The position numbers and the translations under genes are program-made. A DNA stretch of 64,000 nt from Eledone cirrhosa. Taxonomy: Eukaryota. How positions within the stretch are numbered: the stretch's first letter is position 1; each line of letters begins with the position of its first letter. The notes beneath the pieces were generated by a model that was not told the DNA's origin, did no database searches, and saw nothing but the letters and a program-made list of their open reading frames with translations. This document shows positions 1 through 64,000 of this stretch, piece by piece. The stretch lies in contig OZ024741.1 in the NCBI GenBank assembly GCA_964016885.1, positions 216,318,001 through 216,382,000 of the forward strand, given 5' to 3'.

Positions 1-1755
1 TGTTTTTCTGGGGGTGGGGTGTGGTTCTGCTATTTTCTTGTCGTTGTTGCTGGGTGTGTGTGTTTTGTTGTTGTGTTTGCGATATTGGTGCTTGTGGTGG
101 TGGTGTTGAAGGTGTTGTTGGCGGTGGGGTTGTCGCCGGTGGTGATGGTGGTGCTAGTGTGGGTGGTGATGGTGTTGGTGGTGTTGCTGCTGTGGGTCTC
201 TTTGCAGTAGACTTTACCCTTTTCTCATTTCTTTCCTCCCTTTTCAAAGGCGACGATGCGCTGCTTCTGCGTTTGTGCCTTCTTACGACCTTTTGCCATC
301 CCTCTCCCACCTCACACTCCATGTCTGATTCTGTGAGGTCGGGGAGGGGTACCAGATCCACTCTTTCACTTGTTGTTGTTGGTGATGTTTGCACTGGAGT
401 CTCTGTTGCAGCTGCATTTGGTATTGCTGTTGTTGTTGTTAATATTTCCACTGCTGCTGCTGTTTTTGATTTCCGTGGAGTGGGTATGGGTGCCACGGAC
501 CTATCGTTCCTGGTTGCCGCTTGTCCTGTTGCTGGTAGCCGTGGAGCCGGATTCGGAAGGAGGGGGTTTTCTCCTTTCTCAGGGTCTTCTCGTTGCAGAA
601 GGCCCTGAGGTGAGTCTTCGATCCACAGCGAAAGCATTTCGGGCGTTTGCCCTCAACACTTATGGGCAGTTGAGTGCCGTTATCGAAGTCTATCACATCC
701 GGGATAGCTTCGATGCACTCCTGGTTGGTTTGGATTAGCATCTCAATGGAGGTGCCTACCCAATCTTTTCTTACTTTTTTCTGTACTTGCAGTACAGTTG
801 TTTTGTCCTCGATTCCGACGAGGACAGACGCGGCCAGCCAAGAAGGGGCCATTCCGGGGGGGGGGGCGTGGGTCAGTTTGACCCTCACAATTTTTTGCCC
901 GCAGTAGGAGGGCACCAACACCATTTCCTCGCTCCTTAGGGTCACTACTGATTGGGCCTTTGCCTCCTGGGGTGTGGCAAAAAGTACGTCTACGGTGGCA
1001 TATTTTTTGCCTCGGGTGATGTGCGTTTTCCGCTGCCACACAGACCCCAAGGCTTTTTGTATTTGGGCCTCTGTGGCTCTTTCCACCCTACGGGATTTTG
1101 TACTTACTGTACGGTACGTGACCGTACAGTGCTCTTGGGTTTCGAAAAATTTTTCCGCTGCCTTGCAGATTGCTCGGTGTCCATTCTTTGTCACCATCTT
1201 CTTCGCTTCCTCTAATTCCTCATTTGTTATGAGGATTGTTTCCAAGTTTTTCGCAATACCTGCAAATGAGATTGGTTTTTCTCTGCTGCTGCTGTTGTTG
1301 TTGTCGTCAGAGCTGCTGGTACTTTTGTTGTTGCTGCAGGTACTACGACTCCTGCCTCCGCCGCTGTTGCTGTGGTTGTTGTTGGTGTTGCTGCTGCTAA
1401 TGCTGTTGTTGTTTATGCTGCTGGTGATGCTGTTGCGGCTGCTACTGTTGTTTTCATTGTCACTGTTGCTGTTGTTATTACGGCTGCTACTGCTATTATT
1501 CCTGACGTCAGACGAATGAACTGGGTTTTCGTATTTCCCGCACACCTGTTTCGTCGCTGTCGTCGTGGAGAAACCTTGCACGCTTTGCACGAGACTTTTC
1601 TTTTCTTTCGTCACTTGCGAAAGAAAAGGGAGGGAGAGAGACACATTTAAAGAAGGGAGGGAGAGAGACAATCTTCTCTCTGCTGTAGTGATGATTGAGG
1701 AAGAAGAAGACGGAATGAGTGGGAGTGACGTATGAAATTTCTTTTTCGTAGCCAT
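1..1755 (-). pseudogene. ORF1 (gag-like nucleic-acid-binding protein) of copy A, frameshifted just after the CCHC knuckle (~590)
   Basis: ORF 439..1755 with N/S-rich N-terminus and CFRCGSKTHLRAFC; T/P-rich linker continues in another frame to position 1. Confidence 0.8.
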
Positions 1756-1969
1756 GTTGTTTTTTGTTTAAAATGAATATTGGGTACAAAACCCCAATAA
1801 CTGGTTATTTAACCCCGAAGGGCCAAATAACGGACAGAAAGACCCCTCTCACGAGGAGGAGGGTGTCTTTATCAACAATTTGGTTCAAGTTTTAAACAAT
1901 TTACAATTGTTTTAACGGTTAAAAATTACTATACCTTACAGAGCCGAGCCTCCGTCAACCATAGCATTC
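1..1969 (-). mobile_element. Tx1-clade LINE copy A, 5' part (5' UTR + ORF1), runs off the window start
   Basis: ORF1 homologous to the other copies (KPISFA motif, YxGxK core, EGKRPxC-x2-C-x4-H-x4-C knuckle); 5' end abuts (AAT)n at 1970-1987. Confidence 0.85.
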
Positions 1970-1987
1970 AATAATAATAATAATAAT
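1970..1987. repeat. (AAT)n spacer between A 5' end and B 3' end
   Basis: aataataataataataat directly between the two elements. Confidence 0.95.
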
Positions 1988-2265
1988 GATTTCATTTATT
2001 GGCCACAAGGGCCGACATATAGGGTGCAATACAAAAGACTGGGACAGTGGGGTTTTACAGAAAAATCGAGTAAACAATATGAATAACAATAACAAAGTAA
2101 CAATAACAAAGTAACAATAAAGTAACAAGAAAATTACAAGAAAAAATTCCCCAAAAGGGGGGATGACCATCCAGGGTTCGCTCAGGTACCCCACCAGTCC
2201 TGAACGACACGACGATTCGAGAGAACCCTGGAAGGGCACCCCCTCTCCTCTTCAAATTTACCTAC

Positions 2266-5200
2266 CTACAGCCGCATGACCAGAGTAGGCCCACTCACAC
2301 GGGCCATTCTCGCCACATTCATCCACCTTTCAGCAAATGTATTGGGGGGCAGCACTTCTCTCTCCACCCTCACCTTCCTTTCCAAGTGAAACTTGAAAAA
2401 GTTGATGAGGGATTGGCCGAAGAGAAAAGTGTCTGGCTTCAGTCCTTTCAACCTCGTCCACCATACAACCTCTTTCGCTACTGCCACCAGACAGAGGAAA
2501 ATTGCCTGCCCTTCCTGGCCAAAAGAAGGCGGCGGGTCGATCTTCACTATGGACGCGGCCGATAGCCGGATCCGTTCTACACGCGACAACAGCTGTTCAA
2601 CATAACTCCACAAGTCAGTAATGCACGGACACTGGACGAGTGCGTGCAGAACGGTTTCGTCGCTCTGCGTGCATCTCGGGCAGGTCCGTCTGACAGCACT
2701 TCCGTGCCTGTAGAGTTTATCTCGAACCGGCAGTGCCCCCCCCCCCCCGGTAGCACTGCCAAGCGAGGGATTTTTGGAAATTATCCATCGTCCCCGGCTC
2801 GAAAGTCCTCCGGTACAGACTGGTTAGTTCGACTTCGTTGACTCCCAGAGTCTCTCCGAGTGCGTCGTTGCACTTGCCCACCACTAATCCTCTATAGAAC
2901 TCGAGAGTGGAAGTTCCACTGACCGCATTGCCCGCCTGGTAGAGGGCAGTGAGTGCCTGGCAACATTCCAGATGCCAGTCACCCAGTCTCGGTCTCTTCT
3001 TGACCCAGGACTGCAACTCAGTCAAAGAAACGAGCTGCGGAAAGGCCCGTCTGACAAACAGCGACCACACCTGTTCACCGTTTAGGCAGAATATCTGGAG
3101 ATGCTGCAGCCTCAGCGCGTGCCTGCGCATCATTAGCCACGGCATGCCCAGCCCTCCACGTAGAGGGTGCTGGCAGCAGATGGAACGCCTCACCAGCGGA
3201 ACCTGACCCCTCCACAAGAATTTGAAGAGGAGCCGCTCCAAGATGGCGAGGCGCGAACGGGGGCAAGGGACGACAGTCAGACGGTAGTAGATGACGGACG
3301 CGATGTACGCGTTCGCCACCTCCGCCCGACCTTTCAGTGATAGCTTCATCCCAGCCCATTTCTGGGTGAGACTGACTACCCTGCCCGTCACCTCGTCCCA
3401 ATTCTTATCCACCTGGAGGTCTGGCCCGAACCAAACCCCTAGAAACTTTACCGGTCCGTCCGTCCAGCGCCTAACGACGCTGTTGGACGGCATGGACTTG
3501 CCTCTCCAGGTGCCGAGTTGCAAGCCTACTGACTTTTCCGGGTTAAGTTTTGCTCCCGTCAACCTTTCATATTCCTCCAATAAGTTGCCGACCACCTCGA
3601 TTTCTGAGGTGTCCGACACCATCACGGTGATGTCGTCCGCATAAGCCGACACAGCCTTTCCGCGTCCCGGTTCGAGGGGGCTGCCCTGCAACAGCTCCAG
3701 CTTCCGCAGTAAAGGCTCGAGAGTCAATACGTACAGAAAGGGGGAGAGAGGGCACCCTTGACGGACCGATCGGGAGACCTGAAACGGTTCCGAGAGGTGG
3801 CCATTAATTTTGACCATCGAGCAGGTGCCGCTGTGCATTGCAGCGATCCAGCTTCTGAAGACGGGGCCGAAGCCAGCCGCCTTGAGGACAGCCTCCAGGT
3901 ACCGATGGTCGACCCTATCGAATGCTTTCGATTGATCTAAATTGATCAGAGCCCCACCGAAGCCAGGTTTACACCCTACCCTCTCTATGATGTATCGCAT
4001 TAGGTGGAGGTTGTCGTGTATGGACCTGGTTGGGATTTCGCAAGTTTGCGCCTCCCCAACCAATTCCCCGACGACAAGCGCCAACCTCTTCGCTAACACC
4101 CTGGCCAAAATCTGAAACTCTGTGTTGAGCAGAGTTATGGGCCTGAAATTGTCTAATGTGTCCCTCTTGTTCTCGTCTTTCCTTATCAGCGTCACTACGC
4201 CCCGGCTCACAGAATTGGGAATACTCCCGTTTTGCTGCCAGTTGCAGTAGAGGGCTTCGAGGAGATTGGAGAACAAGTCTGGCATATTTACGTAAAGCTC
4301 GTAGGGCAGACCATCCAAACCGGGTGACTTGCGCCTCATGCAGCCTACAAGGGAATCCTGAATCTCGGCTGAAGTAATTGGCCTTTCGCAGCGCCCAGCG
4401 TCAGCCGTCAAGAGTTGCGGCAAGCCATCGAGGTATGGACTGAAGTCCGCCACCATCTCCGACCCGCCACTTCCCCCGAACAACCGAACAAAATGTTGGC
4501 GAAAGGCCTCACACATCCTCTTGGAATCGTTCATCTCGAGCCCCTCTCGGTCCGTCAAAGACCGAATCGTGGTTTTATTACCACGCTGCGCCTCTGCCAC
4601 GCGGGCCCATCGAACAGCTTTGGTTCCCTCGTTTCTCAGAGCACGCGCCTTAGCTCTGACAATGCAACCTTCGTGTTTCGCATTGAAGAAATGGTCTAAT
4701 GCCATTCTCGCCGCTAGCACATCAGTTGCAATGCCACTACCAATAGCCTCGTCTAACTTATCTACAACTCTCCCTCCTTTCTATTTTTCTCTAATGCTAC
4801 TTCTTTGCTAAACTCTATCGACATTACTCTAATCTCTCATTTGAGAGCCCCCCACCATCTATTGTTGACGACTCCCCCTGTCAACTTTTTCTTAACTAAA
4901 TTGTTGACCTGGTCCCTCTAAGCTTTACGTGCCGGAAATGACATGTTTAGCTTCCAGTAACCAGGTCCTAACCTACGCGTCTTATCTAGGTCGACCATAC
5001 AGATCACAAACTTGTGATCTGAATAGGCGACCGTTTCAAAACGTGGACAGCTTACACTATTTCTGTCTATTTTCATAATGAATATCCTGTCTATATACGA
5101 TCTAGATGACCCTATGCGGTTAGCCCAGGTCCACACTGGCGCATTAGGGAAATCTAGTCGGTACCTGTGTGAGAGTTGGAACTGGCTGATCAGGTTCTTG

Positions 5201-5694
5201 AGGCTTTTTCACCCCCCGCTCCTATCGGATACTCCCACACAGTCCCAGCGTGCGTCTAAGATGCCGTTCCAGTCCTCCGCTAACAGTAAAGGGCGAGACG
5301 TACCCAGAAAGGCTTCCAGGCGTCTAAAGAAGTCCGGCCGTTCTTCCACAGTAGGAGCATAGACGGCCATCAGTCTAAAGGCACCACCTTCATTATTGTT
5401 CACATCCAGGACCACCAACTTCCCGTCCGGGTCCCGGAAGATCGACCTTACCTCGAGATCTAGGCCTTTCCTAAACAGCACTGCCACCCCGCCTCCCATT
5501 CCCGGCTGGCTAACAGATGCAAAGATCTAATAGTCGTCGAAAATTGGGGCTAGTGCGCGCGTGTCGGAAATCCTGGTCTCGCTGGCTGCAATTACATCCA
5601 TTTCTATAGACCTGAGGTCGTTGAGCAGGTGACCCTGCTTCCAGGACGATCCCAGGCCTCGAACATTTAAACATCCTACTCTTAATACGGCCAT
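2266..5694 (-). pseudogene. ORF2 (APE endonuclease-reverse transcriptase) of copy B, several frameshifts/stops
   Basis: ORF pieces 5209..5499 (VYAP, DWN), 4918..5136 (SYID, SDHK, WKLN), 2717..4720 (KSPGLDG, FRPITLLN, DQSKAFDRV, RQGCPLSP, YADD), 2266..2613; ATG at 5694. Confidence 0.92.
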
Positions 5695-5725
5695 GTTGGC
5701 AGGTTAAACAGAGAGAGAGGAAGGT

Positions 5726-7687
5726 TTACTTACCTTCCGGGCTCTTGTGAAGGTCGGGTTGTTCGACCTCCATAGTTAGTGGGGTTTCTTTTGGGAACCC
5801 CTTTAAAAGTCTTGAAGTGGGTTTTACGTTCGGGGTTCCCACGTCCCGAGGAAAGCTGTCTCGTATTTCTTTGAATATGTCGAGCGACATTCGCACCAGA
5901 ACCAAATCTTCCGGCACGCGAAATGTGCTCGATTTAAAAATTTCCCCCTCTTTTTGTATATTTTCACTTCGTGCTACGAGAACCATCAGTTCCTTGTTGG
6001 CATTCCTGACGATCACGAAGTTTTGTATGTTTTGTTGGTGTGATTTTATTTGTTTGCGTAGCTGTGGTGGTGATGGTTTTGGTGGTGTTGTTTCGGTTGT
6101 ATCTGTGTTTGTTGTGAGTGCGATGTCTGTGGTTTCAGATGTTTGTGTGTATATTTGTTCTTGCGTCTGTTTCGGTTGTTTGCGTTTGGGGGATTCTGGT
6201 GATGGTGATGTTGATGTTGGTGTTATTGGAGAGATGTTTGCGTGGGTGGTGTCTGCGTTTTTTATTGTGGGTGCTTTTGTGCTTTGTTGAGTTTTTCTTT
6301 TCTTTTTGTGTTTCCTTTTTTGTATTTTGGGATTTCCCTCATTTTCACTACTGGTAGATGAGCGGTCTGTTTCTGTAAGTGTGTCTGTATGTATGTTTAA
6401 GGTTTTATTGGTGTGTGTATTTTGGGGGGGAGGGGTAATTTGACAGCTTTCCTCGTTTCCCCCCTGGGTGGTCAATGTTGGTGGTGGTATTTCTATTGGT
6501 ATTGTTGTTGGTGGTTTTGCCGGTGCAGGTGTTGGTTGTGGTCCTCACCCCGGCGTCGGCAGCAGTGGAGCCTTTCGACCCCTTGCCTCTTTCAGCAGTT
6601 GAGGGCAGAAAGCTCGCAAATGGGTTTTTTCCCCCACAAACAAAACACTGCGGCCTTTTGCCTTCGGTCATAATGTGAATGACAGTCACATTCTGAAGGC
6701 GGATGTGGTCTGGGATTGTCTTCACATTCTCGGGTCTGATCTGGAGAAGGATCTCTAGGTCAACCCCGGCCCAGTCCTCTCTGGCCGTTCTGGTCACGTC
6801 TATGAGGACTGTATCCGTCCCCTCCACAATCATACATCGCACAAGCCACCACATGTCAAGTCCTGGTTGGATTCTGGGAATGCTGAGACGGGCCGTTCTT
6901 TTTCCCATGTGGAAGGGGTACATTATGATCTTGCTGGTTTTGCAAGGAGTCATGGCGTGTTTCATCGCGAGGGCTTCTGACTTGAACAACGCCGAAATGG
7001 TGCCGTACTGTCTGCCCCTCTCTATGTACTGGGTGTCTTCTCTGATGCACCTCAGCGCGACTTCGATATCTTCTTGTGGGATTAACGCTGCCCTTTTGGT
7101 TTGTGCTGAGCTGCATCTATAATGCACCGTTTTGCGCTCCACTGCCTCAATAGCTTCTACCGGGACAGTTAAGTTGGCCCAAGTTTGCTCTTGCTTGATG
7201 AGCTTCCATGCCTGGGCCAACTTTTCATCTTTGTTTGAGAGGTCCATGTTGAAGCATGGCCTCCTTTTTGCTGCTGCCACAGCGAAAGTGGTATTGTTTT
7301 CGTTGGGGGTGTTGTTGACGTTGTTCTTGTTGGTGTTGTTGTTAGCACTGTCGCTGTTATCATTGTTGTCTTTGCTGCCACCGTTGTTCTCAGTGCAGTT
7401 GGTATTGTTGTTGTTGGTGTTGTCGCTATTTGTTTTCATGTTAGTGGTGTTGATATTGTTGTTGTATTTCTTTTTTTTTTTTTTGTTATCTGTATGTTCG
7501 TTGTCGCTGTTACTGTCATTTTTTTTCAAATTAGAGTTCTTATTGGTATCATTGGTGTCTTTGTTTACCTTGTTTGTGGTGGTGTTTCTATTATCAATGT
7601 GTGTTAATTTCGCTGTAGCGCTCCTCTCAACTTCTACGTCGTTGTCGCACGACAGCTGACATACCGCGGGGGGCGTGGCTCAGCCAT
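5726..7687 (-). pseudogene. ORF1 of copy B, frameshifted
   Basis: ORF pieces 6405..7529 (Asn-rich, HMGKRT, EGKRPQCFVC) and 5726..6475 (T/P linker + conserved C-terminal domain). Confidence 0.85.
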
Positions 7688-8337
7688 GTTTTTTTTCTTC
7701 GTAAATTTTTTAACATGTAAAAAAAAGTTCAAATATTTGGGCCAAAAGGCCCAAATATTATACTTTCCTCTTCACGGGGCAAAGTCTAAGGGCTTATATC
7801 CCTTACACAACAAGAAATATTTAACAACAAATAATTTAAACAGGCAAATAAAGCGACTTACTGTGAGCGAGCAAAATACGTCCGCTTAGACCAATAATAA
7901 TAATAATAATAATAATAGTGATAATATGCTATACAAGTTCCTTCTTGTTTTTACTGATGTTTCCTTTTCTCATACTATACAATGATGTATCCATCCTATC
8001 CTTAATTCCAGTGTGAAACGGAGAAAGGTTTTTAGTTTTAGCTAGCTAGCCGCCATTTCTGTTAGATAATACTACACCCTCAACATTTACACGATAATAA
8101 CAGACTACACAAGTTCCTTTTTAACCGTAGAAATTTATAGAGTTTAAAGGCAAACAAGTTGTAAACGTGTGCTATAATAACTACACATTACGTTTGAATT
8201 AGTATTATCAAACAGGAATATCAATTGAGTCTTTACTGTTTATCAAAGGAACACGACTCGCCTGATGTGTAAAGCAAGCTCTGATACTTCTCTATAATGC
8301 TTTCAATTACACAGATATTGGATAGCCTATAAACCTT

Positions 8338-8660
8338 ACTGTATGTATGTATGTAAGACTGTGTATGCTTGTATGTATGTATGTAAGACTGTGTATATAT
8401 GTATGTTTGTATGTATGTATGTATGTGTGTGTATGCGATTGTGTGTATATATGTATATACGCATGTGTGTATGTATCTATGTATATATGTACGAATATGT
8501 ATACGCATGTATCTATGTATGTATGTATGCATGCATGTATGTGTGTATTTATGTACAAATGTGTGTACTTATGTACGTATGTACGTACGTATGTATGTAT
8601 GTGTGTATGTACGTGTGTGTGTATGAATGTATCTATAAATGTGTGTGTGTGACACACATA
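8338..8660. repeat. Degenerate (GTAT)n/(GT)n microsatellite
   Basis: direct inspection. Confidence 0.9.
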
Positions 8661-9045
8661 TATTTGTAAATCGTGTAACATGTACATAATTTAACCCTCT
8701 CCTGTCCACCGAATTTCCTAGTTCTCGTATGATGTCAAGTTAATTATATCTAATCTAATTATATAACCCGTGACAGTGTGAGCCTTTCAAGTTTATAGCT
8801 GCTAATAGAATATGTACCGACTATAGCCTGTAGCAACTGCAACAGTAAATCACGTTAACAGATGTAAATTGGAGCGTGGCGCACGCATAAAGCACAGTTA
8901 AAAATATTTATACATGGGCCCGCTACTATTCATTGATAAAGGATGGTTGCTTCTGACTGTTCAAGGCTTGAGTAGCCAAGTAATGTAGAAATGTAAAAAT
9001 AATGTATAGATTTTCTTAGCCTAGAGGGGTCGGTATTTATAATTA

Positions 9046-9229
9046 TTTCTACTTTAGGCACAAGGCCAGCAATTATCTCAGAGTATTACTGGTACTTTAT
9101 TTTATCGACCCCGTGAGGATGAAAGGAAAAGTTAACCTCGGTGGAATTTGAACTCAGATCATAAAGGGACGTAAATCTATGCTACAAAGCCTGGCGTCCG
9201 ACCCTCTACCAATACTGCCAATCCACCGG
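9046..9229 (-). mobile_element. tRNA-derived SINE family 1 (central domain resembles Meta/Sauria-type)
   Basis: Sense strand has A-box TGGCAGTATTGG, B-box GAGTTCAAATTCC, then CCTTTCATCC..GGGGTCGATAAAATAAAGTACCAG; many copies in the window. Confidence 0.8.
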
Positions 9230-9239
9230 CATTTATAAT

Positions 9240-9566
9240 GGTTAGTGCTTAGAGCATCGGATTTACAATTGTGAGGTTGCGAGTTCGAATCCCGGACCGG
9301 GTGATGCGTTGTGTTCTGAATCAAGACACTTTATTTCACGTTGATCCAGTTCACTCAGGTGTAGAAATAAATTGCGACGTCACTGGTGTCAAGCTCTATC
9401 GACATTAACCTTTCCCTCGGACAACAACGTTGGTGTGGAGAGGAGCGACTGGTATGCATGGGTGACTGCTGGTCTGCCACCAAAACGCTTTGCCCAGATT
9501 TGTGTCTCTGGGGGGAATTTTCTATGTGCAAATCCCATGGTCATTCGTGACCGAATGCGGTCTTTT
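9240..9566 (+). mobile_element. tRNA-derived SINE family 2 (octopus-like, CORE-type)
   Basis: B-box GAGTTCGAATCCC; body matches 13580-14020 (-) and 48236-48457 (+). Confidence 0.75.
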
Positions 9567-10159
9567 TACTTTATTTAGCACCGATTATGTGGTCTTAAAT
9601 AGAAGAGAACTACGCATTCCAAGAACAGGATTCAAATATTTTCTCCATATATCATGAAATGAAATAACATCCAGGGACCTATTCTCTAAAACAACCTATA
9701 CAATTAAAAAGCCGATCGTAGATCGGATCAAGGAAACTGTTTCCATTGCTGATACTATCTGTCGTTCACAATTTCTAGATTTGAATTCAAAATGTTCAGA
9801 GCCGGGAACAAAAAAACATAAGACTTCTCATCTGGGGATTCTCTCGACATGTATATTTATCTTTATCGAACCTGAAAATAGTACAGAATGAGTACTAGAC
9901 TTTAACCCTGCCCAGGGGATGGGGAGTCTTCTTGAAGTTGCTTAACGTAGATGAAACCGGAATAAGCACCGGTCTGATGCACCTTCAGACCTGAGACAGA
10001 TTTAGAGAGAAAAGATGAAAGGCAAAATTGGCATCAGTGGGATTTGAACACAGGCGCAGAAAACGTGGACAAAGGCTGCAGAAAATGTTGTCCGACGCTC
10101 TAACGATTCTGCCAATTTGCCATCATTTACAATTAAATGCCGTTCTCCAAAGACATTAA

Positions 10160-10370
10160 AACGTGGATATATGGTTAGTTCTCATGAACGAGTATTAGGA
10201 ATGAACCACTGCACATATTTTACAGGCAAAGCCGACCGTCAGGGTAGCAAGGTGTAAATCACGAACAAGATGGTTGAATAACATCTTTGACCTTGGCTGG
10301 TTTCGCTTGGGATCCAGCGGGATCATTTGGAAGGAGAGTCTGAAGACTCTTCTCCGACGATCCTACCAGG
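10160..10370 (+). mobile_element. RTE-clade LINE 3' fragment
   Basis: similar by eye to the reverse complement of 15340-15530 (cacgaacaagatggttgaataa...cttggctggtttcgcttggga). Confidence 0.5.
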
Positions 10371-10379
10371 AATAATAAT

Positions 10380-10552
10380 GGTTTCTTACACAGGCACAAG
10401 GCCAGCAATTTGGGGGAGGTGAAAGTCGATTAAATCGACCCCAGTGCGTGACTGGTACTTTATTTTATCGACCCCGTAAGGATGAAAGGCAAAGTTAACC
10501 TCGTTGGGATTTGAACTCAGAGCGTAAAGGACCGTAACTCCATGCCAATCCA
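10380..10552 (-). mobile_element. SINE family 1 copy
   Basis: aggcacaaggccagcaatt...ggtactttattttatcgaccccgtaaggatgaaaggcaaagttaacc...ttgaactcag. Confidence 0.8.
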
Positions 10553-11219
10553 CCCCCCACCCCCCTCACCCCGCCCGCGGAAAAATAATAAGAAGAAGAA
10601 TATTTCGTCCATTAAACTATGCATAGCCCTGAGGTGATACGAACTAGCGACTTGTCTGCTACGATTCCCAGATTTTGAAATACGAAAACAATGCCGAATA
10701 TTTCACCTCATATAATATGAATGGTCCTGACATGATACGAACTAACAATACTCACTGTCTGATATTCTGTCGCTCTCTCAACATAGACACAATTCTCTGC
10801 AAATTTTCATTTTCAAAACTACAAAAATCGTTGCAAAACTCAGCGAACTTAAAGCTTTGTTGTGAGATATCTCTCTCTGTTTCATTGAAGTTTGGGAATA
10901 TTCGGTGATACGTTAGCATTTCTAGATCTTTCATTGTGTACTTAATTCAATTTGACTCGGTGGCAAACTGTGTGATACACAACTGAATCACATGAGACGA
11001 TATTGCGCTTTAACCAAAGAGAAAACTTGTGTTTGATCGGATTATCGCCTGCAATAAGAAGCTGAGAATAAAGATGGATCTTAAAATGCAACTGGAATCA
11101 ACTAAAGAGATGCTTTTACAGTTACACAGTACAGTATTTCAACAAATGCGCTCCTGATGTTAACTACCCGTTTATTTCATATGCAACCATCATGGCATGT
11201 ACCTAAATTGTATATGCTA

Positions 11220-11400
11220 TATAGTTACATACATACATACATTTATACATGCATTCATAGGTATCTACATACATGCATAAATACATATATACATTCATTC
11301 ATAAATGCATACATACAAGGTTACATACATAGATGCTTATATACATTCTCGCATACATACATGCATGTATATGCATACATACAAATACACACACATACAC

Positions 11401-11472
<72 letters not shown>

Positions 11473-11518
11473 TATATAGGGAAGCAAAATTCATTATATA
11501 TGTATACATATACACACA

Positions 11519-11567
<49 letters not shown>

Positions 11568-11670
11568 ATGTAAAAGGTATCGTACATGCATACAAATGTA
11601 CTTATGTATATATACAGATGTATATATACGCGTGTGTGTCTATGTTTGTGTGTATGTACGTAGATATATA
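11220..11670. repeat. Compound (TACA)/(TA)n/(GT)n microsatellite
   Basis: direct inspection. Confidence 0.9.
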
Positions 11671-11839
11671 TTATTGTGTACTTGTAAGCTCCAGCAGCAA
11701 AGTTCCCCTCAGAGCACGTATAGTAAAGGAGAGGCAAGGATTATCACTTAAACTAAGAAGTATTTCTCCTTCTACTAGACTACTGCACTTATGAGATTAC
11801 CTTATGAGACTCTATACTGATTATTTTCTATCCTAAGCT

Positions 11840-12612
<773 letters not shown>

Positions 12613-13093
12613 GTTTACATGGATTTTTAGGCGGCTTTTGTTGAATAAATCCAGAAAAAAACTTCACCAACCGTTTAATATATTTGGGTAACAGGCAACC
12701 TATATTAACTCTAAGTTTACACACACAACACACACTGATAAATCCATTTAAGCATGCTTTAACGGCTCGTGCACGTGCAGTGAATGATTTCGAAGTGATT
12801 AATACGAGTCGATATACATCTTTACACAAACATATACTTATATATATATATGTATATGTGTATATGTGTGTGTGTGTACAAACAAACAAAACAACAGGAT
12901 ACTTCATTCCATCGGTTTGTGAGACATTTTTACACGTATAAATGTATGTATATATGTATGATTGTATGCATTTGTATATACGCACATATTTACATAAGCA
13001 AGCATATATTTCTTTACACTCATATGCACTCCACTCATACACATACAAACGCACACGCACACACACACATACACAAACACACACGCATACACG

Positions 13094-13125
<32 letters not shown>

Positions 13126-13262
13126 AACGAGTATATATACATATATATATATATATATTCCTTACCCCACATTTGTCAACAATGTTTCTCAAGTTAGAAC
13201 CATTCTTTGATAGTGATGCCTCTTAAGAGCAGACCATTATTTGGTTCTACCTTTAAATAACT

Positions 13263-13330
13263 GTTTCTACTTTAGGCACAAGGCCAGCAATTACCCAGTG
13301 CATTATTGGTACTTTATTTTATCGACCCCT
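13263..13330 (-). mobile_element. SINE family 1, 3' fragment
   Basis: tttctactttaggcacaaggccagcaatt...ttttatcgacccc. Confidence 0.7.
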
Positions 13331-13579
13331 TTAAATAACCTTCGCTTCTTATATTCCTCAGGCTAGGAAACAATTCTGTTTGCGGGGCCTGACCGAATCC
13401 CCACGCAGATATGGGTGTAGAACATGTCTCTCCCTCCTTCCCCTTCTCCCTGTCATTGTCTCTTTTTTTATCATCTTTCACTTTGCTTTTTTTGTTTCTT
13501 TTAAATGTTATTATTTTGTCTAACTTTATAATGTTACCTTATGAATGTAAAAATAAGAATGCTTTGGGATTATATGAAA

Positions 13580-14020
13580 TAAAAGACCCTCTCGGTCACG
13601 AATGACCATGGGATTTTCACCTAAAATGTTCCCCACCGAGGCACAAGTCTGGGAATGTTGTGTTTTTGGAAGACTAGCAGTCGCCCATGCATACTTATCT
13701 CTCCTCTTCACACCACCGATGTTCTACAAGGGAAAGGCCATGGCCGATACAGCTTGGCACCAGTGATGTCGAAACTCGTAATATGCCCAATATAAATGCT
13801 ATATACATACGATATACACTACATATGTTGTCCAAGGAAAAAGCAATGGCTGAGATAGCTTGACACCAGTGATGTCACACCTCATTTCTACAGCAGAGTA
13901 AACTGGAGCAAGGTGAAATAACGTGTCCTACTCAGGGACACAACGCATCACCCGGTCTGAGAATCGAACTCACAACCTCCCGATTACACCCCAACGCTCT
14001 AGCCACTAAACTATGCGGCT
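13580..14020 (-). mobile_element. SINE family 2 copy with internal duplication
   Basis: reverse complement of 9240-9566; segment gttNNNcaagg..atggc.gat.cagcttg.caccagtgatgtc occurs twice. Confidence 0.7.
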
Positions 14021-14140
14021 TTTTGTGATTATATAGATTATATAATCTGTATACTGTTTAATTGTATTTCTTTTTGACAGCCATTCTAGTAAATAACGTC
14101 ACATGTTTAAATAGAGAAATATTGATGACACGATAAAATA

Positions 14141-14556
14141 CTCTCGGGTCCCAAATAATAGGGGACTGGAATAAGCAGGGGGGGGGGGGGGTAAGTGAGG
14201 AGTTTGGAAAATCTGTATTTTTTTCTAGGCTGTCTCCGTTGATTTGTTTTAAAAACCAGAATTAGTTGCTTAGTTTTCATATTGAGACCTCAACCCATTC
14301 TATTTATTTCATTAACCTATGGGATTTCTTGTAATGTAATTTTCATTTTTGCCTTGTATAATGTTATTTAATGTATAAAGAAAATTAATCGTTGCAAGAA
14401 TGCTACCACTTAAAATAAAATTTCGCCAGGGATAGATTAACAAAATTTGATAAGTGTGTGTGTGTTGCGGGGCGGGGTAGAATATGAGCGGGGAGGGTGG
14501 AAAATATCTGAAAAATTAAAAAGCAGGTAGAGATCCGATTATTCGAGACCCGAGAG
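14141..14556. mobile_element. Non-autonomous DNA transposon (MITE) with ~19-bp TIRs
   Basis: ctctcgggtcccaaataat ... attattcgagacccgagag (17/19 inverted match); TA on the left flank. Confidence 0.6.
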
Positions 14557-14699
14557 AAAAAAAAACGATCATCTAAAAGAAACTATGATTAATACAAAGA
14601 AATATACTCTATAGAAAGAATATGATTCATCCTTTCTTAGTTGTATATATAAGGGAGATGCTGAATATTTGTTAGAAATAAATTTGAGAATACTGATTT

Positions 14700-14912
14700 G
14701 TAGTATAGGCACAAGGCCAGTAATTTGAAGGGGAGAGGAAAGTCGATTAAATCGACCTTAGTGCATTACTGGTACTTTATTTTATCGACCCCATAAGGAT
14801 GAAAGGCAAAGTTAACCTTGGCGGAATTTGAACTCAGACCGTAAAGGGCCGTAACTCTATGCTGCAGAGCATGGCGTCAGACCCCCTACCGATACTGCCA
14901 ATCCACCGCCCT
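14700..14912 (-). mobile_element. SINE family 1, full-length copy
   Basis: A-box, B-box and central domain present on minus strand. Confidence 0.85.
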
Positions 14913-15049
14913 TATAAATTTGAGAATAATGAAAAAGTGTTCGGAAAAAATTTATAAAGTAAGTTTTTCATTTGTAAACTCATATTTAAAAAATACTTAA
15001 GAAAAAGAATTGTCTAACATAAAATGATGATAGAAAATATTAAAGAAAG

Positions 15050-15210
15050 TCGGACACCATGCTTTGAAGCATAGAGTTACGTCCCTTTAAGATCTGAGTT
15101 CAAATCCCGCCAAGGTTAACTTTGCCTTTCATCCTTACGGGGTCGATAAAATAAAGTACCAGTAATGTACTGGGTAATTGCTGGCCTTGTGCCTAAAATA
15201 GAAACAATTA
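15050..15210 (+). mobile_element. SINE family 1 copy (5'-truncated)
   Basis: ctgagttcaaatcccgccaaggttaactttgcctttcatccttacggggtcgataaaataaagtacc. Confidence 0.8.
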
Positions 15211-15339
15211 ATGTAGGTAAGGAACTGGAGCAAATACAGCTAATTATTTTGTCCGACGCTCTAACGACACAACCAATTCATCATACAGAATTTTTTCTGT
15301 ATCTTTTCTTCTTCTTCTTTGCCCACTTATTCCTGAGAG

Positions 15340-15770
15340 GGTCGAGGGAGCAGAGTCCTTAAACATTCCTTCCAGAGGCTTCTATTGAGCCGGCTAGATT
15401 CCCAAGCGAGACCAGCCAAGCTCATGGATATTATCCAACCATCTTGCTCGTGGACGATCCCTTGGTCTCCTGCCGGCTGGTTTTTGCTCGTAACATGTTC
15501 CCAGCAATTCTTTCCTGAGACATTCTAACCACATGTCCGTAGTATCGGAGCTGTGATCTCTCAATTCAGAGAAGTAGCTGCTCTACCTAGAGCGACATTT
15601 TGATCTCCGAACTACATATTCTATCGGTTAACGTTGTTCCGAAGACCCTTCGGAGGAGCCCCATTTCGGCCGCTTGTATTCACGATCGTCTTCTTTCTTT
15701 CATTACCCAACATTCATGACCATAGGTAAGGGTTGGCTCACGTATCGAATTGAAGATACTGAAATCTATG
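15340..15770 (-). mobile_element. RTE-clade LINE 3' fragment (post-RT region)
   Basis: Manual minus-strand translation gives PTLTYGHECWVM..IQAAEMGLLRR..IERSQLRYYGHVVRM, typical of RTE/Expander C-termini. Confidence 0.75.
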
Positions 15771-15784
15771 ATATAAAATAACAG

Positions 15785-16005
15785 TTTCTAATTTAGGTAC
15801 AAAACCAGTAATTTGTGATGATGGGAAAGTCGATTGAATGACCCAGTAAATTACTGGTGCTTCACCGGTACCTTATTTCATCGATAGCTGCACCCCAGAA
15901 GACTGAAAGTCAAAGTTGGTTTCAGTGGGATTTGAACTCAGAACCTTACAAGACCGGAACAAGTCGTGGGAAGCATTTTTTACGACGCTCTACCGATTCT
16001 GTCAG
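15785..16005 (-). mobile_element. Diverged SINE family 1 copy
   Basis: aggtacaaaaccagtaatt...aagtcgatt...gggatttgaactcag...cgacgctctaccgattctg. Confidence 0.55.
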
Positions 16006-16064
16006 TCGAAATTACAGAAAAGAAATATCAGTGAAGTAGTAGGATCGATAATATTGATGATATC

Positions 16065-16885
16065 CCTACCAGCACCACCACCAGCAACACCATCAACATA
16101 ATCACCACCACCACCTCAACCACAACCACCATCAACATAATCACTACCACCACCACCACCACCACCACAACCATCACCACCACCACAACCACCAGTACCA
16201 GCACAACCACCATCAACATAATCACAACCACCACCACCACAACCATCATCTCAAAATAATCACTACCACCACCACCACCACCCCCACCACCATTATCAAC
16301 TCCACCATCACCACCATCACCACCACCACCGTCGCCACCATCACCAGCACCAGCACCACCACCACTACCACCATCACCGCCACAACCACCAACACCAGCA
16401 CCACCATCACCACCACCAGCACCACCAGCTCCACCACTGCAACCACCACCAACACCACCACCATGAAAACCAGCATGACCTCCAACATGACCACCACCAC
16501 CATCACCACCACCATCACCACCACAATCACCATCGCCACCATCACTACCGCAACCACCACCACCACCACCACCACCACCGCAGCCACCACTACCACCACC
16601 CACCACCACCACCGCCGCAACCACCACCACCACCACTACCACCGCAACCACCACCACCACTACCACCGCAACCACCACCACTAACACCACCACCCACCAC
16701 CACCGCAACCACCACCACCACCTCTACCACCGCAACCACCACCGCAACCACCACCATTATCACCACCACCCACCATCACCACCACCACCGCAACCACCAC
16801 TACCACCGCAACCACCACCCACTATCACCACCACCCACCACCTCCACCGAAACCACCGCCATCATCACCACCGCCACCATCAACA
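16065..16885. repeat. Degenerate (ACC)n trinucleotide repeat
   Basis: direct inspection. Confidence 0.9.
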
Positions 16886-17147
16886 GCAGATAGAGAAAAA
16901 AAGAACTATTGAGGTCTTGTGGTTTAATCATTATTTATGATGTGTTAATTACAGTTGGCCCTCGTTCACAAAATAGCCGAAAATTTAAGATTTTCCAGAG
17001 AAGGACGTCCATGAAAAATAAAATGGAGGAAGACAGGGAAAAAAAAGAAGATCGTTAAGTCAAGATCAACAAGAATATTTATGAATTTAAATTTACGATT
17101 TTAGCGTTCAAAGTAAGACGCTATGATGAAAGGAATGCTTAGGTTTG

Positions 17148-18830
17148 CTGAGAGTGTGTGTGTGTGTGTATGTGTATGTGTGTGAGTGTGTCTGTGGCTG
17201 AGAGAGAGTGTGTGTGTGTATGTATTTGTGTGTGAGTGTTTGTGGCTGAGAGAGAATGTGTGTGTATAGATGTGTGTGTGTGTGTGTGTGTCTGAGAAAG
17301 AGAGGGTGTGTGTGTATGTGTTTGTGTGTGAGTGTGTTTGTGGCTGAGGGAGAGAGAATGTGTGTGTAAAGATGTGTGTGTGTGTGTGTGTGTGTGTGGC
17401 TGAGAAAGAGAGGGTGTGTGTGTATGTGTTTGTGTGTGAGTGTGTTTGTGACTGAGAGAGAGAGAATGTGTGTGTGTGTGTGTGTGTGTGGCTGAGAAAG
17501 AGAGGGTGTGTGTGTATGTGTGTGTGGCTGAGAGAGAGTGTGTGTGTGTGTGTGTGTATGTGTGTGAGTGTGTTTGTGACTGAGAGAGAGAGGGCGTGTG
17601 TATATGTGTGTGTGGCTGAGAGAGAGTGTGTGTATGTATGTGTTTGTGTGTGAGTATGTTTGTGGCTGAGAGAGAGAGAATGTGTGTGTATAGATGTGTG
17701 TGTATGTGTGTGTGGCTGAGAGAGAGTGTGTGTGTGTATGTGTTTGTGTGTGAGTGTGTTTGTGGCTGAGAGAGAGAGAATGTGTGTGTGTGGCTGAGAA
17801 AGAGAGGGTGTGTGTGTATGTGTGTGTGGCTGAGAGAGAGAGAGAGAGTGTGTGTGTGTATGTGTTTGTGTGTGAGTGTGTTTGTGGCTGAGAGAGAGAG
17901 AATGTGTGTGTATAGATGTGTGTGTGTGTGGCTGAGAAAGAGAGGGTGTGTGTGTATGTGTGTGTGGCTGAGAGAGAGTGTGGGTGTGTGTGTATGTGTT
18001 TGTGTGTGAGTGTGTTTGTGGCTGAGAGAGAGAGAATGTGTGTGTATAGATGTGTGTGTGTGTGGCTGAGAAAAAGAGGGTGTGTGTGTATGTGTGTGTG
18101 GCTGAGAGAGAGAGAGTGTGTGTGTGCATGTGTTTGTGTGTGAGTGTGTTTGTGGCTGAGAGAGAGAGAATGTGTGTGTATAGATGTGTGTGTGTGTGTG
18201 TGTGTGGCTGAGAAAGAGAGGGTATGTATGTGTGTGTGGCTGAGAGAGAGAGAGAGTGTGTGTGTGTGTTTATGTGAGTGTGTGTGAGAGAGAGAGAATG
18301 TGTGTGTGTGTGTGTGTTTGTTGCTGAGAGAGAGTGTGTGTGTGGCTGAGAGAGAGAGAGAGTGTATGTGTGTGGCCGAGAGAGAGAGAAAGAAAGTGTG
18401 TGTATTTGTGTGTGTGTGTGTGTGTGTGTGTGAGTATGTGTGTGTGTGTAAGTGTGTGTGAGAGTGTGTGTGAGAGTGTGTGAGTGTTTGGGAGAGTGTT
18501 TGTGTGTGTGAGTGTGTGAGAGTGTGTGAGAGTGTGTATGTGTTGCGTGCGTGAGAGAGTGTCTGTGTATGTGTGTGGTAGGAAAAGAGAGAGGGAAGAG
18601 AAAGAGAAAGAGAGAGAGAGAAAGAGAAAGACAAACAGACAGACAGAGACAGAAAGAGAGTGAGTGTGAGAGAGTGTGTTTGTGTGTATGATAGGAAAGA
18701 GAGGGGAGAGGTAGAGATAAAGAAAAAGAGAGACAGAGACTGAAAGGGAGAGAGGAGAGAGGGGGGAGGAGGACAGAGAGGAGGGAGATGGAGGGGAAAG
18801 AGAGGCGGGAGATGGAGGGGAGAGAGGGCG
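17148..18830. repeat. Compound GT/GA minisatellite punctuated by TGGCTGAGA, then GA-rich tract
   Basis: recurring tggctgaga anchor separated by variable (GA)n/(GT)n runs. Confidence 0.9.
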
Positions 18831-19343
18831 TGTTTTGTTTGTGTGTAAAGAGAGATATCAAACCAAGCCGAGGTTTAAAAGTCTTTAAATGAATAATGAT
18901 AGTTTTTTTAAACAAAAAAAAAAAAGAATCTCACAGCAGAGCTAAATGACATTTAAGAGGGAATCGGTGAAAACTAAACATGTAAAAATGAAGGCGTGTT
19001 ATTTCAGGAAAGCGCGGGAAGTGAAACCGTATGAGTTTTAATTGCATAATCAACACGACGAAACATGATATTCTCTGTTAAAAGAAAATTGAGATCTTAC
19101 ATAAGAGTCGATTAAATTAATGGTGAAACCTTAATAAATGGTTGTCATAGTAATAAAATTTCGCAAATTTGAATAAGTTTGTATGACGCACAACGAAAGA
19201 TGTGACTTCTAATGTTTCAAGTAAATTCTCTTCTTCAAAGAAAACGAGACAGAAAAAGAGATGAGAAAAGTATATAGATAGATAGATAAATAGATAGATA
19301 GATAGATACAGGATCGATATATATATAGAGAGAGAGAGAGAGA

Positions 19344-19378
<35 letters not shown>

Positions 19379-19397
19379 ACAGATAGATAGATAGATA

Positions 19398-22300
19398 TAT
19401 TCTTTATTAGCCACAAGGGCACACAAGAAAAGGGGACAAAACAAAGACATACCGGGGATTTTACATAAATCGTGTAAAAAAATATAAAACAAACAATTAT
19501 AACAATCGAAATTCCCAATAGGGGTGAGGCGCCACAAATACCCCGTCAATAGAACAACCCTCAAGTTCAGGAGCGTGTTGTGCAAGCGCCCCTTTCTTCC
19601 TTTTGCTCTCTTCTTCAACCTACAGGTTTATATACAGAGAAAGCCCAATCACTCGGGCCATTTTTGCCACATTCACCCACCTTTCAGTAAATTTACTGGG
19701 GTGCAGTGCCTCTCTCTCTACTCTGATTCTCCTTCTAAAGTGGTATCTAAAGAAGGGAATGAGTTGTTGTCCGGAGAGAAAGGCATCTGTCCTCAGTCCT
19801 CTCAATCTCGTCCACCATATAACTTCTTTCACCATAGCCACTATACAGAGGAAAACAGCCTTTCTTTCGTTTTTGAAAGAAGTTGGTGGTTTGATCCTTT
19901 CTATGGAGTCGGCAGTCAACTGGATTTGTCCCATACGCGACAGTAGTTGTTCCGCAGTTGTTCAGCAGTTGTTCCGCGTAGTTCCACAGGTCGATTACGC
20001 CCGGGCAGTGTACAATTGCGTGCAGGACTGTTTCAATCAATGTCCTGCGCGCATCTTGGACACGTCCTCTTGGAAGGATCCCTGCCGAGGCGTCCGTGCC
20101 CGTAGATCTTGTCACGAACTGGTAGAGCTCCACGGTAGCACTGCCAGGTCAGGGACCTCTGGAAGTTGTCCATAGGTCCCGGGCGGAAAGTCCTAACAAA
20201 TAGACTGGTGAGTTCGTCGTCTTCGACGCCCAGAGTCTCTCCGAGCACGTCGTCGCCCTTGTGGCGTACTAATCCTCTATAGAATGTCGAAGTGGAGTCT
20301 CCACTGATTGCCGTGCCCGCTTGACAGAGGACTGTGAGCGCCTGAGCGCATTCAATGTGCCAGGCTCCCATCGTTTTCGGTCTCCGCTTGACCCAGGACT
20401 GCAGCTCCGTCAGCGAGACAAGTTGCGGGAAGACCTGTCTCTCAAACGGTGCCCACACCGGTTCGGGGTCGATGAGGAATACCTGTAGATGCCGTAGCCT
20501 CAGCGGATGCTTGCGCATCCTTAGCCACGGCATTCCCAGCCCTCCGTTTGAAGGGTGCCGACAGCAGACGGATATCCTCACCACGGAGCCTGCTTCTTCC
20601 ACTTAAACTGGAAGAGCATACGTTCCATCTTGGTGAGGTGTTCACGGGAACAAGGCACGACAGTTAAGCGGTAGTAGATGACGGACGCTATGAAAGTGTT
20701 CACCACCTCCGCTCTACTTTCAAGGATAGTTTGCACTCTGCCCACTTCTGGGTGAGCGCAAATACCTTGGCCGTGACCTCGTTCCAGTTTTTCTCCACCT
20801 GGAGGTCTGGACCGAACCAGACTCCGAGCAATTTCACCGGTCCGTCCGTCCAGCGTCTGGCGACGCTGTCGGATGGCGTCGGTTTGACTCTCCACGTTCC
20901 GAGTTGCAAACCGACAGACTTGTCCGGGTACAGTTTTGCTAATGTGAGCCTTTCGTATTCCTTCAGTAAGTTGCCGATCGCCCCGGTCTCGGAGGCTTCC
21001 GACACTATTACCGTCACGTCGTCGGCATAAGCCGACGCCGTTTTCCGCTGTCCCAGTTCCAACGGAATGCCCTGTAGCAGCTCCAACTTCCGCAGCAGTG
21101 GCTCTAGTGTCAGTACGTACAGAATGGAGGAGAATGTACATCCCTGTCGGATGGAATGCGTGATTGCGAACGGCTCCGTTATGTAGCCGTTCACCCTGAC
21201 CATCAAGCAGATGTTGGTGTGCATTGCGGCGATCCAGCCTCTGAAGACAGGTCCGAAACCGGCCACCTTGAGAACCGCTTCCAAGTATCGATGGTCGACC
21301 CTATCGAACGCATTAGACTGATCCAAATTGATCAGCTTGGCCAAAATCTTTAACTCTGTGTTGAGCAGAGTTATGGGCCTAAAGTTGCTTAGTTCATCCC
21401 CCTTGTTCTCGTCTTTCCTGGTCAGCGTTACTACGCCCCTGCCTGCAGAACTGGGACTTCTCCCGTTCTGCTGCCAGTTGCAGTAGACAGCCTCGAGGAC
21501 ACCAGAGAACAAGTCCTGCATGCCTATGTAAATCTCATTGGGTAGACCATCTAGACCGGGTGATTTGCGTTTCCCACAGCGGCCCAGAGCGTCCCGTGTC
21601 TCAGTGGCTGTGATCGGTCTTTCGCAGAACTCGGCGTCCATGCTCGAGAGACGCGGCAAACCGTCGAGGTATGAACTGAAGTCCATTCGACGCACCGCCA
21701 CTCTGCCCGAACAGTTGCGCAAAGTACCGCTGAAAGGCCACGCTCATCTGCTTGGGGTCAAGTAGCACGCGTCCGTTTTTCCGTTGCCACTTTTCGCCTC
21801 TGCCACTCGGGCCCAGCTAACAGCTTTCGCTCCCTCGTTTCCTAGAGCACGTGATTTACTTCTGACCACGCAGCCTTCGTGTTTCGCGTCGAAGAACTGA
21901 TCCAGTGCCGTTCTCGTTGCTAGCACTCTAGCTACGTTATCACTCCTAAGCGCCTCCTCTACCTTGGCTACTAGTTCTGTTTCTGTTTTGTTTCTCTCTA
22001 AGGCTAACTCTCTGCTAAAGTCTATCGACTCTACTCTAATTGCTTTTTTGAGGGAGTACCACCATTGTTGACGATGGCTCCCGTCAATTCTTGCTTAACT
22101 AATCTACTTATCCGTTCACTGTCCGCTTTACGCATCGGTAGCGACACGTTCAGCTTCCAGTATCCGGGTCCTTGTCTATGTATTCTATCACGGTTGATTA
22201 TGCCGACGACTAGTTTGTGATCTGAATAGGCAACCATATGCATTTGTGCACAGCTTATCATCTTCTTGTCCTTCTCTCTAATGAAAAACATATCTAAATA

Positions 22301-23616
22301 CGATCTAGATGTCCCGCTGCGGTTTGCCCACGTCCACTGTGGTGCAGTAGGGAGATCCAGTCGATACCTATCGGCCAGTTGGAATTGGCCGATTAAAGTT
22401 TTGAGGCTTTTGTACACCCCACCCCACCCCCCTCTACTGGGACATGCACCCACATAGTCCCATCGTGCATCTAGGCTACCATTGCAGTCCCCAACTAAAA
22501 GTAAGGAGCGAGACGTTCCCAGAAAAGACTTAGACCCTTAAAGAAGTCTGGCCGCGATTGCGATTACCCGGTCGGGGCATAAACGGCCACCAGTCTGAAG
22601 GCTCCAATACTGTTCACGTCTACCAGTCTAGGACTACCAGTCTACCCTCTGGGTCCAAGTGTACTTGCTGTACTTCAGAGTCCAGGTTTTTCCGAAACAT
22701 GACAGCCACTCCCCTTCCAGCTCCTGGCTGACAGAGAGATGCGTAGATCTCAAAGTCGTCGAAGATGGGGGTTAGTTGCTGCGTGTTGTGGATCCTGGGC
22801 TCGGTGATGGCTATCACATCCATACCATGTGACCTAAGGTCGTTTAAAAGTTGGCCCTGTTTCCAGGGCATCCCTAGGCCACATGCACGCACATTCACGG
22901 TTTCAACTCGTAAACTAGCCATGTTGATGAAGAAGAGTTGGCGAAAAAGGACGAAAAGGTGCACTTACCTTTTCGTTTCCTGGAGATCGGGTTGTTCAAT
23001 CTCCATTTGGGTGCTCGGGGGTGTTGGTTTGGGTGGGGAAACATTTTAATAGGACGCGGTTGATGGGTTTCTGGCAGGGTTTGCCCACGTCTTGCGAAAA
23101 TGTATTCTTCAGGTCACTATAGGTCTCCATAGAAACCCTTATAAGTTTAAGGTGTGGAGACAAATCCGCCTTCACAAAGGTTTTACCCTCGGTTTCCACC
23201 TTGGGGTTTTGGGAGATGACCTCCATTAAATCCTTGTTATTGGTGTTGACGTATGCGTATTGTCTGTGTTTTTGTTGTGTTGTTTTTGTTTGTTGTTCTT
23301 TCGGGAGTTTTCTTTTTATGGAAGTAGAGGGGGATATAACGCTTATATCTGCCTCTTTCCCTCTCTTCTCGCTGTCAACGCTGTCTAGTGTTCTCTGTAG
23401 GTCACACATTGTTATAGTTAGGAACATTTTAAAACTTCTCAATAATATTTTTAATTAAATTTTCGCTGCACAGGGACGAAAACTGTGATTACCACCCAGC
23501 TGACAATTCAGCCTGGGTGTTAATCTATCAAACAATATAAATTTTCACACAATAAATTCTGTTTTTGTATCGAAAATTTTACAAAAACTTATCGACGATC
23601 TATCGCACGTCCGGTC
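19398..23616 (-). mobile_element. Tx1-clade LINE copy C (same family as F), both termini present, internal deletions
   Basis: 3' end GCCCTTGTGGCTAATAAAGAA + (TATC)n; ORF2 19620..22922 fragmented; ORF1 22965..23409 lacks ~1.4 kb relative to F; (GATA)n on both flanks. Confidence 0.9.
19620..22922 (-). pseudogene. ORF2 (EN-RT) of copy C, degenerate
   Basis: ORF pieces 22620..22964, 22031..22453 (SDHK), 20700..21722 (YADD), 20033..20602 (CPRC), 19620..19934. Confidence 0.9.
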
Positions 23617-23849
23617 GATAGATAGATAGATATATTTCTTTATTTACCATAAAGGCATAAAAAGAAGGGACAAATACAAAGGGGGAGTTTACATACAATC
23701 GAGTAAAAAGGGTATAAAATGAAAATAATTGAAAATAACCTCAAAAGGGAGGGGACGTGATGGGGGTTGCACACACTCCCGAAAAAGTGTGCAATCCTTT
23801 GCCCGGGGAGCACATGGAGAAGGTGCTCCCCTCTCCTTTACTTCTTTAC

Positions 23850-26800
23850 CTACAGGATGGTATACAGAGAAGGCCCATTTACACGAGCCATTCTCGCCAC
23901 TATCACCCACCTTTCATAAAACTGCCTGTGGCCAAGCACCTCTCTCTCCATTCTTATCCTTCTTCCGAAGTGATATCGGAAGAAGTAGACCAGACTATGG
24001 CCAGAGAGGAAGTTGCCTGACCTCAGACCTTTCAATCGTGTCCACCAAACAACCTCTTTCAACATGGCTATTACGCACAGAAAAACCGCCTTTGCTTCTT
24101 TTGTGAAGAGGGGAGGCGGTTTGGTTGTCATCACGGACTCGGCGGTCAATTGAATCGGCGTCACCCGCGACAGCAGTCGTTCGGCGTAGCCCCACAGATC
24201 AGCGACGCCCGGACATTGCACCAATGCGTGCGCAACGGTTTCTTCGTGACGCACGCATCTAGGGCAAATCTTTTTTGAGGGATCCCTGCCCGGGCGCCCG
24301 TGTCTGTAGAGCCTCTCTCGAACGGGTAGAGCCCCCCGGTAGCACTGCCAGGCCAGTGACTTCTGGAAGTTGTCCATTGGTCCTGGGCCGAAAGTCCTAC
24401 CGAACAGGCTGGCCAGTTCGTCCTCTTCCATGTCCAGAGACTCTCCAAGGGTGTCATCGCCCCTGCTAGCCACCAGCCCTCTATAGAATGATGAGGTGGA
24501 TTCTCCACCGACGGCCTGGCCCGCTTGCCAGAGAGCCCTGAGCGCCTGAGCACACTCAGTGTGCCAGTCTCCCAGTTTTCCAGATCTTTGCTTGACCCAG
24601 GACTGCAGCTCGGTGAGTGAGACGAGTCTCGGAAAGGCTCGTTTCACGAACGGAGCCCACACCAGTTGACCAGTGAGGAATACCTGTAGGTGCCGTAGCC
24701 TTAATGCGTGCCTACGCATCATCAACCACGGCATCCCCAGCCCTCCTTTCGAAGGTTGTTGGCAGCAGATGGATCTTCTCACCATAGGAGGGCGCTTCTT
24801 CCAAAGAAATTGGAAGAGCATGCGTTCCATGGTGGTGAGTGTTTCCTTAGGGCAAGGCACGACAGTCAGGCGGTAGTAAATGTTCGCCACCTCCGCCCGG
24901 CCTTTTAGGGACAGCTTACACTTGGCCCATTTCTGGGTTAGTGCAAACACCTTGTTCGTAACCTCGTTCCAGTTATTTTCCACCTGGAGGTCCGGTCCAA
25001 ACCAGACCCCAAGCAACTTTACCGGGCCCTCCGTCCAGTGTCCGACGACACCGTCGGGAGGCATCGGTCTGCCTCTCCACGTTCCGAGTTGCAGCCCGAT
25101 GGATTTTTCCCGGTTCAGTTTCGCTCCTGACAACCTTTCGTAATCCTCCAGTAAGGTACCGATCGCCTCGATCTCCGAGTCGGTCGATACCATTACTGTT
25201 ACGTCATCGGCGTAGGCCGACACCGCTTTGCTCAATCCTGGTTCCAGGGGGATACCCTGCAACAACTCCAACTTCCTCAGTAAAGGCTCGAGAGTCAATA
25301 CGTACAGAAGGGAGGAGAGAGGGCACCCCTGTCGAATGGATCGTGTGATTTCGAATGGCTTCGAAAGTTAGCCGTTCACCTTGATCCTAGAACAGATGTG
25401 GTTGCTATGTAAGGCAGTGATCCAGCCTCTGAAAACAGGACCGAACCCAGCCGCCGCTAGCACCGCATCCAGGTAACCATGGTCGACCCTATCGAAGGCC
25501 TTAGACTGATCCAAGTTGATCAGGGCCCCACCGAAGCCGGGTTTGTTGCCAACCCTCTCTATGATGTATCGCATGAGGTGGAGGTTATCGTGAATGGGCC
25601 TGGATGGGATAGCACATGTCTGCGCATCTCCCACCAGGCCACCCACGACAAGCGCCAACCTCTTTGCTAACACCTTGGCCAAAATCTTTAACTCTGTGTT
25701 TAGCAGTCTTATGGGCCGAAAATGATTTATACTATCTCCCTTGTTCTCGTCCTTCCTCACCAGCGTGACTACGCCCTTGGCTACAGAACAAGGAATTCTC
25801 CCGTTCTGCTGCCAATTGCAGTAGACCGCTTCGAGGAGTTCGGAGAAGAAGACCGGCATTGCTAAATAAAGTTCGTAAGGTATACCATCGAGACCTGGAG
25901 ATTTGCGTCTGCTGCATTGGCTCAGCGCATCTCCGATCTCATCAGCCGAGATTGGTCCCTCGCAGGACTCTGCTTCTTCGCTCGACGAAGCGGCAGGCCG
26001 TCGAGGTATGGACCGAAATCCACGCCCCCGCCCGGACCCTCGCCTCCCCCGAACAATCGGGCAAAGTGCCTTTGAAAGGCCTCGCACATCTGCTTAGGCT
26101 CCCGGATCACCTGTCCATCTTCGTCTTGCAACGACCGGATGGTGGATCGATTTCCACTCTTAGCTTCTGTCACGCGGGCCCAGCCAACGGCTTTGGCCCC
26201 CTCATTACCTAGAGCACGTATTTTACTTCGAATGACGCAGCCTTCGTGCTTTGCATCGAAAAACTGGTTCAAGGCCGTCCTCGATGCCAGCACTCTGGCC
26301 ACATCTTCGCTCTTGATTGCCTCTTCTAATTTACCTGTTAATTCTTTCTCGTTTCTATTCCTATCGGCAGCTAACATCTTGCTATAACTTATTGATTCTG
26401 TTCTAATCTCTCTTTTGAGAGATGCCCACCATCGGTTGTTGACGATTGCACCCGTCAACCTCTCCTTAACTAATCTGCTAATCCGGTTTCTGTAAGTCTC
26501 TTTTGCCGGTAAAGACAAATTAAGTTTCCAGTAACCGGGACCCTGTTTATGTGTTTTCTCGAGATTGACTACGCAGGTCACTAATTTGTGACCCGTGTAG
26601 CCAACCGTGGGCATTTCTGGACAGCTTAATATGTCCCTATCCTTACTTCTAACTAAGAATCTATCTAAGTACGATCTAGATTGACCACTGTGGTTTCTCC
26701 AAGTCCAGGTAGGAACAGTTGGAAAATCTAGTCGATATCTATCGACCAAGTTAAAACGGTCGAGTAACCCCTTGAGGCTGTTACACCCCCCTCTATTAGG

Positions 26801-27268
26801 ACATGCTCCTGCATAGTCCCAACGTGCATCTAGGATGTCATTCCAATCCCCCGCTAGAAGCAGGGAACGCGACGTTCCCAGAAAAGTCTCCAAACGCTGG
26901 AAGAAGTCGGGCCGTTCAGCTCCGAAAGGGGAGTAGACGGCGACCAGTCTCAAGGCCGCACCTTCACTACTGCCAACGTCTAGCACCAACAAACGACCCT
27001 CCGGGTCCGAGTTCGCAACCTGTACGGCAAGACCCAGGTGTTTTTGCAGCAGTACGACAACCCCACCCCCACCTCCAGGTTGACAGAGAGATGCATGCAC
27101 CTCAAAGTCATCGAAGGTAGGGGCCAGCTGCCGCACGACGCTGATTCGAGTCTCACAGATAACCATTACATTTATACCACATGACCTGAGGTCATTTAGA
27201 AGCTTTGCTTGCTTCCAAGTTGAGCCCAGGCCACGTGCATTCAAACATCCTACTCTTAACACATCCAT
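23850..27268 (-). pseudogene. ORF2 (EN-RT) of copy D, frameshifted; EN SDH motif altered to TGH
   Basis: ORFs 25922..27268 (EN), 25368..26087 (RT N-half), 23850..25298 (YADD, CPRC..H..C). Confidence 0.92.
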
Positions 27269-27301
27269 GTGGGCGGCAGAGCCAAAGGAGAGTGTAGAGA
27301 C

Positions 27302-29202
27302 CTACCTTTCCGCTTCCCGGGGTTCGGGTCGCACGACTTCCATGGAGTCGGGGGTGTTGGGTGAAGGGGTGTCTTGTGGTGGTGTGGGGTCGTCAGTGTG
27401 TGGTGGGGTTGGGGTGTTTGGAGTTGTGTTGGGGAGGGGAAGGGGAGGGGGAAAGCTTTTTAGTAGGACGCGGTTTATGGGTTTGACAGAGGGTGGTCCT
27501 ACGTCCTCCTTAAAATCCTTTTTTAGTTTTTGGTAGAGGTTCATTGGGATCTTTATTAATTTTAAATGTGGGTAGTTTTTTGAAGAAACAAAGTTTACAC
27601 CTTCGGTTTGTACCGAAGGATTATTGTTTATGAGTTCATTTAATTTATTATTGTTTCTGTTGATGTAAGTATAGTGTAATGTCTTTTTTTCGGATGGTGT
27701 GAGTGTTTCGAAGAGGGGAGGGGCAGGTTTGGTTTTGTTAGTTGCTGGAGGGGTGTTTTCTGTTTTGTTGGATTGTGTTGAGATTTGGGTGGAGGTTGTT
27801 TGGCCTTGTGTGTTTTGCACATGTTTTCTTTTTTTCCTTTTAATCTGTCTGAAGGACTCCGTATCTTCCGCCGAATTCGTTGGGTTATCTTCAGTGTTGG
27901 AGGGAAGGGGTATGTTTGCTGGTAATGTTTCCGTGTTGGTTTTCTTTGTGGGGGAGATGGATGTCACTATGTTAGACTGTGTTGTGTGTTGTGTCTGCGG
28001 TGGTTGTGTTGTTTTATTGAGTGAGGGGTTGGGTGGGCCTGTATTTTGTTTTGGGGTAATGTGTTGTGACTGTTTGTGTTGTGGTGGTGGTGTGGTTTTA
28101 CTGAGGGACGGGTTGGGTGGGACTGAGTTTTGTTGTTTGTTTATCTGTTGTGGTGGTGGTGGTGGAGCTGGTGTTGGTAGCAGGGTTTTCTTTTTGTTGA
28201 GTTGGGGACAAGCGGCCTTCAGGTGCCCTCTGCCTGCACAGATATGACAGGACGGCCTTCTCCCCTCCACGCTAATGTTTATATACCCGTGGCCCTCTAA
28301 TAGGATTCTGTCGGGTATTTGGGTGATGCGTTCAGGCTTCATTTGCACTACCAGCTCTATACCTGTTCCACTGAACGCATTGCCTGTGGTTTTCCCAATG
28401 GAAATCCCGTTGTCATTCACTGGATCGATGAAGCCAGCTATGAGCCAGCAGTAGTCCACATCTGGCATCATTGCATCCAGCCATATGCGTTGAGTTCTTT
28501 TACCCATATAAGATGGATAAAAGGTAAAATTTTTCGAACGAATCGGTGACAAAGCACATTTTTTTGCCGCCGATTCGTTCTTCATGATAATTGCTAGGCT
28601 TCCATACAGTCTGTCTTTTCTTATGAAAGTGGTTTCATTAAGTACTTCTGTGAGTACTGTTTTGATATCTGCTTGAGAAGGCTGTTCAGGTTTTTTTTAA
28701 AGTGTCGTTGATGGTGCGGAACACGACCCTTCGACTTTCAATGTCTTTGGTGAGTTCTTGAGGCATTTTTACCGATAAAATACCATTCTCTCCTTCACTT
28801 ATGTATTGTTTGGCGTCTGTGATTCTTCGTGCCACATCTGAAATATTTTCGGGTATATATGTCAAAGATTTCTTTGTTGTTTGTGCAAATGAAATCTTGA
28901 CTCTGTCGTCTGCTTTGCTTTCTGTTATGGTGTTATTTTCAAATGTTATTTTTGTGTTTGTTGTGGCTTTGTTTGTGGTGTTAGTATTATCATGCAATTT
29001 TTCAAATTTTTTTTTCGTTGTTGGAATCCATGTCCAGATTTGTGTTTTCGTCATTTTTCTCCGCAGATTCGTCTGTTTTTATTTTAATTTTTCCTTCCTT
29101 CTCTATGACGTTAGTTGGGAAGGAAAGGGGGACTAAAGCGTGCGAGCTTACAACTCTTACCGCTGTCCCCCCACCACTATTTTCGTTCGCTTCGTCTGTC
29201 AG
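27302..29202 (-). pseudogene. ORF1 of copy D, frameshifted; expected start reads CTG
   Basis: ORFs 29002..29292, 28686..29054 (KISFA), 27302..28585 (CHICAGRGHLKAAC + C-terminal domain). Confidence 0.85.
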
Positions 29203-29699
29203 ACGATTGAAAATTTTTTTTTTTTTTTTGCCACTAAATTTTAAGAAAACAGGTTTTTCACCTCTAGGATGGGTAAAGATGAGCTGACCCACCGTCTGAC
29301 AGTTCAGACGGGGGGGGGGGTCAAGCTACACAATAGTATCAAAATTAAATTTGAACTCACAAAATTTCCGCAATAAATTTGAACAAAACTTCTGCGCGAA
29401 GTGAATTACATCCACACTGTAGAACAGACGACAGCTAGATCTGGTCGTTAGATAGATATATTTCTTTATTAGCCACAGGGGCACAAAAGAAGGGGACAAA
29501 TACAAAGGGGGAAGTTTACATACAATAAAAACGTGTAAAATGTTATCACAGATGGAATTTAAAAGTTAGTCGATTTTCCCCAATAGAGGGAGACAGTTTA
29601 TATGGGTAACACATACCCCCGAAAAAAAAATGTGCAACCCTTATCTCCAGGAGTACGAAGAGCTTGTACTCCTTTCCTCTCCTCCTCCTTTTCCTCAAC

Positions 29700-32600
29700 C
29701 TACAGGCTGATATAGAGAGAAGGCCCATTCACTCGGGCCATTCTCGCCACTTTCACCCACCTTTCATAAAACTTGCTGGGGTACAGCACCTCTCTCTCCA
29801 TCCTGATTCTTCTTCCAAAGTGGTATTTGAAAAAAAGAATCAGTTGTTGGCCGGAGAGAAAGGTGTCTGACCTCAGCCCTTTCAACCTTGTCCACCATAC
29901 AACCTCTTTCGCCAAAGCTATCACACAAAGGAAAACCGCCTCTCCTTCGTTTTTGAATGAGGGTGGCGGTTTGATCATGACAATGGACTCGGTGGTCAAC
30001 TGGATTGGTCCACCCGCGACAATAGTCGTTCTACATAGCCCCACAGGTCAGTGACGCCCGGGCAGTGTATGAATGCGTGCGCGAGGGTTTCTTCGTCTCG
30101 CACGCACCTCGGACAGATCTTTTTTGCAGGGTCCCTGTCCGGGCGCCCATGTCTGTAGAGCTTGTCTCGAACTGGTAGAGCTCCTCGGTAGCACTGCCAG
30201 GCCAGGGACTTTTGGAAGTTGTCCATCGGTCCCGGGCGGAAGGTCCTACCGAACAGACTGGCCAGTTCATCTTCCTCTACGCCTAGAGTTTCACCGAGCG
30301 CGTCGTCGCACTTGCTGCGGACCAACCCTCTATAGAATGACGAAGTGGAGTCTCCACTGATCGCCGGGTCCGCCTGCCAGAGGGCTGTGAGCGCCTGAGC
30401 ACATTCGATGTGCCAGTCGCCCATTTTCCTCGGTCTCTGCTTGACCCAGGACTGCAGCTCGGTCAGCGAGACGAGTCGTGGGAAGGCTCGCCTCACGAAC
30501 GGGGCCCCCACCGGTTGTCCGGTGAGGAATACGTAGAGATGCCGCAGCCTGAGCGCGTGTTTGCGCATCGTCAACCACGGCATCCCCAGCCCTCCGTTAG
30601 AAGGGTGTTGGCAGCAGATGGATCTTCTCACCAAAGGAGCCCGCCTCTTCCAAAGGAATCGGAAGAGCGCGCGCTCCATTTTGGCGAGCGTTTTGGCTGG
30701 ACAAGGCACGACAGTCAAGCGGTAGTAGATGGCGGACGCTATAAAAGTGTTCGTCACCTCCGCTCGACCTTTCAAGGATAGTTTGCACTCGGCCCACTTC
30801 TGGGTGAGTGCAAAGACCTTGGCCGTCACTTCGTTCCAGTTCTTCTCCACCTGGAGGTCCGGACCAAACCAGACCCCGAGCAGCTTTACCGGTCCTTTCG
30901 TCCAGCGTCCGACGACGCCATCGAAAGGCATCGGTCTGCCTCTCCACGATCCGAGTTGCAAACCGATGGACTTGTCCCGGTTCAGCTTCGCTCCTGTGAG
31001 ACTTTCTTATTCCTTTAGTAAGGTGCCGACTTCCTCGATTTGCGAGGCGCTCGACACCATTACTGTCACGTCGTCGGCGTAGGCCGACGCCGCTTTCCGC
31101 AGTCCCGGTTCCAGAGGGATGCCCTGCAATAGCTCCAGCTTCCGCAGTAGTGGCTCGAGAGTCAGTACGTACAGAAGGGAGGAAAGAGGGCATCCCTGTC
31201 GAATGGATCGCGTAATATGGAACGGCTCCGAGAGGTAACCGTTCACCTTGACCCTTGAGCAGATGTTGCTATTGTGCATTGCAGCAATCCAGCCCCTGAA
31301 CACGGGTCCGAAGCCTGCCGCCTCGAGCACCGCATCCAGGTAACGATGGTCAACCCTATCGAAAGCCTTAGACTGATCCAAATTGATCAGGGCCCCACCG
31401 AAGCCGGGTTTACACCCTACCCTCTCTATGATGTATCGCATGAGGTGGAGGTTGTCGTGTATGGACCTGGTCGGGATCGCGCATGTCTGCGCTTCTCCCA
31501 CCAGGTTCTCGGCGACAAGCGCCAGCTTCTTTGCCAACACCTTGGCCAAAATCTGTAACTCTGTGTTTAGAAGAGTTATGGGCCGGAAGTTGCCTATGTC
31601 ATCCCCCTTATTCTCGTCCTTCCTGATTAGTGTGACCACGCCCCCGGTTACAGAACTGGGAATTCTCCCGTTCTGTTGCCAGTTGCAGTAGACCGCTTCC
31701 AGGAGACCGGAGAATAAGTCCGGCATTGCTACGTAAAATTCGTAGAGTAGACCGTCGAGACCTGGAGATTTGCGTTTGCCGCATTGGCTCAGCGCGTCCC
31801 CTATCTCAGTGGCTGAAATCGGCTTTTCGCAGAACTTCGCCTCGCCGTCCGAGAGTCGCGGTAGGCCGTCGAGGTATGGACCGAAATCCATAGCCTCTCC
31901 CGGCGCGCCGCTCCCCCCGAACAGCCGAGCAAAGTGCCGCTGAAAAGCCGCACACATCTGCTTCGGCTCACGTATCACGCGTCCGTTTTGGTCCTTCAAA
32001 GACCGAATCGTGGACTTGTTGCCACTTTTTGCCTCCGTCACTCGGGCCCAGCTAACAGCTTTGGCTCCCTCGTTTCCCAGAGCACGTATTTTGCTTCTGA
32101 CAACGCAGCCCTCGTGCTTTGCATCGAAGAACTGGTCCAAGGCCGTTCTCGTTGCTAGCACGCTGGCTACGTTGCCACTTCTAATTGCCTCTTCTACTTT
32201 ATCTACCAGTTCCTTCTCGGTTCTATTTCTATCTAACGCTAATTCTTTACTAAAAATCTAACTGCCCTCTTGAGAGAGTACCACCATCTGTTGTTGACAA
32301 TGGCCCCTGTCAAGTGCTGTTTAACTAAAGTGCTAATCCGTCTACTGTAGGCTTTGCTTGTCGGTAACGACAAGTTCAGCTTCCAGTAGCCGGGTCCTTG
32401 TCTATGGGTTCTATCAAGGTTGGCCATGCAGGTCACTAGTTTGTGATCTGAATAGGCAAAATGAACAAAATGACAGCTTAACATGTCCCTATCCTTATTT
32501 CTAACTAGAACCCTATCTAGGTACGATCTAGATGTTCCGCTACGATTACTCCACGTCCACAGTGGCGCAGTCGGAAAATCTAGTCGATATCTATCGGCCA

Positions 32601-33119
32601 GATCAAATCGGTCGATTAACTGTTTGAGGCTGTTACACCCCCCTTTATCGGGACATGCTCCCACATAGTCCCAACGTGCATCTAGGATTCCATTCCAGTC
32701 CCCACTAAAAGCAAGGAGCGGGACGTTCCCAGAAAAGTCTCTAGACGTTTGAAGAAGTCTGGCCGCGGTGTCCCGGATGGGGCATATGCGGCCACCAGCC
32801 TGAAGGCTCCACCTTCACTACCGTCAACGTCTAGGACCACCAGTCGACCCTCCGGGTCCAGATGTACCGTCTGTGTTACGAGGCTCAGGTGTTTCCGCAG
32901 CAAAACGGCAACTCCGCCCCCACCCCCCGGTTGACAGAGAGATGCGTAGATCTCAAAGTCATCGAAGATAGGGGCCAGCTGTCGCTCGCCGTGGATCCTG
33001 GACTCGCAAATGGCTACCACATCCAAACTGTGCGACCTGAGGTCGTTTAAGAGTTTGCCCTGTTTTCAGGGCATCCCCAGGCCGCGTACGTTCACACATC
33101 CAACTCTTATATTGGCCAT
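29700..33119 (-). pseudogene. ORF2 (EN-RT) of copy E, several frameshifts/stop
   Basis: ORFs 32682..33026, 32239..32664, 31007..32161 (YADD), 29996..30961, 29700..30044. Confidence 0.92.
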
Positions 33120-33152
33120 GTTGGTGCTGAAAAGTTAAAAGAGGAAAAGAGA

Positions 33153-35020
33153 TCACTCACCCTTCGCCTCCTGGGGACCAGACCGCACGATTTCCATGGG
33201 GTTGTTGGAGGGGTTGTCTGGATGGGTGGTGGTTTCCGGCGGGGTGGGGACGCAGATGTTTGGTGGGGTGGGGTCTGGTGGGATGGGGGTGTCTGGGGTG
33301 GGGAGGCATTTGAGAAGGACGCGGTTGAGTGGTTTCACGCAGGAATTCCCCACATCCTTCTCAAATGTTTCTTTTAGGGACCTATAAGTTTGTATAGGGA
33401 CCCTAATCAGTTTTAGGTTCAGTTTTTTGCTATTTTTTATTGAGTGGGCGAAAGTTTTCCCTTCGGTGAAAACCGAAGGGTCGTTCGTGATGGTCTCCAT
33501 TAGTGTTTTGTTTTCAGTGTTTATGTAAGTGTAAGTGTAATTTTCTTGTGTTGTGTTTGTTTTTGTCTGTAGTTCTTGTGTGTGCTTTCGTTTTGTTGTA
33601 GGTATTTTTTTTTCAGGAGGTGGGGGTTTTGTTTGTGATATTTTTGTTGTTTGTGTTGGTGGTTGTATGTTTGTGGTAGTGTTTGCTGGTTTTTTGCTTT
33701 TGTGATGTCTTTTCTTTCTTTTCGAGCGATGGGGTTCTCCCTCGTCTTCACTGGGTGATGGCGAGATAGCCTCATCTGTTGTATCGTCTGTGTGATTGGG
33801 GAGGGGTATGTCTTGGGGAGCTGTTGTGTCTGTATGTGATTTTGCAGTGGTTTTAGGTGGAGTGGGGTTGGGTGGGACTGTGTTTGTTGTGGTTATTTTT
33901 GTGTGTTGGTGTTGTTGTTGTTTTGATGGGTGTTCATTAGTTTAGGACAGGAAGCCCTCAGGTGACCCCTGCTAAAGCAATGGTAACATGAAGGCCGCCT
34001 ACCCTCAACCGAAAGGTTTATGTAGGTGAGTCCGTCCAGGAGTACACGCTGTGGGATCATAGCTATTCGCTCTGGGCTCATTTGCACCAGAACTTCAATG
34101 CTCGTCCCATTGAATACATCTCTGGGGGACTTGCCTACTGACAGTATTCTGTCTTCATCAAAATTGATGAAGCCGCACAGTATCCACCATATGTTCACCT
34201 TTGGTGTGACACTTGTGATTCTGATCTTTTGTGTCCTTTTTCCCATGTATGTAGGGAAAAAGGTGTACAGGTTGGATACAATTGGCGACACAGAGTAATT
34301 TTGGGCCGTCAATTGATCCTTCATGAGTACCGAAATACTCCCAAAAAGTTTGCTTCTTTGAATGAATGCAATATCATTCATTGAATCTTTGAAAACCAGT
34401 TCAATATCTTTCTGTGACAATTGGACTGGTTTTCGGGTAGAATTGGAAACTGTCCTAAAGACTATCGTTTTGAGAGCAGTTTCCTTGCGAATTTCTACCG
34501 GAGAATTGATGCTGAAAGCACCATTTTTTTCGAAGGTGACATATCTCTTAGCGTCCTTTAAAAGGTGTTCAGCATTTGTTATGTCGAGATATATCAATTG
34601 TTCTTTCTTTTGAACTTTCTCCGCAAAGGAGATTTTTGGTTTCTTTGTGGAATCCGTATTGGTGGTGTTGTCATTATTGTTGTTACTGTTGTTGTTATTC
34701 TTGTTGTCACCGATGTTGGTATCATCCGTATTTTCCTTGGTGTTGTTGTTGTCTTTGATGCTGGTGTTATTGGCGTTGTCTTTATTTTTTTCTTTGTTTT
34801 TGTTATCATTGTTGCTTTTATCATCATTATTGGTTTTGCTGTTATTTTTGTTGTCATTGAGCTGTTTGGTGTCATTTGTGTTGTTTGAATGTGAATTCGT
34901 TTTTTTATTTTCATTTTGTGTTTCCATCTCTATAGTATCTAGTGAAGAAGACGTTGTTGACTGCGAGCTTTGTAGTCTTACCGCCTCTCCACCACCATTA
35001 TCGTTGGACGCAGCGTTCAT
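33153..35020 (-). pseudogene. ORF1 of copy E, frameshifted in the linker
   Basis: ORFs 33893..35020 (CYHCFSRGHLRASC) and 33153..33500. Confidence 0.88.
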
Positions 35021-35489
35021 AACGTAATCAAAATTTTACAATATTTTTTCCAAGATTCGATGGAGAAAAATTTTTTTAATGGATATTCCGCCCCTGAAGG
35101 TGCGAAAATGAGTTGACCCACCACTTGAAGGTCCAGATGGGTGGTCAAGTTACAGAATGATATGAAATTGAACTAAAAACTCACGTTTTTTTCTTACATA
35201 AATTAACGGAAACTTCTCCGCGATGTGACACACGACTGATAGAGAGATAGATAGATTTCTTTATTAACCACAAGGGCGCAACAAGAAAGGGTACAATACA
35301 AAGACATGCCGGGGATTTTACATACAGTCGTGTAAAAAATATAAAAACAAACAATTTCAACAATCGAAATCCCCAATAGGGGGGAGGCGCCACAAATGGG
35401 TTGTTTAATACCCCGTCGATAGAACAACCCTCAACTCAAGGAGCGTGTTGTGCAAGTGCTCCTTTCTTCCTTTTGCTCTCTTCCTCAAC

Positions 35490-38400
35490 CTACAGGCTTA
35501 TAAACAGAGAAGGCCCAATCACTCGGGCCATTTTCGCTTCATTCACCCACCTTTCAGTAAATTTACTGGGGTGCAGTGCCTCTCTCTCCACCCTGATTCT
35601 CCTTCTAAAGTGATACTTAAAGAATGGAATCAATTGTTGTCCGGAGAGAAAGGCATCTGTCCTCAGTCCTCTCAACCTCGTCCACCATATAACTTCTTTC
35701 ACCATAGCCACCGTACAGAGGAAAACCGCCTCTCTTTCGTTTTTGAAAGAGTCTGGCGGTTTGATCCTTACTATGGACTCGGCAGTCAACTGTATTTGTC
35801 CCATACGCGACAGCAGTTGTTCTGCATAGTTCCACAGGTCGCTTACGCCCGGGCAGTGTACAATTGCGTGCAGAACTGTTTCAATGTCCTGCGCACATCT
35901 TGGACACGTCCTCTTGGAAGGATCCCTGCCAGGGCGTCCGTGCCTGTAGATCTTGTCACGAACCGGTAGAGCTCCTCGGTAGCACTGCCAGGCCAGGGAC
36001 CTCTGGAAGTTGTCCATAGGTCCCGGGCGGATAGTCCTACCAAACATACTGGTGAGCTCATCGTCTTCGACGCCCAGAGTCTCTCCGAGCACGTCGTCGC
36101 CCTTGTAACGTACAATCCCTCTATAGAATGTCGAAGTGGAGTCTCCACTGATTGCTGCGCCCGCTTGCCAGAGGACTGTGAGCGCCTGAGCGCATTCAAT
36201 GTGCCAGGCGCCCATCGTTTTCGGTCTTTTCTTCACCCAGGACTGCAGCTCCGTTAGCGAGACGAGCTGTGGGAAAGCCTGTCTCACAGACGGTGCCCAC
36301 ACCGGTTGGGGGTCGGTGAGGAATACCTGGAGATGCTGCAGCCTCAGCGCATGTTTGCGCATCATCAGCCACGGCATTCCCAGCCCTCCGTTGGAAGGGT
36401 GCTGACAGCAGACGGATCTCCTCACCAGCGGAGCCTGCTTCTTCCACAGAAACTGGAAGAGCATGCGTTCCATCTTGGCGAGGTGTTCACGGGGACAAGG
36501 CACGACAGTCAAGCGGTAGTAGATGACGGACGCTATGAAAGTGTTCGCCACCTCCGCTCGACCTTTCAAGGACAGTTTGCACTCTGCCCACTTCTGAGTG
36601 AGTGCAAACACCTTGGCCGTGACCTCGTTCCAGTTTTTCTCCACCTGGAGGTCTGGAACGAACCAGACCCCGAGCAATTTCACCGGTCCGTCCGTCCAGC
36701 GTCCAACGACGCTGTCGGATGTCATCGGTTTGCCTCTCCACGTACCGAGTTGCAAACCGACAGACTTGTCTGGGTTTAGTTTTGCTCCCGTCAGCGTTTC
36801 GTATTCTTTCAGTATGTTGCCGATCACCCCGATTTCCGAGGTGCTCGACACCATTACTGTCACGTCGTCGGCATAAGCCGACGCCGCTTTGCGCAGTCCC
36901 GGTTCTAGGGGGATGCCCTGCAACAGCTCCAATTTCCGCAGTAGTGGCTCTAGAGTCAATACATACAGAATGGAGGAGAGAGGGCATCCCTGTCGAATGG
37001 AACGCGTGATTGCGAACGGCTCCGATAGGTAGCCGTTCACCTTGACCCTCGAGCAGATGCTGGTGTGCATCGCCTCGATCCATCCTCTGAACACGGGACC
37101 GAAACCGGCCGCCTTGAGAACCGCTTCCAAGTATCGATGGTCGACCCTATCGAATGCCTTAGACTGATCCAAGTTGATCAGAGCCCCACCGAAGCCGGGT
37201 TTACTACCCACCCTCTCTATGATGTATCGCATGAGGTGGAGGTTGTCGTGTATAGACCTGGTCGGGATTGCACACGTTTGCGCTTTCCCTACCAGGTTCT
37301 CGACGACAAGCGCCAACCTCGTCGCTAGCACCTTGGCCAAAATCTTTAACTCTGTGTTGAGCAGAGTTATGGGCCTGAAGTTGTTAATTTCGTCCCCCTT
37401 GTTCTCGTCTTTCCTGATCAGCGTTACTACGCCCTTGCCTGCAGAACTGCGAATTCTCCCGTTCTGCTGCCAATTGCAGTAGACGGCTTCGAGGACGCCA
37501 GAGAACAAGTCCGGCATGCCTATGTAAAATTCGTAGGGTAGACCATCTAGACCGGGTGACTTGCGTTTCCCGCAGCGGCCCAGAGCGTCCCGTATCTCAG
37601 TGTCCGTGATCGGTCTTTCGCAGAACTCGGCGTCCGTGTTCGAGAGACGCGGCAGGCCGTCGAGGTATGAACTAAAGTCCATTGCCCCGTTCGGCTCACC
37701 GTCGTTCTGCTCAAACAGTCGCGCAAAGTGCCGCTGAAAGGCCGCGCACATTTGCTTGGGGTCAAGTAGCACGCGTCCGTTTTGGTCTTTCAAAGACCGA
37801 ATCGTGGACTTGTTGCCACTTTTTGCCTCCGCCACTCGGGCCCAGCTGACAGCTTTCGCTCCTTCGTTTCCTAGAGCACGTGTTTTGCTTCTGACCACGC
37901 AGCCTTCGTGTTTCGCATCGAAGAACTGGTCCAGTGCCGTTCTCGACGCTAACACTCTAGCCGCGTTGCCACTTCTAAGTGCCTCCTCTACCTTGGCTAC
38001 TAGTTCTCTTTCTATTCTGTTTTTCTCTAAGGCTAACTCTCTGCTATACCCTATCGATTCTATTCTAATTGCTTTCTTGAGAGAGTACCACCATCTATTG
38101 TTGACGATGGCTCCCGTTAACTGTTGCTTGACTAGTTTACTTATCCGTTCACTGTAAGCTTTACGTGCCGGCAACGACACGTTCAGCTTCCAGTATCCGG
38201 GACCCTGTCTATGTATTCTATCACGGTTGACTAAGCAGACGACTAACTTGTGATCTGAATAGGCAACCATGTGCATTCGTGGACAGCTTAACATATCCTT
38301 GTCCCTTTCTCTAATGAAGAACCTATCTAAATACGATCTAGATGTCCCACTGCGGTTTACCCACGTCCACTGTGGTGCAGTCGGGAAATCCAGTCGATAC

Positions 38401-38935
38401 CTATCGGCCAGTTGGAATTGGCCGATTAAAGTTTTGAGGCTGTTGCACCCGCTCTACTGGGACATGCTCCCACATAGTCCCATCGTGCATCTAGGATACC
38501 ATTCCAGTCCCCCACTAAAAGTAAGGAGCGAGACGTTCCCAGAAAAGACTCTAGACGCTTAAAGAAGTCTGGCCGTGATTGCGATTGCCCGGTCGGGGCA
38601 TAAACGGCCACCAGTCTGAAGCCTCCACCTCCGATACTGTTCACGTCTAGGACTACCAGTCTACCCTCCGGGTCCAAGTGTACTTGCTGTACTCCGACGT
38701 CCAGGTTCTTCCGAAACATAACAGCCACTCCACCTCCACCTCCTGGCTGACAGAGAGATGCGTAGATCTCAAAGTCGTCGAAGATGGGGGTTAGTTGCTG
38801 CTTGTTGTGGATTCTGGACTCGGTGATGGCTATCACATCCATACTGTGTGACCTAAGGTCGTTTAAAAGTTGGCCCTGTTTCCAGGGCATCCCTAGGCCA
38901 CGCACATTCACGGTTCCAACTCGTAAACCAGCCAT
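35490..38935 (-). pseudogene. ORF2 (APE endonuclease + RT + CCHC Zn finger) of copy F, apparently one frameshift near 38450
   Basis: 38426..38935 (NVRGL, ITES, VYAP, GDWN) + 35490..38294 (SDHK, WKLN, RT motifs incl. YADD, CPRC..ETVLHAIVHC). Confidence 0.93.
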
Positions 38936-38976
38936 GTTGGTGAAGAAAAGATGGAGAAAAAGGACGAAAGGTGCAC

Positions 38977-40857
38977 TTACCTTTTCGTTTCCTGGAGATC
39001 GGGTTGTTCAATCTCCATTTGGGTGCTGGATGGGGTGTTGGGTGGGGTGGGGAAACCTTTCAACAGGACGCGGTTGATGGGTTTGTGGCAGGGGTTGCCC
39101 ACGTCCTGTGAAAATTTAATTTTCAGGTCTTTATAGGTTTCCATAGAAACCCTTATAAGTTTAAGGTGTGGAGACGATTCTGCCTTGACGAAAGTTTTGC
39201 CCTCCGTCTCCACCTTGGGGTTTTGGGAGATGACCTCCATCAAACTCTTGTTGTTTGTGTTGATGTATGCGTATTGTTGTTTGTGTTTTTGTTGTATTGT
39301 TTTAGTTTGTTGTTCATCTGGGAGTTTTCTTTTTATGGTGGGTGCTTGTGTTTGGGGTGGTGTTGGTGCTGGTTTTGCTGATAGGGCGGTGTTTGACTGT
39401 GGTGTTGTTTGTGTTGTTGTTTGTGTCTGTGGTTGTGTGTTGGTGTTGGTGATTGGAGTTTTGGGGGTTTTGTGGTGTCTCTTTTTTTGTTTTTTGGATT
39501 TCCGCGGTTCTCCCTCTTCTTCACTTAAAGAAGGAGAAGCAGCTTCATCCGTCGATGAATAATCATCGTCAGGTGTGTGGGGTAAGGGTATGTTGTGTGG
39601 TGGTGGTGGTGTTTCGGTATGTGTGTTTGTGGTAGTGTTTGATGGAGTGGGATGGAGTGGGGATGTGTTCTTCAGGGGTGTTGTCTCTGTTTTTTCTGTT
39701 GTTGTTGGTTGAGTGTCTGTTTGTTTTGGTGTGGTTGCTCGTTTCGTCTGTCGTTGTACTTGTGGTGGTGGTGGTGGTGGTTGTTTTGGTGTTGGTGTTG
39801 GTAATAGCGTTTTTTTTATGATGTTGCTGTTGTGTGTTTGTGGACAAGAGGCTTTTAGGTGAGATGTGCTACCACAGCGAAAGCAGTGAAATTTTCTTCC
39901 TTCTACCGAAATGTTTATTTTGTTGTTATTATCAATAACGACTCTTTCGGGTATTTTGGAGATTCACTCCGGTTTCATTTGCAACAGAATCTCCAAATCG
40001 GTGCCCGCCCACCTTTGTCGAATGGATTTTCGTATCGAAAGTATTATGTCTGTTTCTGGCTCTACGAAGCCAGCCAAGATCCACCAGATGTTAATGCTTG
40101 GAGGTATGTTTTTTATTTTTATTTTTTGTGTCCTTTTCCCCATGTATGTAGGGAAAAAGGTGTATGCTTTTGACACTATTGGTGTCACAGAGTTTTTTTG
40201 GGCCAGTGTCTCGCTTTTAAACAGTACGGAAACGCTTCCGTACTGTTTTCCTCGCTGGAGAAAATCGACATTTGCTAGAATCTCCTTGAAAGAATCTTCT
40301 ATATCTGACTGATTAACAAATGTCGGTTTTCTTGACGAATTTGACACAGTCCTAAAAGTGACTGATCGGCGGTTTGTGTCTTCCTTTATTTCAAGGGGTG
40401 AGTTAATTCTAAACCCACCTCTTTCTTCGAAAGTTACAAATTTTCTCCCTTGCTGGAGCATATCTCTTGCGTTGGAGATATCAAGATTTATAAAATCTTG
40501 TTTCTTGTTGACTGTGTCAGCAAAAGACATTTTCTTTTTTTGTGTGATGTTGTTGTTGATAATGATGTTATCGTTGTTGGAAATTTTATGTGTAGATGTA
40601 TCTGTAGAGTTGTTGATGTCTTTTTCATGTGTATGTATGTCAATGGGTTTTTTTGCCGTGTTTTCCCGTGTGTTATTGTCATTTTTCTCCGCTTCGGCGG
40701 TAGAAATTGTAACATTTTCAAATGTTGATATATTTTTTTCTTTTGTGACAGTATCTATGGCAACGTCCATAGCAGCAGAAGCAGATATAACGTTAATATC
40801 TGCCTCTTTCTCTCTCTTTTCACTATTAACGTTCTCCAGCGTTCTAGTGTTGCTCAA
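38977..40857 (-). pseudogene. ORF1 of copy F, multiple frameshifts
   Basis: ORFs 39964..40857 (MSFA, YMGKRT), 39569..39847, 38977..39243 (C-terminal domain). Confidence 0.85.
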
Positions 40858-41071
40858 GTTTTTTTTTACTTTGTAAAATTTGATATTTTAAGACAAACTT
40901 TTAAATAAAATTTTCGCCCCTACAGGGGCGAAAAATGGTATTACCACCCAGCTGACAATTCAGCTTGGGGGTTAATCTACAAAGTGTTGTATTTTTTTCA
41001 AACAATTAGATCGGTTTTTTGCATAGAAATTAACAAAAAACTTACCGGCGATATTCCACACGTTAGACAGA

Positions 41072-41079
41072 AAGATAGG

Positions 41080-41167
<88 letters not shown>
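41072..41167. repeat. (GATA)n spacer between F and G
   Basis: direct inspection. Confidence 0.95.
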
Positions 41168-41168
<1 letters not shown>

Positions 41169-41409
41169 TTCATTATTAGCCACAGGGGCACAAAAGAAGG
41201 GGACAAATACAAAGGGGGAAGTTTACATACAATAAAAACGTGTAAAATGTTATCACAAATGGAATTTAAAAAGTTAGTCGATTTTCCCCAATAGAGGGAG
41301 ACAGTTTATATGGATAACACATACCCCCGAAAAAAAAAAATGTGCAACCCTCATCTCCAGGAGTACGAAGAGTTTGTACTCCTTTCCTCTCCTCCTCCTT
41401 TTCCTCAAC

Positions 41410-44234
41410 CTACAGGCTGATATAGAGAGAAGGCCCATTCACTCGGGCCATTCTCGCCACTTTCACCCACCTTTCATAAAACTTGCTGGGGTACAGCACC
41501 TTTCTCTCCATCCTGATTCTTCTTCCAAATTGGAATTTGAAAAAAAGAATCAGTTGTTGGCCGGAGAGAAAGGTGTCTGACCTCAGCCCTTTCAACCTTG
41601 TCCACCATACAACCTCTTTCGCCATAGCTATCACACAAAGGAAAACCGCCTCTCCTTCGTTTTTGAAGGAGGGTGGCGGTTTGATCATGACAATGGACTC
41701 GGTGGTCAACTGGATTGGTCCCACCCGCGACAATAGTCGTTCTACATAGCCCCACAGGTCAGTGACTCCCGGGCAGTGTATGAATGCGTGCGCGACGGTT
41801 TCTTCGTCTCGCACGCACCTCGGACAGATCTTTTTTGCAGGGTCCCTGCCCGGGCGCCCATGTCTGTGGAGCTTGTCTCGAACTGGTAGAGCTCCTCGGT
41901 AGCACTGCCAGGCCAGGGACTTTTGAAAGTTGTCCATGGGTCCCGGGTGGAAGGTCCTACCGAACAGACTGGCCAGTTCATCTTCCTCTACGCCTAGAGT
42001 TTCACCGAGCGCGTCGTCGCACTTGCTGCGGACCAACCCTCTATAGAATGACGAAGTGGAGTCTCCACTGATCGCCGGGTCCGCCTGCCAGAGGGCTGTG
42101 AGCGCCTGAGCACATTCGATGTGCCAGTCGCCCATTTTCCTCGGTCTTTTCTTGACCCAGGACTGCAGCTCGGTCAGCGAGACGAGTCGTGGGAAGGCTC
42201 GCCTCACGAACGGGGCCCACACCGGTTGTCCGGTGAGGAATACGTAGAGATGCCGCAGCCTGAGCGCGTGTTTGCGCATCGTCAACCACGGCATCCCCAG
42301 CCCTCCGTTAGAAGGGTGTTGGCAGCAGATGGATCTTCTCACCAAAGGAGCCCGCCTCTTCCAAAGGAATGGGAAGAGCGCGCGCTCCATTTTGGCGAGC
42401 GTTTTGGCTGGACAAGGCACGACGGTCAAGCGGTAGTAGATGGCGGACGCTATAAAAGTGTTCGCCACCTCCGCTCGACCTTTCAAGGATAGTTTGCACT
42501 CGGCCCACTTCTGGGTGAGTGCAAAGACCTTGGCCGTCACTTCGTTCCAGTTCTTCTCCACCTGGAGGTCCGGACCAAACCAGATCCCGAGCAGCTTTAC
42601 CGGTCCTTCCGTCCAGCGTCCGACGACGCCATCGGAAGGCATCGGTTTGCCTCTCCACGATCCGAGTTGCAAACCGATGGACTTGTCCCAGTTCAGCTTC
42701 GCTCCTGTCAGACTTTCGTATTCCTTCAGTAAGGTGCCGACTTCCTCGATTTGCGAGGCGCCCGACACCATTACTGTCACGTCGTCGGCGTAGGCCGACG
42801 CCGCTTTCGGCATTTCCGGTTCCAGAGGGATGCCCTGCAATAGCTCCAGCTTCCGCAGTAGTGGCTCGAGAGTCAGTACGTACAGAAGGGAGGAGAGAGG
42901 GCTCGCTGTCGAATGGATCGCATAATATGGAACGGCTCTGAGAGGTAGCCGTTCACCTTGACCCTTGAGCAGATGTTGCTGTTGTGCATTGCAGCAATCC
43001 AGCCCCTGAACACGGGTCCGAAGCCTGCCGCCTCGAGCACCGCATCCAGGTAACGATGGTCAACCCTATCGAAAGCCTTAGACTGATCCAAGTTGATCAG
43101 GGCCCCACCGAAGCCGGGTTTACACCCTACCCTCTCTATGATGTATCGCATGAGGTGGAGGTTGTCGTGTATGGACCTGGTCGGGATCGCGCATGTCTGC
43201 GCTTCTCCCACCAGGTTCTCGACGACAAGCGCCAGCCTCTTTGCCAACACCTTGGCCAAAATCTGTGTTTAGCAGAGTTATGGGCCGGAAGTTGCCTATA
43301 TCATCCCCCTTATTCTCGTCCTTCCTGATTAGCGTCACCACGCCCCCGGTTACAGAACTGGAAATTCTCCCGTTCTGTTGCCAGTTGCAGTAGACCGCTT
43401 CCAGGAGACCGGAGAATAAGTCCGGCATTGCTACGTAAAATTCGTAGGGTAGACCGTCAAGACCTGGAGATTTGCGTTTGCCGCATTGGCTCAGCGCGTC
43501 CCCTATCTCAGTGGCTGAAATCGGCTTTTCGCAGAACTTTGCCCCGCTGTCCGAGAGTCGCGGTAGGCCGTCGAGGTATGGACCGAAATCCATAGCCTCT
43601 CCCGCCGACCCCCCCCCCCCCCGAACAGCTGAGCAAAGTGCCGCTGAAAAGCCGCACACATCTGCTTCGGCTCACGTATCACGCGTCCGATATCTAGTCG
43701 ATATCTATCGGCCAGGTCAAATCGGTCGATTAACTGTTTGAGGCTGTTACACCCCCCTTTATCGGGACATGCTCCCACATAGTCCCAACGTGTATCTAGG
43801 ACTCCATTCCAGTCCCCCACTAAAAGCAAGGAGCGGGACGTTCTCAGAAAAGTCTCTAGACGTTTGAAGAAGTCTGGCCGCGGTGTCCCGGATGGGGCAT
43901 ATGCGGCCACCAGCCTGAAGGCTCCACCTTCACTACCGTCAACGTCTAGGACCACCAGTCGACCCTCCGGGTCCAGATGTACCGTCTGTGTTACGAGGCC
44001 CAAGTGTTTCCGCAGCAAAACGGCAATTACGCCCCCACCCTCCGGTTGACAAAGAGATGCGTAGATCTCAAAGTTATCGAAGATGGGGGCCAGCTGTCGC
44101 TCGCCGTGGATCCTGGACTCGCAAATGGCTACCACATCCATACTGTGCGACCTGAGGTCGTTTAAGAGTTTGCCCTGTTTCCAGGGCATCCCCAGGCCGC
44201 GTACGTTCACACATCCAACTCTTATATTGGCCAT
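41410..44234 (-). pseudogene. ORF2 of copy G, deleted and frameshifted
   Basis: ORFs 43503..44264, 43120..43659, 42873..43259, 41410..42840 (YADD). Confidence 0.9.
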
Positions 44235-44260
44235 ATTGGTGCTTAAAAGAGGAAAAGAGA

Positions 44261-46182
44261 TCACTCACCCTTCGCCTCCTGGGGACCAGGCCGCACGATT
44301 TCCATGGGGGTGTTGGAGGGGTTGTCTGGATGGGTGGTGGTTTCCGGTGGGGTGGGGACGCAGATGTTTGGTGGGGTGGGGTATGGTGGGATGGGGGTGT
44401 CTGGGGTGGGGAGACATTTGAGAAGGACGCGGTTGAGTGGTTTCACGCAGGAATTCCCCACATCCTTCTCAAATGTTTCTTTTAGGGACCTATAAGTTTG
44501 TATAGGGACCCTAATCAGTTTTAGGTTCAGTTTTTTGCTATTTTTTATTGAGTGGGCGAAAGTTTTCCCTTCGGTGAAAACCGAAGGGTCGTTCGTGATG
44601 GTCTCCATTAGTGTTTTGTTTTCAGTGTTTATGTAAGTGTAAGTGTAATTTTCTTGTGTTGTGTTTGTTTTTGTCTGTAGTTCTTGTGTGTGCTTTCGTT
44701 TTGTTGTAGGTATTTTGTTTTCAGGAGGTGGGGGTTTTGTTTGTGATGTTTTTGTTGTTTGTGTTGGTGGTTGTATGTTTGTGATAGTGTTTGCTGGTTT
44801 TTTGCTTTTGTGATGTCTTTTCTTTCTTTTCGAGCGATGGGGTTCTCCCTCGTCTTCACTGGGTGATGGCGAGATAGCCTCATCTGTTGTATCGTCTGTG
44901 TGATTGGGGAGGGGTATGTCTTGAGGAGCTGTTATGTCTGTATGTGATTTTGCAGTGGTTTTAGGTGGAGTGGGGTTGGGTGGGACTGTATTTGTTGTGG
45001 TTATTTTTGTGTGTTGGTGTTGTTGTTGTTGTGGTGGTGGTGTTGGTGGTTGTGTTGTTTTGATGGGTGTCGGCAGAAGAGCCTTTTTTTTGGTTCATTA
45101 ATTTGGGACAGGAAGCCCTCAGGTGACCCCTGCTAAAGCAATGGTAACATGAAGGCCGCCTACCCTCAACCGAAAAGTTTATGTAGGGGAGTCCGTCCAG
45201 GAGTACACGCTGTGGGATCATAGCTATTCGCTCTGGGCTCATTTGCACCAGAACTTCAATGCTAGTCCCATTGAATATATCTCTGGGGGACTTTCCTACT
45301 GACAGTATTCTGTCTTCATCAAAATTGATGAAGCCGCACAGTATCCACCATATGTTCACCTTTGGTGTGACACTCGTGATTCTGATCTTTTGTGTCCTTT
45401 TTCCCATGTATGTAGGGAAAAAGGTGTACAGGTTGGATACAATTGGCGACACAGAGTAATTTTGGGCCGTCAATTGATCCTTCATCAGTACCGAAATACT
45501 CCCAAAAAGTTTGCTTCTTTGAATGAATGCAATATCATTCATTGAATTTTTGAAAACCAGTTCAAATTCTTTCTGTGACAATTGGACTGGTTTTCGGGTA
45601 GAATTGGAAACTGTCCTAAAAACTATCGTTTTGAGAGCAGTTTCCTTGCGAATTTCTACCGGAGAATTGATGCTGAAAGCACCATTTTTTTCGAAACTGA
45701 CATATCTCCTAGCGTCCTTTAAAAGTTGTTCAGCATTTGTTATGTCGAGATATATCAATTCTTCCTTTTTTTTTAACTTTCTCTGCAAAGGAGATTTTTG
45801 GTTTCTTTGTGGAATCCGTATTGGTGGTATTGTCATTATTGTTGTTATTGTTGTTGTTATTCTTGTTGTCACCGATGTTGGTATTATCCGTATTTTCCTT
45901 GGTGTTGTTGTTGTCTTTGATGCTGGTGTTATTGGTGTTGTCTTTATTTTTTTCTTTGTTGTTGTTATCATTGTTGCTTTTATCATCATTATTGGTGTTG
46001 CTGTTATTTTTGTTGTCATTGAATTGTTTGGTGTCATTTGTGTTGTTTGAATATGAATTCGTTTTTCCATTTTCATTTCGTCTTTCCATCTCTATAGTAT
46101 CTAGTGAAGAAGACGTTGTTGACTGCGAGCTTTGTAGTCTTACCGCCTCTCCACCACCATTATCGTTGGACGCAGCGTTCAT
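44261..46182 (-). pseudogene. ORF1 of copy G, frameshifted
   Basis: ORFs 45730..46182, 44961..46076 (CCHC knuckle), 44261..44608. Confidence 0.88.
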
Positions 46183-46395
46183 AACGTAATCAAAATTTTA
46201 CAATATTTTTTCCAAAATTCGATGGAGAAAAATTTTTTTAATGGATATTCCGCCCCTGTAGGGGCGAAAATGAGTTGACCCACCACCTGAAGGTCCAGAC
46301 GGGTGGTCAAGTTACAGAATGATATAAAATTTAACTAAAAACTCACGTTTTTTTCTTACATAAACGGAAACTTCTCCGCGAAGTTACACACGTCT

Positions 46396-46402
46396 GATAG
46401 AG

Positions 46403-46478
<76 letters not shown>
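46396..46478. repeat. (GATA)n flanking the 5' end of the array
   Basis: direct inspection. Confidence 0.95.
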
Positions 46479-46642
46479 GTGTGTATGAAAAAGCGGTTGA
46501 CTTCAGAGTGAATGCGTAAATTTGAATTTAAAATGTGGGCTTCAAATTTCGTATATATATATATATGTGTGGGGGGGGGGTATATATGCATGTGTGCATA
46601 CATGCATACACATATACACTCATATATATACGTATATGTTAG

Positions 46643-46748
<106 letters not shown>

Positions 46749-47054
46749 GAGATAGAGAGAGAGAGGGGGGGGTAGAATGAGAGAAAGATATAGGCAGGTA
46801 GGGAAATACGTTGGTAGGTAGGTACGTACGTGTATAAAGATAAAAAGATCATAGTGTATATTAGAAAAGTTTAGATAAATTAATGTAATAATAACTATAA
46901 TTTTTTGAATTAGAAGCCTCGCTGTGAAAGGCAAACTTGTGGAAATATCCATTCCATTATTCCATTATGCAGCAAATGCTAAGAGATTATTTTTATACGA
47001 TACAGAGTTTAATGTCTGTTGTAGGGCTACCTTTATGATTCTGCTTACAGAGGT

Positions 47055-47076
47055 AACTATATATATACGTATATAC

Positions 47077-47120
<44 letters not shown>

Positions 47121-47284
47121 TTCTATATGTGTATGTATATATGTATTTATATATGTATGTATATATCTATTTATATATTCTAGATATGTATGTGTATGTA
47201 TGTATTTATATATATAGATGTGTGCGTGCCTCTCTGTGTGTGTATGTGTGTGTGTATGTGTGTGTATGTATATATGTATGTATT

Positions 47285-47317
<33 letters not shown>

Positions 47318-47466
47318 ATGTTTGTGTGTATATGCATGTATATATTTATGTATTTATATATATATATGTGTGTGCGTGCTTCTCTGTGTGTGTATGTGTG
47401 TGTGTATGTGTGTGTATGTGTGTGTATGTATGTGTGTGTATGTATGTATATATGTATGTATTTATT

Positions 47467-47526
<60 letters not shown>

Positions 47527-47636
47527 TATGTATGTAGTTATATAAATACATATATATATCTATATGTGTGCATGCCTCTGTGTGTGTGTGTGTATGTATG
47601 TATATCTGTGTCTGTGTATGCATATATATATGTATT

Positions 47637-47704
<68 letters not shown>

Positions 47705-47815
47705 TGTATATATATGCATGTATTTATATAAATACATATATATGCATGCCTGTGTGTGCGTGTGTGTTTGCGTGCGCTTGTGTGTCTGTGTGCGTCTGTG
47801 TGTCTGTGTGTGTAA
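47055..47815. repeat. Compound (TA)/(GT) microsatellite
   Basis: direct inspection. Confidence 0.9.
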
Positions 47816-48235
47816 CAATAATGTAGATCGATATAATATAATTTCGACCTAGTTTCACCATAACCTCTCAGTGAAAGTAAGTGCGAAAAAACTTTATCAA
47901 AGCCTCTCTTAAACGGTAATGTTTATGGAAGTTTATAAATGTGCTCCTTTCATGTTGCAATACAGAAAGCTCTTTTATCACTCCCCAAGCCTCTCTAAGG
48001 GTTTTGTTGCTACTATTTACAAAATCAGCTACGATTTGATTGAAAACAGAGCGCTTAATTTTCTGGTGATGCTGTACGTAGAACCCTGTAAATTTGAAAA
48101 TATTGCTTCCAACTGTAGCCATTGGTGTAATCTCCACAGTTGGTTTGGCACAATGGAGGCGTCCTCGTAGATTTTCTTGTAGATTAGTCCTCGTAGGTTT
48201 CCTTACCTACTCTTCATTACAGATAGACACAAGTG

Positions 48236-48457
48236 AAGGCGCGTGGCTTAGTGGTTAGAGCATTGGGCTTGCAATCGAAAGGTTTGTGAGTTCAATTCTC
48301 GGACGGGGTGATGTGTTGTTTCCGTGAAGGCGCGTGGCTTAGTGGTTAGAGCATTGGGCTTGCAATCGAAAGGTTGTGAGTTCAATTCTCGGTCGGTTTC
48401 CTTGAGCAATACCATTTATTTCACGTTGCTCCAGTTTACTCAGCTGTAGAAATGAGA
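48236..48457 (+). mobile_element. SINE family 2 with tandemly duplicated tRNA-like head
   Basis: aaggcgcgtggcttagtggttagagcattgggcttgcaatcgaaagg...gagttcaattctcgg occurs twice (~48236, ~48326). Confidence 0.75.
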
Positions 48458-49419
48458 TGATAGGACTGGGGTCCCTATCATTAAATCACCCAAGACACTT
48501 CCAATGAGATATACCTTGGAGGAGGCCAGCTAAACCTGCATAGGTATGAGCTGTAAAACAACAACAAATGAAGTATATTTTTTTTCTTTTCAGCAAGCAA
48601 GTATTCAAATTTATCAGTAATTGAGTCGTCAATTGTTCTTGCAAGGTTGATATTTTCTCTTAGTGTCCTGCAATAAAGCTGGGTTTTTTTGTAGAATCTC
48701 CTGTTTGAGCGAATGCTGGGTTTAACGTAGGCTGTAACAATGGTTTGATCTCCCCATACAACTTCAGAAGTATATGCCTGACAACCATGAATGAAGTTCC
48801 CCAATTTTTCCTCTAAAGGATAAAGTCAATTAGGTAGAGATGCCCAGCTGGGTGTCTACACGTCTACAGTTTCCGTTTGGGTTTCTGGAAGATGGTATTC
48901 CCAGCTAGGAGATTATGCTAATGTAAGAACTCTTCTAAAAATATTCTCTTTCTGTTAGTAGACTGGAGATTCCTGCGAGGTGGGGTGGCTGTTACAGCTG
49001 GTGTCGCTGGCCATTGTTCGTGGAGATGCTTTTACGGTCTTGTCCGCGGGGCACTGCCCCTCCCCCGCCGCGCACTAGGCCCTGAACCCAACATCCCCCC
49101 TCCCCCTCCCCATTCTTCTGTGACACTAGAGTCCTTGCCACCCCCTCCTCGTTTTTTCTTTCTTTTTGTCTTTTTCTCTATATTTTCCTATTTTATATTC
49201 CATTCTTCTCCATCTAAATTCTCCTTTTTTTGTTCCTTTTTCTATTAAGCTGTATTTGGCAGGTAACTTGTAGGAATTCGATTAACTATGAAATGTCGAA
49301 TATTTACAGGTTGAAATCACCTCCAATAATTAGCATAGTATGTGGAGGTACTTCAAAACTAGTTTCACTAAGGTGATGGTAAAACTCTTCTGCTTCTGGC
49401 AGCTTATTATGGGGTGTAT

Positions 49420-49630
49420 AAGGGCGGTGGATTGGCAGTATCGGACGGCATATTTGCAGCATAGAGTTACGGCCCTTTTTGATCTGAGTTCAAATCCCGC
49501 CAAGGTTGACTTTGCCTTTCATCCTTACAAGGTCGATAAAATAAAGTACCAGTCACGTACTGGGGTCGATTTAATCGACTTTCCCCTCCTCCCAAATTAC
49601 TGGCCTTGTGCCAAAAGTAGAAACAATTAT
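49420..49630 (+). mobile_element. SINE family 1 copy
   Basis: ggcggtggattggcagtatcgg...gagttcaaatccc...gcctttcatcc...ggccttgtgcc. Confidence 0.85.
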
Positions 49631-49718
49631 TAATAAATGCATTGTTTCTTTCCAGATAAATTGACATCTGACAGTTCGAAGAAGGCGTCAAAAGTAACTA
49701 GTAGCGACTTCTCTTGAC

Positions 49719-49842
49719 AATGGACAAAATTTGGCATCGTTGTGTTATCAAATATCTACATGAAAAGGGTTTAGTCCTCAAGGACATTCATGTTGACATG
49801 GTTGTTACATTAGGGGATGGCGCTCCAGCTTTATCAACAATG
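49719..49842 (+). pseudogene. mariner-like transposase N-terminal (HTH) fragment
   Basis: MDKIWHRCVIKYLHEKGLVLKDIHVDMVVTLGDGAPALST resembles mariner transposase N-termini. Confidence 0.7.
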
Positions 49843-49924
49843 TACCAGTCACGTACTCAGGTCGATTTAATTGACTTTTCCCTCCCCCATAAATTGATGG
49901 CCTTGTGCCTATATAAGAAACCGT

Positions 49925-50080
49925 TATTATGGGGTGTATAGTAACTTATCACAACAGATTTGGGATTTCCTTCAAACACTGCTATAACAATCCGGTCATT
50001 GACCTTGGTAACCTTTGTAAGCAGATTTGGGCTTGCAGTGTAATCCGTTGGACTATTGTTCAATGCTGACAAAACAAACT
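49925..50080 (-). pseudogene. APE-endonuclease fragment of an RTE-like LINE
   Basis: VNDRIVIAVFEGNPKSVVISYYTPHN resembles the RI..GNP..IS.Y.P segment. Confidence 0.5.
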
Positions 50081-50421
50081 TCATGTATCTTAATGCAACA
50101 TGAAATGACCAAATGCATGTGCGAGACGTTTCGGAGACTGAAGAATAGCAAAGCTGGGAGAGAGAGGGGAAGGGGAGAGGTTATTGGTAACAAATTAAGA
50201 TAGGTGAGTAGTCCTGTGAATAGTCCGGTGCGGGTAGGTGGGAGCCGAGCTGGGGAGACCAGGTGTGTCATTGCTACTTTTACATGTATGCAGACGGAGT
50301 GTGTTTCATGTGTGAGAGTATTTTGTGTATCGTTGATGGAAGTATACTATGTGTATGAGTGTGTATGTGTGCGTGTAAACACATTCTCACACACACACAC
50401 ACGAACACACACACACACACG

Positions 50422-50539
<118 letters not shown>

Positions 50540-50702
50540 GTATTAAGTATACTATTTATGGTTATGCAAATACAAAAACCTTTTGTAGTTATATATATTT
50601 TTATATAAACCCTAAATAGTGGTAGGCAGTAATATATTACTACCTTATTACCAGTAAGTTAAATAGCTCAATGTAATAACATCAGATGATTTACAGAGCA
50701 GT

Positions 50703-50876
50703 TATATGAATTATAAGAATCAAAGAACTGTTCAAAACATACCGAGGTTTGGATTCTTCGGAGCAATTTATTATTGAATAATAAATTGCTCCGAAGAATC
50801 CAAACCTCGGTTTGGAGGAAACAGATGTAAGCATAAAAATGTTTTGAACAGTTCTTTGATTCTTATAATTCATATA
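50703..50876. repeat. Fold-back palindrome (MITE-like)
   Basis: 35-bp perfect inner arms 50741-50775/50777-50811 around one base, plus 38-bp outer arms 50703-50740/50839-50876. Confidence 0.9.
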
Positions 50877-50879
50877 TAT

Positions 50880-50982
<103 letters not shown>

Positions 50983-51479
50983 AGAAAATGAAGGATCAGT
51001 GATGCATCGAAACAATTTATTAACATATTACAATCGGTTCTCCGGCGAACAGCTCGAGGTTCAATCTATTTGTGAATCGAACCTGACTCTGGATTCGCAA
51101 GTTCCTCAGATACGTCTAGCGACTTCTATAATCAAATGAAAAGATATATGCATATACACAGAGATAGAGCCTATATAGATTGATTTTTAGCCACACGCTC
51201 CGGGTATGAAATAGCGCTATAAGGTTTTACTTACGATTCCACGTGCATACATATTCTTGTATAGAATATGTAATTGGTATATATATATACACAATTTACC
51301 GTGTTTCTTGTACGATATATATGTCTCTTTCTCTTTCTCTATATATAAACATATATATTTTCATGTGGTTACTATGGCTCTAGAAAAAGTCTATTGAGCT
51401 TGCGTATTGAGAAACACAAAAATCTAAACATATTTGATATATTCTGATTCATTTTTTGTGTGTGTATATATATATATAT

Positions 51480-52068
51480 ATGGTGGCTGCCAACTCGTTT
51501 TCGAGTACGGCCACTACTTTATATCCATGTAGGAGACCCCTACCGATGCGCTGAACGAGTGTGACCTTTTAGTCCAGCCAGCGACTTGAAAACTCTGGTA
51601 CAAACACTACACAATTATTGACACATAGTGATGGCCCATGGTACCATGTGACGACAAGTGCAGAGAGATCTCCAGATATAAAGCAATGCCTGTGCCGTGA
51701 AGCTATTATAGTGAGCAAAGGCACTGCACAAAGCCAGTCCCACTCTCTTAACCAAGATGATTCTTACCAAAAAGAAGAACAAGTCAACATCATTGGATAC
51801 CATCAGGTTTGCAGGTGTTATATCAGAGTTTTCCTTCTCCTAGAATTCTGCCTTGACAAAGGCTAAGGGGTCATCTCTCCCGGTGATTTTGGATGGCCAT
51901 TGACTCTTAAGAGCTCCTTTGCCCTTTGACAGGTTTTGTTTTTAGTCCTGCAGGATGTCCAAAGTCACCCTCCTCACCAAGAAACCTTGGTGGGGTTGCC
52001 AGTTTAGTCGCCAACGACCTGACCATGAGACAGGTTGTACTGGGATACATGTTACCAGTAGCACCACA
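51480..52068 (-). mobile_element. Probable RTE-type 5' UTR / non-autonomous repeat between (TA)n tracts
   Basis: contains ctaggagaaggaaaactctg on minus strand, a motif I associate with RTE 5' UTRs; bounded by (TA)n. Confidence 0.35.
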
Positions 52069-52095
52069 TATATATATACACACATATATATATAT

Positions 52096-52126
<31 letters not shown>

Positions 52127-52213
52127 GTCTAACAAAGTTTTTTCGTTGCACATCTGCAACATCATCAGTGGTACTATATAAAAGATGCAGAAGCGAAAAC
52201 CAACCAAACAGTG

Positions 52214-52276
<63 letters not shown>

Positions 52277-52639
52277 GGTATCAAGTTATCGTTATAGGTA
52301 ATCCAGTTAGAGGTTGTGAGTACTCTGCGTCGTGGATAGTTTTAATGTACGACTTTGTTTAACTCAACAAGATGTTTCCATAGTTAGCCAGCGAGTTCGC
52401 GGTAATTCCTATGTAGGTTATACTTGGAGTATAATACATTATTTACCTCTGACCAACTCCTCAGAATACAAAAACAATTCACTCAATGCAAGCTATATAT
52501 AGAGAAATAGCGTATAATCAAAACAATAAGATCAATAATAAAATATATATGATAAATAGGTAGAGAACTTACAGATGTAAAAAGTAAAAAGTAAAATATA
52601 AGAAAAAAGATACAGTAAGAAAGTAAGAAAATGGAAAAA

Positions 52640-52840
52640 TATTCGATTAATTGGTGAAATATATTTCTTTAAGGGAATATATACAGGGAAGATTAATCAT
52701 ATTATAAGGTATCTATTTATGAAGTTCTAGTTAACTTTATTTAGTTACCTACCTAGCTATGTGTGGTTACACACTTGTAAACATTATCTCCTGTGATTAT
52801 TTCATATGTTTATTTATATGTTAATCAATTTCTAGTTGTT
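52640..52840. repeat. Dispersed repeat, also present (inverted-duplicated) at 60100-60470
   Basis: shared gaagttctagtt..actt..ttagttacctacctagctatgtgtg.ttacacac. Confidence 0.75.
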
Positions 52841-52931
52841 ATATATATATATATTTGTATATATATGTTTGTATATATATATATTTGTATATATATGTTT
52901 GTATATATATATATTTGTATATATATATATT

Positions 52932-53038
<107 letters not shown>

Positions 53039-54236
53039 TATATAGAGAGAGAGATAGATATAGATATAGATATATATCGATATTTGTATATATATATATA
53101 TATATATATTTCGTTTTTGAATTTGTTCAGTAAGATTCTTTATCTGAGAACGTGTGTTGAAACCGATATTGTTATGCTTTGGGAGGGTCATGTTGCCAAT
53201 AAGAAACACACGCACCAGTTGCTTTCACTCCAATTTATTATAAATTAAATTTATAAATTTAAGAATTTATGAATTTATAAATTTCCGGTTGGTTGGTTGG
53301 TTCCATAAACGGACGGTTGTTCATATATTGTCAAAGTTCTTTCGTCACACATTCTGTGACCTCTTCTGTGACTGTGGATTCTTTTCTTTGTTTTGTGCCT
53401 CTCATTTGTTCTGTCCTACGACATCTTGTTTTTGTGTGTGTTGTGTACTAAGTTTGCGCATGTGTTACATCCGGGTATCTGTGTTTGTTTTTATTTGTTT
53501 ATTTATTTGTCTATTTACATGTTACTGGTTGGTTGTTTGTTCTATGTGTGTGTGTTTTCATTTTGTCCTTAATTGTAAGTTGTGATGTTGCTATTCCATT
53601 CATGTTTTCTATTTAATTTTGGTTGGAGTTCATTTATGTTTATTGCCTCTGTGATTTGTCAATACTCCATCAGTACTCCACCAACATGCCAAAATTTGTC
53701 AATACCCCATCAATACTCCACCAACATGCTAAAATAGAACATAAGGGCAAATTAGAGAACAAAGAAATAAAAATAGAATCTACACACAGAAAAGACGCAA
53801 TGTTTAGACAAATCACAGATGCATATACATTATATTTAAGTAACAGCCGTACTAAGAGTGAGAAATGAAATTTCGTTTCATTTTTTCCGTTTCTCGTTTT
53901 CGGTACCCCGGCCGATTAACTCACTCGATATGCAAATTAGGCTGCTCAGCCGTTAATATGCATAAGGAAAGTATATACTTTCAGAGGTTCAATCATCTGG
54001 CAGGAAGGTATACGTTGCTGATGATAGCTAATAAGCTTGAAATTAGTACAGCGTTCCTTTGTCAGTGTTGAACAAATGAGTAACGATGGTTGCTAGACAC
54101 TACGGCTTAATATGGGATGTTTGTTTACAAACACGCGAGCATTATATACGTACATATATATATGTGTGCATGTATGTATATATATATATACATACTACTG
54201 AACGTCTGTATACATATATGTATGTACGTATACATA

Positions 54237-54303
<67 letters not shown>

Positions 54304-54307
54304 TATC

Positions 54308-54340
<33 letters not shown>

Positions 54341-54548
54341 ATATATATCATATATATATATATATATATCATATATCATATATCATATATACTTCATATA
54401 TATATATATACACATGTAACAACTGTTCGCCCAGGCTGCTGGGCGGTTTTCTCATTCCCCAATTAAATTAAGTGACTCATACAACACCGATTATTGGAAA
54501 AAACGTTACCTTCAGCCCCACCAAACCTTTTCCTATGTGCTGTAAAAT

Positions 54549-54648
<100 letters not shown>

Positions 54649-55016
54649 ATCTCTCAACCAAACAACCAACCAAAAAAACTCTCCAACTTAATTTTTCAAT
54701 AAAGAAAATAACAACAATCACTGGAAGAATGCCATTGAGTAAAATTTCTTGAGAAAGAAAAAAGCAGCCGAAATATTCGTTTTCTTTCTTTGAAATGGCA
54801 GATAAATCTCAAAATGTTAATATATAAATAAATAAACGTATTACGTGTGTGTGGATACATATACACACACACACTCTCTCTCTCACTCACTCTCTCTCTC
54901 TTTTTCTTTCTTTCTTTCTCTATCTATATATCTATCTATCGCTCTGTCTCTCTCTTTCTCTCTCTGTCACTCTCTCACTCTCTCTCTCTCTACATATATA
55001 TATGAGTGTGTGTGTG

Positions 55017-55097
<81 letters not shown>

Positions 55098-55186
55098 ATG
55101 TAAAAGGTATACAGAAATAACAACACAATCAGTACAGTATATGGAAGGTATATATTACGTTAACGCATGATATAGCAGGAGGAGGG

Positions 55187-55222
55187 TCTTAACGTTTCGG
55201 ACGCTAGTCCTTCATCAGAAGA
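55187..55222 (-). ncRNA. Minimal type-I hammerhead ribozyme motif (Penelope-associated type)
   Basis: minus strand: tctt-CTGATGA-a-ggac-tagc-gtcc-GAAA-cgtt-aaga. Confidence 0.6.
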
Positions 55223-55559
55223 AAGATTGAGAAATAGAATAGATTGAGAAGACATACATGCTCACATACATACGTACATACATACATACATATATGCCTA
55301 CATACATACATAGTCAACGCGATCAGTCGCATATTTTGGCGTGGGAAGCTATTTATTAAATTTAAGATGAATACTATCTCCGACATTAATGCCACAACGA
55401 CAGTCATGTTGAATAACTGGATATTCTTCTAATTATATCTACTGAAGACACCTTTTATTCGAATTCGTAGAGATATCCGACTAAATACATAATTCATTTT
55501 ACAAGGATTTACAACATCTACGAACCTCGAAGCGTAGGAGCCCGTTTCTCGAGCAAGTC

Positions 55560-56300
55560 TATCTGCATGAAACAGATAAGATCATGAGAGTTGGGAAGGA
55601 ACTCCTCGAGAGATATTGCCTGTGTGATAATCAAAATATCACACCCAGGGATGTCGCTCTGCAGTATCGCAGTGAATCCATGGATAAAAAACTGGCTGCT
55701 TATCAGCAAAACATCATACATGGATATGTTGCCAGGAAGCTCCAGAGTGAGAGTAATATAGATAAGGAAAGTAGTCTATCTTGGACCAACAACCGCTATA
55801 TTGGCTCCCACTTTGAAGAATACGCTTTTGCAATCCAAGAACAGGAAATTAACACGAAATCCCTGATTCACAAAAGAGATAGGGATGCAGGCAAAAGACC
55901 GAGATGTGATAACAAGTGCAGACTCTGCAGAATTAACATCGAAGATGTCACCCATGTCATAAGCAGCTGTCCAAAGATGTCATCGCTGTAGTATCTACCT
56001 ATGAGGCATGATGTAGTGGCCAAAAGCTGTACAATACAATCCGTAGAAAAGATTAGCAAAAAGGAGAATATTTATGCAGAACTGATGAGAAATCTGCAGA
56101 TACTCCACCCTGATTACACCATCAGATGTATGCCTGTGATTTTTGGGATCGCCTCAATACAAATCTTGAGAAACTAGGCTTCACAGGAACAGAAAGAACA
56201 CAACTAGTTAGGAAATTGCAAGTACAATCCATTAATGGAACAGTAAACATATGTAAAACATTCCAAAAATTTTGCATCTAATAACTGCATATACACATGT
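55560..56300 (+). mobile_element. RLE-type (R4/Dong-like) LINE 3' fragment
   Basis: HG..ID..SLSW..AIQEQEINT..CRLC..EDVTHVISSC..YLPMRHDVVAK matches the CCHC + RHD region of RLE elements. Confidence 0.75.
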
Positions 56301-56675
56301 ACAGATCCAAAGCATATACACATGCATACATACAACTCAAAACATACACATCCACTCATACAATAACATCCATATCTACACATGCAGACATACATACATA
56401 TCTACCTAGTGATGTTGTGTAAATTCCAATGAGAGAGTCTTGTGTCTATGTTAGAAACCGACTCTCTCTCTTTCTCTATTGGTAAAAATTTGTGAAATTA
56501 TAAATAACGATTTAGTTTTATGACATTTTTTTCACTGTCTCTTTCTCTTTATCTATCTATTTGTCTATTAATCTATCTATTCCTCTCTCCCCTCCCCTCT
56601 ATCTACCTATCTACCTAAGTATCTATCTATCTATCTATGTATTTATTTCTCCTCCTCTCTCTATTCATCTATATG

Positions 56676-56707
<32 letters not shown>

Positions 56708-56717
56708 GAAAGATATC

Positions 56718-56752
56718 ATGCCTTTATGGTAAATAAAGAAATATATCTATCT
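56718..56752 (+). mobile_element. Extremely 5'-truncated 3'-end stub of the copy-D Tx1 family inside (TATC)n
   Basis: atgcctttatggtaaataaagaaatatatctatct is the exact reverse complement of 23624-23658. Confidence 0.8.
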
Positions 56753-56807
56753 CTTAATCTATCCATCTCTATATATCTACCTACCTCTAGCTACCTGTCT
56801 ATCTAGT

Positions 56808-56861
<54 letters not shown>

Positions 56862-56938
56862 TATATATATATATTATATATATTATAAAATAACAGGAGG
56901 CTGGACTTGCTGTAATTCCTTAAAGGTTTATTATACTA

Positions 56939-59226
<2,288 letters not shown>

Positions 59227-59384
59227 TAAACATTTCAATGACTGGGTTCAGTATGAATCCGGTGACAACATCAGGTATTAGAAATTTAACAAAGGAATAT
59301 AATAGACACAATCCAAGGGGCTGAAAAGGCAGAGAGACGAGAAGGCGGCCAAATATGTAGCAGTTTCTAGTCCGGTCGGCCGCC

Positions 59385-59416
<32 letters not shown>

Positions 59417-59424
59417 GTATATAT

Positions 59425-59969
59425 CACCTTGATCACCTTGACCGACCAGTCTGTCGGGCGTCCATTCAGCGCCGCTGGTCACAGCACGCCGTCCATTCCT
59501 CTCTGGATCGTGATTTCCTCATCCATGTATTGCCAATCGTATTTTTAAAATCGTAACTCCACCCTCGTGGAGGCCTTCCGAGTGGTCGTTTTCGCTCGCG
59601 CGGGTACCGCTCGGCAACTGCGCGGGTCCACCGATTATCGGTGAACCGGGCGACGTGTCCAGCCCATCTGAACTTGCTGCGCATATATTCCGTGATGACG
59701 TCCCTCGCGCCGGACTTCTGTCTGATGACTTTGCTCCTGATGTGCTCTCTCAACGAGATTCCTAGCATTGATCTCTCCATGGCTCTTCGAGCCGTTACCA
59801 GCCTCTGCTCTTCTCTCTTCGCGGAGAGTAAGGGCCGAATGGAAGGCGTTCAATGGCATAAGGGATGTGCTCAAGGGGAGGTTGGACAAGACCACCCGCG
59901 CCAACCTCTTCAATAGCACCGTTTTACCTACAATGTTATATGGCAGTCAAATTTGGGCTACAACGAAGA

Positions 59970-59970
<1 letters not shown>
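59425..59970 (-). mobile_element. RTE-clade LINE insertion, 5'-truncated and 5'-inverted, with TSD
   Basis: minus piece MERSMLG..RWAGHVAR..KRPLGRP; plus piece [16 protein letters not shown]; atgtatatat at 59415-59424 and 59971-59980. Confidence 0.85.
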
Positions 59971-60010
<40 letters not shown>

Positions 60011-60015
60011 ATATA

Positions 60016-60105
<90 letters not shown>

Positions 60106-60630
60106 CTAGAAATTGATTGACATATATATATAAAATAAACATATGAAACAATCACAGGGAATAATTTGTAAAGGTGTGTAAGCAGTAAAGGTGTGTAAGC
60201 ACACATAGCTAGGTAGGTAACTAATTAAAGTTTAACTAGAACTTCAAAAATAGATACCTTATAAATTGATTAATATTCCTTGTATATATTTCATTAAAGA
60301 AATAGATTTCACCATTAATCAATCGGAAGGAAGATTAATCAATTTATAAGATATCTATTTTCGAAGTTCTAGTTAAACTTTAATTAGTTACCTACCTAGC
60401 TATGTGTGCTTACACACTTTTATGAATTATTCCCTGTGATTGTTCCATATGTTTATTTTAGATATATATATATATATATATGATTGTTTAACCATCGTCT
60501 CAGTGTGTTTGGCGTTTAACGTTTGTTATAGCTCTGATTCATCTGAACCATTGAGCACTTGCCTCACATCTCGGAGGTTGTTTTTCATTATTTCGTGGGC
60601 CGAAATGCGAATCTCGATAATTTATGTTTG

Positions 60631-60661
<31 letters not shown>

Positions 60662-60698
60662 CAATCTATTTCTAGTTGAGTATATATATATATATATA

Positions 60699-63203
60699 CT
60701 AGCAGAAGTACCCGGCGTTGCCCGGGTGTAAGTCGACCTTTGGTCTGTTAGAATGTGTGAAAGTTACTTCCCGCGCATCACAGGTTCAAAACTTCGAACT
60801 TCAATGGAAAAAAATAGGTTAGTAGACACAGGTGTGTAATTTATTAATTGTAGTTACACAGTGTATCGTTGAAATTGTTCTCTGCACGACTGACGGAAGT
60901 CAAAATCGCTTGATATTGAATGTTCAGTTAATTTAAAGCAGGGTGAAAATGTCGATTACTTTCAGGGTTTTTTTTTTTACAATTTTTGCGCTCACATGTG
61001 CAGAAGAAGAATTAAAAGGGCCTTTATCTTAACCGCGGCATAATGGCGAGTTTTTTGTGACAGTTTTCAAGAATATAGGACGTTCCTGTAAAAAGTTTTC
61101 CCATGTGTAACTTTGTCTTGTTTTTTTGCGCAAAGTCGAGCCGTTTTATTGATTTTTTACATCAATGCGTGATCTCTGAAGTAGATTTGAGTAGCTAAAA
61201 ACCTGTCCCGGTAAATTTGCTATAGGTGAAAAAAAGTTGATCAAAATTGTATCTAGGGTTATTGCCCTTTGTCACAGCCTCAAGCCTCGTCTGACGGGAT
61301 GTTGGTGATTCCTCCGTCAGCGCTTGTTGGCGACGAAGGCGAACATCAGCAAGCCTTGTCGTACGTGATGTTGGTGACTCAAGCAGCCGGGAAAGACGTC
61401 TATCAGCGAGTCGAGATTCGCGCTCAGCAGGTGTTTCCTAGAGAAAATTAATTAATTCTACTGGTTAGCTAAGCCAATGGCAGTGTCAATAGTAAATGAG
61501 AAAAGTCTAACATGAACAAAAGGGAATCAAAGTAAGACAATAAATTTAATATAACTACGATTAGAATGTTGTAGTTGCTTAAAAGTGGTGACAGTTAGGA
61601 TAAACGCAGTACTTGCTAACATTAAGGGAGAATATTGCATAAAGGATTAATCAATTGTGAATGAACTCATACCTGAGAACGCCTAATTCGTTGTCTCAAA
61701 GCAATAGCTGTACCTTTTTTGGAGGTAAGTCTTGAACGTTTCCGTGTGGGCATAACGACGTGTAACGAAGCTGTTAGGTTAGAGAGAGGTGATTAAATAC
61801 AGAGAGAGATGACACCAGATTCGTTAGCATGGTTACTGGTGAATGGGAAGGTTTGGAAATATGATTACAATAACTTACCGAATTTTCCCGTCTATAAATT
61901 GCACTTAAAATAATTAAATTTAATCAAAAAACAGCTCTGCGCTTTATACTCCGGTGAGCCTTATGTATAAATAATACAATGGTAATCAATCACGGCTCTA
62001 ACAGAAGTAATAGATCTAGACTAAAAGTAAAGAAGATAGCATTTTCTGGTTGGCCTTACACGCCGTTGCGCGGGCCTGATTTTAAATGATACGCCTTATA
62101 TCCTGGTGAGCCTTATAGAGCGGAAAATATCTATTGGAAAAGAATACGAATTCATGACCAAGGTGTGACAAAATAGGCGTCTATACAGCGCCTGAAACAA
62201 ACTTGTCCAAAACCCTAGGATTTTTCTCGTTAAGTATCCACCCAAAAGGAACCGTTTTTTAGTTACAAAAAATAACCAAAGTGTATAGTAGCTATATTTC
62301 TGACATATCATGCCAAAAAGAACAATATATTCAAAAAATGTTCTAAAGTACATTCAATCTCTCTTTTTGACCGATATCTTAATAAGCAAGTTATCGATTT
62401 TTTATTGGCTGTCAGTGTCTATCTGCATGCAGGTGTGCACGTGTGCGCAATTAATTGCAAATACGCTCATAATATTTAGTCGTAAGCAGAACAAAAAATG
62501 CCATTAGAGGTGGGCTAATAATGAAGACACAAACCCTGGTGAACTTACGTTTAAACACCCGAAAAGTTACTCACTTCCTGTGCAAAAGACTGTATTATAA
62601 ATTAAGTAATTTTTTAGAATCTTTTGTTTAAAAAAGGAAAACATTGGTACGACGTAAATTTTTTTACTTGTATTGTATGTGTACAACACAACTTGGTCAA
62701 CGTATTATTTAGTAATTTTTTTTTCAAAAAGCATGATTATTTAAGACTGTTTGAAAATTTACTCACAGCTTTTAGGTTTACAAAAGACACCATTAAATTT
62801 GGTTCCCTTTTCAGTTAGGGATGATACTGTATTTCCACTTGAATAAGGTGGAATATGAAAAGATAAACTCTTTAATGGTCGGTAGTTTACTGAGACAGCT
62901 GGGAAGACATGCAGCTGGCCGTCCAATCAATAACGCACGTCCTTATATGGGCATATGAAATTTATTTTTATTGCGCCAGATGTAAACTAAGAGTTCTTGT
63001 GTTCGAATTCACATAAAATTTCATTGGAATCGAAAAACATTCTGTCATAGGGCCCGATTATCGATTTTTCGAAAATTTCAAGTAGCCTATTCCACTCTAC
63101 GCGTTGAGTTTTATATATGTGTGAGGTTTCATGAAAATTGGATGAACGGTGTAGCATGCAAGTTCGGTACACTAAACAATGTCCATCTTCCCTTTATATA
63201 TAT
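60699..63203 (-). mobile_element. Non-autonomous Helitron-like element, 5' terminus interrupted by a LINE
   Basis: 3' hairpin acccgggcaacgccgggt + CTAG|T at 60699-60728; subterminal catcttccctttatatata resembles 59196-59217. Confidence 0.55.
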
Positions 63204-64000
63204 CTATCTATCTAAGGCGGGTAAAATTCCCGAGATCCATGGACGAGTTCTCTCCAGCGGTCTCTGTCCCTCATTATCGCTGCCATATCCTGCACCTCCA
63301 ACAGACCAGTGTCTGTCCTTAGGGCATCAACATATGTTAACCTTGGTCTTCCTCTTCTAGTGTGTCCATGTAGGGGCTCCCAAAGGAGCACTGAGTGCAA
63401 TGTCAACTCTGGATGTCGGTGAGCATGTCCAGCCAACCTCAGTCTCCTCTGAGTCACTTTTGAGCTGACTTTTGGGATGCTCCCATACAGCTCTGAGTTT
63501 TTCATCCTCAGTGTATACTGATTAATGTTCAGAGCCATCCTCAGCATTCTCGTGTAGCACCCATCCACCATCAGAGCAGGAGAGTTGGGGCGAAAAAGGT
63601 ATCGGATGCTGAATTTGCCGACGACATAGTTTTGGTGACAAATACAGTGAAGGAGGCAGAGGATTTGATGCGGGAGGTTGAGACTGTGTCGATGAGTGTG
63701 GGGCTGAGAATGAATGAGACTAAGACAAAATATCTGGTAGAGAATGTTGAGAAGCCAGAGGGGATCACTAATGTAGGCGGGAAGCCGCTGGAATTGGTTG
63801 AGGACTTCCTGTATTTGGGAGCAGAGATTGGGAATACGGAAGATGATGTGGTTGAGAGGAAGAGCAAGGCCTGGGCGGCGTGTCACAGCTTGAGATCGGT
63901 GTGGAAGTCGGACCTTCGTAGAGACCTGAAAATCCGCCTCTTCATTGCTGTAGTGGAGTCTGTGCTGCTGTATGGGTCTGAGACTTGGACACTGACCAAG
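63204..64000 (-). mobile_element. RTE-group LINE insertion with 5' inversion, runs off the window end
   Basis: minus 63212-63570: DGCYTRMLR..RLRLAGH..RGRP; plus 63571-64000 translates EFADDIVLV..GLRMNETKTK..FLYLG..VLLYGSETWTLTK; (TAGA)n tail. Confidence 0.85.

Follow-up and report, generated by a model that had tools for sequence, protein, structure and literature searches.

Several non-LTR elements of the LINE type occupy this 64,000-nt window of the octopod genome, and the last codons of their ORF1 resemble a 5' splice site. This raises the question of whether the entire second gene, ORF2, which encodes the endonuclease and reverse transcriptase (EN-RT), can be removed from their transcripts as a spliceosomal intron. 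Six such donors and six ORF2 ends of the form CTGTAG/GT were located on the minus strand, as a preliminary description had reported, and they form the limits of the candidate introns in Table 1.

Table 1. Features of the LINE elements within the window (slash, predicted splice position)
Feature	Position	Strand	Remarks
Element A, 5' UTR and ORF1 start	1..1990	-	window edge cuts before the donor
Element B, 3' UTR = candidate exon 2	1995..2265	-	phase-1 stop one codon past the junction; AATAAA at 2000-1995, then (ATT)n
Element B, candidate intron, 3468 nt	2266..5733	-	spacer and whole ORF2; ATG 5694; RT domain; frames broken
Element B, 5' UTR and ORF1	5726..7900	-	frameshifted copy; 5' end approximate, adjoins (ATT)n tract
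Element B, donor AAG/GTAAGT	5728..5736	-	phase 1; ORF1 C-terminus ...EGK, then TAA
Head-to-tail array G-F-E-D-C	19400..46400	-	AATAA(A/T), then (TCTA)n per element; ends approximate
Element C, candidate intron, 3349 nt	19620..22968	-	without AG 7 nt upstream of TAG
Element C, donor AAG/GTAAGT	22963..22971	-	phase 2; F-like family; large deletions in copy
Element D, candidate intron, 3456 nt	23850..27305	-	APE endonuclease, RT, zf-RVT
Element D, donor AAG/GTAGGT	27300..27308	-	phase 2, TAG
Element E, candidate intron, 3461 nt	29700..33160	-	
Element E, donor AGG/GTGAGT	33155..33163	-	phase 1, TGA
Element F, candidate intron, 3491 nt	35490..38980	-	
Element F, donor AAG/GTAAGT	38975..38983	-	phase 2, TAA
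(TAGA)n tract	41064..41168	+	= (TCTA)n tail of G; F starts here
Element G, candidate intron, 2859 nt	41410..44268	-	592-nt internal deletion without GT-AG ends
Element G, donor AGG/GTGAGT	44263..44271	-	phase 1; E family

Architecture and genomic extent of the clade

In the ORF2 of element D, Exo_endo_phos, RVT_1 and zf-RVT all scored above their Pfam cut-offs, and one intact copy of 1139 aa contains the catalytic motifs, giving the N-terminal APE endonuclease, reverse transcriptase and C-terminal cysteine-rich motif of an L1/Tx1 ORF2. ORF1 has a single CCHC knuckle that is invariant in 10/10 sequences; profile comparison of this set matched zf-CCHC weakly in six of the ten (best E = 0.002) and gave no match to RRM. 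The elements have no LTRs and end in AATAA(A/T) followed by (TCTA)n or (ATT)n tails. The two tail types follow two ORF2 subclades, and copies form arrays.

Genome-wide, 11,448 ORF2 starts of this putatively microsatellite-targeting, L1/Tx1-type clade were counted. The name Tx1, as opposed to the L1 clade, is a label that rests on architecture and apparent repeat targeting; when other Tx1 clades were sought in this genome, only further intact copies of this one came back. Kibi and Koshi are members of the Tx1 group. Insertion in simple repeats is known for the APE elements Kibi (TC), Koshi (TTC) and Dong (TAA), whose repeats differ from the (TCTA)n and (ATT)n flanks of the octopod clade, and the available text of that report mentions no splice signal for them (PMC3812793).

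A conserved 5' splice site at the end of ORF1

We compared 15 family representatives with mutual identities of 65-92%. Scored with a generic matrix rather than a host-derived one, the donor was the best of the 279-336 GT sites in 14 of them (one tie) and the second best in the other. It was present at 29/30 loci picked by genome position, and the 24-nt motif spanning the donor of element F has 480 exact genomic copies. Positions G-1, G+1, T+2, G+5 and T+6, all of which pair with U1, are invariant in 15/15 representatives, while only 21/118 four-fold sites are. All substitutions between representatives within the donor leave it donor-compatible, despite turnover of the flanks, and the site agrees with the U2-type consensus.

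The preliminary description had noted that the donors overlap three different stop codons (TAA, TAG, TGA) in two phases, and this is the case in the window, with B, E and G in phase 1 and C, D and F in phase 2. Across families the donor occurs in phases 0, 1 and 2, and families K and D2 keep it without an overlapping stop codon. The donor is real and under selection, and these data support, genome-wide and past the four families of the window, the earlier view that the conserved unit is the donor consensus rather than the stop codon. A general Tx1 trait was ruled out: among the 23 distant L1/Tx1 elements, out of 55 loci, in which both ORFs are readable, only one has a strong donor near the ORF1 stop.

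A weaker acceptor, replaced in one lineage

The acceptor at the ORF2 stop is weaker than the donor and was not shown to be better than chance. Among the 245-272 AG sites of the 15 representatives, the stop-AG ranks between 2 and 104, and it scores poorly in three families, B, J and F, at ranks 22-104. Its TAG is kept in 14/15, which is equalled by 10/25 two-fold synonymous sites and thus does not exceed the synonymous background. The pyrimidine-rich stretch said to precede every acceptor is, together with its YAG, fair in K and D, and also in E, H and M when the upstream CAG is used; in B, the relatives of B and J it is poor, and the stop-AG itself is missing in I. Branch points, already suspected to be weak, are mostly absent (YTRAY match in 2/15). 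The purine tract after the acceptor is partly paired in a 3' UTR stem and so does not have to act as a splicing enhancer.

In E, F and G there is, as previously noted, a second AG 7 nt before the TAG. In element E this CAG outscores the TAG end, and an immediate phase-1 stop follows only from the TAG end. In element F, use of the TAG would extend ORF1 by ~27 residues, mostly basic, and use of the upstream AAG would terminate it within two codons.

Family I is the commonest, with 32 of the first 100 copies listed, and its ORF2 terminates in TAA, with loss of the stop-AG. Together with K and D2, it contradicts the claim that the candidate intron runs from stop to stop in all families. In the I lineage, all I-type 3' ends (7/7) carry a strong U-tract/CAG ~160 nt into the 3' UTR; the sister family J has CAC at the matching site (4/4) and retains the TAG. 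I2, which is sister to I (support 100/98), carries both the TAG and the 3' UTR CAG, a state consistent with a gain of the CAG before the TAG was lost, although this is a single case. In the remaining families, AG is avoided in the U-rich distal UTR, with 7 observed against 39 expected (GA, 24). Both the rescue in the I lineage and the upstream-AG option are post hoc and add freedom to the acceptor test.

A stop in the donor's phase occurs within three codons past the stop-AG in 12/14 representatives, against a background of 0.11 per site; shuffling the labels gives p = 0.014, for families that are related and not independent. With N (match) and I2 (mismatch) added, computation from sequence gives a phase-matched stop soon past the junction, as in copia, in 13/16 families; F, E2 and I2 regain no prompt stop from the TAG acceptor. 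Since such a stop follows the junction in so many families, the interpretation as an ORF1-only mRNA is strengthened. In element D the predicted spliced ORF1 would keep the same terminal residue, followed by TAA.

Genomic copies and contig runs

Whole-genome searches with exact degenerate junction motifs (family J junction left out) and one open-ended search revealed no spliced genomic copies; in contrast, one subclade alone contains 12,753 unspliced ORF2 ends. The sole junction-motif match was an unspliced member of the new family N. Behind the family I donor, the open-ended search returned 9 copies, all explained by inversions, small indels or point changes and without a spliced one among them; this search is blind to exons with A at the third or fourth base, for which an added junction search gave 0. 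None of 14 ORF2-internal deletions in genomic copies has GT-AG ends, and no HAL1-like ORF1-only copy bears the junction. The idea that splicing generates ORF1-only non-autonomous copies was therefore not borne out genome-wide for the junctions searched. The predicted junction lies only ~250 nt from the 3' end, yet these searches revealed no spliced copy.

Four contig runs, of unrecorded kind, were compared with positions 23640-41050 of the window. Among the 15 joints listed out of 618, all of them from the three large runs, none lies at a predicted junction. In the small run, X4, one contig spans the acceptor of element D unspliced. Depth over ORF2 was several-fold higher than over ORF1 in the large runs, which we took for 5'-truncated copies. 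The depth of X4 was flatter across ORF1/ORF2, and contig depth cannot rank gene parts.

Two other splicing outcomes were rejected. An in-frame ORF1-ORF2 fusion is ruled out as the donor phase varies between families, and this phase change would also exclude a conserved in-frame fusion to an internal acceptor. A 34-nt micro-intron ending before the ORF2 ATG would depend on a CAG limited to E (AAG in G) and is out of frame.

A copia-like model and its alternatives

The best single explanation, to which we assign a probability of roughly 0.55, is that ORF2 is a copia-like, partly spliced intron whose removal would yield an ORF1-only mRNA. These two-ORF L1/Tx1-type LINEs carry a strong 5' splice site of the U1 type on the last ORF1 codons, from which a fraction of the transcripts would be spliced to an acceptor that is weak and lies at the ORF2 end or shortly past it. 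In most families the putative acceptor would be the TAG stop or the AG located 7 nt earlier; in the I lineage it would be the 3' UTR U-tract/CAG. The predicted product is a ~2.5-kb mRNA with the whole of ORF1, a new stop from exon 2 and a short 3' UTR, from which excess ORF1p could be made; it would lack the 3.7-kb tail that is expected to make the bicistronic RNA prone to nonsense-mediated decay. The intron-retaining RNA would encode ORF2p and, via cis preference, would be the sole retrotransposing form. A strong donor combined with a weak acceptor would hold splicing partial, as in copia-type elements. A splice at the observed donor position preserves all of ORF1.

The excess of LINE ORF1p over ORF2p from one RNA, and the escape from nonsense-mediated decay, are usually ascribed to translation. 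A donor held by selection on the last codon of ORF1 directs attention to RNA processing, which would be a convergence with copia; if so, the host splicing machinery would gain an on/off switch over >11,000 copies, including intact young ones. At somewhat less than even odds, we further propose that the octopod clade converged on the copia/retroviral solution, in which the EN-RT gene would be a regulated intron separating an ORF1-only translation pool from an unspliced replication pool, and that this arrangement predates the Argonauta split, the acceptor having been replaced once (family I) and the donor kept.

The main rival, which we regard as unlikely, is that the donor is kept for U1 snRNP binding without productive splicing, so that the ORF2 region, long and GC-rich, is shielded against premature 3'-end formation or RNA output is raised; the TAG/G at the ORF2 end would then be a Leu codon and stop inherited by descent. 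This would cover the pairing of a strong donor with a mediocre acceptor, the fact that family I thrives without a stop-AG and the finding of no spliced copies, and according to the available text on the plant copia element EVD, U1 has such a second, anti-termination role, in which premature termination is also repressed when U1 binds the donor (PMC5580714). However, ORF2 offers few poly(A) signals to guard against (0-2 AATAAA per intron, none in 8/15, about the expectation from composition), and U1 binding does not account for the placement of the donor on the last codon of ORF1, the exon 2 stops in matching phase or the CAG of the I lineage. A U1 site kept this long in a LINE needs explanation even if the splice is not made.

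More doubtful still is splicing of the donor to internal or variable ORF2 acceptors, a self-attenuation switch whose frameshifted RNAs would encode full ORF1 or be degraded. Seven internal AG columns have a higher mean score than the stop-AG, several are kept in 14/15 representatives, and the conserved, better-scoring AGs include +451, +1875, +2838 and +2974; in barley BARE1, as described in the accessible part of the EVD report, a short intron and frameshift stop translation after gag (PMC5580714). These AGs, however, are fixed by ORF2 coding, donors in three phases would produce fusion in some families and frameshift in others, and none of the 9 copies behind the family I donor is spliced. 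Coincidence and descent, with a stop-codon or reinitiation context resembling a donor copied through related families, is very improbable and largely refuted: stop codons do occur within GTAAGT, GTAGGT and GTGAGT, the families all descend from one ancestor and the single distant element has a similarly strong donor, but the motif has persisted while the phase shifted, the overlapping stop disappeared and the flanks turned over across the identity range compared.

Comparison with known systems

We found no description of a whole-ORF2 intron in any non-LTR element, although supplements or Repbase-type entries might contain one. The closest working model is the spliced gag RNA of Drosophila melanogaster copia, a Ty1/Copia LTR element with one long ORF in which splicing is demonstrated; the octopod LINE is non-LTR with two ORFs, its ORF1 has its own stop and its splicing is inferred. 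As far as the available text goes, the shGAG of Arabidopsis EVD and plant Ty1/Copia elements is alike in that the donor is the conserved, strength-setting site and a stop follows soon past the junction (PMC5580714). EVD and BARE1 differ in having a short intron coupled to premature polyadenylation, while the octopod candidate would remove the whole enzyme gene and keep the normal 3' end.

Human L1 is likewise a LINE with functional splice sites (SpORF2, SpIREs), and SpIREs make up 131/6,609 full-length L1PA1-6 copies in the portion of the report available (PMC5860796). Unlike the octopod candidate, human L1 splicing removes the 5' UTR or ORF1 and retains ORF2 (PMC2896524, available part); the authors judge splicing harmful there, and short ORF1-bearing RNAs arise by premature polyadenylation. 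The human genome contains spliced L1 copies, whereas none was found for the octopod clade. HAL1 and the ORF1-only telomeric Drosophila elements encode ORF1p alone (PMC5753468; PMC13534243); as described in the accessible text, they are non-autonomous families at the DNA level, in contrast to the octopod clade with no junction-bearing ORF1-only copy.

Distant ORF1 homologues were obtained by profile search, a word-based search having found none. Compared at the protein level, two with only 30% identity carry the C-terminal residues that a phase-1 donor encodes: EGKS in GAB1605864.1 of Argonauta hians and QGK in an unnamed ENA protein. No C-terminus among the database ORF1 proteins looks clearly spliced. 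In the Octopus sinensis model XP_036364761.1 the ORF1 tail is longer.

Elements and families

Seven minus-strand two-ORF non-LTR elements (A to G) lie in the window, within a 3.0-Gb microsatellite-rich genome. Targeting and ORF1 types of such elements are treated in PMC3812793 and PMC5203782, and a 2026 repeat annotation of Octopus vulgaris lists 13 recently active L1-Tx1 families (PMC13282606). The putative label Tx1 was assigned here from architecture and repeat targeting, rather than from a tree of named references. ORF2 encodes APE endonuclease, RT and zf-RVT domains, and ORF1 one CCHC knuckle; the nearest named homolog of ORF2 is from Argonauta hians (61% identity), those of ORF1 from three Octopus species, and on these grounds we regard the host as an octopod. 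Repeat tails differ by subclade, (TCTA)n versus (ATT)n (elements C-G, element B, and sampled copies L015-L020), and head-to-tail arrays have formed, apparently by subclades inserting into each other's tails.

Positions of elements and other features in the window
Feature	Position	Strand	Remark
Element A	cut by window edge	-	ends in or abuts (ATT)n
Element B	1990-7900	-	ends in or abuts (ATT)n
Elements C-G	19400-46400	-	head-to-tail array, (TCTA)n between members
3' UTR stem-loops (example)	35262-35489		compensatory changes in 9/30 predicted pairs
Fragment resembling C-terminus of another LINE	55485-55991	+	presumably R2/R4-like, with CCHC motif
Fragment resembling C-terminus of another LINE	63212-64000	-	presumably RTE-like; no Pfam match

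Across the whole clade, a degenerate endonuclease motif matched 11,448 ORF2 starts (reversed control, 16). From the first 100 listed places we fetched 40 copies, picked to spread over families, and then 19 further intact copies and one odd match; together they sort into 17 families or subfamilies. Scoring and conservation tables are based on 15 representatives (65-92% identical), with I2 and N left out and treated separately. ORF2 trees separate an (ATT)n clade (B group, I, J) from a (TCTA)n clade (D-H, K, M). Of the first 100 copies listed, 32 belong to family I by our count. At least 40 copies of subfamily B3 have an unbroken 1150-codon ORF2 frame, and ORF1 is also unbroken in 14 of the 19 fetched (L145-L163), so B3 is probably young.

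Splice donor at the end of ORF1

The last ORF1 codons carry a selected U1-type site, a real and clade-wide donor in a very abundant clade of octopod LINEs. All twelve coordinates and motifs of the preliminary description (six donors, six ORF2 ends) were correct. The donor is present in 29 of the first 30 loci by genome position, the exception having a changed G+1. Each of the 15 representatives has 279-336 GT sites, of which the donor scores highest in 14 cases and second-highest in the fifteenth; the splice-site matrix is generic and not host-derived. Its mean score is 11.2, against 7.5 for the next-best conserved donor column. G-1, G+1, T+2, G+5 and T+6 are invariant in 15/15 while the flanks change; of 118 four-fold sites, only 21 show no variation. 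Some invariant donor bases double as stop-codon bases in most families; since ORF1 of K and D2 reads through the donor, it is not a stop-codon context. Donor phase is 0 in K, 1 in the B group, E and J, and 2 in the remaining families. The earlier proposal that the donor consensus is conserved, rather than the stop codon, thus holds over all three phases.

For comparison, 55 metagenome loci of distant L1/Tx1-like elements (23-33% identical) yielded 23 in which both ORFs could be read; only one of these has a comparable donor near the ORF1 stop, which makes the trait clade-specific. This element, L110, carries GGG|GTGAGT 5 nt before the stop (rank 2/331), by chance or convergence. The C-termini of two ORF1 proteins with just 30% identity, EGKS in the one from Argonauta and QGK in the other, match those of the phase-1 families; these protein ends hint at the age of the donor.

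A candidate intron covering ORF2

Our preferred reading, to which we give a probability of roughly 0.55 from the sequence, is that transcripts would be partly spliced from the donor to a weak acceptor at or beyond the ORF2 end, yielding an ORF1-only mRNA, with the intron-retaining RNA as the putative replicating form. The whole-ORF2 intron is a likely candidate, and it is not strictly stop-to-stop. U1 binding at the same donor, without the whole-ORF2 splice, is an unlikely alternative, and AATAAA occurs only 0-2 times in ORF2, which speaks against it.

The acceptor is plausible, not proven. With the generic matrix, the TAG stop of ORF2 used as acceptor (stop-AG) ranks 2-104 among 245-272 AGs, and a CAG 7 nt upstream outscores it in D2, E, H, M and M2. 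Seven AG columns inside ORF2 exceed stop-AG in mean score, and the retention of TAG in 14 of 15 representatives is ordinary (10/25 two-fold sites do equally well). In favour of the acceptor, joining the donor to stop-AG would end ORF1 no more than three codons past the junction in 12 of 14 representatives (the background being 0.11), and in 13 of 16 families once N and I2 are added; a label shuffle for this phase-matched stop gave p = 0.014, the families not being independent. As alternatives to the preferred reading, splicing of the donor to internal acceptors is improbable and coincidence very improbable. An in-frame ORF1-ORF2 fusion as the conserved purpose is ruled out by the changing donor phase.

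The stops after the junction vary (TGA, TAA, TAG), shifting with donor phase between clades; on the tree, roughly two to three independent adjustments would account for them. No fitting prompt stop follows in F, E2 or I2: at TAG, F and E2 would continue for 27-32 codons, and via an upstream AAG they would stop immediately. The stop-to-stop intron that had been proposed for the four families that could be checked does not extend to family I, whose ORF2 ends in TAA, or to the read-through families K and D2. In 7/7 I-type 3' ends, a U-tract and CAG (score 6.6-10.4) lie ~160 nt into the 3' UTR, where the sister family J has CAC in 4/4. I2, the sister of I, has both this CAG and TAG, which fits a new acceptor gained before TAG was lost; the replacement is a single event, found post hoc. 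The U-rich distal UTR of other families is poor in AG (7 observed versus 39 expected; GA 24).

ORF1-only genomic copies made by splicing, as suggested earlier, did not appear within the sensitivity of exact motifs: searches with junction motifs for the (TCTA)n clade, for the B group and for three I acceptors (J being outside their scope) returned 0, and an open-ended search downstream of the I donor returned 9 mutants and 0 spliced copies. Unspliced forms numbered 480 for the F donor, with 12,753 ORF2 ends in the (TCTA)n clade. This lack of spliced copies counts against the splice but does not refute it, because RNA lacking ORF2 would need trans-mobilisation. In human, spliced L1 make up ~2% of full-length copies, but there the spliced RNAs retain ORF2 and are mobilised in cis (PMC5860796).

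The proposed intron would act in the manner of the Drosophila copia intron, which spans all of POL, and plant Ty1/Copia elements share with octopod LINEs a conserved donor and a stop, computed for the LINEs, right after the junction (PMC5580714). The arrangement would be the opposite of human SpORF2 (PMC2896524), and octopod LINEs are not HAL1-type (PMC5753468, PMC13534243). The main text of the Octopus vulgaris annotation does not contain 'intron' or 'splic' (PMC13282606), and the literature found, with subscription papers, Repbase Reports and supplements outside its scope, reports no whole-ORF2 intron for any LINE.

3' UTR structure and unusual copies

The purine tract after the acceptor, described previously as enhancer-like, is present; it partly pairs within stems of the 3' UTR that show compensatory changes and may be structural, so that an enhancer role is not needed. 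Conserved 3' UTR stem-loops stand out from a UTR of otherwise low identity and are a possible ORF2p recognition signal.

In family K, ATA replaces the ORF2 ATG of other families in 5/5 copies (L068-L072). This ATA overlaps the TAG of ORF1, and no in-frame ATG occurs until after the first endonuclease motif. One of these copies, L069, retains frames of 625 codons (ORF1) and 1156 codons (ORF2), and K may use non-AUG reinitiation or frameshifting. Recombinant copies (L053, L013, L037) include a B-type 5' part joined to the 3' end of an I-type element, as well as J-like/I-like mosaics; in the mosaics a 45-nt ORF1 end is doubled, with the first donor lost and the second kept. Finally, the 11,448 ORF2 starts of the whole clade are numerous relative to the 12,753 ends of one subclade, a rough comparison between different motifs, which suggests an unusually high share of long insertions genome-wide.
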